A DNA stretch of 64,000 nt from Dictyostelium discoideum (lineage: Eukaryota). The notes below the pieces were generated by a model, which saw nothing but the letters and a program-made list of their open reading frames with translations, was not told the DNA's origin and made no database searches. The stretch lies in assembly GCA_000004695.1 (NCBI GenBank), contig CM000151.3, positions 224,001 through 288,000 of the forward strand, written 5' to 3'. The position numbers and the translations under genes are program-made. Below are positions 1-64,000 of the stretch, one piece after another. Numbering within the stretch: the first letter of the stretch is position 1; every line of letters starts with the position of its first letter.

Positions 1-2
1 AA

Positions 3-1244
3 ATGAATCGTGCTTTGGAGATCATTTTCCCAATGGGTTTATTCATTGGTGATTCTTCAACCGTTTTATCAAATCCACAAACTCATGCCATTCAATTGAT
101 TAAATCATTACCACCAATCACTGTGGATATTTTCCCATCGGTGATTTCAATACTTTTGAAATATATCTCGATTGGTATCAATATGGTTTCACCACCATTC
201 ACACCAACTTCAGCAACTTGTGATTTCATATTCCCACCACAAACTCCAATTACAAAGGATTTAGTCTACTATTCAACCATCACTGAACAATCAATCGATT
301 TAATCTATGAACTATTTTCACATTCTTCAACAACTGATGAAATGAGATCATTGGTATTCGAAGATATCATAAAGGTATTGGGTGCTTCAATGTTAACCAA
401 ATATCAAAAATATCATTCAACCATTTGGAAACTTTCTGTATCAAATTTAATTAAACTATTACCATCTGGTCTATTGGCAATTAATATCGATTCAAATCAT
501 TTAAATGATATTAAAAGAAATATCATTTGGACAGAGTTAATCGATTCAATTCAAACTTTTATACTTCATGAAAGACCAAATCATCAAATTTCACCAGAGA
601 AAAGATTAGAAGAGGATCAATATGATATTGATCTTATCAATGCAATTTCAAAGGAAATGGTTGGTTTCTCTGGTATTAAAGTTGAACGTGTTTCAATCAT
701 TCGTGATAGATTAGTTGAAATTTTACAAGAAGGTTCGGTTTTATCTGCTCATGGTCGTGAAAAAGTTGCTCAATCTTGTTATAGAAATATGTTTTCAATT
801 TGTTCAACTACAAATAATAATAATAATAATAATAATAAAAACGATAATAATAATAATAACAATACCGATGATAATGATGGTAATCAAGCTTCAGAATCAA
901 TTGAAATTGCTAAAGTAGTATTACCAGTGGTTTTAAAACGTTGTAAAGATGTTTTAACAAGATTTGTAATTGATGAAAGACAATCTGGTAATTATCCATT
1001 ACCAAGATATCGATTATCTGAAATCTCTTTTATCTTGAAAGAAATTTATGAATTACAATTACAATCAGGTGTTTATCAACCATTAAATAATAGTACAACT
1101 ATAATTAAACCCGAATGTAAAAGACCTCATCTATTAGAATTATATACTATACTTTGTGATTGTATTTGTACTTCTGAAAAAGAAATTAAAGAATTATTAA
1201 AAAATATATTTTTAATTATCTCGAAAGAATTTTTAAATTTATAA
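3..1244 (+). CDS. 3' part (413 codons) of a gene whose 5' end lies left of the window; product unknown, contains a poly-Asn tract
   Basis: Frame is open from the window edge to TAA at 1242-1244. Dictyostelium-style codon usage. (AAT)n Asn tract around 815-890. No family recognised by eye. Confidence 0.5.
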   Translation: MNRALEIIFPMGLFIGDSSTVLSNPQTHAIQLIKSLPPITVDIFPSVISILLKYISIGINMVSPPFTPTSATCDFIFPPQTPITKDLVYYSTITEQSIDLIYELFSHSSTTDEMRSLVFEDIIKVLGASMLTKYQKYHSTIWKLSVSNLIKLLPSGLLAINIDSNHLNDIKRNIIWTELIDSIQTFILHERPNHQISPEKRLEEDQYDIDLINAISKEMVGFSGIKVERVSIIRDRLVEILQEGSVLSAHGREKVAQSCYRNMFSICSTTNNNNNNNNKNDNNNNNNTDDNDGNQASESIEIAKVVLPVVLKRCKDVLTRFVIDERQSGNYPLPRYRLSEISFILKEIYELQLQSGVYQPLNNSTTIIKPECKRPHLLELYTILCDCICTSEKEIKELLKNIFLIISKEFLNL

Positions 1245-1407
1245 AATTTAAAATAAATAAATAAATAAATAAAAAAATTATAATTATAAAAAAAAAAAAA
1301 AAATTAAAATTAAAATAAATCTTTAATCTTTTTTTTTTTTTAATCAATTTTAATATTATAATGATTAAATTGAAAAAAAAAAAAAAAAGAAAAAAGATTT
1401 TTTTAAT

Positions 1408-1744
1408 TTAATTTATTTTTTTATTACTAATTAGTAATAAAATTAAAAAGTAATTACAAAAACAAAAAATAAAATGATGAATAAAGAAGATATTGAGTTT
1501 AAATGAAGAATTACAGTATAATTCTCTCAAAAATGCATTCTGTCCACAATCGTCACTTTCTTTAGTAAAGATTCTATCTGATAGAGAACAAATTGTTTTT
1601 TTACAATGTTTTGAAACACAGGATTTTGTATAATAATTACTACCATCCAAAGAGCACTTATTATCGAATGCACACTTTTCCACACCGTCTGAATAAATAG
1701 ATTTGTATATTTCTGGCATGTTCAATACAAATACCATCAGAGCA

Positions 1745-1782
<38 letters not shown>

Positions 1783-2060
1783 AATAATATTATAATATTT
1801 GTTAATTTATTAATTTTATTATTACTACTAACATATAAATCTTTATTGTAATCACACATATCTTTAGAGCAGTCAGCACCTAATCCAGCGAGTTGTTTTT
1901 TAAAACAAACAATTGACCAAAGCACTGGCTTGAATAGGTGCACGATTCACCCTCAAATTTTATTTTTTTACATATATCATCTATACAATATTCATCATAA
2001 TTGCAATTGGAATTCAATCCATTACAATTTTCAGAAGATTTAAATTTACATTTGTTATTT
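1408..2060 (-). CDS. putative small cysteine-rich (secreted-type) protein, multi-exon; exon/intron model uncertain
   Basis: Two minus-strand ORFs (1408-1737, 1737-1943) and a further Cys-rich open frame 1945-2060. Repeated C..D..C spacing (KCKFKSSENCNGLNSNCNYDEYCIDDIC; GADCSKDMCDYNKD; EKCAFDNKCSLDGSNYYTKSCVSKHCKKTIC). The pieces are separated by a poly-T stretch (probable intron) and one frame change. The 1737-1943 ORF starts on GTG, not ATG. Confidence 0.25.
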
Positions 2061-2561
2061 ACATAAAAATATCTTTAAAATTCAAAAAAAAAAAAAAAGA
2101 AAAAAAAAAAAAAAGAAAAATTAATGGGTTTGGGAGTTGAATAGAAAATAAAAAATATAATTAAAAAAAAAAAAAGAGGCCAGCACTGCATAAAATTACT
2201 TAAATTTTGTATCCTGCCAACTTTTAGGGTTTATTTGAAAAAGATCTTACATTTATTTTTTTAAAATAATTTAAACTTTTTTTCAAAACAATCATTTTTT
2301 TTGTAGCTAAATAATTTTTTTACCCACTACAAAAAAAATTTTAAAAATAGAAATAATAAATATAAATAATTTTTTTATTTATAAATTTTATATCTAGATG
2401 TTGAACAACACTTATTTAATTTAATTATTTTTTTTTTATTTTAGGAAATTTAATTAAAAAAATGAAAATTTCATTTGTGTTTTTTTATTTTTTTTTTTTT
2501 TTTTTTTTGTTTTTTTTTTTTTTAATTTGGTTTGATATTATTTTCATATGTAAAAATAAAA

Positions 2562-2895
2562 ATGTTAAGATCAATAATTAAAACAAAAAACATAGTTCAA
2601 AAATCATCAATAATAAATCAATTATTTAAATATAAAAATAATTCTATAGGAACAATAAAAGATAATAGTAATAATAATAATAATTATTTTAAAAGAAACT
2701 TTACATCATATGATGAATTAGGTAGAAATTTTTTAAAGAATTATAGAAATGTTAAAGATGAATTTTCATCTTCAAAACTATATGAAAAAATTAATGATGA
2801 AAATAAAGAATTATTAAAAAAAATTGATTCTAAAAATTCCTTATATCTTTCAAAATTAATTACAACAGGTATGTATGTGTATATTTATTTTTTAG

Positions 2896-2930
<35 letters not shown>

Positions 2931-3913
2931 AAATTTTATTTATTTATAAATAAAAAATAATAATAATAATAGTTGAATCATCAAGAGAAGATCATCAAGA
3001 ACAAAGTAGAATGATTATATCATATTTATCAAGTTTAGCAAAAGAAAAAGGTACACAATATAATTCATTTCGTATTGGTATTAGTGGACCACCAGGAGCA
3101 GGTAAATCAACATTCATTGAAGCATTTGGAAAATATTTAACATCATTAGGACATAGGGTTGCAGTATTGGCAATTGACCCATCGTCAGTAAGATCTGGTG
3201 GTTCAATTTTAGGTGATAAAACTAGAATGACAGAATTGGCAGTAGACGAGAATGCCTATGTCAGACCATCAGCAACTAGAGGCTCATTGGGTGGCATAAC
3301 TAAAGGAACTTCCGACACTATCATTCTATGCGAATCTGCAGGATACGATATAGTTATAGTTGAAACCGTTGGTGTTGGTCAATCTGAGGTGTCAATAGAC
3401 GATATGGTAGATTGTTTCGTTCTGTTAGTGCCACCTGCAAATGGCGACGAACTTCAAGGTTTAAAAAAAGGTATTGTAGAATCTGCCGATATCGTAGTGG
3501 TTAATAAAGCCGATGGCGAATTATTACCAAAAGCAAGATTCACCGTCTCAGAGTACACTTCGGCTTTCAAGCTCCAAAGACCAAAAAATCAGCATTGGAT
3601 CTCCAAAGTTGTGTCATGTTCTTCCATTTCAAAGGAACATATCGATAAAGTTTGGAATACAATGTGTGAATTTAAAAAAGTTATGATGAATTGTGGTGAC
3701 TTAAAAACTAAAAGATCACTTCAAAAAGAAACTTTTATGAAGAAATTATTAGAAGAAGAATTATTAACTTTACTCCATCACAATGAAGATGTTCAAAAAG
3801 TTTTACCTTACTTTGAACAACAAGTGAAAGATGGTATTCTTTCACCAACTTTAGCATCAAATGAAATAATTAAAACATTTTTAATTTCTGAAAAAAATAA
3901 ACCAATTAAATAA
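2562..3913 (+). CDS. mmaA: MeaB/ArgK-type G3E-family P-loop GTPase (methylmalonic aciduria type A protein homolog, methylmalonyl-CoA mutase chaperone). Two exons, 2562-2868 and 2973-3913; intron 2869-2972 (GTATGT...AATAG).
   Basis: Exon 2 contains FRIGISGPPGAGKSTFIEAFG...VAVLAIDPSSVRSGGSILGDKTRM...VETVGVGQSE...VVNKADG, the characteristic MeaB Walker A/switch/NKxD layout. Exon 1 begins at ATG 2562 (MLRSIIKTKNIVQKSS, a mitochondrial presequence-like N-terminus). The splice phase is consistent (1 nt carried, ...TTG+V-ESSRED...). The ORF-track start at 2532 is TTG. Confidence 0.85.
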
Positions 3914-3991
3914 TAATAATAACAAATAACAAATAAAAGTTTTTTTTTTTTAAACTTTTTTTTTTTAAACTTTTTATTTTATTTTATTTTT

Positions 3992-4659
3992 TTAAAATCT
4001 TGTAACAATCATTTTTTCACCAGTTGAAGTTGTAATTGGTCTTGAATAAGTTAAAATGAATTGTTCTAAAGAATTACCAGGTGGAATTGTTGATTTAATG
4101 AATGGTTCAATATCATCAATTGACCAACGAGTTGAAATTTGAAATAATTCTTTGAATCTTGCTTTTGGAATTGTTGGTAATATTGATTCATTTATAAATT
4201 TAACGGATTTCTCTTTTGGATTGGTTGATGATGATGGTATTAAAATTGCAATTCCTTTTAACATTGAAAAGTTTGGTTGAATTTCAATTGGTAATGTGTC
4301 TTTCCAATTATCCATAAAATCTTCAAATTTCATATTACTTTTATTTGATAATGTTAATAATTGTTTTGCTCTAAAAATACAAACTTTATTAAAATCTAAT
4401 GAACAAATATTTTCATCATTATTATCATCACCACCACCACCTTTTATTTCTTCACCACCACCACCACTATTTGTTGGTGATTTCTGTTTACTATATAATT
4501 GTAAACAATGCTTAATTATAAATTCAGGTGCTCTTATATTCTCTATACATTTATCAATTGGTATATTATCTAATTTCCATGCACCGATTGTTGCTTCTGA
4601 TAATATTAATTCTAAAATTTTAAATTCATAATTTTCTGAAAGTACAATATACCTATCTG

Positions 4660-4693
<34 letters not shown>

Positions 4694-5290
4694 TTCTTCT
4701 TTATCATGATTGTTTTTTTATATTAAAACTTACTTTTATAAATTAAAGTATTTAATTTTAATAAATATTGTTGAATTTCTTTCTCACTTGATTGAATTCT
4801 ATCAATTATTTCATCAAAAGAGAAACCTAATAAATTTTCATCATCTTCAAAATCTAATGAATTATCAATTGCTTTAGAGTATAATAAATCTTTTAAAACA
4901 TTTAATTTTGGTTGTATCTCTGTTAATTCTAAATGATATTGTAATGCTACTTTAATTTTATTAGTGTCTTTTGATACTAATAACATTGAATTTGATGTAT
5001 GTCCTGCTCTAATTGTAAATGTTTTATCATCTGTACATAATACTGCTTCATCTGTTAATGAACCTTTTATAACTAATCTTTTTATTTAGAAATAAAAAAT
5101 AATTATAATAAATATTATCATAATATTAATACCAGTGATTCAGTTTATGTATAGATATCTATACATACTTTTTATTATTTTTAATTTGATCTAAAATTTC
5201 TTGATTTGCTTCTAAAAATCTATAGTCAGTATCTGGATAATCTGATGAAAATGTGATTACTTTGGTATCATCATCATCATTTGGTGTCAT
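3992..5290 (-). CDS. dscc1: sister chromatid cohesion protein DCC1 (DSCC1, CTF18-RFC subunit) homolog. Three exons (plus coordinates) 5290-5169, 5077-4734, 4656-3992; introns 5168-5078 and 4733-4657.
   Basis: Assembled 376-aa product aligns by eye with human DSCC1: IRAGHTSNSMLLVS vs IADTSNMLLFIP; IIKHCLQLYSKQ vs MIEHCLKCYGKK; LKGIAILIP...ARFKELFQISTRWSIDDIEPFIKS vs LKGLALVD...ERFNSLFSLREKWTEEDIAPYIQD. The ATG at 5290 is followed by donor AA|GTATGT. Acceptors are AAAAAG|A and TTTTCAG|A. Phases check: 122+344+665 nt = 377 codons. Confidence 0.7.
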
Positions 5291-5504
5291 TTTTTTTATT
5301 TATTTTAATTGGTATTTGTTTATTATTAAAGTTGGGAAATAAAAAAAAAAAAAAAAAATAAAATAAAAAAAAAATGAAAAAAGTTTTTTTTTTTATTGGC
5401 GCCAAAATAAATAGAATAATAAAAAAGAATCAAAAGATATTTACTAATTTTATTTTAATACTATTTACAAATTTTATTTTTATATGCTTTTTTTTTTTTT
5501 TTTT

Positions 5505-5548
5505 TTAGTGCTCAACTGTTATATTGCCACCATTATTATTATTATTCA

Positions 5549-5605
<57 letters not shown>

Positions 5606-6059
5606 TATTATTATTCATGTTATTATTATGATTCATATTATTATTATGATTCATATTATTATGATTCATATTATTATTATTATTATGATTCAAATTATTA
5701 TTATTCATATTATTACTATTCATACTATTTCCACTATTATTGTTATTACTATTACTATGATGATGACTACCATCAGGTCTATCTTTTTTTGATTTTTTCT
5801 TTTCACCACTTGTAGAACTGCTACTTGAACCATCTCTATGTTTTCTCTTTTTCTTATCTCTATGTTTTTTATCTCTCTTTTTATCTTTATCAGGTCTTTG
5901 ATAACCACCATCTAATAAAGTGAAAGCTGATCTCAATTGACTATCATCCAATGATAATAAAATTAATTCTTGTTGATTTTCATCAAAAAAGTTACCTTCA
6001 ACTAATCTTGTTAAACCTCCTGGTGGTTTAGGTGGTTCTGGTTGTTGAGGTTGTTGAGG

Positions 6060-6097
<38 letters not shown>

Positions 6098-6482
6098 GCT
6101 GTGGTGGTACACCCATATTAACATCTTGTTGACCACTTGCATTTGTATTATTACTATTATTATTATTATTACTATTATTATTATTATTACTACTACTACT
6201 ACTACTATGCTTTGATTTCTCTCTTTTAATATAATTATCACCTGGTAAATTCTTTACATAAGATTTATAAGTTGAAGATAAATGTTTTGAATTAAATTCA
6301 TTTAATGTTTTATAAAGATTAAAATGTTCTAATAAATTTGTTTCTCCTGTTATATTTTCTGATGATTCTATTTTATTTAAAATAACAAAAATTAATATTA
6401 GAAATTGAAAAAAAGTGAACAAAAAATATACATATATATATTTACTTTCTATAGGGTTTATAAGATAAAGTGAAGAAGACAT
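5505..6482 (-). CDS. low-complexity Asn/Gln-rich protein with a central Lys/Arg/His-rich basic block; probable 78-bp intron at 6368-6445
   Basis: ATG at 6482 (minus). [12 protein letters not shown], then GTAAAT...AAATAG (90% A/T), then SSENITGE... Long poly-N, poly-Q (CAA)n and [20 protein letters not shown] segments. Stop at 5505-5507. Confidence 0.45.
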
Positions 6483-6688
6483 TTTTATTAAAATTCAAAA
6501 AAACATATAAAAGTTTTATTTATGTGTATTAAAAAAAAAAATGAAAAATTAAAAAAATTTTTTTTTTTTTTTTTTTTTTATTTTTCTTTTTTTTCTTTTT
6601 TTTTTTTTTCTTTTTTTCATATTTTTTAATTAATTTTCAAAATAAAATAAAAAAATATCTAAGAATATCAATTTTTTTAATTTTTTTT

Positions 6689-8323
6689 ATGGATTTATTA
6701 TTTTTTAAAGTATGGAGAAATAAATATTTAAATAACTATATTTATAAAATTGTTGAAGAATTTGAATATTATAAACAAAGAAAACCAATTAAAAATAGTA
6801 AAATTTTAAGAAAATTGAAAAATGGTCAATATCTTACAAATATAATTTTAAATAGTAAATCAGTATTTATTGATGGTTATGAATTACCTGAAACCATATC
6901 AATATTAGAATTGGGTGGTAAAATGGTGTCACCCTTAAAAGAGAATAACATAACTCCATACATCAGCAAACTAATAATCAGTAGTGTTTCAATTAATTAT
7001 AGTATTCCATCGTCAATTTTACCAACTCATTCAATTACACATTTAAAATTTTGTAATCAGTGTGAAATTAATATTGAATTTCAAATTGGGACATTACCAC
7101 CGTCATTGAGAACACTCTATTTAGGAAACTACAAACATCCTTTAAAAGAAGGCATTCTACCCACTGGTTTACTAAAATTAACAATACACTCATACGAATA
7201 CCCAATTAAAAAAAATGATATCCCAAACACTGTAAAAGTACTAACCTATGGTAAAAAATTCATAGGTTGTAAACCTGCAAATAGCGATACCAACACTAAT
7301 AGCAATATTAATACCAATACTAATAAAATTAATAAATTGTTAAATATTGTTATACCAAATTCAGTTGAAGAATTATCAATTTTATTTGATATTGGTTATA
7401 TACCGATTTTAGCAGACTCTATTAGAAAATTAACTATTGGGAGATTAAATTTTAATTTAGAATTTACAGATAAATTAAATAAGAGAACATTCCCATACAA
7501 TTATTGTTTTTTACCAGAGAATATAACTGATTTAACATTTTTACAAATTATACCATTATACAATACATATGGTGGTAAATGGATTATTAATGATGATATA
7601 TTACCAAAATCATTAATATCTTTAAAATTTGGATTTTTATGTTCAATTGAATTTTTAAATAATTCATTATCATCTTTAAAAAATTTAAAAGAATTAGAAT
7701 TATTAAATAGTTATTTTTTACCAAAACCAACGTCAACAAAATCAAAATCATCTACAACGATGATGACACAATTATTTAAATTTGAAATACCAAAATCAAT
7801 AGAGAAATTAAAATTATCAAGAGATTTTTCAATTTTAAATTCAATAGTTAATAAAGAATTGTTGTTACCATTATTATCAGATTTATCAATTGGGTTATAT
7901 GATGATAATGATGATGATAAGTTTAATTATTTAGGATCATTACCTGAAACAATTAAAATATTAGAAATTCAAATTAGTAATTTAGGAATTGAGAGATCAT
8001 TTTCATCAATTACATCATTAAAGATATCTGGTATTAATTTTCAAAATATTAATATTGTACCTTTTAAAGCACCATTATTGAAATCATTAGAATTTGATGA
8101 TAATTTTAATAATAAAATTTGTATTGATTTTATACCGAAATCTGTAACAACTTTAATATTTGGTAATCGTTTTAATAGACCATTATCATCATTAAATCTA
8201 CCACAATCTTTAACAAAATTAACATTAGGTTGTAGATTTCCAAAAGAAAATATTAATCAACTTTATAATCAATTACCAAATTTAAAATTAATAAATTTTA
8301 AAAAAAAATTCGAACTTCTTTAA
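6689..8323 (+). CDS. FNIP-repeat-containing protein (Dictyostelium FNIP/IP-LTxLxFGxxFN repeat family), single exon, 544 aa
   Basis: Repeated IP.S[LV].L.FG..FN-like units (LPPSLRTLYLGNYKHPLKEGILPTGLLKLT; IPKSVTTLIFGNRFNRPLSSLNLPQSLTKLTLGCRFP). Family-typical N-terminus MDLLFFKVWRNKYLNNYI. Confidence 0.7.
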   Translation: MDLLFFKVWRNKYLNNYIYKIVEEFEYYKQRKPIKNSKILRKLKNGQYLTNIILNSKSVFIDGYELPETISILELGGKMVSPLKENNITPYISKLIISSVSINYSIPSSILPTHSITHLKFCNQCEINIEFQIGTLPPSLRTLYLGNYKHPLKEGILPTGLLKLTIHSYEYPIKKNDIPNTVKVLTYGKKFIGCKPANSDTNTNSNINTNTNKINKLLNIVIPNSVEELSILFDIGYIPILADSIRKLTIGRLNFNLEFTDKLNKRTFPYNYCFLPENITDLTFLQIIPLYNTYGGKWIINDDILPKSLISLKFGFLCSIEFLNNSLSSLKNLKELELLNSYFLPKPTSTKSKSSTTMMTQLFKFEIPKSIEKLKLSRDFSILNSIVNKELLLPLLSDLSIGLYDDNDDDKFNYLGSLPETIKILEIQISNLGIERSFSSITSLKISGINFQNINIVPFKAPLLKSLEFDDNFNNKICIDFIPKSVTTLIFGNRFNRPLSSLNLPQSLTKLTLGCRFPKENINQLYNQLPNLKLINFKKKFELL

Positions 8324-8356
8324 ATAAAATTTATTATTATATATTATATTATTATT

Positions 8357-10234
<1,878 letters not shown>

Positions 10235-10320
10235 TGTTGGTTATTATTACACTATTTTTTTCGAAAATAGGTTTTTTTATTTTTTTTTTTATTTTACATA
10301 AAATAAATTTAAAATAAAAT

Positions 10321-10351
<31 letters not shown>

Positions 10352-10745
10352 GATTTTTTTTATCGACCAAAAACTCCAATTTAAGATTTTTCCATCACTT
10401 TTTTTATTTTCAAATAAAAAAAAAAAAAAAAATAAAAATAAAAATAAAAATAAAAATAAAAATAAAAATAAAAAATAAATAAAAAAACAAATAAAAGTGT
10501 ATAATTTATTTTTTATAATTTATTTTTTTTTTTTATTAATACCATCTTTTGTTGTATTAATATTCAATAATTTAAATAAATAACAAATAAAAAAAAAAAA
10601 AAAAAAAACTTTTTTTTCGAATTTTTATTTTTATTTTATTTTTTTTTTTTTTTTTGTCGGTCGGTTTTTTTGAAATTTTGATCTTTTTTTTTTTTTTTTT
10701 TTTAATTTTTATTTTTGTAACAAGTCATTGTATAATATAAATAAA

Positions 10746-12540
10746 ATGACAAAGAAAACAACTACTTCCACAACTCTAACTAAAAAAAGACCATTAAATG
10801 AAGTAACAACCAAGAAATCAACCACAAACTTAACTAAAAAGAAACCATTAAAACAAGTTACAACTAAAAAACCAATAGAAGTTGAAAAACCAGCATGGAA
10901 TGATGAAGAAGATGAAGATGAAGATGAAAATGAAAATTCAGATGAAAAAATAAATAATACAATTGAAGAAGAAGAAGAAAAAGAAGAAAAAGTAGAAGAA
11001 AATGAAGAAGAAAAAATTAAAGAAAATGAAGAAGAAAAAGGAGATAATAATGAAGAAGAAGAGGATGAAAAAATTGTTAAAAAAACAAAAGTTTCAAATG
11101 AAAGTGCTTGGGCAGATGAAGAAGATGTTGGTAAATTTAAAAATAGATCTTTATTAAGTGTGTATGTATAAATTAATTTCTATTTCTATTAATTTAAATA
11201 AATATATATATATATATATATAAATAATATATTTATATTTTAACTTTTTTATTTTTTTTATTTTTTTTATTTTTTTTTTTAAAAAAAAAATAGAACACCA
11301 GAATGGGCAAAAATTAAAGAAAAAGGTGAAGATGATAAAGAAGAAGAAAATGTTTTTAATAGTAATAAGAATTTAGTTAATAATAATGAATTTAGAATTT
11401 TACAAGATAGAACTAGAAGTTCATTAACATCAAAAGTTACTGGTGTAGCATATGGTTCAAATGGTAATGTATTTATGGCAGATTCAAAAGGTATATTTAA
11501 AGTTTTTTCACGTGAAATCGAAGCTTCAAAAATATATGATAAACAATTATACGAGAGTAAATTTGTTGATTTCTCAATTACAAACCTTTACTATATTGAA
11601 AAATCAAATGAAGTAATTATAACCGGTCTTGATAAAGAGTATTATTTTACTTTTGATGTTAAATCTGAAAAAATTACAAAACGTCCATTAAGAGGTAAGT
11701 TTTTAAATAGATAAAATAAATAGATAAAATAAATAAAAAAAATAAATTATATTAATATTTTTTTATGGGGTTTTTTTTTAAAAAAAAAAAGTTGGTAAAA
11801 ATTATTTAAAAAAATCAGCAATTTCAGAAGAATACTTTTCAATTTCAGATTCTACAGGTAGAATTATGATGATATCGACAGCAAGTAAGACCATAGTTAA
11901 TGAGGTTAGAATGCCATCAGCAGAGATAACAACAATGAAATTCTCATCGAATGGAAAGATATTGTTGATTTCATCAGAGGGCTACATTTTTTGTTACAAT
12001 GTTGATAGTATGTCAATGATTCATAAATTTAAGGATTATGGTAACTTTGGATTGAATTCGATTACCACCATTACATGTTCACCAAATGGTAATTATTTAG
12101 TGACAGGTTCTCAATCTGGTATTATCAATAGTTATCGTTTCTCTGATTGTATGGAACAAACCACACCAAAACCATTGAAAATCATTGACTCGATCGTTTA
12201 TCCAATCACTGGTTTAGAGTTTAGTCCAAACAGTTTAATGCTTTTGGCAAGTAGTGAATTTGATAAATTATCTTCAAAATTAATTTTATATCCATCTCAT
12301 CAAACTTTTAAAAATTTTAAACTATCATGTAAAGTTGAATCATTTTGTTTCTCTCAAAATTCTCAAAGACTTTTAATTGGTGAAGAAGATGGTAGTTTAA
12401 CATTATTAAGATTTAAACCTATAATTATTAATAATAATAAAAATTTTAAAAATAATAATAAGAATAATAAAAAATATAATAATAATAAAAATAATAAAAA
12501 TAATAATAAAAATAAAAATAATAAAAATAAAAAATAAAAT
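10746..12540 (+). CDS. utp18: UTP18 (U3 snoRNP / SSU-processome WD-repeat protein) homolog. Three exons 10746-11161, 11294-11694 and about 11849-12540. The exon-3 acceptor is ambiguous: AGs at 11817, 11827 and 11848 are all in frame.
   Basis: PAWNDEEDEDEDE and SAWADEEDVGKF acidic motifs match the UTP18 N-terminal PAWVDEEDEDEE-type motifs. C-terminal WD region GIINSYRFSDCMEQTTPKPLKIID...GLEFSPNS...GEEDGSLTLLRF parallels human GVVNIYNQDSCLQETNPKPIKAI...SLTFNPTT...GNEKGKALMYRL. Donor GT|GTATGT at 11162 and acceptor AATAG|A at 11293 (phase 2). Donor AGAG|GTAAGT at 11695. The true ATG is 10746; the track start 10728 is TTG. Confidence 0.75.
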
Positions 12541-12630
12541 TAAAATTATAATAAAATCAATTAAAAAAGTGAATATAAAAAAAAAAAAAAAAAAAATAAT
12601 AATAAAAAAAGTTTAAAAAAAAAAAAAAAA

Positions 12631-12760
12631 GGTTTTGAGTGTGTGTGTTAATGTTGTGTGTAAAAATTATTAAAATAGGTGTGGGTATGTTTGTATATAT
12701 GAGTTTGGTATGGCGTTGGTGTGAATGAGTGGGTATGTATAAAATTATAAAGTTATTTTT
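12631..12760. promoter_or_regulatory. GT-rich (G-box-like) island in otherwise pure A/T intergenic DNA
   Basis: GGTTTTGAGTGTGTGTGTTAATGTTGTGTG...GGTGTGGGTATGTTTG...GGTGTGAATGAGTGGGTATG. Resembles GBF-type G-box/CAE elements of Dictyostelium developmental promoters. Function not demonstrable from sequence. Confidence 0.2.
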
Positions 12761-13014
12761 GTTTATATCGTATAACAATATAATTCTAAAAATATATCAT
12801 CAGAAATGTTTTTTTTTTTTTTCAAACCTTTTTTTATCTTTTTTTTTTTTTTTTTTTTTTGTTTATTTCAAATTAATAAATATGATCATCATAAAGTAAC
12901 CCCTAATTAATCTTTTTTTTTTAATTATAATTATTGTTATTTTTTTTTTATTTTTTTTTTTTATGAAAATCATCATCATCATCATTGGAACTAAGATTGA
13001 TTTAATTATTTTTT

Positions 13015-13063
<49 letters not shown>

Positions 13064-13164
13064 ATTTAATTGTGATCTACATATTTATTAGTATCGTTTT
13101 TTACCAATATTTTTTTTTAAAATTTTCTAATCATCAAGCACCACGTTAACAAACTATTAAAATC

Positions 13165-13198
13165 ACAACATACAAACATACAAACATACAAACATACA
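13165..13198. repeat. (ACAAACAT)4 short tandem repeat
   Basis: ACATACAAACATACAAACATACAAACATACAC, read directly. Confidence 0.8.
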
Positions 13199-13566
13199 CT
13201 AAACATCTAATCCATAATTATCATAAAAAAGCTAAATATGGAAGTTTTTTTATTTTTATTATTTTTTTTTTTTCAAATAAATGGAAAATAATTTACCTAT
13301 TTTTACAATATCATTTTTAATCAATGTTCCATTATTTTTTAAAAATAAATGAAAATTCAAATAGTATAATTAAAGGATAAAAATAATTTTAATAATAATG
13401 ATAAAAGTAAAAAAGAAATTAGAATAATTAAAAAAAAAACATTGAATTTTTCAAAATAGAAACAAAAAAAATTAATTATTAAAAACTTCACTGTGAGGTG
13501 ATTATCATGTTTTCTACTTTATTATATTTATATAAATTAAATCATAAAATAAATAATTTGGGTATA

Positions 13567-13601
<35 letters not shown>

Positions 13602-13782
13602 ATATTGATTCCTTCAGATTATTTTACCCCTTTCAACACACAAAAAATATAAATTATTTGAAAAAAAAAAAAAAATAAAAAAAATAATAATAATAATTAT
13701 AATATTAACATATCAAGATTTTAATTAAAAAAAAATTTCCAAAAAAATAAAAAAAACAACGGAAAATCTCTCCATAAACACA

Positions 13783-13817
<35 letters not shown>

Positions 13818-14738
13818 CTCATCGTTAAACAAGATCAAAAATATTGTTAAATATGTACAATTTAAAAACAATAGTAAGTAACTGAAAGGAATTTTTTTTT
13901 TTTTATTGTTATTGTTTTTTTTTAAATATAAATATGGAATATTATACCCCCCACTCACCAATAAACAAATAAAAAAAATTATTATTATTTTAAAATTATA
14001 CAAATATACACATGTGGGGTAAAATAACAATTCAAAAAAAACACACACAAACAAACCATTTTTTCATTTTTTATTATTATTTTTTTTTTTTATTTTTTTA
14101 ATTTATTTTTTTATTTTTTATTTTTTTTATTTCTTTTTTTAAATTTATTTATTTTTGAAACTCAATACGATACTATTTGATTTCACATAATAAAATTTTA
14201 TTTATTCAATTAATTTTTTTAAAATAAATAGTTTTTTTTTTTTTGGTTATTTTGGTTTTTTTTTGGTTTTTTTTTTCCAATTTCAAGATTAATAAATTAA
14301 ATTATTTAATTTAGAAAATACTACTTTGATATTTTACAATACTATTAAAATTAATTTTAATTTAGTAATTTTAAAATATTAAATTAATATTTTTAAAAAA
14401 AAAAAAAAATAATCCCTAAAAAATTCATTATTTATATATTTATTTATTTATTTATTTTTCATTTTATTTATTTCCAATTACTTTTTATAAAAAATTTTAA
14501 ATACAATAAAATTAATAAGAACAAACAAAAACAGGAAAAAGTAATAATAAAATTATTTTTACATATAAAATAATAAATTATGTAGGTATATATATTTATA
14601 TAATTTAAATACTATTAAAAAATTTTTATTGTAAAAATTTTAAATTATATCTTATTTAATGGTCAATAATATGTTTCAATACTAGTTAATTAATTTTTTA
14701 TAAAAATTTGGAATTAAAAAAAAAAAAAAAAAATTTTA

Positions 14739-14785
<47 letters not shown>

Positions 14786-15131
14786 TTGTTTTTGATATTA
14801 ATCAAATTAAATTTATTCATATTATCGAAATCCTATTTTTAATAAAAATAAAAAAAATCAATAGTAGATTGTTTTTAAAATTTACAAATTAAAATTGATG
14901 CAATTATAATAATAATTATAACAATAATAGTTTATATTCCAAACATTTATTTTATTTTTATTATTTTATTTTTTTAAAATTTTTAAATTTTTATTTATTT
15001 AAAAGAAAAAATAAAAATACTGTTTTTTCTTTGTTTGTGTTCTTATTCATATGTATTATCATTATTTTATTTTATTTTTTTTTTTTTTATTTTTTTACTA
15101 AAGATATTGTTATAAAAATCAATCTTAAAAT

Positions 15132-15171
<40 letters not shown>

Positions 15172-15230
15172 GAAACCAAATCAAACAATATTTTCTCTCC
15201 CTATCTTTATTCCAAACCCAACATCATCAA

Positions 15231-15320
15231 TTTATGACACACACTCACATATATACACTCTATATAACCCCTCACTCACACACAAAATTTTACACACACA
15301 CATACACACACACCCTCTCT
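15231..15320. promoter_or_regulatory. CA-rich element cluster (CAE-like) about 1.9 kb upstream of the kinase gene
   Basis: CACACACTCACATATATACACTC...CCCCTCACTCACACACAAAATTTTACACACACACATACACACACACCCTCTCT. Similar CA boxes at 13931-14050 and 16520-16600. Confidence 0.2.
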
Positions 15321-15834
15321 AAGTGAGAGAGAATATACTTATTTATACATATTCAAAACACAAAAACACATTTACTACCTATATATATCCAATTTAATTT
15401 ATATTAGCACATTTAAAAATATATTTAAAACATATTAATTAATAATAATTTAAAATTATTTATTTATTTTTTTATTTTTATGGAATTAAATAAAAAAATA
15501 ATAATAATTTTAATCATTAAATATTTAAATTAATTATTAAATTTCCAAACTAATCATTAATTGATTAAGCTATCATCAGTTAAATAAAAAAAATAATATT
15601 AATAATAAAAATAATAATAATAAAATTAATTTTTTTTTTTTATATAAAATTATAAATAAAATAAAATTATAATAAAATAATTTAAACTATTAATTTAAAG
15701 AAATTGTTTTTTTTTTTTTTTACATTTACAATTTATCTTTAACCTTATAAAAAAAAAACTTTTAAACTAATTATTATTGGTTTTTATTAATAGCTCAACA
15801 GGGTAAAAATTGTATTTCATTTTTTTACTATTTT

Positions 15835-15868
<34 letters not shown>

Positions 15869-16315
15869 GTTTGAACTTAAAGTTCATTGTTTGATATACA
15901 TATATATCATAGAGTTTTTTTTTTTTTTTTTTTTTTTTTGTGTAATTTTTGGTATTAGTATTTTCATTTGTTTTATATTATTTTTTTGAAAAAAATAAAA
16001 TAAAAAAAAAAATTGATCACAATAAAAAATTATAATTTTTTATTTAAAAAAAACATTATAATTTTATTTATTTATTAATTTTTTTCTATTGATTTTTTTT
16101 TTTTTTTTATTAAAACTTTTTTATTTATTTATTATTTATTTTTTATTTCAAGTTTGTTGTTTTATTTTTATTTTATTTTTTTAATTTATAAAGTATAAAA
16201 TATTAACCCTTAAAATAAATTGAAATAACAATAATAAAAAAAAAAAAAAAAAAAAAAAAAAACTTGATTTTTAGTTTAAAGAATTTCACACATAATCAAC
16301 AACTCTAGATTTGAA

Positions 16316-16373
<58 letters not shown>

Positions 16374-17164
16374 AAATAAATATTTAATAATCTCCAAAAA
16401 TACATCCTCACCCAAATTCCCATCATTTATTTAAAAAAAAAAAGATTAACGCATCCATTCAAAAAAAAATAATTAAATATTTGCCCACTACTTCGTTTTG
16501 ATTCTATTTTTAAAAAAATAACAGAAAAAAAAAAAAAAACACCACCACAACACAAACGAGCTCGTGAAAAAACACTCATACTCACACAAATTTTATAAAA
16601 CACAAAAAAAAAAAAAAAAATTAAATTTAAAATAATTAAAAAAATAAATAACAAAAATAACAAAAATAACAATAATTTTCTTCATTTTAAAATAATAATT
16701 ATATTCAATAACAAAAAAAAAATTATAATATAATATAAACATATTGACATTTTTTGATTAAAATCAAATTTGCTTATTCATTTTTAATTATTTTTTAAAT
16801 CAAAAAAAAAATCAAAAAAAAAAAAATTCAAAAAAAAAAAAAAAAATTAAATTAAAAAAAAAAAAAATATAAAAAAAAAAAAAAAAAAGAATTTTTTTTT
16901 TTAAAATTTTATTTTATTTTACATTTATCGCAAGGTGTGCTAATTTTTTTTTTACACTTTAAAATTATTTTATTTTTTTTTTTTTTTAAAAAAAAATAAA
17001 CATAAATCAAATATAAAAAAACTATCAACAAATATCAAATAAAACAAAAGTCAAGACATACAATTTGTGTATGAAAAAATAAAAAAATAAAAAATAGAAA
17101 ATAAAAAAATAAACTATTCAATTAGAAATATATATATATATAAAAACATTTAAAAAATAATAAA

Positions 17165-19803
17165 ATGATATCAATGGACTCAACCCCAACATTGAATTTT
17201 GAAACATCAGGTAAATATTATTATTTATTATTATTATTTATTATTTATTATTTATTATTTATTATTTATTATTTAAAATAGTAATAACAAAACAATAATA
17301 ATAGTGATAATAAAAAAAAAAAAAATAAAAAAAAATAAAAAAAAATAAAAAAAAAATAATCTTTCGTTTCGTTTTTTTTTTTTTTTTTTTTTTTTTTTTG
17401 GTTGATTAAGTGAAAAAATAACAATAATAAAAAAATAAAAAAAATAAAAAATAAATAAATTAAATTATAAATTAAATTATTAATTAAAAAAATTTTTTTT
17501 TTTTTTTTTTTATTATATTAAAAAAAATAATAATAATAATAAAAAAAAAAGATAATCTGGATGGATTACCGGATGGATCAAATGCATTTAAAATAAATAT
17601 AGATGATTTGGAATTTGGACAAGAAATTGGTAAAGGTGCATATGGTAAAATTTTTAAAGGTGAATATTTTGGAACACCAGTTGCAATTAAAGAGATATCA
17701 TTACAACCAAACGATGTGAAATATAAAGATTTAACCAAATTTATACAGAGAGAAGTAGCAATGTTAAGATTTAGTCATCCAAATTTAGTTCAATTCATTG
17801 GAGTATCGGAAAGAGGATCCAGTCTATACATTGTTACAGAGTTTGTACAGGGTGGTGATTTAGCTTATTATTTATTTAGAAATAAATTTGATGACACTCC
17901 AGAACAGTATATACACAGAAAAGTGAATGTCGGAAGTAGCTCAACACCCGACCTATCGGACCCGACCGTTCACAACGGCGAGAAGTTGGTGCAGTTGGCA
18001 TGGCCGTTGCGTATAAAGATAGCCTATGACGTTGCCTGCGCAATGGCGTATCTCCACTCGAGGAATGTGATACACCGTGATTTGAAATCCACAAATTTAT
18101 TAGTTGGCGACAATTGGAGAATCAAAGTTTGTGATATGGGATTCGCCAGAACTGCACAGGTCGGCGGAGGGTCAAGAGCAAAGCGAACAATGACCATCTG
18201 CGGAACCACAAATTGCATGGCGCCAGAGGTCGTGCTCGGCCAAGATTATAATGAGGCGTGCGATGTCTTCTCCTATGGTATTGTGCTATCGGAGATTATC
18301 ACTCGTATGGATACAACAAATAATCTTAGACCTTCGTCTTTAAAGTACGGTTTGGATGTCGATGTCTTATTACCATTGGTTCCAAAAGATTGTCCACCAC
18401 CATTTTTAAAATTGGTTCTAGATTGCACTGAATATGATCCAGACAATAGACCTACCTTTAAAGAAATCACAGAACGTTTAAAAAGTTTAACTAAAAAATT
18501 ATCAACACCTCACATTTTACCACCTTTAAGAGTTTTAGCACAATCACCATTAACATCACCAATTCAATCACCAATTTCAACTAAAAATCAATTTAATCCA
18601 AATTTATTTAAATCAATTGTACATAATAATCATAATCATAGTAGTAGTAGTAATAATAGTAGCGGATATAATAATAATAGTAATCATAATATAAATATAA
18701 CAGTAAATAGCATAAATATAAATAGTAGTAATATAAATAATAATAATAATAATAATAATATAAATAATAATAATAATAATAATAATAATATTAGTTTTTC
18801 AGGAAGACAAGAAGAGTTAATGTCACCAATATCAATGGGAGATGAAAGTGATTTAGATTCCGATGATGAGGATGATTCTTATACTTCTTCAGCTTCTTCA
18901 AGTAGATGTAATTCAAGAAACGGTAAAATTATAAATGGAGGAAAACAAATGGGTTATATAATAAAACATCATTATAGTAGTGATTTGGAATCATCGCCTA
19001 ATGGTAATAATATTAATAACAACAACAATAACAATAATAACAACAACAACAACAACAACAATAATAATAATAATAATAATAATAGCGGCAATAATGGAAT
19101 TTGTATAAATAGTTTAAGTTTAGGAGTATCGTCATCACCAATTCAAATTGGATTATCATCAAAATCACCAACACCACCATCAATGTCACCACCAACTTCT
19201 GTAAAATCTTATCATCCAAATAATAATAATAATAATATCAATATCAACAACACCAACACCAACATCAACAATAATAAAATTTCATCATCACCACCAGTTA
19301 AAAATTCACCAAAATCAAATAGATTTTCAAATGGATCATTAAAACAACAATTTCAACAATATCAACAACAACAACAACAATTATTTTTAAATATTAATGA
19401 AGATGATAAAGAATTGGAGGAATTATCAAAATCAATTGATGATACTTTTAGATTACATTTTTCACCTTTAAATATTTCACCAACTCAAAATAATAATAAC
19501 AATAATAACAATAGCAATAATAACAATGGTAATGTTAATCATAATCATCATCATTTAAATCAACATAGTCATATTAATGGTCATTTAATATCACCAACAA
19601 TTATATCTTCATCATCAACAACTTCTTCATCAACTTCAACACCTTCTTTAGTTAGTTTAACTTCATCTAGGGATCACCATCATCATCACATATCTGTAAC
19701 CTCTTCTCCAACTAATATCAAACCATTATCTTCTTCAATTGCCTCAAATTCTTCAGTCTTCACTCCGTTAGGTAGTGGATTAACAAGAACTGTACAAAGT
19801 TAA
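17165..19803 (+). CDS. protein kinase, TKL (tyrosine-kinase-like) group, with a long C-terminal Asn/Ser/Gln-rich low-complexity tail. Two exons 17165-17210 and 17552-19803.
   Basis: Exon 1 MISMDSTPTLNFETS, donor CAG|GTAAAT. 341-bp A/T intron. Acceptor AAAAAG|AT at 17551, phase 1. Kinase motifs: GKGAYGKIFKG (G-loop), VAIKE, HRDLKSTN, DMGFAR (DFG variant), CGTTNCMAPE, DVFSYGIVLSEI. The track start 17608 is TTG. Confidence 0.75.
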
Positions 19804-19818
19804 CTTCATGAAAAATAA

Positions 19819-19855
<37 letters not shown>

Positions 19856-20300
19856 CTATTTAAAAAAATTAATAATAAAAAAAAATAAAATAAAATAAAA
19901 AAAAAAAAAATAATAATAAAAAAATAAAATACAATGAAATAAAAACAAATATTTATTTATTTCAACATATAATATTTATTTATTTATTTTTACATTTTCT
20001 TTTTTTTTTTTTTTTACTTTATTTTTTTTTTTTTTTGTAATTATGATACCATTTCTTTAAAATTAAAAAATTATATCCCATTTACAATATTTTTAGAATA
20101 TTAAAAGACACACAAAATGACGATCATCACAAAATATTTTTTTTTTTTTTTTATTCCAAAACATAATTTTAAATTTCTTGTTTAATAAAGAAAAATTAGA
20201 ATTTATTATTATAATATTTTATATAATTATTTTATGGGGAAGAAAGAAATAAAAATTCGAAATCTTAATAGTATCTTCAGAAAATTATAAAAATTCAATG

Positions 20301-20395
20301 AACCGATCACAATGATCATGAATTGATTTTTTTATTTTTTTTTATTTTTTTTATTTTTTTTTTTTTGAAAAAGCTAAAAATATCTTTTTTTTTTT
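20301..20395. promoter_or_regulatory. conserved upstream module of surface-protein paralog 1 (GAACCGATCACAATGATCA ... AAAGCTAAAAATATCTTTTTTTT)
   Basis: The same two boxes recur upstream of paralog 2 (24363-24433). The second box recurs upstream of paralog 3 (28631-28655), 110-165 bp before the start codons. Confidence 0.35.
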
Positions 20396-20470
20396 TTTTT
20401 TAAGTAAATAATAAATTTATTTATTTTTTTTATTATGATGGTCAAAAAAAAAAAAAAAAAACAATTGACA

Positions 20471-20505
<35 letters not shown>

Positions 20506-20514
20506 ATAATAAAA

Positions 20515-23500
20515 ATGAAAATAAAATTTATAAATTATTTATTATTATTTTTTATTATTTTTTTAAATTATAATGGATTTGTAAAATCAGATTGTTATCA
20601 AGAACTCGATTTGGTTTTATCTAATTCTTGTAGAAATGGCCCATCAAAATTAGTTATTCATGAAAGTATTTATTCTTTTGAAAGTATTGAATTGACTCCA
20701 TTTGTTCAACCAAAATTACTAAATTATTATTCTTGGGATTTACAAGATGGAATTAATTATTTCATAAGTTACAGATACAAGAATTGTAGTAATATAATTT
20801 CTAAACCATTTGCTTCAAAAGGAATGTATTATAAACTTTTAGCGGAACCATTATGTTTAAATACATATATTCCAGTTAGAGTTTATAATTGGGGTGCAGG
20901 TGGTATAGAATATAATTTTTATAGTGTTCCATCAACGATTTGGGTTAATTCACAAAATGGTTTATGTAGTTTCCAATCACCAATTTCTCCACAAAGTTAC
21001 ACAAAAGGTGTATTAAATGATGGTGCACTCAAATTCGTTGGACCAACATGTGGTTTTAAAAATGGTACGATTACAATTGATTTAACCAAAGGTTATTCAA
21101 ATTATCATTTATTCCTTCAATCAGATTACCTTTTTGATAATGAAATTCAACCATCTTCAGAAGGTTTTTACAATGGATTGGAATCTGAAAATTACTCCCT
21201 TTTCGTTGATTCTGAACAGTGTGCTACTGAAAGAATTGAAATTTACATGAAGGATGTTTTCGCTCCATTGGAAATTGATTTTGAGAATGTTCCAGACTTA
21301 TTCCATAATTCAACAATTTCACTATCATTATCAAGTGGTAATAATGGAATTTTAAATAACACAAATATAAATGCTTTTGTAATACAATCAGAACGTTTAC
21401 TTACAGATTGGAACCATGTCCAAACCCAAATTACTTCAAATACTTATTATGGGTACGCTTATAATAAAGACTTTTCAACGGAAGCAGGTCAGACAAAATG
21501 TGTATATTCTGAAACACTTTTATTTGATAATTATTCCCCAAATTTCAATTTCACAATTTCAAAAAGTGAAAGTTGTTTAGAAAATGTTTCAATTACATTC
21601 TATCCATTACCAAATCAAAATATTAAAGTTTATGATTATAGCTCAGAGTCTGGTATTCCATTCTCAATGAAGGATAACGTTTTATCAGTTGAAAATAATT
21701 TAAATTTATGGATTTTTGATACCAATCAAAATTATGGTATTGTTCATTCAACTGTTTTTGATATACCATCTTATAAAATTATTGAAACTTCAAATGGAAT
21801 TGGATGTTGGAAAACTTATAATATTACAATTGTAAATTATGAAAATTATAAAAATCTAAGAATTCATTTTTATAATGAAAATAGTGAATTTAATTTTTAT
21901 CCAGTAGAAGGTGTATTTATAAATGTACCTGCATTGTATTACTATGTTACTTATAATGCTGGTGATTGTGAAACTGAATCATACTTTGTAATTGATAAAC
22001 TTGATAGAAATACTCCAATGGATAATGTAGTTTTGGAATTCAACACATTGGAAATTGGTAATTGTACACATGAAACTTCATTCATGGTGACTGTGAAATC
22101 AGTATTCGGTAGCTATTCAAAAACTATGCAAACATTCTATGATAAAGAATTTACTATATTCCTTCCAAATTGTTCATGTCAGATTAATGGCATTTACGTA
22201 GCACCCCGCTTAATTGATGGTGATTCACTTATTTATGAATTATTAACAGATCCAAATTGTAATTCTACTGATACTTTAATTAGATTTACTTCTCCTTCCC
22301 AAGATTATTCAATATCATCTGTATATCAAAATGGTGTTCAATTGCAATATTATAACAATTTAAATGGTTATTATATTAGTTCAGGTGAAAATAATATTAC
22401 AGTTAATTATGAAGGTGATCAATATTGTTATAGAACTGAAACAATAACTATTCAATCAGTTTATGAAGTACCATTGGTCCAAATTACACCAGTTTCAGAT
22501 TGTAGAAATCCAAATGGAAAAATTGAAATTTCAAATTTCCAAATTTTCTATAACTTAGAGCTTGTATTTAATTCAAATAGTAAACCAATTAATCAAGGCT
22601 TTATTGAGAATCTTGCATCCGGTACATATACAATTAATTATTACAGCAATCAAACATGTATAAATTCTATCACTGTTTATGTACCATCTTCAGAAAATGT
22701 AGCAGAAATTACAACATCAGTAATTAGCAATCCAACTTGTGATAATGGTCCTTTCTCTGATGGTATGATCAGAGTAGCTCTTAAATATGAAGGTAATCAA
22801 ATTAATAATTTCACAATCCAAAATCAAGATGCAGAATTTACCTACCTTAATGATGGTGTTTACCCAATAGCAGGTGTTGGTGTAAATAGTTTAACAATTT
22901 CATATCTTTCTTGTATATGGAAAAGAGATATTACAACAGTACTCAATAAGCCAAGCTTTACTCTGGAAAAAGTTTTTAATGATACTTGTGATCTACAAAG
23001 TGTTTATAAATTAGTATCAAGTAATCCAAATATTGAAATCGATTATATTGATTCATCAAATGGCTTTTCTTACCTAAATAACTATTATCTAGTATTTCAA
23101 AATAGTGGCGATTTTGGTTATTATGTGGCTTGGAATTCACGTTGCTATGAATATTACACTCAACAAATTATAATGGATAATTATGATAGGGATAGTAATG
23201 TTAAATATATAGATTATGAAATTGTAAAACCAGATAATTGTAATTCATTAAAAATCGATTTAATCATTACAAATATGAACAAATTCATTAGTTTAACCAT
23301 TGAAAATAAACTTCCAACACCAATTAATTCGACCCATTCAATTTTCAAAAATTTACCACCATCAAAAAGTTATGACATTTTATACACATTATTAAATGGT
23401 TGTGTCGCGTATCAAACTGTTGGTATAGATGAATTCAAATCTGGTTTTACTAAAGAAACAATAGATATCATTAAAACAAGTGATATTTGTTACTCTGGTA

Positions 23501-24096
23501 AAGCTTCAATACAATTATCAAATTTGGATTTTGATAATTATTATTATTATATTAAAAATTCAAATAGTTTAATGGGAGTTACTGATTCATACGATTCAAT
23601 TCAACCACAGCAAAGTGGTAATATTAATGGTACAATTTTACTTTCAAATTATAATCCTGGTAGTTATAAAATTTATCGTGGTTGTAAATCAATGGCAAAC
23701 TGTTATTTAGAAACAAATGTTGTTATTGAAAGTGAAGATCCAATAATTGAATCAATTTCAGTTACTGATTCATATGATAAATTAAATAATGGCACTGTTG
23801 AAATTAAATTGAATTATAATTCACCATATCCAATTAATTTTAAAATCATTGGTACTCAATTATCAAATCAAAATGGTAAATTTGGAAATTTAACACCAAA
23901 AACATACGAAGTTCAAGTTACATTAACTGATAGAATGTGTCCAGTCACTTTATCAAAATCATTTACAATTAATTTAAAAACATCACCACCAACACCATCA
24001 CCACAAGATCCATCTGATGAACTTTCAACATCCTCATTTGTTCAAGTAAATCTTTTATTCTTATCAATCTTAATTTTCACTATTTTTATTTTTTAA
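20515..24096 (+). CDS. large secreted cell-surface glycoprotein, paralog 1 (1193 aa). Signal peptide, then about 8 Cys-bracketed beta-repeat modules resembling SprB/HYR-type repeats, many N-glycosylation sequons, a Ser/Thr/Pro stalk and a hydrophobic C-terminal tail (probable GPI signal).
   Basis: MKIKFINYLLLFFIIFLNYNGFVKS signal. Modules such as PVSDCRNPNGKIEISN...NLASGTYTINYYSNQTCINSITVYVP and DSYDKLNNGTVEIKLN...GNLTPKTYEVQVTLTDRMCPVTLSKSFTINLK. C-terminus TSPPTPSPQDPSDELSTSSFVQVNLLFLSILIFTIFIF-stop. Intronless ORF. Confidence 0.7.
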   Translation: MKIKFINYLLLFFIIFLNYNGFVKSDCYQELDLVLSNSCRNGPSKLVIHESIYSFESIELTPFVQPKLLNYYSWDLQDGINYFISYRYKNCSNIISKPFASKGMYYKLLAEPLCLNTYIPVRVYNWGAGGIEYNFYSVPSTIWVNSQNGLCSFQSPISPQSYTKGVLNDGALKFVGPTCGFKNGTITIDLTKGYSNYHLFLQSDYLFDNEIQPSSEGFYNGLESENYSLFVDSEQCATERIEIYMKDVFAPLEIDFENVPDLFHNSTISLSLSSGNNGILNNTNINAFVIQSERLLTDWNHVQTQITSNTYYGYAYNKDFSTEAGQTKCVYSETLLFDNYSPNFNFTISKSESCLENVSITFYPLPNQNIKVYDYSSESGIPFSMKDNVLSVENNLNLWIFDTNQNYGIVHSTVFDIPSYKIIETSNGIGCWKTYNITIVNYENYKNLRIHFYNENSEFNFYPVEGVFINVPALYYYVTYNAGDCETESYFVIDKLDRNTPMDNVVLEFNTLEIGNCTHETSFMVTVKSVFGSYSKTMQTFYDKEFTIFLPNCSCQINGIYVAPRLIDGDSLIYELLTDPNCNSTDTLIRFTSPSQDYSISSVYQNGVQLQYYNNLNGYYISSGENNITVNYEGDQYCYRTETITIQSVYEVPLVQITPVSDCRNPNGKIEISNFQIFYNLELVFNSNSKPINQGFIENLASGTYTINYYSNQTCINSITVYVPSSENVAEITTSVISNPTCDNGPFSDGMIRVALKYEGNQINNFTIQNQDAEFTYLNDGVYPIAGVGVNSLTISYLSCIWKRDITTVLNKPSFTLEKVFNDTCDLQSVYKLVSSNPNIEIDYIDSSNGFSYLNNYYLVFQNSGDFGYYVAWNSRCYEYYTQQIIMDNYDRDSNVKYIDYEIVKPDNCNSLKIDLIITNMNKFISLTIENKLPTPINSTHSIFKNLPPSKSYDILYTLLNGCVAYQTVGIDEFKSGFTKETIDIIKTSDICYSGKASIQLSNLDFDNYYYYIKNSNSLMGVTDSYDSIQPQQSGNINGTILLSNYNPGSYKIYRGCKSMANCYLETNVVIESEDPIIESISVTDSYDKLNNGTVEIKLNYNSPYPINFKIIGTQLSNQNGKFGNLTPKTYEVQVTLTDRMCPVTLSKSFTINLKTSPPTPSPQDPSDELSTSSFVQVNLLFLSILIFTIFIF

Positions 24097-24199
24097 ACTT
24101 AGAAAAAATATAAAATACAAATAAAAAATAATGATTCAAGTGTTTGCAAGGAGTTTTCTTATTTTTTTTCTTTGTAGTTTATTCTGTGATTATGTATGG

Positions 24200-24233
<34 letters not shown>

Positions 24234-24362
24234 AGGATGATTTCCTTTTTTTTTTTTTTTTTTTTTGTAAATTGGTATTTTATTTATAAAATAGAATTTT
24301 TTATTATGATAATCAATTAAATTATTTTATGGGCAAGAAAAACAAATTAAAAAAAATTCACT

Positions 24363-24433
24363 GAACCGATCACAATGATCACAACCGTTTTTTTTTTTTT
24401 TTTTTTTCGAAAAGCTAAAAATATCTTTTTTTT
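24363..24433. promoter_or_regulatory. conserved upstream module of paralog 2 (CTGAACCGATCACAATGATCACAACCG ... CGAAAAGCTAAAAATATCTTTTTTTT)
   Basis: Near-identical to the 20301-20395 boxes. Confidence 0.35.
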
Positions 24434-24587
24434 TTTTAATTTAATTTAATTTTATTTTATTTTATTTTATTTTATTTTTTTTTTTTTTTCAAACCAATCA
24501 AAAAAAAAAAAAAAAAAAAAAAAAACCTTAAAATAATTTTTTTTTTTTTTTTATAAAAAATTTTTAATAATAATATTAATAATAAAA

Positions 24588-27500
24588 AGGAAAATAAAAT
24601 TTATAAATTATTAATTATTATTTTTTATTATTTTTTTAAATAAAAATAATTTTGTAAAATCAGATTGTGATCAAGAACTCGATTTGGTATTATATAATTC
24701 TTGTGGAAATAGCCCATCAAAATTAGTTATTCATGAAAATATTTATTCTTTTGAAAGTATTGAATTGACTCCATTTGTTCAACCAAAATTACTAAATTAT
24801 TATTCTTGGGATTTACAAGATGGAATTAATTATTTCATAAGTTACAGATACAAGAATTGTAGTAATATAATTTCTAAACCATTTGCTTCAAAAGGAATGT
24901 ATTATAAACTTTTAGCGGAACCATTATGTTTAAATACATATACTCCAATTATAGTTTATAATTGGGCTGCAGATGCTTCACCCTATAGTTTTTATAGTGT
25001 TCCATCAACAATTTGGGTTTATTCACAAAATGGTAATTGTAATTTCCAATCACCAATTTCTCCACAAAGCTACACAAAAGGTGTATTAAATGATGGTGCA
25101 CTCAAATTCGTTGGACCAACATGTGGTTTTAAAAATGGTACGATTACAATTGATTTAACCAAAGGTTATTCAAATTATCATTTATTCCTTCAATCAGATT
25201 ACCTTTTTGATAATGAAATTCAACCATCTTCAGAAGGTTTTTACAATGGATTGGAATCTGAAAATTACTTCCTTTTCGTTGATTCTGAACAGTGTGCTAC
25301 TGAAAGAATTAAAATTTACTTGAAAGATGTTTTCGCTCCATTGGAAATTGATTTTGAGAATGTTCCAGATTTATTCCATAATTCAACAATTTCATTATCA
25401 TTATCAAGTGGTAATAATGGAATTTTAAATAACACAAATTCAAATGCATTTGTTGGAAATACACAGCGTTTACTTGCAGATTGGAACCATGCACAAACCC
25501 CAATTATATCAAGAACTGTTTATGGGTATACTTATAATAAAGACTTTTCAACAGAGGTTGGCCAGTTACAATGTAATTTTTTCGAAACACTTTCATTTGA
25601 TAATTATTCCCCAAATTTCAATTTCACAATTTCAAAAAGTGAAAGTTGTTTAGAAAATGTTTCAATTACATTCTATCCATTACCAAATCAAAATATTAAA
25701 GTTTATGATTATAGCTCAGAGTCTGGTATTCCATTCTCAATGAAGGATAACGTTTTATCAGTTAATAATAATTTAAATTTATGGATTTTTGATACCAATC
25801 AAGGGTATGGTATTGTTCATTCAACTGTTTTTGATATACCATCTTACAAAATTATCGAAACTTCAAATGGAATTGGATGTTGGAAAACTTATAATATTAC
25901 TATTGTAAATTATGAAAATTATAAAAATCTAAGAATTCATTCATATAATGAAAATAGTGAATTTAATTTTTATCCAGTAGAAGGTGTATTTATAAATGTA
26001 CCTGCATTGTATTACTATGTTACTTATAATGCTGGTGATTGTGAAACTGAATCATTCTTTGTAATCGATAAACTTGATATAAATACTCCAATGGATGGTG
26101 TGACTGTTGAATACACTACATTGAAAGTTGGTAATTGTACACATGAAACTTCATTCATGGTGACTGTGAAATCAGTATTCGGTAGCTATTCAAAAACTAT
26201 GCAAACATTCTATGATAAAGAATTTACTATATTCCTTCCAAATTGTTCATGTCAGATTAATGGCATTTACGAAGCACCCGGCTTAATTGATGGTGATTCA
26301 CTTATTTATGAACTTTTAACAGATCCAAATTGTAATTCCACTGGCACTTTAATTAGATTTACTTCTCCTTCCCAAGATTATTCAATATCATCTGTATATC
26401 AAAATGGTGTTCAATTGCAATATTATAACAATTTAAATGGTTATTATATTAGTTCAGGTGAAAATAATATTACAGTTAATTATGAAGGTGATCAATATTG
26501 TTATAGAACTGAAACAATAACTATTCAATCAGTTTATGAAGTACCATTGGTCCAAATTACACCAGTTTCAGATTGTAGAAATCCAAATGGAAAAATTGAA
26601 ATTTCAAATTTCCAAATTTTCTATAACTTAGAGCTTGTATTTAATTCAAATAGTAAACCAATTAATCAAGGCTTTATTGAGAATCTTGCATCCGGTACAT
26701 ATACAATTAATTATTACAGCAATCAAACATGTATAAATTCTATCACTGTTTATGTACCATCTTCAGAAAATGTAGCAGAAATTACAACATCAGTAATTAG
26801 CAATCCAACTTGTGATAATGGTCCTTTCTCTGATGGTATGATCAGAGTAGCTCTTAAATATGAAGGTAATCAAATTAATAATTTCACAATCCAAAATCAA
26901 GATGCAGAATTTACCTACCTTAATGATGGTGTTTACCCAATAGCAGGTGTTGGTGTAAATAGTTTAACAATTTCATATCTTTCTTGTATATGGAAAAGAG
27001 ATATTACAACAGTACTCAATAAGCCAAGCTTTACTCTTGAAAAAGTTTTTAATGATACTTGTTCACTACCAAATGTTTATAAATTAGTATCAAGTAATCC
27101 AAATATTGAAATCGATTATATTGATTCACCAAATAACTTTTTTTATCAAAATAACTATTATCTAGTATTTCAAAATGTTGGTAATTCTAGTTATCAAGTG
27201 GGCTGGAATTCACGTTGTGAAGAACATTACTATCAACAAATAATAATGGATAATTATGATAAAAATAGTAATGTTAAATATATAGATTATGAAATTGTAA
27301 AATCAGATAATTGTAACTCATTAAAAATTGATTTAATCATTACAAATATGAACAAATTCGTTAGTTTAAATATTGAAAATAAACTTCCAACACCAATTAA
27401 TTCGACCCATTCAATTTTCAAAAATTTACCACCATCAAAAAGTTATGACATTTTATACACATTACTAAATGGTTGTGCAGGGTATCAAACTGTAGGTGAA

Positions 27501-28181
27501 GATGAACTCAAATCTGGTTTTACTAAAGAAACAATGGATATCATAAAAATAAATGATCTTTGTTACTCTGGTAAAGCTTCAATACAATTATCAAATTTGG
27601 ATTTTGATAATTATTATTATTATATTAAAAATTCAAATAGTTTAATGGGAGTTTCTGATTCATTTGACCCAATTCAACCACAACAAATTAGTAGTAATGG
27701 TACTATTTTACTTTCAAATTATAATCCTGGTAGTTATAAAATTTATCGTGGTTGTAAGTCAATGGCAAACTGTTATTTAGAAACAAATGTTGTTATTGAA
27801 AGTGAAGATCCAATAATTGAATCAATTTCAGTTACTGATTCATATGATAAATTAAATAATGGTACTGTTGAAATTAAATTAAATTATAATTCATCAAATC
27901 CAATTAATTTTAAAATCATTGGTACTCAATTATCAAATCAAAATGGTAAATTTGGAAATTTAACACCAAAAACATACGAAGTTCAAGTTACATTAACTGA
28001 TAGAATGTGTCCAATCACTCTATCAAAATCATTTACAATTAATTTAAAAACATCACCAACACCATCACCAACCCCATCACCACAAGATCCATCTGATGAA
28101 CTTTCAACATCATCATTTGTTCAAGTTAATCTATTATTCTTATCAATCTTAATTTTCACTATTTTTATTTTTTTAATTTAA
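24588..28181 (+). pseudogene. surface glycoprotein paralog 2 (about 90% nt identity to paralog 1). The ancestral start codon is mutated ATG->AGG (24588-24590) and there is an in-frame TAA at 24612-24614. The remaining ~1165 codons are open.
   Basis: Direct alignment of AATAAAAATGAAAATAAAATTTATAAATTATTTATTATT (copy 1) with AATAAAAAGGAAAATAAAATTTATAAATTATTAATTATT (copy 2). The track 'M' at 24684 is TTG. The first in-frame ATG is about 70 codons downstream (SKGMYYK), past the signal peptide. Confidence 0.55.
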
Positions 28182-28336
28182 AATAATTAAAAATTCCAAA
28201 GTTTTTTCAATATTTATATATATACTTTTCCCTTTAATGTTTATTTTTAAAAAATTGTTTTAGTGGAGGAAATGGGAAAGGATTTTAAAAAAGTATATTT
28301 TTTTTTATAATTGACTGGAAGATGATAAAGTCTTTT

Positions 28337-28372
<36 letters not shown>

Positions 28373-28630
28373 TAATTGTTCGTTTTATTTGTTTATATAT
28401 TTACATGTTTATTTATTAATTTTTTTTTTTTTTGTGTAAATTACAAAGTATCCCAAGAAATCAAAGTAAAAAAATCAAATCATTGAAACCCTATTCGTTA
28501 TGAAATGATTGCAATCTCCTTTTTTTTTTAAAATAAAAAAAAAAATTAAAAAAATTAAAAAAAATTCAAATAACCAATCTGATTGATTTCTTTACCGATC
28601 CCCCAAAAAATTAATTTTTTTTTTAATTTT

Positions 28631-28655
28631 TCAAAAACTAAAAATATCTTTTTTT
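28631..28655. promoter_or_regulatory. conserved upstream box of paralog 3 (CAAAAACTAAAAATATCTTTTTTTT)
   Basis: Matches box 2 of paralogs 1 and 2. Lies about 110 bp upstream of ATG 28762. Confidence 0.3.
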
Positions 28656-28761
28656 TTTATTTTTAATTTTTTTTTTTTTTTTTTATTTTAACCTTTTTTT
28701 TTTTTTTTTTTTTTTTTATTTTAACAAAAAAAAATAATATTAAATCTAAAACAATAAGGAA

Positions 28762-31700
28762 ATGAAATTTATAAAATATTTATTAATTTTATTTTTAATA
28801 TTAAAAATTAATTATTTTGTAGAATCAGGAGTAGATTGTCAAAAAAATACAGAGTATTTCGTTGAAAATTCATGTGGCAAAAATCCATCAAAATTAAACA
28901 TCAACACTGATATTTACTATTTTGAAAGTATTGGAATAACACCATATTCCCCACCTGTTTATAATGAATCTACAACTAATTACTTTTGGTATTTGAAGGA
29001 TGGTATTGAATATACATTTAGTTATAGATACAAAGGTTGTCAAAATATTAAATCACATTCAATTGTTTCACAAGGAATGTATTACCAACTTTTATCACAA
29101 CCATTGTGTCCAAATACCTATTTCAATTATACAATTTATAATTCAGGAGAGTTTGGTGGAAATACAAATTATTACTCTACCCCACAAAATATTATAAGTT
29201 CAAATTATAATGGTAGTTGTACTATTAATATTTTAATTACACCACTTAGTAATTCCAAAGGTGCATTCCAAAGCAGTGCTGCTAAATACACCTATCCAAC
29301 TTGTGGTTTTAATAATGGTACGATTTCAGTTGATTTAACAAAAGGTTATTCAAATTGTCACTTATTCAGCCAATTTGACACGAGTTTTCTATATGAAATT
29401 GAACCATCATCGCCATGTTTTTACAGTGGGTTGGAGTCAAATTATTATTACCTTTTCGTTGATTCTAAAGAATGTGCTACTGAAAGATTATCAATTCAAT
29501 TATTCAATGTTTTCACTCCATTGGAAATTACTTTTGAAAATGTTCCAGATTATAATCAAAATTCAATAGTATCATTATCATTATCAAGTGGTGACAATGG
29601 AATTTTAAATAAAACTAATTCATTTGCAACTGTGGGTGGCACTGGACCTGATCCATTAAGTACTTGGAGCCATAAAGAAACTAAAATTACTTCAACCACA
29701 CAATTTGGTTACTTTTATAATAAAGACTTTTCAACAGATCCATTAAAAGTTATATGTTCTTTTAATGATGGTTTTGAACCGCAAAAATTTAATCCAAATT
29801 TTAATTTCACAGTTACAAAAAGTGATACTTGTTTAGAAAATGTAACTATTACATTTTATCCATTACCAAGTCAAACATTTGTTGTTCATGATTATATTTT
29901 AGGAAATATATTACCATTGACAAATAATGTTCTATCGGTTCAATATAATAAATTTTTACATATTTCAGAGATTTCAAGTAATTCAGAAAGATATTATTCA
30001 ACAGCTTTTTATGCTCCTATTTATAGAGTTGTTGAAACTTCAAATGGAATTGGTTGTTGGAAAACCTATAATATTACAATTGGTGAATATCAAATTTATT
30101 CAAATCTTACAATGAAAGTATATGATGGAGATGAATATGAATATATTTTTTATCCAATTGAAGGAGTTTTCGTTAATGTACCTGCAAATTATTTTTATAT
30201 CCATTATAAAGTTAAAGATTGTGAAGTTGAATCAATAATTATGATTGATAAATATGAAGAAATTACTCCAATGGATGATGTAAAAATGGATATCAGTATA
30301 TATGAACTTGGTAATTGTACACATGAAACTTCAATTTTAGTAAATATCGATACAGTTTTTGGTAACTTTTCTAAAGTTTATTCATCATTTTCAAATGGTT
30401 ATTTCTCTTTTTACCTTCCAAATTGTTCCTGTAATATTGGTTTCTACTATTCTATTCCACCATTAATCGATAGTGAAACATTTTCTTATGGTTTTATCAG
30501 TGATCTAGATTGTAATTCCACTGGTACTGTTATTCAATTATTAGGTTCAAATGGTAATACTATTCAAGAAGTTTATTCAAATGGTATTAAATTAATAGTA
30601 AATAATGACGTTGATACTGATTTTGCATATAATATTGGGCCTGGTGAAAATAATGTTACAATTAAATATTCAAATACAAAAGGAACTTGTTACAAATCTC
30701 AAATGATTAACATACAATCACCTTATGAAGTACCATTAGTTGAAGTCACACCAGTTATAGATTGTGATAGTTCTGATGGTAAAATTTCAATTTCAAATTA
30801 TATGAACTTCTATTCATTGGATATTATTATTGATTCATCCACTATACCAATTAATTCAGGTTTAGTTAGTAATCTTCCAACTGGTACTTACACAATTGTT
30901 TATGGAAACAGTGGATCTTGTGCAAATTCTATCGATGTTTATGTACCATCTTCAGAACAGTATGTAGAAATTACAACATCTGTAATTTCCCATCCAACTT
31001 GTGGTGAACAATCATTGAATGGTGATGGTAAAGTCAATGTAACTTTAAAGGTTTTAGGAATTAAAAAAAATACATTCTATATTCAAAATCAAAATCAAAT
31101 ATCATCTCTAACATTCTCAGATGGTGGTGTTTATATTGCTGCTGCTCCAGGTTTAAATACTTTATCAATATCCTATGGTGGTTGTATTTGGAATAGAGAT
31201 GTTAATACAACAATTTCCAAACCAACATTCTCATTTGAAAAGATTTACAATGACACTTGTTTATCATCAGTATATTATAAATTAATAAATAATAATACAA
31301 ATATAGCAATTAATTCCATCACTTCACCTTATACCTTATATAGTTACCAAAATGAATACTACACTCAAATGGCCACAAATTTAATCTATCCATACACTGT
31401 CACATGGAATACCTATTGCACAGAAACATTTTACCAAGAATTTACTTTTGACACTCCTTTTAATTATTATTCAAATTATATCCAATATGAAATTGTAAAA
31501 GCTGATAATTGTAATTCATTCAAAATTGATATCATCATTAAAAATATGAATACTTTTCAAAAGGTAACCCTTTCAAGTAAATATCCAACACCAATTAATT
31601 CGACTCATGCAATTTTTAAAAATTTACCACCATCTATTTCTTATGATATTTCATTCACATTATTTGATGGTTGCTCTGGTACTGAAATGGTTGGTTATCA

Positions 31701-32367
31701 ACAACTTTCAAATGGTAATACTAAAGAGACAATCGATATCATCAAGGTGAACGACATTTGTAACTCTGGTAAAGGTTCTATCCAATTATCAAATATGGAT
31801 ACCTCCAATCATTATTACTATGTTAAAACATTTTCAGATTATTACGTTTACACAAGTTACCCAATTCAACCAACTACTAATGATAATGGTACAATTATTA
31901 GTCTACTTTCAAATTTACCAGTTGGTAGTTACAATATAACTAGAAATTGTAAATCAATAACAAACTGTTATATAGAAACAAAGGTTGTTATTGAAAATAA
32001 AGACCCAATAATTGAATCAATTTCAGTTACTGATTCATATGATAAATTAAATAATGGTACTGCTGAAATTAAATTAAACTATAACTCAACATATCCAATT
32101 AATTTCAAAATTATTGGTACTCAATTATCCAATCAAAATGGTATATTTTCAAATTTACCACCAAAAACATATGAAGTTCAAGTTACATTAACTGATAGAA
32201 TGTGTCCAATCACAATTTCACAATCATTTACAATCAATTTTAAAACATCACCAACACCACCACCACTACCACAAGATCCATCTGATGAACTTTCAACATC
32301 TTCATTTATTCAATTAAATATTTTATCATTATTATTAATTTCAATTTTCACTATTTTTATTTTATAG
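28762..32367 (+). CDS. surface glycoprotein paralog 3 (1201 aa). A diverged member with the same architecture and the same C-terminal stalk and hydrophobic tail.
   Basis: MKFIKYLLILFLILKINYFVESG signal. Collinear motifs: TCGFNNGTISVDLTKGYSNCHLF, VIDCDSSDGKISISN...NLPTGTYTIVYGNSGSCANSIDVYVP, DSYDKLNNGTAEIKLN. C-terminus TSPTPPPLPQDPSDELSTSSFIQLNILSLLLISIFTIFIL-stop. Confidence 0.7.
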   Translation: MKFIKYLLILFLILKINYFVESGVDCQKNTEYFVENSCGKNPSKLNINTDIYYFESIGITPYSPPVYNESTTNYFWYLKDGIEYTFSYRYKGCQNIKSHSIVSQGMYYQLLSQPLCPNTYFNYTIYNSGEFGGNTNYYSTPQNIISSNYNGSCTINILITPLSNSKGAFQSSAAKYTYPTCGFNNGTISVDLTKGYSNCHLFSQFDTSFLYEIEPSSPCFYSGLESNYYYLFVDSKECATERLSIQLFNVFTPLEITFENVPDYNQNSIVSLSLSSGDNGILNKTNSFATVGGTGPDPLSTWSHKETKITSTTQFGYFYNKDFSTDPLKVICSFNDGFEPQKFNPNFNFTVTKSDTCLENVTITFYPLPSQTFVVHDYILGNILPLTNNVLSVQYNKFLHISEISSNSERYYSTAFYAPIYRVVETSNGIGCWKTYNITIGEYQIYSNLTMKVYDGDEYEYIFYPIEGVFVNVPANYFYIHYKVKDCEVESIIMIDKYEEITPMDDVKMDISIYELGNCTHETSILVNIDTVFGNFSKVYSSFSNGYFSFYLPNCSCNIGFYYSIPPLIDSETFSYGFISDLDCNSTGTVIQLLGSNGNTIQEVYSNGIKLIVNNDVDTDFAYNIGPGENNVTIKYSNTKGTCYKSQMINIQSPYEVPLVEVTPVIDCDSSDGKISISNYMNFYSLDIIIDSSTIPINSGLVSNLPTGTYTIVYGNSGSCANSIDVYVPSSEQYVEITTSVISHPTCGEQSLNGDGKVNVTLKVLGIKKNTFYIQNQNQISSLTFSDGGVYIAAAPGLNTLSISYGGCIWNRDVNTTISKPTFSFEKIYNDTCLSSVYYKLINNNTNIAINSITSPYTLYSYQNEYYTQMATNLIYPYTVTWNTYCTETFYQEFTFDTPFNYYSNYIQYEIVKADNCNSFKIDIIIKNMNTFQKVTLSSKYPTPINSTHAIFKNLPPSISYDISFTLFDGCSGTEMVGYQQLSNGNTKETIDIIKVNDICNSGKGSIQLSNMDTSNHYYYVKTFSDYYVYTSYPIQPTTNDNGTIISLLSNLPVGSYNITRNCKSITNCYIETKVVIENKDPIIESISVTDSYDKLNNGTAEIKLNYNSTYPINFKIIGTQLSNQNGIFSNLPPKTYEVQVTLTDRMCPITISQSFTINFKTSPTPPPLPQDPSDELSTSSFIQLNILSLLLISIFTIFIL

Positions 32368-32635
32368 ATTTAAAAAATATTACACATTACTTTTAAAAAT
32401 AAAAATTTAAAAATAAAAAAATAAAAAAATATATTCCTAATTTGGGTTTATGAAAATATTTAAAAATTATTACCAAAAAAAACCAAAATTAAAAGCTACT
32501 TTATAAAGAAATTATTTTGTATAATTAAATAAAAAAAAAGAAAATGTAAATTTTTGTGAATATAAAAAGAAAATTTTTTTTTTTTTTTTATTATTATAAT
32601 AAATAAATAAAAAAGATAAAACAAATAATAAAAAA

Positions 32636-33863
32636 ATGTTTAAACAAATAATTATAGTTATTAGTTTAGTTCTTTTTGCTTTTAATCAATTGGATATTGT
32701 TTCAGCTTGTAGATGTGATTCAGATTGTGAAGATTGTAATGAATGTACTTTGGATACTTGCTCTCGTGGATGTTGTTCAAATGTTGAAATAGATTGTGAC
32801 GATGGTAATCAATGTACTGTAGATTCATGTTCAAAAGAGACTGGTTGTGCCCATAATGATATTAATTGTGACGATGGTGATGCTTGTACTACTGATTCAT
32901 GTTCCAAATTATCTGGTTGTTGTAACTTGCCAATCTCTTGTGATGATAATGATGCTTGCACAACTGATTCTTGTTTAAATTCTACCGGTTGTTCAAATTT
33001 ACTAATCTCATGTGATGATGGAAATGCTTGTACTACTGATAGTTGCTCAAAGAAAACAGGTTGTTGTAATTTATCAATCTCTTGTGATGATGGTAATGCT
33101 TGTACAACTGATGGTTGTTCAAAGGAAACTGGTTGTACTAATTCCAATATCGATTGTGACGATGATGATTCTTGTACTACTGATTCTTGTTCAAAGAAAA
33201 CTGGTTGTTCAAATTTACCAATGTCTTGTGATGATAATGATGCTTGTACTACCGATTCATGCTTAAATTCTACTGGTTGTTCAAATTTACCAATCTCTTG
33301 TGATGATAATGATACTTGTACTACTGGTTCTTGTTCAAAATCTGCTGGTTGTTGTAATTCACCAATTTCATGTGATGATGGTAATGCTTGTACTACTGAT
33401 GGTTGTTCTAAAGAGACTGGTTGTTGTAATACACCAATTACTTGTGATGATGGTGATTTGTGTACCAATGTCTTGTGATGATAATGATGCTTGTACTACC
33501 GATTCATGCTTAAATTCTACTGGTTGTTCAAATTTACCAATCTCTTGTGATGATAATGATACTTGTACTACTGATTCTTGTTCAAAATCTGCTGGTTGTT
33601 GTAATTCACCAATTTCATGTGATGATGGTAATGCTTGTACTACTGATGGTTGTTCTAAAGAGACTGGTTGTTGTAATACACCAATTACTTGTGATGATGG
33701 TGATTTGTGTACCAATGACTCTTGCTCTGAAAAAAGTGGTTGTTGTCATACTCCAGTTTCATGTGACGATGGTGAAGATTGCACAACTGACACTTGTTCA
33801 CCAAAATTAGGATGTATTCATACCTATATCACTATTCCTGAACCTCAACCTATTGATTGTTAA
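32636..33863 (+). CDS. secreted cysteine-rich protein made of ~27-aa CDDGNACTTDSC..TGC repeats (Dictyostelium CTDC-type Cys repeat). The reading frame is interrupted by a 247-bp tandem duplication: frame 1 stops at 33478 and the +1 frame continues to 33863.
   Basis: Signal peptide MFKQIIIVISLVLFAFNQLDIVSA. At least 11 repeats of [IL]SCDD[GN][DN]ACTTDSC[SL][KN].TGC. ORF 32636-33478 and ORF 33300-33863 are in different frames. Removing one 247-bp unit restores a single ORF that ends ...CTTDTCSPKLGCIHTYITIPEPQPIDC. Confidence 0.6.
33221..33714. repeat. direct tandem duplication, 2 x 247 bp (units 33221-33467 and 33468-33714), about 99.6% identical
   Basis: Unit 2 repeats unit 1 base for base except for one difference (TGG vs TGA in ACTACTGGTTCT / ACTACTGATTCT). 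247 = 3n+1, hence the frameshift. Confidence 0.85.
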
Positions 33864-34016
33864 TAAATTACAAATGAAAAAAAATATTAATAAAAAAAAA
33901 AAAAAAAATTCAAAATTTTTTACTTTTTTTTGGCGGTCAATTTTTTTTTTTTTTTTTTTTCAGACATTTTTTATCGTCAACTTCATTACTCCAACACATA
34001 ATTTATACAAATAATA

Positions 34017-35749
34017 ATGTCAACAAGTAAAAAAATTAAAACAGATAATAATAAAATATTACAAGATGTGATTGATTATGAAATTTTAAAATCTTTAATA
34101 AATTATTTATTAATCAGCAAAAATAATAAAACAAATTATAATAATACTATTAATCAATATAAAATTAATAAATTTTATTTAAATAGAAATGAAATATTAA
34201 ATTATATATTAGTTTCAAAAAAGTGGTATAATTTTATATCATCAACAATATCAAATAATATTATTGATAATAAATCATTTGAACATTGGTTAAAAATTAA
34301 TTATAATAAAAATAAATCATTTATTGAAAATTACAATAACCAAAATCAATATGATAAAAATAATTTAATTTTTAATGACAAAGAAGATAATCAAAATAAA
34401 ATTAGTTTTAATAAAGAGTTTTCAATTATAAAAATCAAAGAATCAATAATCAATGATTATTTTAAATTCAATTTATTTTTAGATGATATTACAATTGATG
34501 ATTTTAAAGAAATTAAAAATAAATTTGAAAATAATCAATTACTTTATAATAGAATTGTAGTTAATGTTAAAACTGGTTATGAAGGGAATCAAGACGATAG
34601 TATTTTATTCGAAATACATGAATATATATCAAATGAAAATTCAGAAAACATATCAAATTTATTTAAAATATTAGAATTAAATTATAATTATTTGGAAATT
34701 GAGGGCTATAATCCAAGCTCTGAAGAAGATGATGATGAAAGTAATAAGAAATGTACTGAATTATATTTAAATAATTTATCAATTGCTGGTGTTGATAGAG
34801 ATGTAGGTGAAGATGAAGAAACAGTAAAGATATTCAAAATTTTCAAAGGTAAAAATTTAATTTATGATGGATCTGATGTTGCTTGTGATTGTCCAACACA
34901 TGTCGATTATTCAGCATTATTTGATCCAAATAATTCAGGTCAACAAGTTGAATCAATTAAAGTACAAAATAGATTAGATGGTGGTGAATATGTCGAAGCA
35001 CGTCATTTAATCAAAGTTAATCAATTTGAAAATTTACATTCAATTACAATACCAATTAATTCATTTCAAATATTATCAAACCTATCTGAAGAAATGGGAT
35101 TTAATAGTTTCTATAGTAATAGTACAGATTCAGGTAATTCAGAAAATATGAAATCCGAATTAAACCAAATGATTAATTCATTCATTACAAGTAAATCTTT
35201 AAAGAATTTAAATATATCATCCATAGAAAAAGAAGATTCAATTTATAGTGATGATTATGATGATGATGAAACTTTTGCTAATAATATTAATGAAACTATA
35301 GAATCATTTTCAAATTCATTTATACCATTATTTTCAGAATCAAATACATCAATTGAAAGAATTGAATTTGATTGTTGTGGTTTATTAAATATTAATACAT
35401 TTTCAAATTTATTAAAAAACAAATCAATTAAATATTTATATTTATATGATAATAGTGATTTCATTGTTTACTCTTCAAAACAAACTGGTCGTGGTGGTAA
35501 TGATTTACATAAAGAACCTATTTCAATTAATCAATATTTATTTGATAATATATTTTCATCGCCATTAACATCAATTAGACATTATAAAATTAATATCAAA
35601 GAATCAAATCAATTCAAATTAATATTTAATTTAATATTAAATAATATTTTTAAATTACAATTATATTCATTAATATTTGAATTAAATGAAAATGAGTTAG
35701 TTGGTGAATTTGTTAAAGAATTTAAAAATTTAATAAATAATATTTCAAT

Positions 35750-35786
<37 letters not shown>

Positions 35787-35915
35787 AAAGAATCAAATAT
35801 AAATTTAAAAGAAATTAAAATTAAAATCGGAGATGATGAATATATTCCTGAATTAAATAATATTAATAATCCATATTTCACAACAGTAATAAAGAAATTA
35901 CCAAAAAAAAATTAA
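34017..35915 (+). CDS. member A (632 aa) of a tandemly arrayed Dictyostelium-specific family. N-terminal F-box-like motif (DYEILKSLINYLL ... NEILNYILVSKKWYNFIS), acidic linker and a conserved C-terminal domain.
   Basis: Intact intronless ORF. Family-conserved blocks: ETVKIFKIFKGKNLIY, YSALFDPNNSGQQVESIKV, VEARHLIKVNQFENLHSITIPINSFQILSNLSEEMGF, IERIEFDCCGLLNINTFSNLL, PLTSIRHYKI, NPYFTTVIKKLPK. Confidence 0.7.
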
Positions 35916-36279
35916 ATAAATAATATTGGTTAATGAAAATTAATTATTATAAATAGTTTTAATAAAATTTTATTATTATTATTGGTTTTTATTGGTATTA
36001 TTATTTTTTTTTAATTTTTTAATTATTAACCATTTAGATATTAATAAAAAAAAAAAAAAATTTAAGCCCCAATTTAATTGAAAAAAAAAAATATATTTTT
36101 AAAAATATCTTTTTTTTTAGATATTAATAAAAAAAAAAAATAAAAAAATAAAAAAAAAAAAGTTTTTTTGGATAATTTTGAGAGAAAAAAAAAAAGTGAA
36201 GCTTTCATTTTTTTTTTTTTTTTTTTTTTGCTTAAAATTCATCATTCTAAAACACACTTTATTATTTAAACAAATAATA

Positions 36280-38361
36280 ATGCCAAAAAATAAAAAAATA
36301 AAAACAGATAAAAATAATAAAATATTTCAAGATGTTATTGAATTTGAAATTTTAAGATCAATAATCAATTATTTATTAATCAGCAAAAAAAAAAAAAAAA
36401 ATAATAATTATAATACTAGTAGTCAATATAAAATTAATAAATTTTATTTAAATAGAAATGAAATATTAAATTATATATTAGTTTCAAAAAAGTGGTATAA
36501 TTTTATATCATTAACAATATCAAATAATATTATTAATAATAAATTATTTGAATATTGGTTAAAAATTAATTATTACAATAAATCATTTATTGAAAATTAT
36601 AATAATCAAAATAAATATGATAAATATAATTTATTTTTCAATAACATAGAAGATTGCAAAAATAAAATTAGTTTTAATAAAGAGTTTTCAATTATAAAAA
36701 TCAAAGAATCAATAATCAATGATTATTTTAAATTCAATTTATTTTCAAATCATATTACAATTGATGATTTTAAAGAAATTAAAAACAAATTTGAAAATAA
36801 TCAATTACTTTATAATAGAATTGTAGTTAATCTTGAAACTGATTATGGTAGCGATGATGATGATATTTTATTTACAATACATGAATATATATCAAATGAA
36901 AATTGGGAAATCATATCAAATTTATTTAAAATAATAGAATTAAATTTTCATTTTTGGTTAGGTGAAGGTTATCAACCAAAATCTGAGGAGGAGGAGGAGG
37001 AGGAAGAGGAGGAGGAGGAGGAAGATCATCATGATACTGATGAATGTTGTAGTCCAAAATCTGAGGAAGACGATCATGATGAACATTGTAGTCCAAAATC
37101 CAAAGAGGATGATGATCATGACGAAGGTTGTCACCCAAAATCTGAAGAGGAGGAGGAGGAGGAGGAGGATGATCTTGATGATGAAGGTAATAAGAAATGT
37201 ACTGAATTATATTTAAATAGTTTAACAGTTGTTGGGTATGATCAAGATGTAGTTGAAGATGAAGAAACAGTAAAGATATTCAAAATTTTCAAAGGTAAAA
37301 ATTTATTTTATGATGGATCTGGTGATTCAATTGATACGTATACACATGTCAATTATTCAGCATTATTTGATCCAGATAATTCAGGTCAACAAGTTGAATC
37401 AATTAATGTACAAATTGAAACTATTAATGAAGAATTCGTTGAAGCACGTCATTTAATCAAAGTTAATCAATTTGAAAATTTACATTCAATTACAATACCA
37501 ATTAGCTCTTTTCAAATATTATCAAGTTTAGCGAAAGAAATGGGATTTACTAGTTTCTATTATAATAGTAAATCAGAATTTGGTAATTCAAAAAATATGA
37601 AATCAGAATTAAATCAAATGATCAATTCATTCGTTACATGTAAATCTTTAAAGAATTTAAAAATAACATCGGTAAATTTAACAGATTATCATATCAACTA
37701 TGAAGGTTATTATGATGGAAATGGAGATCTTGAAATTTTTGCTAATAAAATAAATGAAACTATAGAATCATATTCAAATTCATTCCAACCATTATTTTCA
37801 GAATTAAATACATCAATTGAAAGAATTGAATTAGATTGTATGCGTTTATTAAATATCAATACATTTTCAAATTTATTAAATAATAAATCAATTAAATATT
37901 TATATTTGTATGGTGATAGTGATTTCATTGTTTACTCTTCAAAATCAAGTGGTTATGGTGGTGGTAGTGAATTACATGAAGAATCTATTTCAATTAATCA
38001 ATTTTTATTTGAAAATATATTTACATCACCATTAACATCAATTAGACATTATAAAATTTGTTTCAAATTATCAAATCAATTAAGATTAATATTTAATTTA
38101 ATTTTAAATAATATTTTCAAATTACAATTATATTCATTAATATTTGAATTCGATGAAAACAAATTAGTTGGCGAATTTGTTAAAGAATTTAAAAATTTAA
38201 TAAATAGTATTCCAACTCAAATACAACAAAAATCAAATAACATAAATTTAAAAGAAATTAAAATTAAAATTGAAGATGATGAATATATTCCTGAATTAAA
38301 TAATATTAATAATCCGTATTTCACAACAATAATAAAGAAAATAGAAAAAAAATATGATTAA
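36280..38361 (+). CDS. family member B (693 aa from ATG 36280), with an expanded acidic insert containing (GAG)n Glu runs and three CSPKSEEDDHDE-type repeats
   Basis: MPKNKKIKTDKNNKIFQDVIEFEILRSIINYLL... The same conserved blocks as member A. The track start 36178 is TTG. Confidence 0.7.
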   Translation: MPKNKKIKTDKNNKIFQDVIEFEILRSIINYLLISKKKKKNNNYNTSSQYKINKFYLNRNEILNYILVSKKWYNFISLTISNNIINNKLFEYWLKINYYNKSFIENYNNQNKYDKYNLFFNNIEDCKNKISFNKEFSIIKIKESIINDYFKFNLFSNHITIDDFKEIKNKFENNQLLYNRIVVNLETDYGSDDDDILFTIHEYISNENWEIISNLFKIIELNFHFWLGEGYQPKSEEEEEEEEEEEEEDHHDTDECCSPKSEEDDHDEHCSPKSKEDDDHDEGCHPKSEEEEEEEEDDLDDEGNKKCTELYLNSLTVVGYDQDVVEDEETVKIFKIFKGKNLFYDGSGDSIDTYTHVNYSALFDPDNSGQQVESINVQIETINEEFVEARHLIKVNQFENLHSITIPISSFQILSSLAKEMGFTSFYYNSKSEFGNSKNMKSELNQMINSFVTCKSLKNLKITSVNLTDYHINYEGYYDGNGDLEIFANKINETIESYSNSFQPLFSELNTSIERIELDCMRLLNINTFSNLLNNKSIKYLYLYGDSDFIVYSSKSSGYGGGSELHEESISINQFLFENIFTSPLTSIRHYKICFKLSNQLRLIFNLILNNIFKLQLYSLIFEFDENKLVGEFVKEFKNLINSIPTQIQQKSNNINLKEIKIKIEDDEYIPELNNINNPYFTTIIKKIEKKYD

Positions 38362-38857
38362 AAAAAAAATAAAAAATAAAAAAAAAATAAAAAAGTGAAA
38401 TAATTTTTTATTTTTATTTTTTTTTTTTAAATAAAGATGTGGTTTCTCAATATTGAGAAGTTTTTTATTTTTTTTTTGAAAATTCTTTTTTTTTTTTTCC
38501 ATTATGGGAGGTCAATTTTTTTTCCAATTTTTTTTATTTTTTTTTATTTTTTTTTTTTATTTTTTTTTTTTAAATCGAATTTTTTACTTTTTTTTTATTT
38601 TTTTCTTTATTTTTGGTAAACATAAAAAAAGAGATATCAAATAGAAAAAAAAAAAAGTTATAAAAAAAAGAGAAATTAATTGTAATCATTTATTAATTAA
38701 ACATAAAGTTATTTTTTTTTTTTTTTTTTTTTTTTTATTCCAATTAATCCCATTTTTATTTTTCATAATAATTTTTATTTCCTTTTTAAAGTCTCATAAA
38801 AAAAAAAATTTAGAATTTGTTGGTCACTCTTTATAATTTAAACAAAAAATAATAATA

Positions 38858-40050
38858 ATATCAACAAGTAAAAAAATAAAAACAGATAATAAAATATTTC
38901 AAGATCTGATTGATTTTGAAATTTTAAGATCCATAACCAATTATTTATTAACTAGCAAAAAAAAAATTAATAATAATAATAATATTAATAATATTAATAA
39001 TTTAAATAATAATAATATTATTAATCAATAAAATTAATAAATTTTATTTAAATAGAAATGAAATATTAAATTATATATTAGTTTCAAAAAAGTTGTATAA
39101 TTTTATATCATTAACAATATCAAATAATATTATTAATAATAAATCATTTGAACATTGGTTAAAAACTAATTATAATAATAATAAATCATTTATTGAAAAT
39201 TATAAAAATCAAAATCAATATGATAAAAATAAAATATTTTATAGCAAAGAAGATTATAATCAATATAAAATTAGTTTTAATAAAGAGTTTTCAACTATAA
39301 AAATCAAAGAATCAATAATCAATGATTATTTTAAATTCAATTTATTTTTAGATAAGCTTACAATTGGTGATATTATAGATATTAAAAATAAATTTGAAAA
39401 TAATCAATTGGTTTATAATAGAATTGTAGTTTATATTAAAACTGATGATGATTGGTTTCCATAATGTGATAATTTATTAAAATATTTAAAATACACGAAT
39501 ATGTATCAAATGGAAATTCAGAAATCATATGAAATTTATTTCAAATATTAGAATTAAATTATGGTTTTAGGTTGCGTAATGGCTATGATCCAAATCTGAA
39601 AGGGTATATTATGATGATAAAGGTAATAAGAAATCAACTGCTGAGTTATATTTTAATAATTTATCAATTGCTGGTAATAGATTTGCAGATGAAGATAACA
39701 AAACAGTCATGGTATTCAAAATATTCAAAGGTAAAAAATTATTTTATAATAAAACTTGTAGATATAGGTCAACACATGTCAATTGTTCATCATTATTTGG
39801 TCCAGATATTTCAGGTCAACAAGTTAAATCAATTGATTTATAAATTCGGTTTGGGAATTTGTTTATGAATTTAAAAATTTAATAAATAATATTTCAATTC
39901 AACAAAAACAACAACAAGAATCAAAACATAAATTTAAAAGAAATTAAAATTAAAATTGTAGTTGATAAATATGAAAAATTTCAAGAACTAAATTATTTTA
40001 AAAATCCATATTTCGCAATAGTAATAAAGAAATTACCAAAATGGTGGTAA
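38858..40050 (+). pseudogene. decayed family member C. Start codon ATG->ATA, internal 2-bp deletion, stops and large deletions; about 1.2 kb remains of about 1.9 kb.
   Basis: AATAATAATATCAACAAGTAAAAAAATAAAAACAGATAAT aligns with the AATAATAATGTCAACAAATAAAAAAAT... leaders of the intact copies. AATCAATAAAATTAATAAATTTTATTTAAATAGAAATGAAATATTAAATTATATATTAGTTTCAAAAAAG matches the family sequence but carries stops. Ends with GTAATAAAGAAATTACCAAAATGGTGGTAA. Confidence 0.6.
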
Positions 40051-40271
40051 CCTTAAAAGATAAAAAATAAATTTCTAAAAGCTAAAGATATATTTATGAC
40101 AGACATCCCTAGGAAAATATTTACAAAAAAAAAAAAAAAATAGAAAATAATATTATAGTATATTATTATTAATTTTTACACTTAATATTATTTATTATTA
40201 ATAAAAATATTATTATTTATTTGAATTAATTTGATTTGATTTAATTTGATTTATTTTTATAATCTTTAACA

Positions 40272-41340
40272 TCAATTAGGTCCATTTGAACAAAGTCTCA
40301 TTGTTTCTTTAATAAAGGCAACGATATAAGGGGCATTTTGTTTATGATTGAAATTGACATATTCATCATCTTTGACAGCTTTTTTAATTTCTAGATATGC
40401 AATCTCTTGAGGTTCTGGACGATTACATAATTGTAAAATTACCCAATTCATTGTGATTGTAACTGTACCAATGGCTGGTCCAAAAATATCAAAACAAATT
40501 TGATTGATTTTCATTGTATCTTCTTTAGTGATTTCATTTAATCCATATTCAATTAACAAATCATCCATTAAATCTCTTGGTTTACTTGGATCAATTGACT
40601 TAAAATGATTTTCATTTTGACTACTAATTATTTGTCTAACGATATCGCAACCTTTTAATCTTCTAGTAAAGAACCAATCATAAAGTGGTGAGAAAATTTC
40701 AAAACAATCAAATGCAGTTAGTTTTGAAAGATTACCAAAAACATGTTCAACTGCATTACCAATAGTTCTTGACAAGCCACTTTCAACTGATAAATCTTGA
40801 TTAAACATATATTTGAATAACATTGAACAAGCATATCCTTGAATATGTCCTTTTGGATAAAACTTAAAATAATTATTTAATAAATTAATATTAATAATTT
40901 TAATTGTAATTATTATTTCTTTAAAAAAAAACCTATAATTTCATTATTATTCGAAATTTTTTCAAGTGAATCAATAAATTCAATTGCTTTTTCTTCCATT
41001 AATTTTTTAGATGTATGAACTCTTAATTATTAAGAAACACTTGATTTTGCTCTTTTCCATTCGTCATCAGATGAGCTCATTACACCTAATCCATTACTTG
41101 AAGCATATCTCCAACCTGGAACTAAAAGTGATGGTTTGTAAAGGAAATTTTCATCTTTTTGAAAATACTTTACATCATAATTTGAGACAAATAAAAATAA
41201 TCTTTCTCCAATCCATGCTCTTACAATTAATTCATGTTCTTGAATTTTGAATAATTCCCAAAATCTAATTTGAACAACATTTCCAAGAATAGGAAATGCA
41301 ATTGGTCCACTTGGAGATTTTGTATGAATTTTCTTATTTT
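40272..41340 (-). pseudogene. cytochrome P450 pseudogene. N-terminal and central part only, with an in-frame tandem stop TAATAA and no heme-binding (FxxGxRxCxG) region.
   Basis: Minus-strand translation gives SPSGPIAFPILGNVVQI (Pro-rich hinge), DEWKRAKSSVS-stop-stop-LRVHTSKKLMEEKAIEFIDSL, an 80-bp intron, then ...RDLMDDLLIEYG...ICFDIFGPAIGTVTIT (I-helix)...NRPEPQEIAYLEIKKAV...APYIVAFIKETMRLCSNGPN-stop. No downstream exon encodes the Cys-ligand loop before the next element at about 40050. Confidence 0.6.
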
Positions 41341-42129
41341 TTTTAACCTTTTTTTTTTTTGTAAAGAATTAATTAATTAATTTTAATTATTTCTAAAATA
41401 TATAAAATTAAATACATACAAAATCTTTTACCAAGAAAAGTATAATTAGAATAATAAAACATTAACTATTTCCATTTCTCTTAATAATATAGTATTACTT
41501 TTTTTTTTTTTTCTTAACAATTTTTTTTTTTTTTTTCAAATATACTTAACAACAATTTTTTTTAAATGGAAGGTTTATTTTTGTTTTTATCTTTTATTTA
41601 TTTTTTTATTTTTTTATTTTTTATGAATTAATCACCAACAATTAATTGGTGAGTCGATTAATTAAAAGATCAATTACAGGTAAAAAAAGATAATCTGAAA
41701 AATAAAAAAATTTTAAGTGGTTCAATCACAAATTTTATTACTAAAAAAAAAATTAAAAAAAGTTAAACCTTTTTTTGACTTTTTATAAAAAACAAAAATG
41801 ATATTATAAAAAAGGTGTGGGTAATTAATTTAAATTAAAAAAACTAAAAAAAAAAACAAAAAATAAAAAAAACAAAAATAAAAAAAAACAAAAAATAAAA
41901 AAAAACAAATTTTACCCCAAAATTAAGATCTTACAAGTGGTGCATTCCAATAAAATTTTTTTTTTTTTTTTTTTTTTGAATGATTATCTGTTGGCAATTG
42001 TCAAAATTTTTATTAAATGGTGGTTATTTAATTTAAAGGAAAAAATAAAATAAAATAGATAAAATAAAAAATGGTGGTTATTTAATTTAAAGGTAAAAAA
42101 AAATATTACTTAATTAAATATTTCGAAAG

Positions 42130-42160
<31 letters not shown>

Positions 42161-42224
42161 CTTAATTAAATAATTCATTTCAATAGTTACAAGTTTTATA
42201 ATAAATATATAATTGAAATCTAAA

Positions 42225-45200
42225 ATGATTGAAGGAAATTTTGAAAAAAACAATGATAACCAAGTTGCAATAATTGGTCTTGGGCTAAGATTACCAGGTA
42301 ACTCGGGATCTCCTTTAGAGTTTTGGAAAAACTTGCTTGGTGGTTTTGATGGAATTGTTGATTCTAATGAAAGGTAAAAAAAAAAAAAAAAATTTAAAAA
42401 ATAAATAAATAAAAAATTAGAATTATAAAAAAAAAAATAAAAATAAAAAAAAAAATAAAAATAAAAATAAAAAAAAGTGATGGCGACTCACCTCTAACAC
42501 ACCATATTTTTTTTTATTTTAATTTTTTTCTTTTTTTTCATTTTCATCACCGTTGTCTTCATTTTTTTTTTTTTTTTTTAAATTATTATTTTTATTTATT
42601 TAGATGGAGCGACACATTCCATAGTATGGGAGAAATCTCAAATAAGAATGCAGGATTAATTGACTTGGAAGAGAATTGGCATTCTTTTGAGCCATTGTTT
42701 TTTGGGATCAATCCAACCGATGCTAAACAAATTGATCCACAAATTAAATTAATGTTAAAGTTAACATGGGAAGCATTTGAAGATGCATCAATTGATCCTT
42801 TAAAACTCAGAGGAACAAATACTTCTGTTTTTGTTGGTGCCGCAAATACTGATTATTCTTTTATTAATTTCGAATAAAATGAAGCGCCAATCAATGTTTT
42901 TAATGGTACTCTCAGCGCATTTGCAAATAGAATATCATATTGTTTTGATTTACGTGGTACTTCATTAACAATTGACACTGCATGTTCATCATCATTAAAT
43001 GCAGTTCATTTAGGATATGAATCAATTGTTAATGGTAAATCAAATTACTCTGTAGTAGCTGGTTGTAATATATTATTAAGTAATTATTATTATAATATTA
43101 GTAGCACACACATATATATAAAATAGTTTTCATATTTCTAATATTTTATTTTTATTATTATTATTATTCTAAAAAAAGATCCATATATTACTAGATCATT
43201 TCATTCAATTAATATTACAGGTAAATCTGGTAGATGTAATTCATTTGATGAATCTGCTGATGGTTTTGTACGTTCAGAAGGTGTTGTTGTATTAATTTTA
43301 AAAAGATTATCACTTGCAATTCAAGATAACGATCAAATTTATTGTGTAATGAAAGGAAGTAGTTCAAATGTAGATGGTACTTTTAAGAAAACAAACTTTT
43401 TTGCACCTTCAAAAAGTGCACAATCAACTAATATCAAAAATGCATTTTTATCATCTAATGGTGCAGTGAAATATCAAGATATTGATTTCTTTGAATTACA
43501 TAGTACAGGTACACAAGTAGGTGATCCAATCGAAGTTGAAGCTGTTGCTGATATTTTTAAAAATGTTAAACAAGAACCATTATTAATTGGATCAGTTAAA
43601 TCAAATATTGGTCATCTTGAACCTGCATCAGGTGTAGCATCATTAGCAAAAGTTTGTTTAATGTTTAAACATCGTCAATTTGTAAAGAATATCCATTTCA
43701 ATAACCCAAATCCAAATATTAAATTCAAAGAATGGAATGTTAAAGTATGCACAGAAACAACAGCATTCCCAGATAGACAAGTATCAATGGCAATCAATAG
43801 TTTTGGTATAACTGGTTCAAATGCATGTGTTTTATTGTCTGAATATATTAAACCTTCAGAATTAAAAAATCAAACATCCATGAAATTAAATGAAAAATCA
43901 AAATTATTAATACCAATATCAACCAACTCAAAGAAGTCACTCGAACAATTCAAATCAAAACTACTTGAAGAAATTGATACATACTCTGAAAGCTTAACTT
44001 TTGAAGAGTTTGCAATGTTCCAAGTTTATTCAAAAACAACCAAATTATCACAAAGATCAGTTTTAATTGGTAATGATTGGAATGATTTAAAAATTAATAT
44101 AAATGAAATTATTTCAACAAAAAATAATAAATCTGGTAATATTATCAAATCAAATGATATTAATCCACCATTAGTATTTTCATTTTGTGGTCAAGGTCCT
44201 CAATATTCAAAAATGGGTTTAGATTTATATGAAAATGAACCAATATTTAAACAATATATGGATTTATTAGATTCAATACTATTTAAATATTATGGATATT
44301 CAATCATTCAAAAACTAAGATCAATTAATGATGATCCAATTCTAATTAATGAACCAATATTAGCTCAACCATCTATATTTATGATTCAAATATCATTATA
44401 TAAATTATATTTGCATTGGGGAATCACACCATCAATAATAGTTGGCCATAGTTTAGGAGAAGTAGCCAGTGCATTTTGTTCAGGTATGATTGATTTAGAA
44501 ACAGCATGCTTCGTGATATATAAAAGAGCAATCATTCAAAATAAAACCAATGGATCTGGAAGACTTTTAGCAATTGGTTTAAATCTTGAAGAATTCTATA
44601 ATCAATTTTCAAAGGAATATCCAGAAATTGAAATTTCATGTTTTAACTCACCATCATCAATCGTTGTATGTGGTAATGAACATGATATATTAAATATTTC
44701 AAAATCATTAAAAGAGAAACAAATATTCAACTCTTTATTAGGTACACCATCAGCATTTCATTCATCAAAACAAGATATAATCAAAGATGAAATTATAGAA
44801 TCAACCAATCATATCCGATCAAGACCACCTTCTATAACAACATTTTCAACAGTCACATCAAATAAATTCGATAAAAATACACCTTATAATTCAAATTATA
44901 TATTTGACAATTTAAGAAAGCCAGTATTATTTCAACAAACCATTGAAAACATATTCAAACATATTGAATCAAATGATTTAGGTAATTCAGTAATATTTTT
45001 AGAATTGTCACCTCATCCAACTTTAAACCATTATGTTAAAGAAATGATTCCAAAGAATTCAAATTACTTTTTAAACAAAGATTCAATAAGTGTATTATCA
45101 TCAATAAATAAGAAAAAAGAAGATATCAACGAAATTCAATCAACAATTTCACAACTTTATTGTTTTGGTTACAATGTCGATTTTAGTGCCCAATTTAAAT

Positions 45201-48200
45201 CGGAAATAACATCAAATTCATTCAAGAAATGCTCATACATAATACCACATTATCAATGGGATGAATCATTATTTTGGAAAGAAGGTATTTCATCAATAAA
45301 TAATAGAAAGAATGGAGTATCAATAAATCAACTTGGTAATAAAAATGAATCATCACCACATATATCATATACATCATATATCGATATTAAAGAAGAACCA
45401 TTTAGATTCTTAAAAGATCATCAATTTCGTGGTAAATCAATTTTCCCAGGAGTTGGTTATTTGGATATTATTTTAAAACTTTTCCCAAATCAAGATTTAA
45501 CCATACCACTTTTAGAATTTAAATCACAATTTATATTATCTGAAGGTGTAAAAAAAACTCTTACAACCAATCTCTACAAAAGTGCAAAGAATGAATATAG
45601 AGCAACATTTAATTTTAAAGATCAAACAAGTGGTAAGTGGGTTCAATCTGCAAATAGTAGAATTTTAATGAAAAGTTTAGATGTAACAGTTAAAAAAGTT
45701 GATATTCAATCAATACGTGATCAATGTAATTGGTCAACTTTGAAAAGAGATCAATTATATAACTCAATTAAAAACTATTCAAACATTTCAATATTAGAAT
45801 CATTTCAAAGAATTGAAGAAGCTTCATATGGTGATAATAGATGCCTGTGTAAAATTTCATTGGATCCAACTTCAAGCTATGATAATGAATCATTTTTAAA
45901 TATTTGCATTATTGATACATGTATACATCCATGTATTTTCTTTGATAACCCAGCTTCGTCTGTTTTTGAAAGAATTGAACATTTAAAAATTTATTCTTCA
46001 AGTGTTCCATTAACTGCAGAAGATAGAGTGAAGCAACAATACGTTTACTGTTATGTTGAACTTATTAAACAATTTAGTGATTTTATGTATTTAAAAACAA
46101 CTTGTTTCTTAAAAGATGGTACTGTTCTATTACATTCTCCATTGGTAACAATTGCATCTACACTATCAACAAAAAATGAAATTGATATTGAATGTCCAAA
46201 CAATCAATTATTTTCACAATGTCTTCAACCAAAAGATTCAATTTTACAATCACCATTAATATTGAAAGAATATTTTAATCAACAACTTCAACTTCAACAA
46301 TCAAATATCATTTCAATATCTACTCTATCATCATATCTTTTTTCCACATTAAAGAAAATATTAAATAACCTCACCATTGATGAATTTCAAAATGATTCAC
46401 TTGAACAGTTGATTGAAAAATATTCATATATCTTGGAAGAAGTTCAAGAAGTTGGTACTATCAGATCCAATTTAATCCTCTTAACAATCAACTTTTTATT
46501 AACACATCACAAACATATTGATCAAAACCAAGTTTCAAACTTTCTCTTGAATAACATTCCAAACGAATTATTAGTTGTTGATAATATTGTTTCAAATAAA
46601 GGTATTTCACATATTGGTATTTATCAACATCAATTAATTTTAGATATAATTTCAAAATCAATTATTCCAATCGTAAATGAAAAAATAGTTTTTAGAATTT
46701 TAGAAATTGGATGTGGTGTTGGTGAATTAACTAAACTAATCAATGATAAATTAGAATCAATTTTAAATGATAATCCATCATATAACATTGATATAGAATT
46801 TGTATTTTCAGATTATACCGATTCAAAAGTATTATTAATTAAAGAAAGATTGTTCAGTTCAAAAAAGAGTTGTTTCTTTAAAATTATTGATTTAAACAAA
46901 CAATTACAAGAACAATCATTTTCACCATCTTATTATGATTTAATTATTCTATCAAATACAACAAATCAAATTAAAGATATCAACACATCAATTTCATTTG
47001 TAAATGAAATTTTAACTCCAAACGGTCATTTATTAATTTTAGATACAAATTTCATTCAAACATCAATAGATGAAGATTATTATTTAGAAAACTACAAACA
47101 ATGGTTATCATTTAATTATTTAAATTCTGGTAGTGGTGCAATGAAACTAAATCAATGGAATCAATTATTAATAAATGATTTGAAATTTAATAATTTCATA
47201 TGTTCAACAGGTGAAATTGAACCATATTTGATTCAAGTTCAAAAATCAAATTTATCAAATTCAATTAATTCAGTTAGTAAAGAGCATACATCAGAATATG
47301 ATCAAATTATAATTTTTGGTACTTGTGATGAAATTAATATTGGATCTTCTTTCTATGGCTTGGTTCCAATAGCAATAAATTCAATTGATAAGTTTAAAGA
47401 ACATGTCAAATTACAACAATTAACTGATAAATCATTAATATTATTTATTGAATCATTAAATCTATTAACAGTTGATAATTTTAATCAAGTCTCAATGAAC
47501 TATATAGAAATCAATCAACATTTATTAAAAAATGAAATTTCAGGTTGTAAACATATTTTAATTTCAAGAAATGTAAACTTTGAAACTTCAAACTTATTTG
47601 GATCATCATTAATTGGTTCATTTAGATACTTTTGTGAATTCAATCAATTAAATATATATTCATTTGAATTTGAAGGTAATAATATCCTTAGTGGTGATAA
47701 ATTATTTAATATTATTCAAGAATTATCAAATTCAAGCAAACATTCACAAAATGAATTTTCAATCAGAAGTGATGGTAAAATTTATTATGAAAGAATTAAA
47801 TTAGAATCAAATTTAAAATTAAAATATAAATCAAAATCATATATTGAAAATAAAAATGAATTAGTTTCAAGATTAAAACCAGATTTAACATTTGCATTAG
47901 AAGCGGTATTACCATTGAATCCAAATTTTGTTGAAGTTAAAGTAATGGCAAGTGGTGTTAATTTTAAAGATTTCTTAGTTTATCGTCAATTAATTAATAT
48001 GGCAAATTCAAATGAAAATGGTGATCCTTCAAAACCACAATTTGGATATGAACTAAGTGGAATCGTTACCAAAGTCGGTAAGAATGTGACCAAATTCAAA
48101 GTTGGTGATCATGTAATGGGAGGTGCTTTTCATACATTTTCATCAAGTGTTCATGTAGATCAAGAAAGAATCGAATTAAAACCATCAAACATTTCTTGGT

Positions 48201-49016
48201 TTGAAGCATCACACTCTTTAGTTTATTTAACTTCATATTGTAGTTTATTCGAACTTGGTAGATTGGATTTATATGGTTCAAGTGAAACAGTTTTAATTCA
48301 TTCAGGAAGTGGTGGTATTGGTTTATCTTGTATCGATTTATTACAAGTATATGGATTTAAAGGATATTTATTTGTAACTGTAGGCTCTGAAGAAAAGAAA
48401 CAATTTTTAAAAGATCGTTATGGTGATTTCATCACAGAGATTTATTCAACTAAAAATACAGACTATGAATATTTAATTAAAGAGAAATTAATTGAATTAA
48501 AAGCACCATCTCAAAAATATGGTAGTTTTTCAATGATTTGTGTGGATTTAATTATAAATACTTTATCAGCAGATTATATGTCCTGAATTTTCAAATAATC
48601 ACAACTTTATCCATCGTTCGTCAAATTATAAAATTCATCAAGATACTTTAGGTAAAACAATATTAATAACAGGTCAAGCAGGTCTTTCAGATACAATCAT
48701 AAAATGGATAAGAGAAAAAAGATCAGATTCTATTGAATCAATAATAGTATTATCAAAATCACCAATTAAATTTGAATTAGAAAGAGCAATTGGTAGAATA
48801 AGATCAACAAATTTGAAAATCTATTTTAAACAAGTTGATATTTCAGATGAAAAACTTTTATTAAAATCAATTAATCAATTATTTGAAGAAAATAAAAATA
48901 TTAAACCAATTGAATCAATATTCCATAATGCATTTTCACCAGCAGAATGTGAACCATTAGAAATTGATATGAATCATTTAATTATTGGTTTGATTAAAAA
49001 AAAAAAAAATGAATGA
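42225..49016 (+). pseudogene. type I iterative highly reducing polyketide synthase (KS-AT-DH-cMT-ER-KR'), disrupted. Exons 42225-42373, 42604-43079 and 43179 onward. There is an in-frame TAA in KS at 42875-42877, a +1 frameshift between ER and KR at about 48556-48586, and truncation of KR at 49016.
   Basis: KS: [49 protein letters not shown]|R|WSDTF..., TIDTACSSSLNAVHLGYESI, GSVKSNIGHLEPASG. AT: GQGPQY...IVGHSLGEVASAFCSG. DH: HQFRGKSIFPGVGYLD. cMT: ILEIGCGVGELT. ER: VLIHSGSGGIGLSCIDLL. KR (in the +1 frame): ILITGQAGLSDTIIKWI...ends GLIKKKKNE-stop. No ACP follows. Splice sites: AG|GTAAAA, TTTAG|A, AA|GTAATT and AAAAAG|AT, phases consistent. Confidence 0.7.
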
Positions 49017-49116
49017 TCACATCCATTTTTTTTTTTTATATTTTATATTATTTTGTGCAAAATAAAAAAATAAAAAAATACACAAAAAACATATTCCCAA
49101 AAATTCAAATTTGCTG

Positions 49117-49306
49117 TTGTAGGGAATTTTCAATAAAATTTCACTGCCCAGCCAAAAAAAATTTAGGGTCAGTGATTTTTTTTTTTTCACTGTGAAATTA
49201 TCAAAATCACTGACCCTAAATTTTTTTTTTTTTCAAAAAACAAATAAAGTTTGTTATTTTTTTGTTTTTAATTATTAATTCCTATTTTAATGGTTAATTA
49301 TTATAA

Positions 49307-49338
<32 letters not shown>

Positions 49339-50712
49339 TTTTTTCTCATTTTTTTTTTCTTTTTTTTTTATTTTCATATTTTCATTTTAGGACAACAAAT
49401 TATCAAACATTAAAGAAATCTAAAACTTCAGAATATTTATCATTTGAAAATAATTTAATTTAAAAGAAATGTGAAGAGTTTATATTATTTGTTATTAATG
49501 AATTACCAAAATTAAAATACTTAATTGGGTATTAATTTCAAAAGATGAAAGAACAAAAGCAGCAAAATTAGATAGTGAAGGTTTCTTTCAAAACAATTCT
49601 AAGTGTTACTCCAGTTGTTATCAATAATAAAAAATAAATAATAATAATAATGTGATATCATCAGCTCAATCTTCACTATCATTAAGTAGTGCATCAACAC
49701 CAATTCCAACTCCATTAAATACTAGTAGTAATAATATTGGTGGTAATACTACTACAAGTGTATCAGTGGGATAATCCCCAACAATTAGGGGTATACCATC
49801 ATCACCAGATCAACAAGTTTTATTCAACGCAAACCATCAGTCGGTGCAATATGATGCCAAAATTAAATTCTTCTTTGAATTGATCAACTGATTTCCTTGG
49901 TAAAGAAAGAGAAAATCATCAATCATCTTCACCTTCATATTCATCATTATCAATATCATCATCATCACAACAGCAACATAATAGTAACAATCATCCAAAA
50001 TCGATTGATGAAGCACCTGAAGTATTATCACCATTTGATATTTTACAATCAAAAGTTAATGCAGAGAATTCTTTATCTTCATCACAAGATTTAAATCAAC
50101 ATAATGTAACAACGGCTAGTCAAATTTTACAAGAAATTAAACCAACTAAAGAATTAACTAAACAAGAAACTGAAGCATGCAATTCCAGAGGAACCAATTG
50201 AAGAATGTAATAAATCAACTACAACCACTGCAATTAAGATCATCTTCTTCATCTTCTTCATCTTCTACAACAACAACAAAAACAACAACAACATCACCAC
50301 CACCACAACAACAATTAGATTCGCCATTACCATTACCAGTTAATATTATTAATATGCCAATGGATGATGATGAACTTATTAGTGATGGTACAATAAGTGG
50401 TGCTTAAACTAATGATGGTATCAATTATTGTACCATCATTAGTTAAAGAATCATCAAGAGAATCATTATTGGCTACAACTATTGATAATTCAACATTATC
50501 AACTACACCATCACCATCTCCAAAATTACCAACTCTTGAAACTGCTAAACCATTGTTACATCATCATCTTCTTCTTCTTCAAACACCACTACTCAAACTA
50601 ATAAAGTTTCTGGTGGTTCTGCTAAAGAAATTTGGACTAAAATTGATCAAAATACTGCACCATCAACTCCATCTAAAATTTTACCAAAAAGATTACCTTC
50701 TCAATCAAATCT

Positions 50713-50774
<62 letters not shown>

Positions 50775-51342
50775 TAATTAATTAAATAAATAAACAAAAA
50801 GAATAAATAAATAAAAACAATAAATAAAAAAAAAGATAATAAAATAAAACTACAATCTTAATTGAAAAAATAAATAAATAAATAAATAAATAAAATAAAT
50901 AAATAAAATAAAACTAGTTTTAATAAATCTAAAACTTTGTAAATATGTTTTGAAAAAAAAAAAAAAATTTTTATTTTATTGTTTAACTAAATTTGGTTTA
51001 AAATTCAAATAAAGAACTATCTACTCTAAAAAAGAAACCCTTTTCAAATGATAATTGTTGAACACCATTTCTACAATCACTACCGTCATGAGTAGAAAAT
51101 TACCATTTAAACTAAATTGAATAAATCCACTCGATAACCTGTTGGAAATTAGCTACTTGATGTTTTTTAATTATTATTTATTGTTTATTTGTTTATTTGT
51201 CTATTTATTTATTCATTTATTTATTCATTTATTTATTCATTTATATATTCATTCACTAATAATATTACCTACTTTAAAATTGAAAAAATGAAAATGAAAA
51301 AAAAAAAAAAAAAATTGAAAAAAATTGAAAAAAAAAAAATTG

Positions 51343-51391
<49 letters not shown>

Positions 51392-51589
51392 TCCCCATAT
51401 TTTTAATATTAAATAAAATAATAATTAAACCCAAAAATAAAATTCCCATTTAATAAACTTTATTTGTTTTTTGAAAAAAAAAAAAAATTTAAGGGCAGTG
51501 ATTTTTTTTTTCACTGCACAACTGTAGTGAAATTAAATAATAAAATTCACTGCGCTGGGCAGTGAAATTTTATTGAAAATTCCCTACAA
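49117..51589. mobile_element. candidate non-autonomous DNA element or pair of MITE-like insertions. A 36-bp inverted repeat pair (49117-49152 and 51554-51589) flanks 2.4 kb of degenerate Ser/Thr-rich coding fragments.
   Basis: TTGTAGGGAATTTTCAATAAAATTTCACTGCCCAGC at 49117 is the exact reverse complement of GCTGGGCAGTGAAATTTTATTGAAAATTCCCTACAA at 51554. Adjacent 15-bp perfect hairpin arms TTTAGGGTCAGTGAT / ATCACTGACCCTAAA at 49162-49176 and 49206-49220. A related CACTGCCCTTAAA arm near 51490. No transposase ORF. Confidence 0.4.
50714..50772. repeat. (AAT)n microsatellite, about 19 units
   Basis: Read directly. Confidence 0.9.
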
Positions 51590-51866
51590 CAAAATAAATT
51601 TTTTGCTACCTCTAGTTTTTTTTAATCTATAATAAAAATATAAATATCCAAAATTATTAATTGAAATTTAATTGATTTTTAAATTGACAAAAGAAAAAAA
51701 AAACCGATATCTTGGACATCCAAGACAAAATTTTTTTTTTTTTTTAATTTTTTAATTTTTTTTCTTTTTTATTTTCTGCTTTTTTTTTTTTTTTTTTTCT
51801 TTTAAACAAAAAAACATAAATAAAAATAAAAAATAATAAATAACAAATAAATAATAAACAATTATA

Positions 51867-54800
51867 ATGAATAATGAATATAATGAAATATTATTTTGGA
51901 AAGTTTTTAAAAATAAATATTTATTAAATTATATATTAAAAAATAAATGTTGTCGTAAAAGTAAAAAATTTAAAAATATCACATCAGTAGATTCAATGTT
52001 AAAACATAAATTATATCAACTTTTGATATGTAAATTAAAAGCAGATGAAAATTTAAAATTTAAACATAGAAATTATAAAATCATGAATGAAATAAAAGAT
52101 ATAGAAGTATTCAAAGAGATATATTCATTATTACTTTTTAAAGGTTACCAAGGCTCTGAGGTTTTATTCGAAAAGATTTGGGGTATAAAATCAGTAGATT
52201 TATTTGATTTTCATATAAAATATCATCCAGAAGTATTTCAAACCTATATAGATCTTAAAATACACTCAATCTTCATATATAATCATCCAAAATTAATAAT
52301 AAAGGTTTTAAAATTTTTAGAAGAGTCCATCAATCATAATAAACCATTTACTTTTACCAAAATTGAAAGAAATTTTATCATTATGGAATATTTATATTAT
52401 AAACAACACCGATGCAATAGTGAAGAATTTAAAGAAAAGATGGAAATAATATCTAATATTCCAATATCTTCAACCTCAATACTTCAAAATTCATTTTCAA
52501 GTTCAGATAATAGTGTGGATGTAAATTGGTATCTAAAAAATAAAAAATTAATACCTTTTGGATTTAATAATATTCAAACATCATTTCATTGCTCTAAAGA
52601 AACTTTAAGATATTATTTCTCTCGTATTGGCGAGAAGAGAGATAAAGATATTCAACAATCTGTTTATTGCAAAAATAATTTAAGAATGTTTTCAAACTTT
52701 TGTTCTGACTTTGATTTTGCTATTTCCGACATCTATGAATGTATCTCTTCATCTATCAATTCAGTTTTATTATATTTTAAATTGTATTATTGCAACTATC
52801 ATGAATTTAGTAAATCAAAAAGTATACCAACATCGATTCAAACTCAAATTGATATAATAATTGGAAATAGTAAACATAGTGATTATAATGAATATCAATC
52901 AATTAAACAATTATTTCAACTATTTATTAATGAAACTAAATCTAATGTTTTATATGCATGGTATTTAAAAGAATATAATGAACCAATTGACACCATTCGA
53001 CTCTGTGAAAAAATTAAACTATTGTTAATATATTTTATGGCAAAAACCTATAGCACCAATATATTAAAGTTTCTATTGAAAAAACATGTAAAAATCAATA
53101 TAACAAAATCAGATTTGGACTATATTGGTGAAACATATCTCAACACTTTATTCAAAAGTAATCAAATAGATAATAACAATATTATTATGTTCTATAAAAT
53201 CTATTCCACACAAAAATCAATCATTATAGAAGATATTGAAGAAAAACCATTAGATGATGTAATATCAACAAAGGAACTTATCGATTTGCCTGAAAAACAA
53301 TTTCAATTAATTCTATTATCGAAATGGAAAGAAATTACATCAAATCTAATTGATAATGATATGATTGTTACAATTAAAGATAAAGAAACAATCGATTGGT
53401 TATCAGATATCGAAACAGGTGGTTGTAGTATTTTAAAAATAAGAAATGCTTTAAATTCAAAATTAAATCAAATGAAACTTGATTTTAGTACATCAGAATT
53501 ATTAGAATATGCAAGAATCAAATTTAAACGAGTAATTCCAATTTTAGATTCAAATAAACAGTTGTGTAATATTCACATTTTACGTACTCATGATGATATT
53601 GTATCATTAATCAATCGATTAAACCAATCAAACTTTAATGATAATGAAGATTTATTTAAATATTATATGATTCAAATTATTCAATTTGGTTCAAAAAATT
53701 CAATTAAATACCTAAGATTAATTTGTGATTCTATTGATGGGTTATTGTTGGACTATCTTGATTGGGGGGTTTTAGTAATGAGAATATTTAATTACGATTT
53801 GAGACTGTTTTATATTAACTCATATATATATGATATTTGGGATGTTTCGGCAGGTTATCATGAAAATGAAAAATTCAAACAATATAAAATACCAACTCAA
53901 CAAACATGTCAAATAATCAATCTCACTAAAATTAAAGTAAATTTCAATAACTTTCCAAATGTAACCTCTTATTTATTTCAAACATTTATTGAACTTTTAA
54001 ATTTTGAAGGTGTACAATTTATTCTTGATAATTTAAATGGTAAAGATTTAAAATTACATGAAAAAGCATTTAAAGATCGTTTTGATCATAGAATCTATAC
54101 ATGCAAATATTTATATAAAGATTTAATTGATATTATTCAGTTTTTAATTGATAGATTCAAAGATGGTCAATTATCATTATCAAATTTATCATTGATATTA
54201 AATTTCTTTTATTTAAAGTTAATTAGAGTCAATAATTTAACAATTGACCAAATTAAAACAGCTCATCAATTAATATCAAATTATATCAAAATAAAGAGTT
54301 CAAAATACACTTCATACTATTATTTAAAAACTTTTTCACCAATCATCGGATCATGTGTAGTCGTTATTGAAGTTCCCTGTGGTAGTTCTTTAAAAGAACC
54401 ATTCTTGAAATATTATATAAATACATCAGTATATACATTCGAATATATATTTACTGATAGAAATAATAAAGATTTAAATCAATTTATCGATTCAACAATC
54501 ATGGACATTGTAAAAGATAACTTTAATATCCAAGTCTCCAAGATGTTAGATTATAATAATCCAAGAGTTAATTTATTTTTACATTATTTCGAAATTGAAT
54601 TAAAATTTAGAAAGGAAAATAAAATCAAAAAACCATTTTTAAAATACCAACTATTGAAATTAATAATTAAAACATTTGATTTAGAATCATTTATTAAATT
54701 AGATAATTTATTACAACAATATGAACAAGAGGATGCTAATGATGATGGTGGACATGAAAATATAATAGGATCTATAGATAAATATAGATCCTATAGATAT

Positions 54801-54956
54801 TATGTCAAACCATTAGCATCTAATATGGTTGAATGGTTTGGTATAATTGTATACAAAGATTATTCAGATTATCAAGATATTATAAATTACTTATTTAATA
54901 AATATAAAAGCCAATTGAAACCATATGTAAATTACTATAAATCAAAAATCTGGTAG
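51867..54956 (+). CDS. intact 1029-aa protein of unknown function, intronless. Its N-terminus shares the ILFWKVFKNKYLLNYIL motif with FNIP-family N-termini.
   Basis: ATG at 51867 to TAG at 54954-54956, with no internal stops. Lys/Asn/Ile-rich; no catalytic motif recognised. Confidence 0.55.
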   Translation: MNNEYNEILFWKVFKNKYLLNYILKNKCCRKSKKFKNITSVDSMLKHKLYQLLICKLKADENLKFKHRNYKIMNEIKDIEVFKEIYSLLLFKGYQGSEVLFEKIWGIKSVDLFDFHIKYHPEVFQTYIDLKIHSIFIYNHPKLIIKVLKFLEESINHNKPFTFTKIERNFIIMEYLYYKQHRCNSEEFKEKMEIISNIPISSTSILQNSFSSSDNSVDVNWYLKNKKLIPFGFNNIQTSFHCSKETLRYYFSRIGEKRDKDIQQSVYCKNNLRMFSNFCSDFDFAISDIYECISSSINSVLLYFKLYYCNYHEFSKSKSIPTSIQTQIDIIIGNSKHSDYNEYQSIKQLFQLFINETKSNVLYAWYLKEYNEPIDTIRLCEKIKLLLIYFMAKTYSTNILKFLLKKHVKINITKSDLDYIGETYLNTLFKSNQIDNNNIIMFYKIYSTQKSIIIEDIEEKPLDDVISTKELIDLPEKQFQLILLSKWKEITSNLIDNDMIVTIKDKETIDWLSDIETGGCSILKIRNALNSKLNQMKLDFSTSELLEYARIKFKRVIPILDSNKQLCNIHILRTHDDIVSLINRLNQSNFNDNEDLFKYYMIQIIQFGSKNSIKYLRLICDSIDGLLLDYLDWGVLVMRIFNYDLRLFYINSYIYDIWDVSAGYHENEKFKQYKIPTQQTCQIINLTKIKVNFNNFPNVTSYLFQTFIELLNFEGVQFILDNLNGKDLKLHEKAFKDRFDHRIYTCKYLYKDLIDIIQFLIDRFKDGQLSLSNLSLILNFFYLKLIRVNNLTIDQIKTAHQLISNYIKIKSSKYTSYYYLKTFSPIIGSCVVVIEVPCGSSLKEPFLKYYINTSVYTFEYIFTDRNNKDLNQFIDSTIMDIVKDNFNIQVSKMLDYNNPRVNLFLHYFEIELKFRKENKIKKPFLKYQLLKLIIKTFDLESFIKLDNLLQQYEQEDANDDGGHENIIGSIDKYRSYRYYVKPLASNMVEWFGIIVYKDYSDYQDIINYLFNKYKSQLKPYVNYYKSKIW

Positions 54957-55124
54957 AAACTAAAATATAAAAATAAAACAATAAATTTTAGAATAATTGT
55001 TTATTAAAATAATAATAATAAAAAAAAAAAAAAAGAAATAAAGAAAAAAAAAGTAATTACGAAGGTGTTAATACCTTTTTTTTTTTCATACGAAGGTGTT
55101 AATACCTTTTTTTTTTTATTTTCA

Positions 55125-55157
<33 letters not shown>

Positions 55158-55447
55158 TTTGTTTTTTTTTTTATTTTTATTTTTTTTTTTCTAAGTATGT
55201 TGTTATAAAAGTGTAGTGTTCATATTTATTTTAATTTCTCTTTTTTTTTTGGTGTACACCAAAAAAATAATATAAAGAAATAATAATGTTAACAAAAAAT
55301 AAAAATAAATATTTCAAGATATTATTTTTTTGAAATTTTAAAATCCATGTGTTTTTATTTTTTTTTGTTTTTTTATTTTTTTTTTTTTTAAGTTTTAAAT
55401 ATTTTCATTTTTTTAACTCATTAGTCAGCTCACTCTTACAAATAATT

Positions 55448-57436
55448 ATGTCAACAAATAAAAAATTTAAAAAATATAATAATAAAATATTTCAAGATGT
55501 TATTGATTTTGAAATTTTAAGATCTATAATCAATTATTTATTAACCAGCAACACAAATAAAAAAAATAATAATAATAATTACAACACTAGTAATCAATAT
55601 AAAATTAATAAATTTTATTTAAATGGAAATGAAATATTAAATTATACATTAGTTTCAAAAAAGTGGTATAATTTTATATCATTAACAATATCAAATAATA
55701 TTATTAATAATAAATTATTTGAACATTGGTTAAAAATTAATTATAATAATAATAATAATTATAATATTATTAATAATAAATCATTTGATAATTGGTTAAA
55801 AATTTATAATAATAATAATAATAAATCATTTATTGAAAACTATAATAATCGAAATCAATATGATAAAAATAATTTATTTTTAAAAAGTGCTAAACAAAAT
55901 AAAATTAGCCAATTTAAAATTAGTTTCAATAAAGAGTTTTCAATTATAAAAATCAAAGAATCAATAATTAATGATTATTTTAAATTCAATTTATTTTTAG
56001 ATTATATTACAATTGATGATTTTAAAGAAATTAAAAAGAAATTTGAAAATAATCAATTACTTTATAATAGAATTGTAATTGATATTAATATTGGAAATGG
56101 TTATGATGATTATAGTTCAAACCAAAGTGATATTATATTTAAAATACATGAATATATATCAAATGAAAATTTAGAGACTATATCAAATTTATTTAAAATA
56201 TTAGAATTAAATTATGTTTATTTGGAAATTGGGGATTATATTCCAAAATCCCCTGAAAAGGGCAAAAGTAATAATAAGAAATGTACCGAAATGTATTTTA
56301 AAAGTTTATCAGTTGATGGTTTATATGAGAACGAAGAAACAGTAAAGATATTCAAAATTTTCAAAGGTAAAAATGTAATATTTCATGGTCCAACACATGC
56401 CGACTCACCATTATTTGACCCAGATAATTCAGGTCAACAAGTTGAATCATTTAAAGTACAAACTGATTTATTCGGATCTTTTGTTGAAGCACGTCATCTA
56501 ATCAAAAGTAATCAATTTGAAAATTTACATTCAATTTCAATAAAAATTAATTCATTTCAAATATTATCAAATATATCTGAAGAAATGGGATCTTATAGAT
56601 TCTATAATAATCATAATTATAAAAATGATCCACCAGATTCGAAAAATATGAAATCAGAATTAAATCAAATGATTAACTCATTCATTACAAGTAAATCTTT
56701 AAAGAATTTAAAAATAACAGCCAATAATACTACACACTATTCAATTGAATATGATGCTTGCTATATTGGAGGTGATCATGAAACTTTTGCAAATAAAATA
56801 AATGAAAATATAGAATCATATTCAAATTCATTTAAACCATTATTTTCAGAATTAAATACATCAATTGAAAGAATTGAATTAAATTGTTGTGGTTTATTAA
56901 ATATCAATACATTTTCAAATTTATTAAATAATAAATCAATTAAATATCTATATTTATACGGTGATAGTGATTTCATTGTTTACTCATCAAAACAAAATGG
57001 TGGTAATAGTGGTGGTGGTGATGGTGTATTACATAAAGAATCTATTTCAATTAATCAGTATTTATTTGATAATATATTTACATCACCATTAACATCAATT
57101 AGACATTATAGAATTAAATTCAAAGAATCAAATCAATTAAAATTAATATTTAATTTAATATTTAATAATATTTTTAAATTACAATTGTATTCATTAATAT
57201 TTAAAATTTATAAAAACGAATTAGTTGGTGAATTTGTTAAAGAATTTAAAAATTTAATAAATAATATTTCAACACAACAAGATCAACAACAAAAATTAAA
57301 TAACATATATTTAAAAGAAATTAAAATAAAAATTGAAGATGATAAATATATTCAAGAATTAAATAATATTAAAAATCCATATTTCACAACAGTAATAAAG
57401 AAATTACCAAAAAGGTTGTGTACACTTAAAAGATAA
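55448..57436 (+). CDS. family member D (662 aa from ATG 55448) of the F-box-like tandem family
   Basis: MSTNKKFKKYNNKIFQDVIDFEILRSIINYLL...KWYNFISLTISNNIINN...IERIELNCCGLLNINTFSNLL. Conserved leader CATTAGTCAGCTCACTCTTACAAATAATT upstream. The track start 55349 is GTG. Confidence 0.7.
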   Translation: MSTNKKFKKYNNKIFQDVIDFEILRSIINYLLTSNTNKKNNNNNYNTSNQYKINKFYLNGNEILNYTLVSKKWYNFISLTISNNIINNKLFEHWLKINYNNNNNYNIINNKSFDNWLKIYNNNNNKSFIENYNNRNQYDKNNLFLKSAKQNKISQFKISFNKEFSIIKIKESIINDYFKFNLFLDYITIDDFKEIKKKFENNQLLYNRIVIDINIGNGYDDYSSNQSDIIFKIHEYISNENLETISNLFKILELNYVYLEIGDYIPKSPEKGKSNNKKCTEMYFKSLSVDGLYENEETVKIFKIFKGKNVIFHGPTHADSPLFDPDNSGQQVESFKVQTDLFGSFVEARHLIKSNQFENLHSISIKINSFQILSNISEEMGSYRFYNNHNYKNDPPDSKNMKSELNQMINSFITSKSLKNLKITANNTTHYSIEYDACYIGGDHETFANKINENIESYSNSFKPLFSELNTSIERIELNCCGLLNINTFSNLLNNKSIKYLYLYGDSDFIVYSSKQNGGNSGGGDGVLHKESISINQYLFDNIFTSPLTSIRHYRIKFKESNQLKLIFNLIFNNIFKLQLYSLIFKIYKNELVGEFVKEFKNLINNISTQQDQQQKLNNIYLKEIKIKIEDDKYIQELNNIKNPYFTTVIKKLPKRLCTLKR

Positions 57437-57439
57437 AAA

Positions 57440-57945
57440 ATAAAACATCAAAAAAACTGGTGATTATGGTAGTGGTGGAAGTGGTAGTGGTAATAGTGGT
57501 GGTGATGGTGTATTACATAAAGAACCTATTTCAATTAATCAATATTTATTTGAAAATATATTTACATCTCAATAAACATCAATTAGACATTATAAAATTA
57601 AATTCAAAAATTCAAAACAATTAAAATTAATATTTAATTTAATATTAAATAATATTTTTAAATTACAATTATATTCATTAATATTTGAATTCTATGAAAA
57701 AGAATTAATTGGCGAATTTGATAAAGAATTTAAAAATTTAATAAATAATATTTCAACACAACAACAACAAAAATCAAATAACATAAATCTAAAAGAAATT
57801 AAAATTAAAATTAAAATTAAAATTAGACATAATGAATTAATTCAAAAATTAAATAATATTAATAATCCATATTTCAAAACAGTGATAAAGAAAATAGCTT
57901 TTAATGATGGTCGTGCACCGGAGAAAAAAACCTAAGAAATTTTAC
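57440..57945 (+). pseudogene. C-terminal remnant (about 150 codons) of a family member directly abutting member D. A partial tandem duplication with an in-frame stop (TCTCAATAAACATCA vs family TCACCATTAACATCA).
   Basis: GDGVLHKEPISINQYLFENIFTSQ-stop-TSIRHYKIKFKNSKQLKLIFNLILNNIFKLQLYSLIFEF...NPYFKTVIKKIA parallels the C-termini of the intact members. Confidence 0.6.
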
Positions 57946-58233
57946 TATTTTGTGAGAAATTAAACTACCGCAAAAACTCATATTTTAAGAAACGATATTA
58001 TAATTTAATAAAATTTTTAACAAACTAATATCAATTTCTAATTAATAATTAATCACACTTTATTATTAAATTATCATAAAATAATAAAAGAATCTGGCCA
58101 TAATAAAAATATATTTTAATAAATTAAAAATTGATAAAATCTAATATTATTTAATTAAAATTACATTGGTCCATCAACTTCCATGCTGCATCATCAAACT
58201 GCTCCATAAACAACAATAAACAGCAACCAATCA

Positions 58234-58272
<39 letters not shown>

Positions 58273-58299
58273 GATTTAAATTTAGGAACAATTCACAAA

Positions 58300-58480
58300 A
58301 GTCATACTAATTATACCTTGTGATGTGAGGATTAAATTGAGTTTGTGCTTGAATTGATTGATCATGCAGAGTTTCTGAGCGGTTTGTCTGGTTGGTTCCA
58401 GATGTTCCAACACACCCTTTGATTTATATGTTGTTGATTTATATATTTGTTTGAGTGTGACACATTTGAAGGTTTAAAAA
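58300..58480. other. unexplained GC-elevated non-coding island between family members D' and E
   Basis: TGTGATGTGAGGATTAAATTGAGTTTGTGCTTGAATTGATTGATCATGCAGAGTTTCTGAGCGGTTTGTCTGGTTGGTTCCAGATGTTCCAACACACCC. No ORF. Contrasts with the surrounding A/T runs. It could be an ncRNA or a retroelement LTR remnant; I cannot decide from sequence. Confidence 0.2.
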
Positions 58481-58760
58481 AAAAAAAAAAAAAAATTAAA
58501 AAAAAAAAAAATTTTTATTATTTATTTTTTTTAAACCATGACCAAATTTTTTTTTTTTTTTTTTTTTTGTGTTTATTTTAATAATTTATTTGTTTTTAAA
58601 TTTGTTTGAAATAGAAAAAGAATGAAACTTTAAAATTAAAAAAAAAATATGGAGATATTTGTGATGGTACCATTAAATTTCAAAAAAAAAAAAAAATTAA
58701 AAAAAATTTAAAAAAAAAAAATTGAAAAAATGAGCCATCCAAAATATCTGATTATTTTAT

Positions 58761-58802
<42 letters not shown>

Positions 58803-58898
58803 AAATTTAATTTTTTTTTTTAATTTTTTTATTAAAAAAAAAAAAAAAAAAAATCTAGCATTAGTCAGACTCACTCTTTATAATTTAGACTAATAATA

Positions 58899-60827
58899 AT
58901 GTCAACAAATAAAAAAATAAAAACAGATAATAATAATAAAAAATTACAAGATATTATTGATTTTGAAATTTTAAAATCTATAATTAATTATTTATTAATC
59001 AACAAAAAAAATAATAATAATAATAATAATACTAGTAATCAATATAAAATTAATAAATTTTATTTTAATATAAATGAAATATTAAATTATATATTAGTTT
59101 CAAAAAAGTGGTATAATTTTATATCATTAACAATATCAAATAATATTATTAATAATAAATCATTTGAACATTGTTTAAAAATTAATTATAATAATAATAA
59201 TAAATCATTTATTGAAAATTATAATAATCAAAATCAATATGATAAAAATTATTTAATTTTTAAAAACAAAGATAATAACCAATATAAAATTAGTTTTAAT
59301 AAAGAGTTTACAATTATAAAAATCAAAGAATCAATAATTGAAGATTATTTTAAATTCAATTTATTTTTACATAAGTTTGAATTTGAAGATTTTAAAGAAA
59401 TTAAAAATAAATTTGAAAATAATCAATTACTTTATAATAGAATTGTAGTTAATGTTGATACTGATTATATGTGTGAAGATGATACTTTATTAAGAATACA
59501 GAAATATATATCAAATGAGAATCCAGAAATCATATCAAATTTATTTAAAATATTAGAATTAAATTTTGGTTTTTGGTTGGAAAATGGTTATCGTCCAGAT
59601 TCTGAAGAGGATGAGGAGGAGGGGGAGGATGATGATGATGATACTGATGATAAAGGTAATAAGAAATGTACCACTGAATTATATTTAAATAATATATCAA
59701 TTGATGGTTTTTGTATAGATGATGGTGAAGATAATGAAACAGTAAAGATATTCAAAATTTTAAAAGGTAGAAATTTAATTTATAGGGGATCTGATGTTGA
59801 AAGTGATAGTCCGACACATGTCAATTATTCAGCATTATTTGATCCAGACAATTCAGGCCAACAAGTTGAATCAATTAAAGTAAAAAATGAGTCTGATAAT
59901 GAAGAATTTGTTGAAGCACGTCATTTAATCAAAGTTCATCAATTTGAAAATTTACATTCAATTACAATACCAATTAATTCATTTCAAATATTATCAAACT
60001 TATCTGAAGAAATGGGATTTTATTCGTTATATCGTAATAATGCAGATTCAGGTAATTCAGAAAATATGAAATCAGAATTAAATCAAATGATCAATTCATT
60101 AATTACATGTAAATCTTTAAAGAATTTAAATTTATCATGTGCAAAATATATAAGCTTTAGTTTTGATGATTTTTCTCGTTTTGATCAAATTTTTGCTAAT
60201 CAAATAAATGAAACTATAGAATCATATTCAAATTCCTTTAAACCATTATTTTCAGAATTAAATACATCAATTGAAAGAATTGAATTTGATTGTATGGGTT
60301 TATTAAATATCAATACATTTTCAAATTTATTAAATAATAAATCAATTAAATATTTATATTTGTATGGTAATAGTGATTTCATTGTTTACTCATCAAAACA
60401 AACTGGTGATAATGGTGGTGGTGGTGATGATGATATTAATGAATTACATAAAGAACTTATTTCAACTAATCAATATTTATTTGATAATATATTTTCATCA
60501 CCATTAACATCAATTAGACATTATAAAATTAAATTCATAGAATCAAAACAAATAAAATTCATATTTAATTTAATATTAAATAATATTTTTAAATTACAAT
60601 TATATTCATTAATATTCGAATTCAATGAAAACGAAATAGTTGGTGAATTTGTTAAAGAGTATAAAGATTTAATAAATAATATTTCAACACAACAAAAACA
60701 AGAACAAAAATCAAATAACATAAATTTAAAAGAAATTAAAATTAAAATTAAAGATGATAAATATATTCAAGAATTAAATAATATTAATAATCCATATTTC
60801 TCAACAGTAATAAAGAAAATGGCTTGA
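58899..60827 (+). CDS. family member E (642 aa)
   Basis: Intact ORF from ATG 58899. Leader CATTAGTCAGACTCACTCTTTATAATTTAGACTAATAATAATG. Conserved family blocks. Confidence 0.7.
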   Translation: MSTNKKIKTDNNNKKLQDIIDFEILKSIINYLLINKKNNNNNNNTSNQYKINKFYFNINEILNYILVSKKWYNFISLTISNNIINNKSFEHCLKINYNNNNKSFIENYNNQNQYDKNYLIFKNKDNNQYKISFNKEFTIIKIKESIIEDYFKFNLFLHKFEFEDFKEIKNKFENNQLLYNRIVVNVDTDYMCEDDTLLRIQKYISNENPEIISNLFKILELNFGFWLENGYRPDSEEDEEEGEDDDDDTDDKGNKKCTTELYLNNISIDGFCIDDGEDNETVKIFKILKGRNLIYRGSDVESDSPTHVNYSALFDPDNSGQQVESIKVKNESDNEEFVEARHLIKVHQFENLHSITIPINSFQILSNLSEEMGFYSLYRNNADSGNSENMKSELNQMINSLITCKSLKNLNLSCAKYISFSFDDFSRFDQIFANQINETIESYSNSFKPLFSELNTSIERIEFDCMGLLNINTFSNLLNNKSIKYLYLYGNSDFIVYSSKQTGDNGGGGDDDINELHKELISTNQYLFDNIFSSPLTSIRHYKIKFIESKQIKFIFNLILNNIFKLQLYSLIFEFNENEIVGEFVKEYKDLINNISTQQKQEQKSNNINLKEIKIKIKDDKYIQELNNINNPYFSTVIKKMA

Positions 60828-61189
60828 TTAAGGTTATTTATAAAAAAAAAAAAAAATAAAAAAAAAAATAAAAAAACTTATATTTTTTAAATTTATAATT
60901 TTTTTTTTTTTCATTTTATGTGGACCTATCTTTTTCCAAAAACTAATTATGTTTTTTTTTTTTTTTTAATACATTAACATAAATTTTTTTTTTTTTCACA
61001 CAATAACACACATTTTTTGAAATTAATTTTTGATATTTTTTTTTTTTTACCAAAAAAAAAAAATATTAAATTAAATTTTTTTTTTTTTTTATTTTTTTAT
61101 TTTAATACAGGTCAACCAATTGGCAAACTAAAAAAAAAAAAAAATTTAACATTAGTTAGACTCACTCTTAATAATTTTAATAAATAATA

Positions 61190-61297
61190 ATGTTAACAAA
61201 TAAACAAATAAAAACAGATAACAATAAAATATTTCAAGATATTATTGATTTTGAAATATTAAAATCAATAATCAATTATTTATTAATTAGCAAAAAT

Positions 61298-61345
<48 letters not shown>

Positions 61346-63112
61346 AGTAATCAATATAAAATTAGTAAATTTTATTTAAATAGAAATGAAATATTAAATT
61401 ATATATTAGTTTCAAAAAAGTGGTATAATTTTTTATCATTAACAATATCAAATAATTTTATTAATAATAAATCATTTGAACATTGGTTAAACATTGATAA
61501 AAATAATAATAAATCATTTATTGAAAATTATAATAATCAAAATCAATATGATAAAAATAATTTAATTTATAAAAACAAAGATAATAAACAAAATAAAATT
61601 AGTTATAATAAGGAATTTTCAATTATAAAAATCAAAGAATCAATAATCAATGATTATTTTAAATTCAATTTATTTTTAAATAGTATTACAGTTGATGAAT
61701 TTACAGAAATTAAAAATAAATTTGAAAATAATCAATTACTTTATAATAGAATTATAGTTAATCTAGAAACTAGTTATGATGCGGATGTTACTCTATTTAT
61801 AATACATGAATATCTCTCAAATGAAAACTCAGAAATCATATCAAATTTATTTAAAATATTAGAATTAAATTATAATTTTTTGTTGCCTGGAGGTAATAGT
61901 CCAAATTTAGAAGAGGAGGAGGATGATACTGATGATGAAGGTAATAATGAAGGTACTGAATTATATTTTAATAATTTATCAATTTCTAGTTATAATGAAA
62001 ATGTAGTTGAAGATAGAGAAACAGTAATGATATTTAAAATTTTTAAAGGCAAAAATTTAATTTATAAAAGATCTCAAGTTGATTATGATTATCCAACACA
62101 TATGAATTATTCAGAATTATTTGATCCAGATAATTCTGGTCAACAAGTTGAATCGATTAAAGTAATAATTGAAACTGATGGTAATGGAGAGTCTGTTGAA
62201 GCACGTCATTTAATCAAAGTTAATCAATTTGAAAATTTACATTCAATTACAATACCAATTTATTCATTTCAAATATTATCAAACTTATCTGAAGAAATAG
62301 GATTTTTTGTGTTCTATCGTAATAATGCAGAATTTGGTAATTCAGGTACTTCAGAAAATATGAAATCAGAATTAATTCAAATGATTAATTCATTCGTTAC
62401 AAGTAAATCTTTAAAGAATTTAAATATATCATCAGTAAATTCAAACTACTCAATTAGTTATAAAGATTATGCTAGTTATGATGGTGATCATGAAATTTTG
62501 GCTAATAATATAAATGAAAATATAGAATCATTTTCAAATTGTTTTAAACCATTATTTTCAGAATTAAATACATCAATTGAAAGAATTGGATTTGATTGTT
62601 GTGGTTTATTAAAAATCAATACATTTTCAAATTTATTAAATAATAAATCAATTAAATATTTATATTTAAATAATTGTGATTTCATTGTTCACTCACCAAA
62701 ACCAATTGATAGTGATTTACATAAAGAACCAATTTCAATTAATAAATATTTATTTGATAATATATTTTCATCACCATTAACATCAATTAGACATTATAAA
62801 ATTAATATCAAAAAATTGAAACAATTAAAATTCATATTTAATTTAATATTAAATAATATTTTTAAATTACAATTATATTCATTAATATTCGAATTCAGTC
62901 AAAACGAATTAATTGGTGAATTTTTTAAAGAACTTAAAAATTTAATAAATAATATTTCAACACAGCAACAACAACAACAACAACAACAAAAAATATCAAA
63001 TAACATAAATTTAAAAGAAATTAAAATTAAAATTAAAGATGATGAACACATTCAAGAATTAAATAATATTAATAATCCATATTTTGCAACAGTGATAAAG
63101 AAAATAGCTTGA
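61190..63112 (+). CDS. family member F (640 aa)
   Basis: Intact ORF from ATG 61190. Leader CATTAGTTAGACTCACTCTTAATAATTTTAATAAATAATAATG. Conserved family blocks. Confidence 0.7.
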
Positions 63113-64000
63113 TTATGGTTATGTTTATTAGAAAAAAAAACCAAAGTACTTAAATAGCTCAAAAACCAAACATTTCAGAAATTCTTATTTTAGAAAAAAA
63201 AAAAAATAAAAAAAAAAAAGAATAAAAAAAAAAATAAAAAAAAGGATATATGTATTTATAGATCTTAATTATACAAATAATAAAATTATCTTATTTTAAT
63301 ACCTATTTTTTTTTTGATAATCCGAAAAAAAAATAAGAGTTCTATTATTTTATTTTTTTTTTTTTTTTTTTTTTTTTTTAGTTTCGAGAAACTAAATGTG
63401 GAAGTGAATCTGTGTCTTCTTATTTAACGATTATTGATAAAGAGTGAGTACATGCATTTGAAGTTTTACCACCACCACCACTACTACTTGATTTACCTCC
63501 AGTAGTTAAAGTTTTACCACCACGGCCACTACTTGATTTACCGTCAGTAGTTGATGCTGAATGGAAAGTTGATGGATGTGGACCAGTAGTGGTTGATGAT
63601 GTAGTATGAGTAGTTGAAGATTGAATAGATACCAAATGATGAGAGTGCGCTATTAATTTGAACAATGTAATTGAAAACTACTAAAACAAAGTAAGTTGAA
63701 TCTCAGGTAAGTGGCATAATAGTTTGAACGTGGTGGTATTGTGTAAAGAAAATCGTTGACATAGTAACCTTTTTCTTTTCTTCTTTTTCTTCTTTTTCTT
63801 CTTTTTCTTTGGTGTACACAGGGTCATAGGTTCCCCGTCATTTTTTGAAAATGGGGCCTATCCCCTTAAAATAAAAAACTATATGCTAAAATTTATCTCT
63901 TTTTATATCCAATGTTGATTTAATATTATCTACGAAATGCTTATCTAACCAATAGATACCTGCTTTTTCATTTCTAATTGTACCAAGATTAAATTGAGTC

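Follow-up and report, generated by a model that had tools for sequence, protein, structure and literature searches.

A GC3-rich patch in a LISK-family kinase gene of Dictyostelium discoideum, consistent with local and lineage-specific GC-biased fixation

Tracts of GC-biased gene conversion (gBGC), or "biased clustered substitutions", occur at recombination hotspots in mammals, birds and yeast, and many human accelerated regions are examples. Within the genus Dictyostelium, higher GC around lost introns has been interpreted as biased gene conversion (Ma et al. 2015, PMC4683709), and the correlation between chromosome size and GC in D. discoideum has been listed as -0.94 (Pessia et al. 2012, PMC5635611). 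For D. discoideum, five analyses run across the genome (local GC correlations, rho vs GC, proximal and distal chromosome halves, intron/exon GC, and intron SNP frequency spectra) gave no evidence of gBGC, and introns across the genome did not have a higher derived frequency of AT→GC polymorphisms (De Oliveira et al. 2021, PMC8321536). Crossovers in this organism, which lacks Spo11, tend toward low-G+C sequence according to coarse data (Bloomfield et al. 2019, PMC6369745). The patch that we describe here resembles gBGC tracts in being a sub-kilobase, lineage-specific cluster of almost exclusively AT→GC changes with a faster local rate, apparently indifferent to codon quality and with one conservative amino-acid change in the same direction. 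However, its host is extremely AT-rich (22% GC), lacks Spo11, has tested negative for gBGC genome-wide (PMC8321536) and is reported to cross over preferentially in low-GC DNA (PMC6369745), and the patch lies wholly within an exon, with no noncoding sites at which the effect could be seen.

The window (the whole 64-kb stretch of DNA that was analysed) lies on chromosome 2 of D. discoideum AX4, where it is placed by an open reading frame at 20515-24096 that is 100% identical to DDB_G0271238. The patch falls within a forward-strand gene predicted to encode a TKL-group kinase of the LISK family. Exon 1 (17165..17210; MISMDSTPTLNFETS, phase 1) starts with ATG and is followed by a GTAAAT donor at 17211, the sole intron (17211-17551) ends with an AG acceptor at 17550-17551, and exon 2 (17552..19803) carries the whole kinase domain and a long Asn/Ser-rich C-terminal tail, up to the stop codon. 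The spliced product is in frame and 765 aa long. Its catalytic domain (17608..18480, + strand), of the LISK/LIMK-like type, matches Pfam PK_Tyr_Ser-Thr (PF07714; residues 35-325, E=8.5e-53), the LIMK1 kinase domain is the closest solved structure (top PDB match, E=1e-42), and the orthologues carry the annotation "LISK family protein kinase". Although it is like LISK (LIMK/TESK-like) TKL kinases in these respects, it has no LIM or PDZ domain, ends in a long low-complexity tail, contains an insert of ~35 residues between subdomains V and VIa (17890..17994, + strand; DDTPEQYIHRKVNVGSSSTPDLSDPTVHNGEKLVQ) and reads DMG rather than DFG (18133..18141, + strand). The initial annotation had noted the insert as unusual, together with the DMG variant, within its supposed mosaic segment, but both are family traits. 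The insert is specific to the dictyostelid orthogroup, since it is present in Acytostelium, Cavenderia, Synstelium and P0001 and missing from the other LISK paralogues in the alignment; DMG is common to Cavenderia and all six group-4 genomes compared below, while Acytostelium, Synstelium and P0001 have DFG.

A sharp GC-rich patch with flipped codon usage had been described between 17900 and 18300 of this gene, and recomputation bore this out. GC over the interval is 0.486, and the 401-bp window of highest GC in the entire 64 kb starts at 17892 (0.491), compared with a mean of 0.217 (sd 0.068) for such windows and 0.419 for the best one outside the patch, at 3175. In windows of 20 codons, in-frame GC3 climbs from 0.0-0.25 to 0.55-0.85 over ~17917-18290 and then drops back; the first two codon positions show no such rise, with GC at 0.33-0.62 throughout. 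The core of the patch (17914..18300, + strand) has 49% GC and a GC3 of 0.56, peaking at 0.85, vs a GC3 of ~0.13 in every other ORF of the window. Codon usage is clearly not uniform along sliding windows either: across 1220 windows of 40 codons from 18 ORFs the mean GC3 is 0.127 (sd 0.084), and the highest value is 0.725 in the patch vs 0.425 in any other ORF. Codons ending in C (38) and in G (34) are up about equally, and the patch includes rare ones (GCG three times, CCG twice, TCG three times, and CCC, GGG, AGG and CGA). When codons that make up less than 5% of their family elsewhere in the window are counted as rare, 19 of the 129 patch codons qualify, vs 17 of 620 in the remaining gene. 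CCG, GCG and TCG had been listed in the initial annotation and do occur in frame; CGG, listed with them, does not occur there as an in-frame codon. Its mention of flanking exons does not fit the gene structure, as the patch and both flanks lie within exon 2. On the - strand, the patch is overlapped by three ORFs of 40-72 aa (17876-18094, 17953-18075 and 18024-18218, together spanning 17876..18218) and are explained by the codon flip, as by-products of GC enrichment. They had been said to appear only there, but others of 84, 65 and 41 aa lie at 17484-17738, 18273-18470 and 18791-18916, respectively.

We compared six group-4 genomes, one per taxon: AX4, D. cf. discoideum Y (GCA_054859205.1), D. 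cf. discoideum Z (GCA_054859235.1), D. citrinum, D. dimigraforme and D. firmibasis. A protein search with the kinase domain gave distant orthologues only, the close ones being present in the assemblies yet not among the matches, and the orthologous loci of the five relatives were located via a neighbouring gene. The locus from a second D. discoideum assembly begins at window position 18999 and just misses the patch. In the five relatives the kinase domain is 97-99% identical and gap-free (over the patch, D. dimigraforme differs from AX4 at three residues, Val→Ile, Ala→Ser and Val→Ile), and the segment, insert included, is collinear with orthologues across Dictyostelia. GC3 in the patch and in the rest of the domain, respectively, is 0.56 and 0.14 in AX4, 0.49 and 0.13 in cf. 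Y, 0.31 and 0.10 in cf. Z, 0.36 and 0.20 in D. citrinum, 0.16 and 0.10 in D. dimigraforme, and 0.32 and 0.22 in D. firmibasis. About a third of the silent sites in the patch differ among these close relatives. The DNA of the Acytostelium and Cavenderia orthologues has no matching local GC3 pattern. The patch is not of old, conserved origin.

Ancestrally, most third positions of the patch were A or T, and AT→GC changes built up over successive branches, in two tracts. On the lineage to AX4 there were 31 AT→GC (W→S) changes in the patch vs a single GC→AT (S→W) change, divided 18:0 on the stem shared with cf. Y and 13:1 on the terminal AX4 branch; the corresponding counts are 3:1 on the cf. Y terminal branch and 2:3 in cf. 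Z. The W→S rate per ancestral W third site is 0.356 in the patch vs 0.048 in the flanks of the same domain (Fisher p=1e-10); the S→W rate is 0.026 in the patch and 0.087 in the flanks, a difference that is not significant. The 31:1 ratio also departs from 70:32 in a 9.5-kb three-genome background (p=7e-4), and the unpolarised class gives 23:2 vs 67:99 (p=7e-7). Nearly all AT→GC changes in the patch are synonymous transitions. Among the 33 polarised changes, 17 are T>C and 12 are A>G (29 of 33), transitions outnumber transversions 14 to 3 at four-fold sites, and the synonymous rate is up about seven-fold. One replacement, a conservative Ile→Val at 17968, is likewise AT→GC. The derived G/C states are for the most part confined to AX4/cf. 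Y, with site patterns across the six genomes of SSWWWW (15 sites) and SWWWWW (7 sites). Decay of an ancestrally GC-rich patch was considered and rejected, since 13 sites would then have lost GC to AT in parallel in cf. Y and cf. Z, whose branches are very short.

Polarised positions and the six-genome alignment place the derived AT→GC synonymous transitions in one hot tract at 17895..18075 and another at 18159..18270 (both + strand), with a weaker shoulder past the second, up to ~18445. Between them, the 83 bp from the HRD catalytic loop to DMG-FARTA (18076..18158, + strand) show zero change among AX4, cf. Y and cf. Z. The tracts are wholly exonic and of conversion-like length (~110-180 bp), the cluster as a whole stays below the 1-2 kb expected of conversion tracts, the flanks are normal, and outside the tracts W→S and S→W counts are balanced. 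In exons 2-3 of the WD-repeat gene nearby (11289-12537), W→S vs S→W counts point the same way (AX4 branch 14:0, stem 4:0, cf. Y 5:0, cf. Z 5:3), and alignable noncoding sites of good quality in the vicinity are balanced (9:7 and 3:2). The patch is best read as a hotspot superimposed on a weaker AT→GC trend, which a conserved exon nearby shows in the AX4/cf. Y clade. It shares with the lost-intron cases (PMC4683709) the genus and a local exonic rise in GC that was attributed there to biased gene conversion, and the introns of the Cavenderia orthologue map to ~17853/4, outside the first tract, and ~18219/20, in the middle of the second. However, gap-free tblastn alignments show that all six group-4 genomes are already intron-free at these sites, so that any such loss came before the recent AT→GC burst, and we rejected intron loss as the cause.

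The explanation that we favour, at about even confidence, is that the patch may be an in-situ, still active and lineage-specific hotspot of GC-biased fixation, some 400-550 bp long, whose driver would most likely be gBGC, a link to conversion that we infer. The patch would have formed in place, by a local process that fixes A/T→G/C changes at silent sites along the branches leading to AX4. Heteroduplex between alleles would have formed repeatedly at a conversion hotspot here, its repair would favour G/C, and AT→GC variants would gain in fixation chance, however good or poor the codons that they produce. In that case the patch would serve no function of its own, and its rare codons and antisense ORFs would be side effects. 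Both the published genome-wide negative result (PMC8321536) and the occurrence of crossovers in low-G+C sequence without Spo11 (PMC6369745) count against gBGC, and the unchanged 83-bp middle and off-centre hottest point are not what a single break site would leave in the simplest case. One possible but rather doubtful extension is that D. discoideum has strong gBGC confined to narrow, mostly exonic hotspots, which 5-kb windows and intron-based tests would miss; under that reading the patch would be the clearest case of an exon-focused AT→GC drive begun in the AX4/cf. Y clade. Regarding the initial annotation as a whole, the codon flip is real and evolutionarily recent, with a gene-conversion-type process as the leading explanation, but a mosaic or foreign origin did not hold up.

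Selection in the D. discoideum lineage for codons in this part of the mRNA that are rare or end in G/C, through slower inter-lobe translation for folding, mRNA stability or expression, is unlikely, even though a fixation bias with W→S raised and S→W lowered is expected under selection too. Codon use is reported to be under selection in D. discoideum (De Oliveira et al. 2021, PMC8321536), and an AT→GC excess that extends to the neighbouring exon, with alignable noncoding DNA free of it, also fits exon-specific selection. The patch spans the insert as well as the catalytic loop and activation segment and, like the rare-codon clusters thought to tune co-translational folding, puts a block of genome-rare codons between the kinase lobes. 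Unlike those clusters, it is not conserved: relatives with the same protein, including a sister species, lack it (D. dimigraforme, GC3 0.16) or have it weakly (0.31-0.36), and more distant orthologues have no matching pattern. In addition, C- and G-ending codons rise together, and A>G changes yield CCG, GCG and TCG, among the rarest codons of the window, which argues against translational selection. For selection on mRNA structure, another early suggestion, there was no signal: folding gave z-scores of -1.0 for the sense and -1.3 for the antisense strand, and an Rfam search of 14000-21000 gave no match at E≤1. A local mutational bias is likewise improbable. Here damage or repair synthesis would produce A:T→G:C transitions, for example through error-prone repair at a fragile or break-prone site, and this could operate in a mostly haploid, clonal organism with no need for heterozygotes. 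The predominance of A>G and T>C on both strands and the seven-fold synonymous rate are in line with it; the 14:3 excess of transitions fits the usual mutational input, but equally a transition-specific mutational process. However, error-prone synthesis on an AT-biased mutational background should also add S→W changes, so the S→W rate, which is not raised and is if anything lower (not significantly), counts against it. There is also no enrichment of WA motifs of the polymerase-eta type (43% in the changes vs a 43% baseline), and the activity continued along three or more branches. Mutagenesis of the axenic lineage in the laboratory was rejected: nitrosoguanidine yields GC→AT changes, the wrong direction, and the wild relative cf. 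Y has most of the patch too.

A very unlikely source is an unsampled, GC-richer template for the same protein, such as a retrocopy, a cryptic paralogue or another lineage, acting through repeated ectopic conversion or introgression. The clustering of changes in two tracts of conversion-like length would suit such a donor, and a near-identical hidden paralogue is conceivable given that the protein search missed even true close orthologues. However, the derived states arose stepwise on the stem, AX4 and cf. Y branches rather than as one block, and the AX4-specific changes are directional (13 W→S, 1 S→S, 1 S→W and 0 W→W), unlike the mixture from a diverged donor. Most derived G/C states occur only in AX4/cf. 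Y among the sampled genomes, and the next-best Dictyostelium paralogues among the matches listed are 36-46% identical. A DNA-level BLAST check of the segment, as initially proposed, was run by blastn against plasmids, E. coli genomes and phages and returned no match. The idea of conversion from a GC-rich paralogue, a foreign donor or a recent acquisition finds no support in a segment that encodes the same orthologous protein, 97-99% identical and without gaps, down to the orthogroup insert. A mosaic block does not agree with GC3 graded from 0.16 to 0.56 over six genomes and single-site AT→GC changes on three branches, and in place of a distinct phylogenetic affinity the segment aligns with the same orthologues as its flanks, its derived states being found in no other sampled species. 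We consider it highly improbable that GC-rich sequence is kept for the sake of a second element overlapping the gene, whether a structured RNA, an antisense gene or a DNA-level signal. The three antisense ORFs speak for one, but their conservation failed, with 1-4 internal stop codons in the same frames of cf. Z and all three outgroups (D. citrinum, D. dimigraforme and D. firmibasis); the Rfam and folding results and the divergence at silent sites also stand against it. A tRNA scan of the whole 64-kb window gave nothing. An assembly chimera or contamination in the reference, raised initially as well, has nothing in its favour except the sharp change in composition, and its probability is negligible. 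The segment keeps the reading frame and the collinearity of the kinase domain, it has no plasmid, E. coli or phage match, and the independently assembled genome of a close relative (GCA_054859205.1) has most of the same G/C states, which refutes a chimera.

For annotation, the message is that the patch is native; it is not contamination, horizontal transfer or an antisense gene. In work on codon usage, D. discoideum has served as a "gBGC-free" reference for telling selection apart from neutral forces, and the patch contrasts with the published genome-wide absence of evidence for gBGC (PMC8321536). The 31:1 exon cluster, together with the weaker signal in the neighbouring exon, suggests that GC-biased fixation acts locally in this species. 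If so, narrow GC3 islands would record where conversion hotspots have been, would have to be masked when codon usage or dS is analysed, and would offer concrete test sites for macrocyst crosses. Meiotic recombination in D. discoideum starts without Spo11 (PMC6369745), and if narrow exonic gBGC is real, such patches could be used for mapping these Spo11-independent starts.

The initial annotation described a sharp patch of about 50% GC within the kinase catalytic domain, and this was confirmed: GC of 17900-18300 is 0.486, and the 401-bp window with the highest GC of the 64 kb (0.491) begins at 17892, compared with 21.8% for the window as a whole, a mean of 0.217 over 401-bp windows and 0.419 in the next best region. 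The effect lies at third codon positions, GC at positions 1 and 2 being flat across the patch. Along the kinase frame, third-position GC (GC3) rises from 0.0-0.25 to 0.55-0.85 in the patch and then drops back, which is the flip that sliding windows had been expected to reveal. Over 40-codon windows (n = 1220 from 18 ORFs; mean 0.127, sd 0.084), the peak in the patch is 0.725, with all other ORFs at or below 0.425. The patch contains codons that the rest of the window uses very rarely (GCG, CCG, TCG, CCC, GGG, AGG and CGA); the earlier list was correct for CCG, GCG and TCG, but CGG is unused in the patch. At third positions the patch has 38 C, 34 G, 31 A and 26 T. Flanking sequence does have the low GC3 typical of the region, but the patch and its flanks share one exon rather than lying in separate ones.

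The spliced model of the kinase gene (+ strand) comprises exon 1 (17165-17210), a GT..AG intron (17211-17551) and exon 2 (17552-19803), and its product is 765 aa, with a protein kinase domain at residues 35-325 (PF07714, E=8.5e-53). Among solved structures the LIMK1 kinase domain is the nearest, and the orthologues from Cavenderia and other amoebozoans carry LISK-family kinase annotations. An insert and a DMG motif had also been noted in the patch. The insert is found in Acytostelium subglobosum, Cavenderia fasciculata, Synstelium polycarpum and a fourth EukProt dictyostelid and is missing from other LISK paralogues in the alignment; it is a trait of this kinase orthogroup. Likewise, DMG is common to the window kinase, Cavenderia and all close relatives, with DFG in the remaining three distant orthologues (Acytostelium, Synstelium and the fourth dictyostelid). 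The patch aligns to dictyostelid orthologues as its flanks do, and blastn of 17900-18320 alone gave no match in plasmids, E. coli genomes or phages. Collinear alignment, the orthogroup-wide insert and the lack of a donor match in these collections speak clearly against a foreign or mosaic origin. In the DNA of the distant orthologues of Acytostelium and Cavenderia there is no matching local GC3 pattern. Introns interrupt the kinase domain twice in Cavenderia (~17853/4 and ~18219/20 in window coordinates; about 2440-2500 and 2855-2921 in its locus, L002) and once in Acytostelium, near residue 58 (2261-2318 in locus L001); all are absent from AX4 and its five close relatives.

The kinase protein search listed distant orthologues and not close ones, and the close loci were reached via the neighbouring gene. 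Since close orthologues do exist in the assemblies, absence from that search is no evidence of absence. The relatives are two D. cf. discoideum genomes, GCA_054859205.1 (L003; cf. Y) and GCA_054859235.1 (L004; cf. Z), and the outgroups D. citrinum (L005), D. dimigraforme (L006) and D. firmibasis (L007); orthologue regions include L003 2549-9518, L004 6632-9295 and L005 4159-6671. The called gene in GCA_054859205.1 (1995 aa) extends over the kinase match and onwards as far as the neighbour, and so appears to be a fusion of the kinase with a downstream DDB_G0271238-like gene. Kinase residues 16-360 align without gaps at 97-99% identity in all five relatives. Patch GC3 is graded among the six genomes and strongest in AX4: 0.56 (0.14 in the rest of the domain), against 0.49 (0.13) in cf. 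Y, 0.31 (0.10) in cf. Z, 0.36 (0.20) in D. citrinum, 0.16 (0.10) in D. dimigraforme and 0.32 (0.22) in D. firmibasis.

Polarising changes against cf. Z and the three outgroups showed that the patch arose in place: its silent sites underwent AT→GC substitutions that are recent, run in one direction and cluster together. AT→GC and GC→AT changes numbered 18 and 0 on the stem of AX4 and cf. Y, 13 and 1 on the AX4 terminal branch, 3 and 1 on that of cf. Y, and 2 and 3 on that of cf. Z. Along the path to AX4, AT→GC changes per ancestral A/T third site were 0.356 in the patch versus 0.048 over the remainder of the domain (Fisher p=1e-10), and the reverse rate was 0.026 versus 0.087. A three-genome alignment of 9.5 kb gave a background of 70:32 on the AX4 branch, versus 31:1 in the patch (p=7e-4); for the unpolarised class in which cf. 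Z has A/T and both AX4 and cf. Y have G/C, the patch gave 23:2 and sequence elsewhere 67:99 (p=7e-7). The AX4-terminal polarity requires the two closest genomes only, and parallel GC→AT loss would not undermine this result. We rejected an ancestral GC-rich patch decaying elsewhere, which could only work with numerous losses occurring in parallel along very short branches.

Two tracts hold the derived changes, one at 17895-18075 and the other at 18159-18270, and a weaker shoulder runs on to ~18445. AX4, cf. Y and cf. Z are identical over the 83 bp that separate the tracts, from the HRD loop to DMG-FARTA. The Cavenderia intron site at ~18219/20 falls in the middle of the second tract. Polarised changes (n=33) include 17 T>C and 12 A>G, and four-fold sites carry 14 transitions and 3 transversions. 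One change, a conservative Ile→Val at 17968, is likewise AT→GC.

The bias extends to neighbouring exons. In exons 2-3 (11289-12537) of a WD-repeat gene (10746-12537), AT→GC to GC→AT counts are 14:0 in AX4, 4:0 on the stem and 5:0 in cf. Y, so that all 23 polarised strong/weak changes in this clade are AT→GC; cf. Z gives 5:3. The last exon has a GC3 of 0.24 in AX4 versus 0.12-0.15 in the relatives. These changes suggest a lineage-wide AT→GC trend in exons. A MeaB/MMAA-type GTPase ORF (3011-3913, 903 bp) is 100% identical to a D. cf. discoideum protein; of its 36 nucleotide differences between AX4 and cf. Y, nearly all at third positions, 31 fall in 3217-3613, where nearly all exchange A/T and G/C in an unpolarised comparison. 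In GC content this region ranks second in the window, after the patch (GC 0.41-0.42, GC3 up to 0.43), and it may be another hot tract, weaker than the patch. At alignable noncoding sites the two directions are balanced (9:7 and 3:2). Compared with the other conserved exon sequence examined, the patch is ~12-16x hotter on the stem and 3-4x on the AX4 branch, and it marks the high end of a broader trend that, in the AX4/cf. Y clade, also shows in a neighbouring conserved exon; this trend is drawn from one polarised gene, the WD-repeat gene, and the unpolarised MMAA region.

Other features of the window were also recorded. Long Asn/Gln tracts are present. Downstream of the kinase lies a tandem triplet of ~1200-aa paralogues (20515-24096, 24684-28181 and 28762-32367), the first of which is 100% identical to DDB_G0271238 on chromosome 2 of AX4. 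They have hydrophobic N-terminal leaders and C-terminal ends, their returned homologues have no Pfam domain recorded, and they diverge rapidly, being 82% identical to one D. cf. discoideum genome and 77% to the other. On the AX4 branch, AT→GC changes in the first copy outnumber GC→AT changes by 50 to 22, an excess possibly affected by conversion between copies. A Cys/Asp-rich repeat protein (32636-33478, +; units CDDG.ACTTDSCSK; local GC 0.34) has an antisense frame of 219 aa open across its repeats (32809-33468, -) and many off-register blastn matches in relatives. Five ~630-730-aa paralogues of one Dictyostelium-specific family (34017-35915, 36178-38361, 55349-57436, 58899-60827 and 61190-63112) surround a polyketide synthase fragment (43349-48586) and a 1029-aa ORF (51867-54956). 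Upstream of the kinase, a 4.6-kb gene-free region of 8-12% GC holds short C/A-rich tracts with strong negative GC skew (15180-15340 and ~16530-16600, e.g. cacacactcacatatatacac...acacacacaccctctc), at which no tRNA or Rfam match was found.

We infer that a GC-biased fixation process made the patch, for which biased gene conversion at a local hotspot is the likeliest candidate. This reading draws on the direction and clustering of the changes, their persistence across several branches, the fact that codons ending in C and in G rose equally, even the rarest ones, and the finding of no conserved function. Against it, a genome-wide negative for GC-biased gene conversion has been published for D. 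discoideum (PMC8321536), crossovers favour low-GC DNA (PMC6369745), the patch centre is unchanged, and nearby alignable noncoding DNA lacks the bias. Local selection for G/C or rare codons is an unlikely alternative. A local A:T→G:C mutational bias also seems unlikely; the changes have no flanking-base preference (A/T 5' neighbours 43%, baseline 43%).

Conversion from an unsampled GC-rich copy is improbable; derived G/C states are mostly unique to AX4 and cf. Y, so no sampled species resembles a donor. It is very improbable that an overlapping RNA or antisense element explains the patch. The suggestion of selection on mRNA structure found no support, as the patch folds no more stably than shuffles (z = -1.0 sense, -1.3 antisense) and 14000-21000 has no Rfam match. 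All three antisense ORFs are open in AX4 only, with two also open in cf. Y; stop codons interrupt the frames in the other genomes, and the ORFs are a by-product of lost A/T-rich stop triplets. An artefact is hardly credible: an independent assembly also has the patch, which rules out the chimeric assembly that had been raised.

Hotspots of GC-biased gene conversion in mammals, birds and yeast show biased, clustered substitutions, and the patch resembles them in both respects, the AT→GC excess and the clustering. A further parallel is the GC increase that exons show around lost introns in Dictyostelium (PMC4683709), but the Cavenderia intron sites are already empty in all six genomes of the group and this link is therefore unproven. 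The patch is a real, native feature without evident function, best classed with a type of evolutionary footprint that is already known but was not expected in this organism. As such, it provides a concrete site for asking whether D. discoideum has GC-biased gene conversion and where its Spo11-independent recombination starts.

Follow-up and report, generated by a model that had tools for sequence, protein, structure and literature searches.

Organization of the Locus

The window analyzed here, a stretch of 64,000 nucleotides, belongs to chromosome 2 of Dictyostelium discoideum AX4 and has a G+C content of 21.8%. The open reading frame at 28762-32367 is identical, residue for residue, to XP_645715.1 (dduB, DDB_G0271234), and a dduB paralogue, DDB_G0271238, occupies 20515-24096. 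A gene built of Dicty_CTDC repeats (the CTDC gene) starts 269 bp downstream of dduB. Judging from the descending order of the neighboring gene ids, it is probably DDB_G0271232; a literature search with the neighboring ids found nothing relevant. The gene harbors a head-to-tail duplication of 247 bp, and its features are collected in Table 1.

Table 1. Positions of features in and around the duplicated segment of the CTDC gene (coordinates of the window).
Feature	Position	Strand	Basis
Predicted signal peptide, MFKQIIIVISLVLFAFNQLDIVSA	32636..32707	+	Read from the sequence; conserved in 5/5 alleles
Truncated ORF, 280 aa: signal peptide, degenerate Cys-rich head, 9 complete repeats, then a partial one, ...CDDGDLCTNVL	32636..33478	+	Pfam PF00526, E 2e-73, 9 stretches
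Array of 72-bp (24-aa) Dicty_CTDC units, broken by the out-of-register duplication	32795..33836	+	TRF; unit decomposition
Microhomology TACCAATG, left copy (codons ..L P M..)	33216..33223	+	Same 8-mer at the orthologous site in L002, L003, L005 and L006
Duplication copy 1, 247 bp, read in the original frame	33221..33467	+	Self-comparison; TRF
Derived G, Asp to Gly in the conserved CTTDSC motif; sole difference between the copies	33327..33327	+	A in the orthologous unit of L002 and L003
TACCAATG, junction copy, with the novel joint ...GATTTGTGTACCAATGTCTTGTGATG...	33463..33470	+	Present in L001; absent from L002, L003, L005 and L006
Duplication copy 2, 247 bp, past the premature stop; ancestral A at 33574	33468..33714	+	Self-comparison; TRF; orthologues
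Premature stop TGA, product of the frameshift	33476..33478	+	ORF reading
Stranded 3′ part in the next frame: five CTDC repeats, tail IPEPQPIDC, natural stop	33479..33863	+	PF00526, E 9e-43, 5 stretches on 33468-33860
Microhomology TACCAATG, right copy (codons ..C T N D..)	33710..33717	+	Same 8-mer 247 bp 3′ of the left copy in L002, L005 and L006

The Protein and Its Repeats

Dicty_CTDC (PF00526) is the repeat of EcmA, EcmB, PsiA and other matrix proteins (PMC4931340, Table 4; PMC9117722), and D. discoideum has about 11-14 proteins of this kind (PMC4931340; PMC9117722). Like EcmA, EcmB and PsiA, the CTDC gene product has the cysteine repeat of 24 residues and, by prediction, a signal peptide at its N-terminus; unlike them, it is small and, past the signal-peptide-like N-terminus, contains repeats only. 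The first-pass annotation had recognized a CTDC-type Cys-repeat gene, and PF00526 indeed matches the protein reconstituted by deleting one 247-bp copy with 295 bits (cutoff, 27 bits). It had also predicted that such a deletion restores one uninterrupted protein. Removal of either copy does give a single open frame, but of 326 residues with 11 canonical repeats (Pfam) instead of about 330 residues with 13; a degenerate Cys-rich segment precedes the 11 repeats.

The protein repeat spans 24 residues or 72 bp, as found both by TRF (period 72) and by unit decomposition. In an alignment with 33 homologues the Cys, Asp, Thr and Gly columns are invariant. The duplicated segment is thus not composed of three 81-bp repeats plus 4 bp, the composition first assigned to it, but of 3 × 72 + 31 bp, which places it out of register with the protein repeats. 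The signal peptide is likely cleaved after VSA, and the product would be secreted.

Exact look-ups of the 280-residue ORF, of both reconstituted proteins and of the stranded ORF in the protein collection returned no entry, and the same was true of the proteins encoded by two intact alleles (L002 and L003, see below). In a protein search the reconstituted protein matched prokaryotic metagenome CTDC proteins only, at no more than 59% identity, and none of the matches was from Dictyostelium; its 77-residue N-terminus matched nothing. Metagenome scans with the duplication junction and with a conserved 35-mer were likewise without matches.

The AlphaFold2 model of the truncated 280-residue ORF has a mean pLDDT of 85.5, exceeding 90 over residues ~50-270 and falling to low values in the last ten. 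According to this model, each repeat is predicted to form one β-hairpin, and the hairpins would stack into an extended rod. A sequence match to the CTDC protein is absent from the PDB, and the best Foldseek match of the model is the Cys-rich region of the Gal/GalNAc lectin heavy chain of Entamoeba histolytica (9gjf and related entries; E 1e-6, probability 1.0). Both are amoebozoan proteins with an extended, disulfide-rich β-hairpin rod, modeled on the CTDC side. However, with TM-scores of about 0.17 and 17-20% identity the resemblance is local, and neither homology nor a common function is claimed.

The Duplication and Its Effect on the Reading Frame

TRF describes the duplication as period 247 with 2.0 copies and 99% matches, and identity at this period spans 502 bp (33216-33717). 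Comparison across lags gives the best 247-bp identity, 99.6%, at lag 247; the next, 83.4%, occurs at lag 288, in register with the repeats. The 64-kb window contains no other near-perfect long tandem repeat. As already noted in the first pass, a single base tells the two units apart: G at 33327 in copy 1 versus A at 33574 in copy 2, a difference at one in 247 sites. Where the unit boundaries are placed inside the 8-bp microhomology is arbitrary.

Because 247 is 3n + 1 (247 mod 3 = 1), the original frame is left at the junction and a stop follows three codons on. Both frames had been read correctly before: the ORF opened at 32636 ends in ...CTNVL with a TGA that extends to 33478, and the next frame runs to a stop at 33863. 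This second frame, which carries the repeats past the junction, is the ORF 33300-33863, ending in ...PIDC. The predicted 280-residue product keeps 9 repeats and would be devoid of the last two repeats and of the tail IPEPQPIDC. Function may be lost or altered by the truncation, and the transcript may be subject to nonsense-mediated decay. To call the gene "inactivated", as was done initially, would nevertheless be an overstatement, as the truncated ORF retains the signal peptide and 9 of the 11 repeats.

The Locus in Other Isolates

Orthologous loci were fetched from public assemblies with dduB as the anchor. One of them (L001, on a 3.6-Mb contig of GCA_054883475.1) shares 99.77% identity with the window over 15.6 kb and carries the duplication. 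Two D. discoideum loci (L002, ORF of 614 aa and 23 units; L003, 494 aa and 18 units) and two from D. cf. discoideum (L005 and L006, each with 518 aa and 19 units) have intact ORFs, and the junction (k-mer GGTGATTTGTGTACCAATGTCTTGTGATGATAATGATGC) is absent from all of them. L002, L005 and L006 each contain the 247-bp segment once and colinearly, and L003 is without one unit of it; the 3′ end of L002 is colinear with AX4 minus one copy. The comparison of orthologous loci that had been proposed as a check therefore yields four isolates with an intact, single-copy gene. That 4 of 4 related isolates have this arrangement shows that the single copy is ancestral and the duplication derived. The microhomology pair itself is old: in L002 (1445/1692) and in L005 and L006 (1157/1404), two copies of TACCAATG have a spacing of exactly 247 bp.

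With one copy removed, the AX4 array of 11 units is the shortest among the five alleles. Its units 1-4 match the first four units of the other alleles one-to-one, and its units 7-11 their last five; the middle of the array consists of a variable number of 4-unit (288-bp) blocks. Internal similarity in the other isolates reaches 90-95% at lag 288 and its multiples and does not exceed 36% at lags not divisible by 3. The ordinary evolution of the array is thus in-register and homology-driven. In the discoideum clade the gene represents a coding minisatellite, whose unit number (11, 18, 19, 19, and 23) varies in frame. Yeast FLO/adhesin genes, which encode cell-surface or secreted proteins, are likewise coding minisatellites with in-frame variation of repeat number; in the CTDC gene this variation lies mostly in the 288-bp repeat. 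Unlike the changes typical of such genes, the 247-bp event is out of register and frame-breaking, and it is the sole change of this kind in the CTDC array.

Between two intact alleles dN/dS is 0.18, a value that shows purifying selection on the intact gene; with AX4 in the comparison it is 0.31-0.34, from small counts. Among the loci fetched, the CTDC gene stands beside dduB in discoideum-clade genomes only. In D. citrinum and D. firmibasis, the dduB-like genes that were fetched have no CTDC gene less than 10 kb away, which leaves the comparison with no outgroup allele.

Mechanism of the Duplication

The duplication very probably is a microhomology-mediated tandem duplication at TACCAATG, truncating the CTDC gene in the laboratory lineage. 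A segment that the ancestral allele has once is present twice here, head to tail, and TACCAATG occurs at both ends and at the joint. The sequences flanking the three octamers are dissimilar, with no extended flanking homology, and the two ancestral octamers differ in codon phase as well as in position within the 72-bp unit. A spacing of 31 mod 72, together with a breakpoint identity of only 8 bp and dissimilar flanks, argues for a microhomology-mediated event and against an in-register crossover. In the laboratory lineage, the 247-bp segment between two pre-existing TACCAATG copies has been duplicated head to tail, probably by replication slippage or by template switching, or else by a comparable repair event primed at the microhomology; possible routes are slippage, break repair and an unequal exchange between sister chromatids over 8 bp. 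Translation would then leave the frame at the new junction, stop three codons later and give the 280-residue product. The translated copy would later have gained its one substitution, from Asp to Gly.

Classical unequal crossing-over, that is, homologous recombination between misaligned repeat units, was the event named in the first-pass annotation. Homology-driven misalignment is clearly active in this gene, given that the number of units varies from 11 to 23 among isolates and that the array has a higher-order repeat of 288 bp with 90-95% identity. Such an exchange would nonetheless be expected to give a spacing that is a multiple of 72 and to keep the frame, whereas the observed spacing is 247; it would also have had to use 8 bp between unrelated flanks while far longer stretches of in-register identity (exact over up to 25 bp) were on offer. 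Crossing-over of this kind is thus an unlikely origin, and the initial attribution to it is not supported.

The choice of breakpoints can be set against the direct repeats that the gene provides. Maximal exact direct repeats of at least 8 bp with a spacing of 3-500 bp were counted in the single-copy allele. There are 138 such pairs, with in-register identities of up to 25 bp, and 136 of the spacings are divisible by 3. As these 136 pairs preserve the frame, a random microhomology-mediated event would rarely break it; the duplication used one of the only two pairs that do. The use of so rare a pair could be due to chance (n = 1) or could hint at selection.

Age of the Duplication

The single mismatch between the copies bears on the age of the event. 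Both L002 and L003 carry A at the corresponding site, so A is the ancestral base and the G at 33327 is derived. Gene conversion from a donor in the window was considered as the source of this G and rejected, the surrounding 9-mer being unique in the window.

The substitution rate of D. discoideum is 2.47e-11 per site per generation (PMC7466956). At this rate, the probability of at least one substitution in 2 × 247 bp within 1e5 generations is ~0.0012, and one mismatch corresponds to a point estimate of ~8e7 generations for the age of the duplication (95% interval 2e6 to 4.6e8). One derived substitution, combined with the low probability of gaining it within 1e5 generations, makes it most likely that the event predates laboratory culture. 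Alternatively, the substitution could have been made by error-prone repair synthesis in the duplication event itself, in which case the age argument would be void. Divergence from the other isolates amounts to a dS of about 0.1. The duplication had been called "very recent"; this description seems apt solely relative to that divergence, and does not extend to an origin within the last 1e5 generations, in which the substitution would have had a chance of about 0.1% to arise.

Possible Selection or Reversibility of the Truncated Allele

The truncated allele might be a loss-of-function switch, either favored in the NC4 lineage or reversible, with the 247-bp repeat collapsing back to the intact gene at a high rate. 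One event broke the frame although just 2 of the 138 pairs (at least 8 bp) would do so, the AX4 array is the shortest, with 11 units, and comparable duplications in S. pombe revert at about 1e-4 (PMC8639346). Against this stand the fact that the event is single, the presence of the same state in two assemblies, and the substitution that the copies gained with neither reversion nor homogenization in the meantime. A selected or reversible switch is therefore rated as very unlikely. If it were true, the duplication would be a naturally occurring on/off allele that shuts off the C-terminal portion of a matrix-type protein, itself predicted to be secreted.

The Duplication in a Second Assembly

From the start codon to slightly past the natural stop (1,231 bp), the locus in GCA_054883475.1 equals the window, both at the junction and at the G/A difference. 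A second locus fetched from the same assembly (L004) has 99.68% identity to the window over 22 kb. Elsewhere the assembly departs from the window by consistently shorter homopolymers, by a few isolated substitutions, and by substitutions in clustered patches. This pattern indicates an independent long-read assembly and not a copy of the reference.

GCA_054883475.1 probably represents AX2-214, an assignment made from PMC12745789, with which both the species labels and the accession series (JBTAPE to JBTAPI) agree; a literature search with the assembly accessions gave nothing of relevance. Holland et al. report de novo assemblies from Nanopore and Illumina reads under PRJNA1300491 (PMC12745789), and in that data set AX2-214 alone is not described as diverged from AX4. 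If the assignment is right, the agreement confirms the duplication as real and does not address its natural frequency. AX2 and AX3/AX4 are separate derivations from NC4. The duplication would then have been present in NC4 already, again on condition that L001 is AX2-214.

The duplication is real. An assembly artefact, the second option in the first-pass annotation, would mean that the reference wrongly expanded a repetitive gene and that the true genome has a single 247-bp unit. In its favor, the gene consists of 72-bp repeats, and the AX4 reference does have patches in conflict with the newer assembly. However, an independent assembly with other homopolymer calls matches the gene base for base, junction and G/A difference included; the G/A base tells the two copies apart, and collapse or expansion of 72-bp units would not give an out-of-register junction. 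The artefact is accordingly a highly improbable explanation.

The gene called on L001 has 399 aa over a range of 1,228 bp, which implies that 28 bp are skipped. A full protein could on this ground still be made, by splicing of the 247 bp (or of another 3n + 1 segment) or by recoding, but this has next to no probability: no 28-bp GT-AG segment restores the frame, GTAAGT and GTATGT are absent from the gene, including the donors of the 57 GT...AG segments (40-499 bp) whose removal would restore the frame, all these segments have an A+T content of at most 66% whereas that of Dictyostelium introns is far higher, the skipped segment is coding-like repeat sequence, and four best-guess models of the 399-residue protein have no entry in the protein collection by exact look-up. 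The 399-residue call looks like an annotation device.

Relation to Known Systems

Microhomology-mediated tandem duplications are known from S. pombe, where ssp1 alleles, for example, have 5-8-bp microhomologies, units of 55-92 bp and frameshifts (Dan et al., 2021, PMC8639346). In ssp1 as in the CTDC gene, a segment bounded by short identities is present as two head-to-tail copies with one microhomology at the joint, resulting in a frameshift and a premature stop. The S. pombe catalogue covers microhomologies of 4-25 nt at a spacing of 3-500 nt (PMC8639346), a range that includes the 247 bp found in Dictyostelium. Such duplications have been proposed to be universal (bioRxiv 10.64898/2026.02.28.708716). 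The Dictyostelium case differs in several respects: its unit is longer than those of ssp1; the allele occurs in two assemblies, whereas the S. pombe variants are subclonal; the copies have diverged by one base; and the event lies inside a 72-bp array, out of register with it.

The duplication is an ordinary, lineage-specific gene truncation in a gene that is polymorphic in repeat number, and no new kind of element is involved. The current understanding of the mechanisms concerned is unchanged. As a natural case of a microhomology-mediated tandem duplication in an amoebozoan, the locus is a clean one, and sister isolates keep the ancestral pair. For users of AX4 and AX2, the CTDC gene is truncated in the standard laboratory lineage, and knock-out or expression studies there would not mirror the wild-type gene. 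The polymorphism in repeat number, from 11 to 23 units, is a candidate strain marker.

Gene call and open reading frames at the CTDC locus

In GCA_054883475.1, the newer, independent assembly that carries the same 247-bp duplication, the gene called at the orthologous locus (L001) is listed with 399 aa over 1,228 bp, a length that would require skipping 28 bp. Since a search of this call for a canonical GT-AG 28-mer that would restore the frame found none, the annotation seems to bridge the frameshift artificially. Features of this locus and of the rest of the window are collected in the table. The frame adjoining the CTDC coding frame translates as an extremely hydrophobic sequence, rich in L, V, M and I; both this frame and the 219-aa antisense ORF arise as side effects of the periodicity in codon composition along the CTDC array.

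Features at the CTDC locus and elsewhere in the window (window coordinates except for L001)
Feature	Position	Strand	Source
(TTA)59 microsatellite	9300-9477		
DDB_G0271238, tandem paralogue	20515-24096		
Intervening tandem paralogue	24684-28181		
dduB, tandem paralogue	28762-32367		
Long spurious antisense ORF, 219 aa	32809-33468	-	
Long spurious ORF in another frame of the repeat array	33300-33863	+	
Multi-copy ORF family, five members	34017-35915, 36178-38361, 55349-57436, 58899-60827, 61190-63112		
Long ORF with polyketide-synthase domains	43349-48586		Pfam
484-bp repeat, 1.8 copies, 87% identity	57019-57896		
Called gene on L001	L001 9875-11102		

Predicted fold and distribution of the CTDC repeat

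In the AlphaFold2 model, which covers the truncated ORF (32636-33475), each 24-aa unit is predicted to form one β-hairpin, and the hairpins stack straight (pLDDT >90). Among PDB structures, Foldseek ranks the Entamoeba histolytica Gal/GalNAc lectin first, through its cysteine-rich heavy chain (E 1e-6, with a TM of only ~0.17). Among the 120 matches listed in a protein search with the reconstituted protein, the "Dictyostelium" CTDC repeat occurs abundantly in prokaryotic proteins from metagenomes (Polarisedimenticolia, Myxococcota, Methanothrix and others), which are at most 59% identical to the query and frequently carry MYXO-CTERM or carboxypeptidase-regulatory-like domains.

Neighboring genes and assembly differences

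Directly upstream, dduB and its two tandem paralogues encode proteins of ~1,170-1,200 aa each with ~53% identity, and a Pfam scan of the three returned no domain. D. citrinum, D. firmibasis and D. dimigraforme have similar arrays too. Substitutions between the window and GCA_054883475.1 are densely clustered at 28174-28207 and 51390-51447, where the newer assembly has A at nearly every substitution and indels adjoin; the clusters look like poor-quality patches in one or the other assembly, not natural polymorphism.

The members of the multi-copy ORF family (630-730 aa, ~83-89% DNA identity) include one with a poly-Q tract, the copy starting at 34017; the two members scanned gave no Pfam match. 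The polyketide-synthase ORF, with KS (C-terminal part), acyltransferase, dehydratase, methyltransferase and enoyl reductase (N-terminal part) domains, is a portion of a Dictyostelium PKS gene.

Follow-up and report, generated by a model that had tools for sequence, protein, structure and literature searches.

The window analysed here, a 64,000-nucleotide stretch of chromosome 2 of Dictyostelium discoideum AX4, carries five intact paralogs of 632–693 aa, all on the same strand, with two decayed copies alongside. A sequence-only reading of this DNA had proposed five intact same-strand genes of ~640 aa with these starts and two decayed copies, and both proposals are borne out by the ORFs and by tblastn. 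In the features below, the ends of the five genes come from the + strand ORF listing of the window and the starts are ATG codons; the frames listed for copies 2 and 3 begin further upstream, at TTG or GTG, with ATG the sensible choice. "Spliced" refers to an F-box from which an insertion was excised in silico.

34017..35915, + strand: copy 1, intact predicted F-box/LRR paralog, 632 aa (ORF, alignment, tblastn; spliced F-box 23.3 bits against PF00646)
36280..38361, + strand: copy 2, 693 aa, intact paralog whose acidic/His-rich insertion is expanded (ORF, alignment; spliced F-box 26.5 bits)
38885..40038, + strand: decayed copy, its homologous segments spread over three reading frames, aa ~327–580 deleted (tblastn)
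55448..57436, + strand: copy 3, DDB_G0271406, intact, 662 aa (100% match to P0034; spliced F-box 25.7 bits)
57513..57899, + strand: C-terminal remnant of another copy, aa 516–642 only (tblastn)
58899..60827, + strand: copy 4, DDB_G0271408, intact, 642 aa (100% match to P0001; PMC9485057, suppl. Fig. S3)
58947..58994, + strand: copy 4, predicted F-box helix 1, aa 17–32, QDIIDFEILKSIINYL (hhalign of the spliced profile; PF00646 positions 6–16)
58995..59066, + strand: copy 4, helix 1–2 loop insertion, aa 33–56, LINKKNNNNNNNTSNQYKINKFYF (splice analysis; same loop printed in PMC9485057)
59067..59138, + strand: copy 4, predicted F-box helices 2–3, aa 57–80, NINEILNYILVSKKWYNFISLTIS (native PF00646 match of the copy 1 equivalent; hhalign P 5.5e-5)
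59346..60824, + strand: copy 4, LRR solenoid, aa ~150–642, ~15 irregular repeats (AF2, Foldseek)
61190..63112, + strand: copy 5, intact paralog, 640 aa (ORF, alignment, tblastn; spliced F-box 24.8 bits)

The copies are 76–79% identical to copy 1 in the aligned columns of a five-way alignment and 64–75% identical pairwise by tblastn with gaps counted, which agrees with the 60–80% identity claimed from the sequence; every motif quoted in that claim was found in the alignment, and the indels between the five copies stay in frame. Copies 3 and 4 equal DDB_G0271406 and DDB_G0271408 exactly and are therefore intronless as annotated. An exact-sequence look-up of the translated ORFs for copies 1, 2 and 5 found no entry in the protein collection, so that their annotated models may differ; the earlier statement that all five genes are intronless thus stands for copies 3 and 4. 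For the other copies, gene identities rest on string agreement with a published figure (Boland et al. 2022, J Biol Chem 298:102305, PMC9485057, suppl. Fig. S3): copy 2 would be DDB_G0271404, whose printed string QDVIEFEILRSIINYL and loop LISKKKKKNN.YNTSSQYKINKFYL it matches, and copy 1 is probably DDB_G0271228, since its F-box string and its loop KNNK..TNYNNT agree with those printed for that gene. In all database entries seen, members of the family are called "hypothetical protein" and have no Pfam domain.

Past aa 150, the AF2 model of copy 4 (pTM 0.70) is a curved alpha/beta solenoid of repeated strand–helix units, in which most 10-residue blocks have a mean pLDDT of 70–97, a few disordered insertions being the exceptions. 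Foldseek matched this model to NLRP3, ribonuclease inhibitor, FBXL3, SKP2 and FBXL2, and its structural neighbours further include FBXL17, COI1 and TIR1. These RNI/FBXL-type matches rule out a novel fold: where a novel substrate-binding domain had been proposed, aa ~150–642 form a divergent RNI/FBXL-type LRR solenoid, and the "variable acidic linker" placed between the domains is instead a disordered insertion (copy 4 aa 233–257, pLDDT <50) between two strands of the repeat domain. The suggested comparison of the C-terminal domain with Pfam gave no LRR profile match, and the LRR fold emerged from structure comparison. The five window copies gave no Pfam LRR family at E <= 10, and none was among the 25 most recurrent families of 63 members; a distant relative, P0130, gives LRR_At5g56370 with an E of 0.094. 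LRRs are the commonest partner domain of the F-box, and the layout of FBXL proteins is present here, with the predicted F-box at aa 17–80, a low-confidence linker at aa 81–150 and the LRR domain at aa 150–642.

As for the F-box itself, the window copies in native sequence stay under the Pfam gathering scores (20.5 bits for PF00646 and 24.3 for PF12937), the best match to PF00646 reaching 13.6 bits (E 0.068) and covering profile positions 15–38 only, so that the profile search proposed in the sequence-only reading missed the cut-off. Those same positions are matched natively by copy 1 aa 54–77, the counterpart of copy 4 aa 57–80. When 63 members were compared with Pfam at E <= 10, PF00646 was the most recurrent family (6/63, with PF12937 in 2/63), but it remained sub-threshold; the best E among these F-box matches was 0.043, and none was at the cut-off. 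Profile–profile comparison singles out helices 2–3: a 77-sequence profile of the N-terminus aligned by hhalign to ten Pfam-validated reference F-boxes with 66% probability (P 5.5e-5) over helices 2–3, whereas nine further family profiles, each 110 columns wide and taken from elsewhere in the protein, gave <0.5%. A search of PDB sequences with the whole-family profile found no F-box protein and returned only a chance match to Ro60 (E 1.9); by sequence alone, the family has no connection to a solved F-box or LRR protein. A distant relative, DDB_G0272490, bears the UniRef name "F-box domain-containing protein".

Removal of the Asn-rich insertion strengthens the match. In-silico excision of the 24 residues raised the hhalign probability to 91.9% (E 6.8e-7, 37 columns), and the spliced profile scored 33.7 as compared with 21.7 +/- 1.6 (maximum 30.5) in 174 control segments. 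Among 81 splice variants, the top score belonged to the register proposed a priori by the sequence-only reading, and high scores formed a ridge at constant loop length. With the insertion excised, the F-boxes of all five copies exceed the PF00646 cut-off (23.3–26.5 bits, profile positions 6–38), as do those of relatives in D. purpureum (31.7), D. cf. discoideum (24.4) and D. dimigraforme (20.9), while the PF12937 score of the spliced window copies stays below 24.3. Provided that a helix 1–2 insertion is allowed, a three-helix F-box motif is thus present in the correct register, with the canonical L-P of helix 1 replaced by I-D. Across relatives the loop spans 1–37 residues, usually 21–28, and its QYKINKFY portion is conserved. 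The segment QYKINKFYL, at which the native Pfam alignment starts (position 15), was considered as helix 1 and rejected: it supplies only the end of that helix, and DFEILKSIINYL fits positions 4–16 and scores far above controls. The native scan gave no Pfam F-box match for two natural short-loop relatives, P0111 (loop ~1) and P0035 (loop 11); P0111, being a fragment of 139 aa that has Phe substitutions and an additional residue in the loop, provides no independent confirmation of the splice test. For aa 1–100, AF2 with a 26-sequence alignment of greater diversity placed helices at 11–32, 53–65 and 69–85 (mean pLDDT 57.7, pTM 0.37), and in the full-length model of copy 4 the F-box region has a pLDDT <50; the insertion is drawn, at low confidence, as a hairpin whose tip is disordered, and Foldseek of this low-confidence N-terminal model against the PDB gave no match with E < 1. 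A single consistent F-box register across the whole family is new here.

Independent biochemical evidence comes from published work on Skp1. Seven members (DDB_G0271408, DDB_G0271404, DDB_G0347826, DDB_G0271202, DDB_G0271228, DDB_G0271418 and DDB_G0271434) appear in a Skp1 co-IP/MS list, where they are assigned predicted F-box-like sequences and an "LRR+" receptor domain (PMC9485057). Peptides of the family were detected by mass spectrometry, some of the seven paralogs were recovered by two antibodies, and DDB_G0271408 was labelled PhyA-enhanced in slugs (PMC9485057). These data place family members with Skp1, although co-IP does not establish direct binding and, with paralogs 65–80% identical, shared peptides could blur the assignment of the detected members. 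DDB_G0271408 and DDB_G0271404 are printed with the F-box QDIIDFEILKSIINYL*NINEILNYILV-SKKWYNF..., the loop LINKKNNNNNNNTSNQYKINKFYF, "LRR+" and co-IP class codes (PMC9485057). These genes are the same as those of our array, with the same split F-box and helix 1–2 loop, and the FBXL-type family is in essence already known. In that study, however, the members were handled as separate hits, their ids are missing from the main text, and the registers of paralogs are inconsistent, the loop being placed between helices 2 and 3 in DDB_G0271228 and DDB_G0271434, for example (PMC9485057). The study gives no account of the tandem arrangement, of loop variability, of dN/dS or of how strains differ (PMC9485057), and the loops, the register, dN/dS and the strain arrays are new here. 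In the literature searched, we found no papers naming these genes and no data on cullin-1/Rbx1 assembly, a substrate or ubiquitination for any member.

Taken together, the profile comparison, the 81-variant splice test, the Pfam cut-off passed by the spliced sequences and the Skp1 co-IPs support the earlier proposal of an F-box split by an Asn-rich insertion. The SCF complex is the Skp1–cullin-1–F-box ubiquitin ligase, and we consider it likely, with a probability of roughly 0.7, that the array encodes FBXL-type F-box proteins serving as interchangeable SCF substrate receptors. In such proteins, helix 1 (DFEILKSIINYL) would be parted from helices 2–3 (NEILNYILVSKKWYNFIS) by a lineage-specific insertion of ~24 Asn-rich residues, the F-box would dock directly on Skp1 and thereby enter a cullin complex, and, after a short linker, the ~490-residue LRR solenoid would bind the substrate that is to be ubiquitinated.

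The alternative that survives best, though we regard it as unlikely, is an LRR family that acts outside the SCF and carries a degenerate F-box relic without function, its Skp1 co-IP being indirect or due to mis-assigned peptides. The failure of native sequences at every Pfam F-box cut-off, the change of L-P to I-D, the interruption by 24 residues and the low-confidence N-terminal model (AF2, Foldseek) would all suit a relic, as would DDB_G0271202 (P0035), in whose annotated sequence C replaces the invariant Trp of helix 3 and which is nevertheless listed in the co-IPs. Against a relic, the F-box segment is better conserved than any other part, with an entropy of 0.69 as compared with 1.22 in the LRR domain, and its helix-1 and helix-2/3 motifs are retained in relatives of merely 27–31% identity. 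The association of seven paralogs with Skp1, some by two antibodies, and the acceptance of other insertion-bearing F-boxes in the same work (PMC9485057) also argue against it.

It is improbable that the proteins bind Skp1 without being receptors, whether as SCF substrates, as Skp1 buffers, as competitors or within non-cullin Skp1 complexes. Some F-box proteins may themselves be substrates, and the Skp1 sub-complexes captured differ between the two antibodies, cullins being missing from the UOK77 co-IPs (PMC9485057); the family also has no known substrate. Against this stand the F-box plus LRR arrangement, which is the classical receptor layout, with FBXL2, FBXL3, FBXL17, SKP2, COI1 and TIR1 as structural neighbours, and the variability of the LRR loops, which suggests a diversifying binding surface.

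The array evolves rapidly. By crude NG86 estimates, overall dN/dS is 0.86 (95% bootstrap 0.74–1.01) and pairwise values are 0.62–1.09. Variability is concentrated in the post-strand loops of the LRR domain, where dN and dS are both threefold above the scaffold and omega is 1.13 (CI 0.85–1.54). The proposed comparison of dN/dS across copies thus gave values near 1. The ORFs are nevertheless kept open: when the observed substitution spectrum was simulated under neutrality at 6% divergence, ~9 new stop codons arose per ORF and 0/2000 ORFs stayed open, whereas all five are open here, and the ORFs are thus clearly maintained although dN/dS is ~0.86. A nearly neutral, decaying orphan repeat family without maintained function would account for these dN/dS values, for the two decayed window copies and for the many truncated members elsewhere, but it is very improbable given the five open frames, the in-frame indels and the MS-detected peptides (PMC9485057). 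Nothing pointed to a transposon or an artefact as the source of the array.

The core family is restricted to the D. discoideum complex, and its arrays differ greatly between strains. All of the 86 word-index matches that carry an organism name are from D. discoideum or cf. discoideum, and an exhaustive HMM search of 1.84 billion representatives gave 58 matches, each source-checked one being from Dictyostelium, with many short fragments lying outside this check; the proposed Dictyostelium specificity holds within these sets. The suggested family census gave at least 13 genes in AX4 and dozens in wild strains. Within-species diversity, as judged from cluster counts and one wild-strain locus, is high: one strain supplies at least 42 distinct 90%-identity clusters, many members in other strains are truncated, and the wild-strain locus holds 11 same-strand copies in 22 kb, none with >90% DNA identity to an AX4 copy. 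In sister species, the nearest family relatives are 27–31% identical, as compared with 86% for a neighbouring kinase. The kinase search listed no D. discoideum cluster, and the 1029-aa neighbour DDB_G0271218 was rejected as a strain calibrator since it belongs to another multigene family; with both calibrators failing, only this between-species contrast is usable.

In the receptor interpretation, genes would be gained by tandem duplication and lost by decay, the F-box and repeat scaffold would stay conserved, and the post-strand loops and internal acidic insertion would diverge fast; given this divergence, different copies probably recognise different targets. A further extension, doubtful but conceivable, is a hypervariable within-species set of SCF receptors that forms a conflict repertoire, its loops under diversifying selection and its scaffold homogenised by gene conversion. 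It might be directed, for instance, at bacteria living in the cell or the effectors they release, at selfish elements, or at cheater or non-kin cells in chimeric development; it would resemble the fast-evolving F-box families of nematodes and plants and would be coupled to O2-dependent Skp1 glycosylation. The raised dN and dS of the loops, the wild-strain locus, the 42 clusters of one strain and the low identity of sister-species relatives are consistent with it. A dN/dS of ~1, variable loops and strain-differing arrays fit the conflict or recognition role that had been suggested from the sequence, but do not show it.

Compared with known FBXL proteins (SKP2, FBXL2, FBXL3, FBXL17) and plant TIR1/COI1/MAX2, to which it has ~10% sequence identity, the array family has no Pfam LRR or F-box above threshold in native sequence, an F-box split by 24 residues with I-D for L-P, and irregular repeats of 25–55 residues with disordered acidic insertions; its best structural matches are RNI/NLRP-type LRRs. 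It differs too from the FNIP-repeat LRR proteins of Dictyostelium and giant viruses, with no Pfam FNIP match in any member, and is tabulated as "LRR+" rather than "LRR/FNIP" (PMC9485057). The array shares several traits with the lineage-specific, fast-evolving F-box expansions of nematodes and plants, for instance those of C. elegans wild isolates (PMC8120010) and the expansion waves of plant F-box genes (PMC3719486): the genes lie in tandem, turn over by birth and death and are highly diverse within a species, and their variation gathers in the part that binds the substrate and not in the F-box. The partner domains in those expansions are FTH/FBA/DUF38 or kelch/FBD instead of the LRR of the array, and positive selection is reported to be documented there by population and site models, whereas ours are crude NG86 estimates.

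Functional information on this family has so far been confined to one supplementary figure (PMC9485057). A uniform annotation, as an F-box with a helix 1–2 insertion followed by an LRR domain, would cover the at least 13 AX4 genes and the dozens in wild strains. The family would add a protist case to the lineage-specific, tandemly expanding F-box receptors, and it may form a sizeable part of a Skp1 interactome that is altered during development and by Skp1 glycosylation. Should the loops prove to vary adaptively, the array would offer an accessible social-amoeba system for learning what fast-evolving SCF receptors recognise.

Five intact paralogs, arranged in two groups, and two decayed copies are found in the window, which belongs to chromosome 2 of Dictyostelium discoideum AX4 and has a G+C content of ~20% (intact copies from the ORF listing, decayed copies from tblastn; amino acid numbering follows copy 4 unless another protein is named):

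34017-35915, + strand, copy 1
36280-38361, + strand, copy 2
38885-40038, decayed copy, frameshifted and without aa ~327-580
55448-57436, + strand, copy 3
57513-57899, decayed copy, C-terminal fragment
58899-60827, + strand, copy 4
61190-63112, + strand, copy 5

The split array had been described in the sequence-only reading, and the ORF listing and alignment bear out its five + strand paralogs at these positions, as tblastn does its two decayed copies. The five proteins (632-693 aa) can be aligned end to end, with 76-79% identity to copy 1 over aligned columns and 64-75% identity to one another when gaps are counted. Copies 3 and 4 are identical in sequence to DDB_G0271406 and DDB_G0271408, respectively, both of which lie on one 8,484,197-bp contig. 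The ORFs are not open by chance, because 6% divergence in a neutral simulation with the observed substitution spectrum introduced ~9 stop codons per ORF and left 0 of 2000 simulated ORFs open.

The N-terminal region had been read as an F-box, the Skp1-docking motif, split by an Asn-rich insertion. In a profile search, no native sequence passes the Pfam F-box thresholds; the best PF00646 match, at 13.6 bits against a cut-off of 20.5, covers profile positions 15-38 only. The F-box is nevertheless the most recurrent Pfam family among 63 members (six matches, best E 0.043). As a reference alignment, we used ten classical F-box segments (SKP2, FBXW7, BTRC, Cdc4, TIR1, FBXL3, FBXL2, FBXL5, FBXO2 and Met30), since 10/10 score above the Pfam F-box cut-offs. 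With hhalign, a 77-sequence N-terminal family profile matched this reference at 66% probability (P 5.5e-5) over 22 columns corresponding to helices 2-3, versus <0.5% for nine other 110-column family windows. We excised the insertion between helices 1 and 2 (aa 33-56) in silico, in the register that the motif predicts (E23 to E, I28 to I, L32 to L). This register gave the top score of 81 splice variants, with high scores along a ridge of constant loop length, and the spliced profile of the 63-sequence alignment reached 91.9% probability (E 6.8e-7, 37 aligned columns); its score was 33.7, compared with 21.7 +/- 1.6 (maximum 30.5) for controls in which helix 1 was exchanged for one of 174 other segments of the family. 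Once the insertion is removed, 5/5 window copies pass PF00646 (23.3-26.5 bits, profile positions 6-38), as do relatives from D. purpureum (31.7 bits; PF12937, 30.8), D. cf. discoideum (24.4) and D. dimigraforme (20.9), whereas two other spliced relatives fail. Pfam F-box models did not detect natural short-loop relatives, and the family profile, searched against PDB sequences, returned no F-box protein. The AlphaFold2 model of the N-terminus, of low confidence (pLDDT 57.7), places helices at 11-32, 53-65 and 69-85, and Foldseek found nothing with it. The Leu-Pro of the canonical F-box is replaced by Ile-Asp in the family.

Two relatives have unusual N-terminal modules. In a 755-aa D. purpureum protein (P0126, DICPUDRAFT_74430), the family's F-box module, with a shorter loop of 16 residues, stands behind a SAP domain, and its BLASTP alignment with copy 4 is limited to the N-terminal ~85 residues; this layout may be a sign of domain shuffling or of an inserted F-box that arose earlier. 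In the annotated sequence of DDB_G0271202 (P0035), CIINNKL follows the conserved LVSKK of helix 3 where other members have WYNFISL, so that the invariant Trp is missing, yet PMC9485057 lists this protein for the Skp1 co-IPs of both antibodies. Possible explanations are an artefact of the gene model through a mis-called intron, shared peptides, or binding that does not depend on helix 3.

The C-terminal region had been proposed to be a novel substrate-binding domain; it is instead a leucine-rich repeat (LRR). AlphaFold2 on the 63-sequence alignment (pTM 0.70) predicts strands alternating with helices over aa ~150-642, with a mean pLDDT of 70-97 in most 10-residue blocks except in a few disordered insertions. 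We call the repeat divergent because none of the Pfam LRR models detects it. The conserved blocks singled out earlier are LRR strands (LHSITIPI, LKNLNIS, IERIEFDC, IKYLYLY, IRHYKI, LYSLIFEF and LKEIKIKI), and the supposed acidic linker between domains lies between two strands as a disordered insertion (aa 233-257, pLDDT <50). The length of the acidic insertion differs greatly among paralogs; in copy 2, it has grown to ~90 residues (copy 2 aa ~250-340), in which a C[SH]PKSEE(D)-like unit occurs three times alongside His-rich runs. The earlier observation is confirmed; its F-box reading is supported, and its novel domain is wrong.

In our literature search, none of the papers mentions the array genes in its main text. 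The supplement, but not the main text, of Boland et al. 2022 (J Biol Chem 298:102305, PMC9485057) does name them. Its Fig. S3 is an alignment of 83 predicted F-box sequences, among them those of proteins identified by Skp1 co-IP and mass spectrometry; the antibodies were anti-myc, applied to Skp1-myc cells, and the anti-Skp1 antibody UOK77, with control co-IPs for each. DDB_G0271408 is entered there as 'QDIIDFEILKSIINYL*NINEILNYILV-SKKWYNF...'. For the loop between its helices 1 and 2 the figure gives '(LINKKNNNNNNNTSNQYKINKFYF)', and it has 'LRR+' (Swiss-Model) in the substrate-receptor column and 'slug' in the PhyA-enhanced column. Further entries are DDB_G0271404, which matches copy 2, DDB_G0271228, which is probably copy 1, and 0347826, 0271202, 0271418 and 0271434. 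These genes had therefore already appeared in print as candidate F-box/LRR proteins associated with Skp1. The earlier publication covers the split of the F-box, at which we arrived independently, and the LRR assignment as well as the physical association with Skp1. That paper does not group these genes as one family, and registers differ among several of its aligned paralogs.

The F-box region is the best conserved segment across 63 members, with an entropy of 0.69; the LRR domain has 1.22. The variability of the LRR domain lies in coil (1.51) rather than in strands (1.00) or helices (0.95), and the ten most variable windows mostly lie directly after a strand. We estimated dN/dS by the Nei-Gojobori method (NG86) in nine copies, with partitions from predicted structure only.

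Omega by partition, with 95% bootstrap interval
Whole protein: 0.86 (0.74-1.01)
F-box: 0.73 (0.40-1.62)
LRR helices: 0.85 (0.60-1.27)
LRR strands: 0.92 (0.60-1.50)
Other coil: 0.74 (0.52-1.04)
Post-strand loops: 1.13 (0.85-1.54)

These values do not demonstrate positive selection, NG86 being crude in a genome of 80% A+T. In post-strand loops (in copy 4, for example, aa 186-195, 223-232, 269-278, 296-305, 328-337 and 418-427), dN (0.41) and dS (0.36, versus 0.13-0.16 in scaffold) are each ~threefold above the rest, which could reflect scaffold-confined gene conversion, older divergence or alleles kept in loops, or indel-rich alignment noise.

The array adjoins, and its halves are separated by, other genes:

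20515-24096, 24684-28181 and 28762-32367, + strand, three tandem ORFs of ~1200 aa
32636-33478, + strand, Cys-rich Dicty_CTDC repeat protein (PF00526, nine repeats, E 2e-73)
33300-33863, + strand, second ORF in a different frame
40272-40823, - strand, cytochrome P450 fragment (profile positions 155-337 of 462)
43349-48586, + strand, type I polyketide synthase piece (KS C-terminal half, AT, DH, methyltransferase, ER; begins mid-KS domain)
51867-54956, + strand, DDB_G0271218 (1029-aa ORF)

The last three separate the halves; the polyketide synthase piece and P450 fragment are multi-exon genes or pseudogenes. DDB_G0271218, in which no Pfam domain was found, belongs to another multigene family (~1000-1100 aa), which our search found only in D. 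discoideum and cf. discoideum and whose members also cluster in tandem at other sites (DDB_G0276401/03/09/559; ACTFIW_004465-70). The N-terminus of DDB_G0271218, NEILFWKVFKNKYLLNYIL, resembles those of other Dictyostelium repeat proteins. The ~1200-aa ORFs, which have a signal-like N-terminus, a hydrophobic C-terminal tail and no Pfam match, form another lineage-specific tandem family adjoining the array (first versus second, 92% identity; third versus both, 53%). Because the 33300-33863 ORF continues the CDDxxxCTTDSC repeats of its neighbour in another frame, the sequence suggests a frameshift, short intron or pseudogene.

A word-index search returned 86 clusters, and every one with an organism name is from D. 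discoideum or D. cf. discoideum; AX4 gene names are attached to ten of them, and strain ACTFIW by itself contributes at least 42. An exhaustive HMM search of 1.84 billion representatives gave 58 matches; those whose source was looked up come from D. discoideum, D. citrinum, D. dimigraforme, D. firmibasis and D. purpureum. Relatives from beyond the D. discoideum complex share only 27-31% identity with copy 4, compared with 86% between the neighbouring LISK kinase and its D. citrinum homolog. A locus in wild strain ACTFIW (L001, JBTAPG010000035.1:221525-243453) holds 11 same-strand genes in 22 kb, predominantly family copies, several of them truncated; at least the four genes that were translated, plus the queried gene, are members. 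DNA matches to the window copies span most of the locus, the best to any copy being 90%. The array flank is partly shared and strongly diverged, because L001 18504-19473 matches window 63064-63998, directly downstream of copy 5, at 84%.

What this analysis adds to the published work is modest. The suggested role in conflict or recognition is a possibility that we regard as rather unlikely. The array encodes FBXL-type F-box proteins, most likely substrate receptors of SCF ubiquitin ligases, a reading to which we assign a probability of about 0.7.

What the first reader, a model, noticed from the sequence alone, without database searches (positions are those of the whole stretch)
42225..49016. 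Highly reducing type I PKS (KS-AT-DH-cMT-ER-KR') carrying three independent disabling lesions
The gene is recognisable domain by domain and has a sensible 3-exon structure. However: (1) codon FINFE-TAA-NEAP in KS (42875-42877) is a nonsense codon where homologs have a sense codon; (2) the ER-to-KR junction needs a +1 frame change within about 30 bp (48556-48586); (3) KR stops after about 110 aa at 49016 with no ACP, immediately before an inverted-repeat element. Dictyostelids carry dozens of PKS genes and a number of pseudogenes. This one appears to be caught mid-decay, with the truncation point coinciding with a repeat element.
Basis: partly seen in the sequence, partly recalled or inferred. 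Interest (0 to 1): 0.55.

Follow-up and report, generated by a model that had tools for sequence, protein, structure and literature searches.

The report
Decaying duplicate polyketide synthase gene
This is a dead extra copy of a Dictyostelium discoideum polyketide synthase gene, copied with half of its neighbouring P450 gene from chromosome 4 and later broken by one stop codon and two deletions; it is an ordinary pseudogene of a kind already reported for this genome.

Summary
The window is D. discoideum chromosome-2-type sequence, next to DDB_G0271218.

Positions 42225-48984 are a three-exon KS-AT-DH-cMT-ER-KR gene. It is about 96% identical in protein and 97% in DNA to the intact chromosome-4 genes pks22 and pks23.

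- **Lesion 1:** CAA>TAA at 42875-42877. Every homologue has Gln there.
- **Lesion 2:** a 332-bp deletion, not a one-base frameshift. The junction is at 48580/48581 with TG microhomology. It removes about 112 residues of the ER C-terminus and shifts the frame.
- **Lesion 3:** a 773-bp internal deletion, with its junction at 48984/48985. It removes half of KR, the ACP and the stop codon. The gene's own 3' flank survives at 48985-49114, so the repeat element did not cause the truncation.

The whole block 40281-49114 copies the divergent P450-PKS cassette. The P450 is cut at the block edge and carries two stop codons. The block's right edge abuts a 2.5-kb multi-copy inverted-repeat element (49115-51591).

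An independent assembly carries all three lesions. Another strain lacks the block at this locus. Substitutions unique to this PKS copy show purifying selection (ω about 0.23), so inactivation looks recent. The finding is ordinary and of low interest.

The parts
40281..41478 (-). Cytochrome P450 pseudogene, the divergent partner of the PKS. It is truncated at the left edge of the duplicated block after residue 364 of 483, so the heme-binding FGVGQRACPG motif is lost. It has two adjacent nonsense codons at 41032-41027 and gaps of 10 and 1 residues.
   Evidence: Pfam p450 hit on 40275-40823(-), profile positions 153-337 of 462. tblastn of the chromosome-4 unit-2 P450 against the window. Boundary alignments. 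98.2% nucleotide identity to unit 2.
41479..42224 (.). Shared intergenic (bidirectional promoter) region of the P450-PKS cassette, copied with the block.
   Evidence: 96.8% identical to the chromosome-4 unit-2 intergenic region and only 82% to unit 1. One contiguous blastn alignment covers 40281-48580.
42225..42373 (+). PKS exon 1 (start codon and N-terminus of KS).
   Evidence: Translation [21 protein letters not shown]..., 96% identical to P0001 residues 1-50.
42604..43079 (+). PKS exon 2 (KS, including the DTACSSS active-site cysteine). It contains lesion 1.
42875..42877 (+). Lesion 1: nonsense codon TAA, derived from CAA (Gln) by a C>T transition at codon 141.
   Evidence: Sequence. All homologues have Q here. 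The change is specific to the window lineage. It is present in the independent assembly L001.
43179..48984 (+). PKS exon 3 remnant: end of KS, AT, DH, cMT, N-terminal ER, then about 134 codons of the ER-KR linker and the first half of KR in a shifted frame.
   Evidence: One uninterrupted tblastn alignment to residues 50-2009 and a second to residues 2122-2254 of P0001.
48579..48582 (+). Lesion 2: junction of a 332-bp deletion with TG microhomology. It removes about 112 residues, essentially the whole ADH_zinc_N_2 part of ER and the start of the linker, and shifts the frame. TGA follows at 48584-48586.
   Evidence: Junction alignment against L004. tblastn coordinates. Domain positions in intact P0127: ADH_zinc_N_2 at 2000-2110.
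48984..48985 (+). Lesion 3: junction of a 773-bp deletion relative to chromosome-4 unit 2. It removes 728 bp of coding sequence including the stop codon, plus 45 bp of 3' flank. ATTA microhomology. The C-terminal half of KR (with the catalytic Tyr region) and the entire ACP are lost.
   Evidence: KR at 2149-2329 and ACP at 2412-2497 in intact P0127.
48985..49114 (+). Retained 3' flank of the PKS cassette. It corresponds to L009 17877-18139 with a further internal gap of about 130 bp. This is the right end of the duplicated block.
   Evidence: Collinear alignments to the sequence just downstream of the PKS stop codon in L009, L007, L006 and L003.
49115..51591 (.). Unclassified multi-copy element, 2,477 bp. 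It has perfect 38-nt terminal inverted repeats (49115-49152 and 51554-51591), imperfect arms of about 150 nt that each hold a strong hairpin, and a decayed Ser/Thr-rich open reading frame inside. It abuts the block on the left and native chromosome-2 DNA on the right.
   Evidence: inverted repeats. (second copy in L005, 97.6% identical interior, same ...CCCTACAACA terminus). (hairpin, z = -6.9). (interior: no intact ORF, no Pfam hit, no intact homologue). (strain FIR homology resumes at 51592).

Best explanation
Window 40281-49114 is a non-processed, dispersed duplicate of the divergent [P450(-) | HR-PKS(+)] cassette. That cassette sits on D. discoideum chromosome 4 as the pks22/pks23 tandem pair. 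In non-coding DNA the copy is closest to the second, pks22-like unit. It now lies on chromosome 2, upstream of DDB_G0271218.

**Shown**
- The copy carried the complete PKS gene: promoter, three exons, both introns and 3' flank.
- It carried only the 5' three-quarters of the P450, which was cut at the block edge.
- The PKS is now dead through three independent events:
  - a C>T nonsense mutation in KS;
  - a 332-bp microhomology-flanked deletion in ER that also shifts the frame;
  - a 773-bp microhomology-flanked deletion that removes half of KR, the ACP and the stop codon.
- The P450 fragment has additionally picked up two stop codons and small deletions.

**Inferred**
- The P450 was dead on arrival and has drifted neutrally.
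- The PKS, or the haplotype it was copied from, stayed under purifying selection for most of its separate history and was inactivated only recently.
- The block arrived through a break-repair or transposition event tied to the adjacent inverted-repeat element. The evidence is positional: the block ends exactly at the element's left terminus, and native chromosome-2 DNA resumes exactly at its right terminus.

No product is expected. A translated protein would stop after 140 residues.
For: - **Domains and gene structure:**
- **Closest relatives:** AX4 pks22 and pks23 and their FIT-strain orthologues, 95.7-96.0% protein identity.
- **Source cassette:** the chromosome-4 locus holds two tandem P450-PKS units. 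The window aligns contiguously to unit 2 from inside the P450 to the ER deletion. Identity to unit 2 is 98.2% in the P450 and 96.8% in the intergenic region.
- **Lesions:** TAA versus CAA. 332-bp deletion junction. 773-bp deletion with retained 3' flank.
- **Not an artefact:** all lesions are present in an independent assembly.
- **P450 lesions:**
- **Selection signal:**
  - PKS substitutions unique to the window are 24 synonymous and 22 non-synonymous. ω is about 0.23, against 0.14-0.36 for the intact copies.
  - Given the observed mutation spectrum, 12.1 synonymous changes are expected. P = 2.5e-5.
  - The P450 fragment shows 3 synonymous and 9 non-synonymous changes, and unit 2 shows none of its own.
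- **Strain variation:** strain FIR lacks the block and the element at the syntenic locus, and homology resumes at 51592. FIR and FIW carry a single chromosome-4 cassette.
- **Literature:** five PKS pseudogenes are reported for D. discoideum (PMC9618038).
Against: - I could not confirm that the PKS was ever functional at this site. The low ω could have been inherited from an unsampled functional donor haplotype, because alleles at this locus differ by 3-4% between strains. It could also have been imported by gene conversion. Ten of the 46 unique changes cluster in 42267-42977.
- The contrast in ω between the P450 and the PKS is not significant on its own (Fisher P = 0.11).
- No target-site duplication was found around the element or around block plus element. 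The left flank has no significant match to the FIR 'empty' locus. The role of the element therefore rests on position alone.
- FIR is rearranged at this site, so absence there could reflect loss rather than gain in the AX4 lineage.
- The FIT assembly is almost identical to the window and probably comes from the same laboratory lineage. It rules out sequencing error but gives no population information.
Confidence: 0.85

Rival explanations
1. Partial duplication, dead on arrival. The PKS never worked at this locus. The truncations are the duplication breakpoints, and the low ω was simply inherited from the functional donor haplotype.
For: The P450 really is cut at the left block edge. Haplotype diversity at the chromosome-4 locus is high enough to hide an unsampled donor. 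The copy has no intact P450 partner.
Against: The PKS 3' flank beyond the stop codon is present at 48985-49114. The KR/ACP loss is therefore a later internal deletion, not a breakpoint. The PKS copy was complete when it arrived. On the window lineage dS is similar for the P450 and the PKS (about 1.5-1.8%), but dN is 2.5-fold lower in the PKS.
Confidence: 0.25
2. One reading: insertion of the inverted-repeat element truncated the KR and removed the ACP.
For: The element lies close downstream, starting 99 bp after the stop at 49016. It is a genuine multi-copy element.
Against: The KR breakpoint (48984/48985) joins directly to the gene's own 3' flank through ATTA microhomology. A further 130 bp of cassette flank separate it from the element's terminus.
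Confidence: 0.03
3. Sequencing or assembly artefact: the gene is intact in the organism.
For: AT-rich homopolymer-rich DNA and 97%-identical paralogues invite errors of this kind.
Against: An independent assembly of a different accession reproduces the TAA and both deletion junctions exactly. None of the lesions lies in a homopolymer. The copy has 46 private substitutions and unique flanks, so it is not a collapsed paralogue.
Confidence: 0.02
4. The remnant has a residual function, for example a non-coding or regulatory transcript driven by the retained bidirectional promoter, or a source of sequence for gene conversion with pks22 and pks23.
For: The promoter region and splice sites are intact. 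The identity profiles of the three copies are mosaic.
Against: There is no direct evidence. A translated product would end at residue 140. Expression could not be tested with these tools.
Confidence: 0.05

Closest known systems
D. discoideum pks22 (DDB_G0284001, Q54QD3) and pks23 (DDB_G0283931, Q54QD1), chromosome 4
   Same: Same KS-AT-DH-cMT-ER-KR(-ACP) order. Same two intron positions. Same divergent P450 neighbour and shared promoter. About 96% protein and 97% DNA identity.
   Different: The window copy has a nonsense codon and lacks the ER C-terminus, half of KR and the ACP. It lies on a different chromosome, and its P450 partner is truncated.
The five PKS pseudogenes reported among the ~40-45 D. 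discoideum PKS genes (PMC9618038, which cites Zucko et al. 2007)
   Same: [quoted passage not shown]
   Different: I could not check whether this locus is one of the five, because the supplementary table is not held. The deletion structure, the chromosome-4 origin and the abutting repeat element come from this analysis, not from those papers.
P0005 locus in Dictyostelium cf. discoideum (ACTFIY_012485, L002)
   Same: It is a member of the same P450-PKS cassette family and is also decaying. It sits next to a P450 fragment.
   Different: Its lesions are independent: deletions matching window 45445-46048 and 47727-48417. Its C-terminal KR-ACP is present. It lies at the chromosome-4-type position next to Sec1 and adh_short.
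Gene fragments captured next to DNA transposons, such as filler DNA at transposon-induced breaks or Pack-MULE-like transduplication (general knowledge, not tested here)
   Same: One end of the copied host block coincides to the base with a transposon terminus.
   Different: The block lies outside the inverted repeats, not between them. No target-site duplication or transposase was found, so this is an analogy only.

Membership tests
Highly reducing iterative type I PKS (functional enzyme) | Uninterrupted KS with the Cys-His-His catalytic residues | tested here: not met
   The motifs DTACSSS, HSTGT and NIGHLE are present. An in-frame TAA at codon 141 precedes the active-site cysteine.
Highly reducing iterative type I PKS (functional enzyme) | AT (GHSxG), DH (HxxxGxxxxP) and cMT (SAM-binding) domains | tested here: met
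   Pfam Acyl_transf_1, PKS_DH_N and Methyltransf_12 hits. The motifs GHSLGE, HQFRGKSIFP and LEIGCGVGE appear in the translation.
Highly reducing iterative type I PKS (functional enzyme) | Complete ER (ADH_N plus nucleotide-binding/ADH_zinc_N_2) | tested here: not met
   ADH_N is present. ADH_zinc_N_2, at residues 2000-2110 in intact P0127, is removed by the 332-bp deletion.
Highly reducing iterative type I PKS (functional enzyme) | Complete KR domain | tested here: not met
   Only positions 2-91 of the 180-position KR profile remain. The rest is lost in the 773-bp deletion.
Highly reducing iterative type I PKS (functional enzyme) | ACP with the phosphopantetheine-attachment serine | tested here: not met
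   tblastn with intact P0001 finds no match to residues 2255-2496 anywhere in the window. ACP is at 2412-2497 in P0127.
Non-processed (duplicated) pseudogene | Introns and flanking non-coding DNA of the parent are retained. Disabling mutations are present relative to an intact parent. | tested here: met
   Both introns, the 5' intergenic region and the 3' flank align to chromosome-4 unit 2. Three lesions.
pks22/pks23 subfamily | Groups with pks22 and pks23 rather than with any other Dictyostelium PKS | tested here: met
   96% identity to pks22 and pks23, against 50% or less to any other D. discoideum PKS in the search.
Terminal-inverted-repeat DNA transposon (the element at 49115-51591) | Terminal inverted repeats | tested here: met
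   Perfect 38-nt inverted repeats, with none expected by chance.
Terminal-inverted-repeat DNA transposon (the element at 49115-51591) | Multiple dispersed copies sharing the same termini | tested here: met
   A second copy on another contig (L005) shares the interior at 97.6% identity and the ...CCCTACAACA terminus. A further diverged terminus is also present there.
Terminal-inverted-repeat DNA transposon (the element at 49115-51591) | Target-site duplication | tested here: not met
   The flanks read ...AAATTTGC|element|AAATAAAT..., with no direct repeat.
Terminal-inverted-repeat DNA transposon (the element at 49115-51591) | Transposase gene, or assignment to a named Dictyostelium family (DDT, Tdd, thug) | tested here: inconclusive
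   The interior is a decayed Ser/Thr-rich ORF with no Pfam hit and no intact homologue.

The most novel reading that the evidence does not exclude
The chromosome-2 copy was a working third member of the pks22/pks23 subfamily until very recently. It is polymorphic among D. discoideum isolates (intact, broken or absent), and it was created when a break at a DNA-transposon terminus was repaired by copying 10 kb from another chromosome. That would be a directly observed mechanism for the rapid, lineage-specific birth and death of Dictyostelium PKS genes.
Probability: 0.2. Interest if true: 0.45.

Novelty: already known. Interest (0 to 1): 0.22.

Why it matters
It matters little as a discovery. D. 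discoideum is already known to carry about 40 PKS genes and five PKS pseudogenes, and the family is known to turn over quickly between species.

The modest value is as a dated example of that turnover:
- A whole P450-PKS cassette was copied between chromosomes.
- The truncated partner gene drifted neutrally, while the complete PKS kept a purifying-selection signature.
- The PKS was then hit by three separate lesions, two of them microhomology-mediated deletions.

There are also practical lessons. At least one recent automated annotation fuses this pseudogene with transposon-internal sequence into a spurious 2,426-residue protein. Anyone designing CRISPR guides or mapping reads for pks22 or pks23 should know that a 97%-identical dead copy exists.

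Tried and rejected
- **Simple +1 frameshift at 48556-48586.** Rejected. Alignment to intact paralogues shows 112 residues (332 bp) missing.
- **Both truncated ends as breakpoints of one partial duplication.** I held this view. I rejected it for the PKS end once 48985-49114 proved to be the cassette's own 3' flank. I kept it for the P450 end.
- **Truncation caused by the repeat element.** Rejected.
- **Missing KR-C/ACP elsewhere in the window.** None found.
- **Identifying the element.**
  - The interior translation has only two short, partial homologues and no Pfam hit.
  - Literature searches for thug, DDT and Tdd gave no sequences to compare.
  - No target-site duplication was found.
- **'Empty site' in strain FIR.** The right flank matches cleanly from 51592. 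The left flank scores no better than shuffled sequence, so the site is rearranged.
- **Naming the pseudogene from the literature.** The supplementary table is not held, the Zucko 2007 paper is not held, and searches on DDB_G identifiers returned nothing.
- **Fetching AX4 loci for pks22, pks23 and DDB_G0271218.** They are not on record in the contig index. I used the near-identical FIT assembly instead.
- **Contrast in ω between the P450 and the PKS.** The direction is as predicted, but it is not significant (P = 0.11).
Full report
**1. Where the window comes from**

The window is very AT-rich. The 1,029-residue ORF at 51867-54956 matches AX4 protein DDB_G0271218 at 1021 of 1022 aligned residues. 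That protein lies on the 8.48-Mb AX4 chromosome 2.

The same ORF is encoded exactly in an independent D. discoideum assembly, GCA_054883475.1 (locus tag prefix ACTFIT, called FIT here). The FIT locus L001 is 99.7% identical to window 41836-64000.

**2. Checking the observation**

The gene structure holds:
- ATG at 42225.
- Exon 1 at 42225-42373.
- Intron 1 at 42374-42603.
- Exon 2 at 42604-43079.
- Intron 2 at 43080-43178.
- Exon 3 from 43179.

Pfam finds ketoacyl-synt N and C, KAsynt_C_assoc, Acyl_transf_1, PKS_DH_N, Methyltransf_12, ADH_N, and KR profile positions 2-91 of 180.

The TAA at 42875-42877 is real. All close homologues read FINFEQNEAP at this point. In a six-sequence alignment the change is a window-specific CAA>TAA.

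The ER frame stops at 48584-48586 and the KR frame stops at 49016. tblastn with an intact paralogue gives three hits only, to its residues 1-50, 50-2009 and 2122-2254. Nothing in the window matches residues 2255-2496.

Across 41836-52000 the FIT assembly differs from the window by one SNP (48654), by homopolymer-length differences and by a few low-complexity positions. All three lesions are therefore genuine.

**3. Closest relatives and source of the copy**

The best database cluster contains AX4 pks22 (Q54QD3) and pks23 (Q54QD1) together with their orthologues in other strains. The conceptual translation is 95.7-96.0% identical to these proteins. It is 94% identical to proteins from strains FIR and FIW and from D. 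cf. discoideum.

On FIT chromosome 4 the genes form two tandem units, each a minus-strand P450 followed by a plus-strand PKS. Strains FIR and FIW have a single unit in the same Sec1/adh_short ... NADAR context.

The window aligns contiguously to unit 2 from 40281, inside the P450, to 48580. Identity to unit 2 is 98.2% in the P450 part and 96.8% in the intergenic promoter region. Identity to unit 1 in the intergenic region is only 82%. Within the PKS the three D. discoideum copies are roughly equidistant at 97.1-97.7%. All are about 95% identical to the cf. discoideum copies.

Unit 2 corresponds to AX4 pks22 except for the first 148 codons.

**4. The three PKS lesions, re-described**

- **Lesion 1.** A C>T nonsense mutation at codon 141, upstream of the KS active-site cysteine.
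- **Lesion 2.** The parent reads ...GCAGATTATATG|GATGCAAAC...TTAATTGATTG|TCCTGAA. The window reads GCAGATTATATGTCCTGAA. This is a 332-bp deletion with TG microhomology. In the intact protein the lost stretch is essentially the whole ADH_zinc_N_2 match, residues 2000-2110. Because 332 is not a multiple of three, the frame shifts.
- **Lesion 3.** Homology to the coding sequence ends at 48984. The next 130 bp (48985-49114) are collinear with the DNA just downstream of the PKS stop codon in unit 2 (L009 from 17877), FIR, FIW and cf. discoideum.
  - Relative to unit 2, 773 bp are missing: 728 bp of coding sequence including the stop codon, plus 45 bp of flank.
  - The breakpoints share ATTA.
  - The loss covers KR profile positions beyond about 91, including the catalytic Tyr region, and the ACP at residues 2412-2497.
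  - This is a second internal deletion. It is neither a duplication breakpoint nor a transposon-induced truncation.

**5. The P450 partner**

Window 40275-40823 on the minus strand hits Pfam p450 at profile positions 153-337 of 462. Compared with the unit-2 P450 (483 residues), the copy stops at residue 364, exactly at the left edge of the block. It therefore lacks the heme-binding FGVGQRACPG motif. It also carries two adjacent nonsense codons (41032-41027) and gaps of 10 and 1 residues.

**6. The block and the repeat element**

The duplicated block is window 40281-49114, equivalent to L009 8005-18139.

At 49115 a 2,477-bp element begins:
- It has perfect 38-nt terminal inverted repeats.
- Its arms are about 150 nt long and imperfect. 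Each arm holds a strong hairpin (z = -6.9).
- Its interior is a frame-shifted Ser/Thr-rich ORF with no Pfam hit and no intact homologue.

The element is multi-copy. Locus L005 on another FIT contig has a copy whose interior is 97.6% identical. That copy ends at the same ...CCCTACAACA terminus. I found no target-site duplication, and I could not assign the element to a named family.

In strain FIR the syntenic locus (L008) matches the window up to 38388 and again from 51592, the base right after the element's right terminus. FIR has neither the block nor the element. It carries an inverted member of the local gene family instead.

So the block's right edge coincides with the element's left terminus, and native chromosome-2 DNA resumes at its right terminus. 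This positional evidence suggests the block arrived through an event at the element's end, either break repair that copied ectopic DNA or aberrant transposition. I did not demonstrate this. The FIR left flank gives no clean empty site.

**7. Timing**

I counted substitutions unique to one sequence while the other five agree (window, unit 1, unit 2, FIR, FIW, cf. discoideum).

- **PKS.** The window PKS has 24 synonymous and 22 non-synonymous unique changes, counting the stop. ω is about 0.23. The intact copies give 0.14-0.36. The binomial P against the neutral 20% synonymous expectation is 1.7e-6. After conditioning on the observed mutation spectrum, 12.1 synonymous changes are expected. P = 2.5e-5.
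- **P450.** The fragment shows 3 synonymous and 9 non-synonymous unique changes (ω about 0.7). Unit 2 shows none of its own.

This pattern fits a P450 that was dead on arrival. It also fits a PKS that stayed under constraint for most of its separate history and was disabled recently.

Three caveats apply:
- The low ω could have been inherited from an unsampled functional donor haplotype or imported by gene conversion.
- Ten of the 46 changes cluster in 42267-42977.
- The contrast between the P450 and the PKS is not significant on its own (P = 0.11).

**8. Comparison with what is known**

D. discoideum is reported to carry about 40 PKS genes plus five pseudogenes interrupted by stop codons (PMC9618038). 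The family is known for species-specific expansion (PMC3188802).

This locus is a non-processed pseudogene of the pks22/pks23 subfamily. It fails the membership test for a functional HR-PKS on four counts: KS continuity, ER, KR and ACP. I could not verify whether it is one of the five listed pseudogenes. That seems likely, because it is in the reference strain and no AX4 protein is annotated for it. The closest AX4 hits are pks22 and pks23 themselves.

**9. Verdict**

The finding is a real but ordinary pseudogene. Interest is low. Novelty: already known as a kind, and probably as a locus.

Noticed in passing
L001 385-8926 (equivalent to window about 42220-50774): The automated annotation of assembly GCA_054883475.1 calls one 2,426-residue gene here. 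It bridges the PKS lesions and runs on into the decayed ORF inside the inverted-repeat element. This is a chimeric gene model built on a pseudogene.
   Followed up: partly
P0121/P0129 (AX4 pks23/pks22) versus P0125/P0127 (FIT strain); L004 10001-17795 and 20315 onward: The first 148 codons, with 8 diagnostic residues, are swapped between the two tandem chromosome-4 copies when the AX4 reference is compared with the FIT assembly. The remaining residues are identical one-to-one. This is either a reciprocal exchange or a mis-join in one assembly of the 10-kb tandem repeat.
   Followed up: partly
L006 10001-17846 (strain FIW); L002 10001-16231 (D. cf. discoideum): Other members of this cassette family also look damaged. 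The single FIW chromosome-4 PKS is split into two gene models (1,259 and 1,183 residues), and the sequence goes out of frame near residue 1250. The cf. discoideum P0005 locus has two large deletions of its own and a P450 fragment.
   Followed up: partly
window 34017-35915, 36178-38361, 38824-40050 (decayed), 55349-57436, 58899-60827, 61190-63112: A cluster of paralogous genes of about 630-730 residues with no Pfam domain, 77-90% identical in DNA, surrounds the PKS block. Their number and orientation differ between strains. FIR has an inverted member where AX4 has the block. This region appears prone to rearrangement.
   Followed up: partly
window 20515-24096, 24684-28181, 28762-32367: Three tandem plus-strand ORFs of 1,193, 1,165 and 1,201 residues. 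The first has no Pfam hit.
   Followed up: no
window 49154-49228, and the mirrored arm near 51480-51550: Each arm of the inverted-repeat element contains a near-perfect hairpin with a stem of about 26 bp (DNA fold -34.5 kcal/mol, z = -6.9). Papers report miRNA-like small RNAs from the Dictyostelium thug-S repeat (PMC4894637). Whether this element is thug-S was not established.
   Followed up: partly
window 42016-42039 and 42070-42093: A 24-nt direct repeat, AATGGTGGTTATTTAATTTAAAGG, occurs twice in the P450-PKS intergenic promoter region. A second short repeat, ATTACTTAATTAAATA, follows.
   Followed up: no
window 49058, versus L009 17949 to about 18080: The retained 3' flank lacks a further stretch of about 130 bp that is present downstream of chromosome-4 unit 2. 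This is a third deletion in the copy and has no coding consequence.
   Followed up: partly

Follow-up and report, generated by a model that had tools for sequence, protein, structure and literature searches.

A probable non-autonomous Tdd-4-family element next to a PKS pseudogene in Dictyostelium discoideum

In the 64-kb stretch of Dictyostelium discoideum DNA analyzed here (the window), a polyketide synthase (PKS) pseudogene breaks off within its ketoreductase (KR) domain, and shortly after it lies a pair of inverted repeats enclosing degenerate coding DNA. The locus raises the question of what this unit is and whether it took part in the loss of the PKS. A first-pass annotation had recorded an exact 36-bp inverted pair with adjacent hairpins. 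The 36-mer, at 49117-49152 on the forward strand and 51554-51589 on the reverse strand, indeed pairs with 0 mismatches; no further copy exists in the 64-kb window, and 100 shuffles gave 0 matches. The exact repeat is 38 bp long (49115-49152 / 51554-51591), since the TG at 49115-49116 is matched by the CA at 51590-51591, and is bounded by mismatches on both sides. It constitutes only the tip of repeats of ~145-300 bp, with ~145 bp well conserved and ~275-310 bp alignable (274 bp in the left arm, 309 bp in the right). Past the exact tip the arms diverge over ~55 bp, share a ~52-bp near-identical block (49206-49258 vs 51447-51500) and remain alignable through a T-rich tract up to 49388 on the left and 51283 on the right. 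The left arm (49115-49388, forward strand; nhmmer E = 1.8e-40) and the right arm (51283-51591, reverse strand, 3' end ...CCCTACAACA; nhmmer E = 5e-43) face outward, like the ends of a single element, and delimit a unit of 2,477 bp (49115-51591).

To place these repeats, we started from the TDD4 integrase segment XP_629668 (Additional file 1, Bao et al. 2010, PMC2836005), moved from it to D. discoideum proteins, and from those to their loci. The window-arm profile matched locus L003 at 7430-7579 (E = 1.7e-34), ~430 bp upstream of a Tdd-4 integrase ORF (94-98% identical), and locus L007 at 5642-5826, upstream of another Tdd-4 integrase. It also matched L005 at 10476-10593 (minus strand), the right end of a 62-70% identical relative; in L006, the match was to the left end of Tdd-5. 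Related termini were present in five other D. discoideum loci, four of which adjoin Tdd-family integrase genes. The right arm agrees with the left terminus of Tdd-4 in L003 at 132 of 145 positions (91%); in blastn, 51290-51592 aligned to L003 7726-7430 at 79% over 321 bp, and 49115-49388 to L003 7431-7725 at 72% over 302 bp. Over their first 32 bp, both window arms coincide exactly with the Tdd-4 termini in L003 and L007. All copies start with TGTTGTAGGG, and homology between copies stops exactly at the terminal dinucleotides 5'-TG...CA-3', ending sharply outside the TG. A local inversion-duplication without mobile-element origin would agree with the lack of a second copy of the 36-mer in the window and with the absence of a target-site duplication, but these homologous termini, four of them beside integrase genes, leave it with almost no credibility.

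Tdd-4 itself reportedly has terminal inverted repeats of 145 bp with 5'-TG...CA-3' tips. It has been placed in the Ginger2/Tdd cut-and-paste group, which is described as having a Gypsy-integrase-like transposase and 5-bp target duplications, with a 260-bp repeat given for TDD-4 (Bao, Kapitonov and Jurka 2010, PMC2836005). In autonomous members, this transposase, which resembles a retroviral integrase, combines a zinc-binding (H2C2) domain with a DDE catalytic domain. Tdd-5 (AF298206; L006), whose protein P0016 has 781 aa with Integrase_H2C2 and rve domains, belongs to the same superfamily and has a terminus starting with TGTTGTAGGGAATTTT; however, its repeat diverges after ~16 bp and is 60-67% identical to the window arms. 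Judged by this sequence comparison, the window arms are Tdd-4-type and not Tdd-5-type repeats.

The hairpins reported next to the repeats are real, and the left one is larger than first described. It is a perfect 26-bp stem with a 23-nt loop (49154-49179 / 49203-49228; DNA fold -34.5 kcal/mol, z = -6.9). Within the left arm, the outer 38 bp with the 5'-TG start are identical to those of the right arm, rearranged sequence fills the middle (49153-49205), and the inner block 49206-49258, together with the T-rich tract ending in TTTTCATTTTC, is common to Tdd-4. Window positions 49154-49192 are the reverse complement of L003 7507-7544 (97%), and on this alignment the left hairpin arose when the inner repeat block was duplicated in inverted form, replacing the two canonical 36-bp subrepeats. 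The right arm has kept two 36-bp palindromic subrepeats (TTTCACTnC..GnAGTGAA), as in canonical Tdd-4, with the palindromes CACTGC..GCAGTG and GCAGTGA..TCACTGC (fold z = -4.2). The hairpins are the normal palindromic 36-bp subrepeats of the Tdd-4 repeat, internal to it and not separate MITE-like elements; as two- or three-copy units, they are candidate transposase-binding sites. Both window arms also carry a derived variant, CACTGCCCAGC, that the canonical copies lack, which makes them the closest relatives of one another.

Because the terminus contains CCCTACAA, we had also considered DUSE, a Dictyostelium small ncRNA-gene promoter motif, and class I RNA genes, a candidate that was dropped after the Tdd-4 match. 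Scans of the whole window for tRNAs and Rfam families gave no matches, so the arms are not known RNA genes. Mapping the small RNAs that PMC4894637 lists gave no match in the window or in the compared loci; as the thug-S-derived RNA mentioned there may not be among them, this bears little on the thug elements. A metagenome scan with the terminus returned 0 matches.

The same arms allow an evaluation of the proposal that two small MITE-like palindromic elements were inserted separately, one in each orientation. Locus L001 does contain single arms that lack an evident partner (653-802 and 15532-15682), as well as short arm-like palindromic sequences (6435-6546, 11246-11350 and 12443-12524). However, each window arm has one terminus, the TG on its outer side, and on its inner side merges into the T-rich part of the Tdd-4 repeat; with no second terminus of its own, neither arm is a self-contained element. 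The hairpins, moreover, are subrepeats found in autonomous Tdd-4 copies too. MITEs are expected to be shorter than ~0.8 kb, non-coding, high in copy number and flanked by a target duplication, whereas the unit comprises 2,477 bp, has a coding-like interior, lacks a target duplication and was seen in a handful of copies. We consider two separate insertions of this kind very unlikely.

Between the arms lie ~1.9 kb of sequence in which, as had been noted, no ORF is intact; the longest has 125 aa, begins with GTG and is in a junk frame. The frame-broken Ser/Thr/Pro-rich coding fragments are present at 49389-50717 on the forward strand, where the frame changes at least 5 times with internal stops, and end in ...PKRLPSQSNL followed by a stop. 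The GC content of this segment is 29%, compared with 14-17% in the rest of the unit. Directly after the stop lies a microsatellite, first read as (AAT)19 and measured by Tandem Repeats Finder as (TAA)21 (50714-50778), followed by AATA-rich low-complexity DNA up to ~50913 and by a unique non-coding block, Y, at 50930-51047 on the forward strand. A tblastn search of the window with TDD4 gave a best E of 1.6, and the interior has neither a Pfam domain nor similarity to the Tdd-5 protein. Since the unit contains no integrase gene, it is non-autonomous. The interior also appears unrelated to Tdd-4, as judged against the 62-70% identical relative in L005 and against Tdd-5 in L006, which stood in for the 3' 2 kb of a canonical Tdd-4, an element with an SPXX-repeat region in its 3' half.

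Relatives of the interior were found within D. discoideum, and none were detected outside it. Positions 49464-50198 match residues 172-316 of DDB_G0278667 at ~95% identity, and over a stretch of 65 aa the identity to DDB_G0282771 is 97%; both are AX4 chromosome-3 gene models that differ from one another and from the window. Residues 1-171 of DDB_G0278667 have no counterpart in the window and may reflect the fusion of the gene model with a neighboring gene. In L001, blocks of the interior lie decayed among Tdd-type termini. Positions 49906-49967 and 50490-50849 match L001 12679-13128 at 81-86%, block Y is inverted at L001 14543-14660, and window 50723-51047 aligns to L001 14840-14543 at 77% in blastn, with a tblastx match as well; because of rearrangement, the order of the blocks in the L001 copy is ambiguous. 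An independent parent gene was not among the results of the protein searches, which gave only copies of the interior repeat (P0001, P0017, P0018). Capture of host sequence, as initially proposed, is thus unproven: the searches revealed no parent gene in the host, and the interior is related only to other copies of itself.

We then asked whether the unit ended the PKS. The N-terminal half of the KR domain lies at 48579-49013 on the forward strand and covers positions 2-91 of 180 of the Pfam KR profile, confirming the truncation; the fragment aligns to residues 2220-2329 of 2603 of D. discoideum Pks16 (PDB 9nju). A frameshift near 48578 separates it from a 1,745-aa ORF at 43349-48586. KR homology ends at ~48935-48990 and the frame stops at 49014-49016, ~100-130 bp before 49115. 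An AT-rich spacer of ~100 bp (49014-49114) separates the left repeat from the point where the frame ends, so the break does not abut the element. Given this gap and the independent frameshift, a causal link between the element and the rearrangement said to have killed the PKS is unproven. A search with the PKS tail for paralogues or orthologous loci in other strains gave nothing at E <= 1e-30, for which we have no explanation. When the two downstream genes were looked up in other assemblies, no presence/absence polymorphism was found, as the sole other assembly with the locus has the element.

Target-site duplications, expected immediately outside the repeats, were absent: TTTGC lies to the left of 49115 and AAATA to the right of 51591. 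The Tdd-4 copies available as controls were incomplete: that in L003 is cut by another repeat at 8519, and that in L007/L009 is interrupted, with a 3' fragment that ends near 16890. A second TTTGC at 51602-51606, 10 bp to the right of the element, could be read as a target duplication that has shifted, but this reading was unconvincing. The lack of a 5-bp duplication points to a rearranged history for the window copy and would leave room for some element-associated rearrangement. Together with the loss of both subrepeats from the left arm, it suggests that the unit is probably no longer a clean insertion.

These features could also be accommodated by a composite or chimeric origin, in which the arms derive from two different insertions of the Tdd-4 family, or in which two copies underwent ectopic recombination or aberrant transposition. 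The intervening DNA would then be whatever lay between them or survived deletions, and the PKS may have lost its 3' end in the same event. Besides the missing duplication, the differing middle 55 bp of the arms and the truncated PKS are consistent with such an origin. There is also a precedent in L003, where Tdd ends are found at rearrangement junctions: two inverted copies of a 696-bp segment are present, both of which meet a Tdd terminus precisely at its TG. Against it, the outward-facing arms share the derived variant and an identical 38-bp tip, the interior is a dispersed repeat with copies on other chromosomes and, in L001, close to Tdd-type ends, and the PKS break is ~100-130 bp away from the repeat. 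We therefore regard a composite origin as unlikely.

Based on these results, we consider it likely that 49115-51591 is a Tdd-4-family member that is non-autonomous and has had its interior substituted. Of the two options in the first-pass annotation, the first, a non-autonomous DNA transposon with terminal inverted repeats, was thus right about the kind of element, and the family can now be named. Since Tdd-4 ends enclose broken sequence and not a transposase gene, the unit is an ordinary defective copy of a transposon that is already known. It resembles Tdd-4 in its homologous terminal repeats (91% over 145 bp, ~300 bp alignable), TG...CA tips, palindromic subrepeats and host species. It differs in its unrelated interior, the lack of a 5-bp target duplication and the rearranged left arm, and in having 2.48 kb without transposase, in contrast to the 3.8 kb of the Tdd-4 reference (AAFI02000006.1:352615-356458) with its integrase-like transposase. 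A 3.4-kb, internally deleted version of Tdd-4 has reportedly been found; like the unit, it is a defective derivative that has kept both Tdd-4 ends. However, that version is a simple deletion, whereas the unit has lost nearly all internal Tdd-4 sequence and carries 1.9 kb of non-Tdd DNA. Mobilization would occur in trans, by Tdd-4 transposase supplied from autonomous copies, an enzyme that may recognize the TTTCACT/AGTGAAA half-sites of the repeats and cleave the DNA at the TG/CA tips; in rblA-null cells, Tdd-4 is reported to rise 25-fold (PMC3386910). For the foreign interior, the most likely route of entry would be abortive gap repair or template switching after excision.

Non-autonomous elements are also known from the wider group, for example Ginger2-1N1_NV of Nematostella, with 252 bp (Table 2, PMC2836005). 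As in the unit, such elements lack transposase and have kept the repeats of their family; however, they are short, MITE-like deletion derivatives with more than 50 copies, whereas the unit is long, low-copy and filled with foreign sequence. Another comparison is with Pack-MULE-type elements of plants, which are DNA transposons carrying captured gene fragments. The unit resembles them in its terminal inverted repeats around non-transposase coding-like sequence and in its several copies, but its superfamily differs and its parent host gene was not found. We know of no case of captured host-gene fragments in the Ginger2/Tdd group. It is conceivable, if rather improbable, that a Pack-type Tdd-4 element spread a host-gene fragment to several chromosomes and that recombination or aberrant transposition then cut off the 3' end of the PKS. 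If so, the PKS deletion would comprise half of the KR domain and the acyl carrier protein domain, and the locus would offer a concrete case in which a transposon drove turnover within the large PKS family of Dictyostelium.

As a defective Tdd-4-family copy, the unit leaves knowledge of transposons and PKS evolution unchanged, and its main value is for annotation. A 2,426-aa gene model in GCA_054883475.1 fuses the dead PKS with the interior of the element, and in AX4 pieces of the interior repeat are labeled as hypothetical proteins (DDB_G0282771 and DDB_G0278667). Naming the unit as a defective Tdd-4 derivative would clear these spurious genes, and as a low-copy non-autonomous partner of Tdd-4, it would be usable for trans-mobilization tests.

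The 36-mer at window positions 49117–49152 (+) and 51554–51589 (−) is exact and occurs twice in the window, with none expected by chance. The inverted repeat reported in the first-pass annotation was therefore confirmed, although the structure is larger than described. Including the adjoining TG/CA, the perfect repeat is 38 bp (49115–49152 and 51554–51591), bounded on both sides by mismatches. When the right arm (51283–51591, −) is reverse-complemented and aligned with the left (49115–49388, +), a composite repeat emerges, i.e., the identical 38-bp tip, ~55 bp differing between the arms, a nearly identical inner block of ~52 bp (ATCACTGnCCnTAAA, a T run and then CAAAAAACAAATAAAGTTT), and an innermost T-rich tract terminating in TTTTCATTTTC. 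Approximately 145 bp are well conserved, with 274 and 309 bp alignable overall.

The arm size and the TG...CA tips resemble those reportedly described by Wells in 1999 for the Dictyostelium DNA transposon Tdd-4, and this family was therefore suspected. The TDD4 integrase segment XP_629668 (Additional file 1, Bao et al. 2010, PMC2836005) was used as a protein query, and the genomic loci of its matches were compared. In addition, the two window arms and one copy from L001 (a locus of assembly GCA_054859355.1) were combined into a profile, which was searched against the Tdd loci. The search for related copies of the terminus was successful in L001 and four further Dictyostelium loci: L003 (7430–7579, E = 1.7e-34), ~430 bp upstream of a Tdd-4 integrase ORF (94–98% identical); L007 (5642–5826), upstream of another Tdd-4 integrase; L005 (10476–10593, minus), at the right end of a 62–70% identical relative in D. 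cf. discoideum; and the left end of the L006 element, whose 781-aa product contains Integrase_H2C2 and rve and is, compared by eye, close to TDD5 as given in Bao et al. At 132 of 145 positions (91%) the right window arm agrees with the L003 Tdd-4 terminus, with similarity extending to ~320 bp at 79%. Every copy starts with TGTTGTAGGG, similarity ends abruptly outside the TG, and both window arms share their first 32 bp exactly with two Tdd-4 copies (L003 and L007). Based on this agreement, the window arms are almost certainly Tdd-4 terminal inverted repeats. Both share a derived variant, CACTGCCCAGC, that canonical copies lack, which argues that they come from one element or subfamily. Separately, L003 contains a 696-bp segment as inverted duplicates of 98% identity (6735–7430 and 10276–10971). 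A Tdd-4 terminus borders one copy and a Tdd-5-like terminus borders the other, in both cases with the junction exactly at the TG. The arrangement resembles an inversion or duplication associated with a transposon.

The canonical Tdd-4 repeat carries tandem 36-bp subrepeats, each a palindrome TTTCACTAC-AGTAGC-GTAGTGAA, with two copies in L003 (7431–7573) and in the right window arm, and three in L007 (5642–5826, equivalent to 9642–9826 of locus L009). Single-stranded DNA folding indicated that the canonical repeat is structure-rich (z = −4.9); the right window arm gave z = −4.2. In that arm the first palindrome reads CACTGC-CCAGC-GCAGTG versus the canonical CACTAC...GTAGTG; both halves are changed and the symmetry is kept, which fits a conserved dyad, e.g., a candidate protein-binding site, and the subrepeat half-sites may bind the transposase. 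The left arm has neither of the 36-bp subrepeats. Its segment 49154–49192 is the reverse complement (97%) of L003 7507–7544, which follows the subrepeats in Tdd-4, and a local inverted duplication generates a 26-bp perfect hairpin (49154–49179 and 49203–49228; −34.5 kcal/mol, z = −6.9). The hairpins previously noted beside the repeat are thus present, but as parts of it (subrepeats on the right, inverted duplication on the left), and their interpretation as separate, MITE-like small elements is unsupported. Short palindromes with Tdd-like tips (TGTTGTAGTG, TGTTGTAGCG, ...AAATTTCCCTA; motifs CAGTGAAA/TTTCACT) were also observed in L001 at 6435–6546, 11246–11350 and 12443–12524, plus a palindrome near 11620–11750, and could be degraded or miniature derivatives of Tdd elements; L001 further has a separate, perfect palindrome (GAGCTCTCAATTATCTTTATC...).

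The longest ORF between the arms is 125 aa, in agreement with the earlier statement that no intact ORF is present. The Ser/Thr/Pro-rich, frame-broken coding DNA described there was likewise recovered: window 49389–50717 has coding-like composition (29% GC), the protein requires at least five frame changes, and a (TAA)21 tract (50714–50778) follows directly. No integrase was detected in the window by tblastn with TDD4 (best E = 1.6), the conceptual translation of the interior gave no Pfam domain, and the interior showed no similarity to the Tdd-5 protein or to the 3' parts of Tdd elements from L004, L005, L006 and L009. When the longest stop-free interior stretch (49884–50198) was compared with a complete set of 1.84 billion representative proteins, one match was returned, DDB_G0282771 of strain AX4 (66 aa, 97%), whose 90% cluster also includes DDB_G0278667 (316 aa). 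Residues 172–316 of the latter match window 49464–50198 at ~95%, while residues 1–171 have no window counterpart. Since the three sequences differ mutually over the common stretch and both AX4 genes lie on chromosome 3 (6.36 Mb), at least three near-identical interior copies exist. A fourth, decayed copy lies in L001, where 12679–13128 matches window 49906–49967 and 50490–50849 (81–86%) and 14543–14840 matches window 50723–51047 in inverted orientation; these blocks are flanked by a degenerate TGTTGTAGCG terminus at 11246 on one side and by a full arm, whose end is at 15682, on the other; a second full arm occupies 653–802. Judging from these matches, the interior is a dispersed low-copy repeat. 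Neither relatives outside D. discoideum nor a parent gene were detected in the protein scan and the compared loci. L001 also has degenerate Thr/Pro-rich repeat coding (THAAPPTTTG...) at 1–268 (−) and 14840–15330 (−), ~200–400 bp inward of each full arm, which could represent the internal part of a further non-autonomous family of Tdd type; no such sequence occurs in the window.

The unit (49115–51591) has the ends of Tdd-4 but lacks a transposase, and its foreign interior is repeated elsewhere. The non-autonomous transposon with terminal inverted repeats that had been proposed here can now be assigned to the Tdd-4 type. As a non-autonomous Tdd-4 derivative, it would have relied on autonomous Tdd-4 copies, whose integrase-like transposase would have mobilised it in trans; one such copy, in L003, is found on the same contig at a distance of 2.8 Mb. 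Its interior would have replaced the Tdd-4 body, most likely via abortive gap repair or template switching. Tdd-4 and Tdd-5, which Bao et al. (2010) class as Ginger2/Tdd elements, generate 5-bp target duplications (PMC2836005). At the outer edges of the unit the flanks are TTTGC and AAATA, and the target-site duplication sought there is missing. Simple decay is unlikely, since the 38-bp tips are still identical; either recombination with another copy has replaced one flank, or two elements have contributed to a chimeric unit. Given its damaged left arm, the copy may have lost its mobility.

The window has a GC content of ~22% and contains the Dictyostelium-specific repeats Dicty_CTDC and FNIP. 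Positions 41836–64000 are 99.7% identical to L002, the matching locus in a second D. discoideum assembly (GCA_054883475.1, JBTAPE010000001.1:289820–312909). Ten clustered differences (C-to-A or T-to-A) in the A-rich tract of the right arm (window 51371–51447, L002 9523–9581), where the poly(A) run is 18 bp shorter in L002, seem to reflect assembly or polishing errors rather than true divergence. Five paralogous ORFs of ~630–730 aa (33998–35915, 36178–38361, 55349–57436, 58899–60827 and 61190–63112; 83–90% DNA identity via the L002 comparison) lie on both sides of the polyketide synthase (PKS) and element region and gave no Pfam domain. Three tandem ORFs of ~1,170–1,200 aa (20515–24096, 24684–28181 and 28762–32367), the first without a Pfam match, have the appearance of a tandem gene family specific to the lineage. 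Just upstream of the PKS lies an isolated cytochrome P450 fragment (40272–40823, −; Pfam p450 profile 155–337 of 462), probably another gene remnant.

The PKS ORF (43349–48586) encodes the C-terminal part of a ketosynthase, followed by acyltransferase, dehydratase, methyltransferase and enoylreductase; of the ketoreductase (KR; Pfam profile 2–91 of 180), only the first half is present, in the next frame. The KR piece aligns to residues 2220–2329 of the 2603 in D. discoideum Pks16 (PDB 9nju), so ~270 residues, the remaining KR and the acyl carrier protein domain, are missing. A frameshift near 48578 (48570–48590) separates the enoylreductase region (...LSADYMS and a stop) from the KR region (CPEFSNNHNF...GKTILITGQAG); L002 is identical there, and the PKS is thus a pseudogene independently of its 3' truncation. 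The first-pass annotation had suggested that the element mediated the rearrangement that killed the PKS. This is unsupported given the independent frameshift and the position of the KR end: homology stops at ~48935–48990 and the frame at 49014–49016, leaving ~100–130 bp of AT-rich sequence up to the start of the repeat at 49115. The missing target duplication leaves room for an element-associated rearrangement, yet we consider it doubtful that the element caused the truncation. A 443-aa query (window 47684–49013, enoylreductase and KR) returned no protein at E ≤ 1e-30, possibly a limitation of the search index, despite many D. discoideum PKS paralogues and the near-identical L002 gene model.

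Tdd-4 was reportedly described by Wells in 1999, an inventory by Glöckner in 2001 is said to cover the family, and a 3.4-kb deleted version is reportedly on record. The family is well known and defective derivatives are expected; for a 2.5-kb form with a foreign multi-copy interior, we found no description in the accessible literature. In AX4, pieces of the unit are annotated as ordinary hypothetical genes, not as transposon genes. The practical value of the finding lies in annotation, as in GCA_054883475.1 the PKS gene model (2,426 aa) extends into the element.
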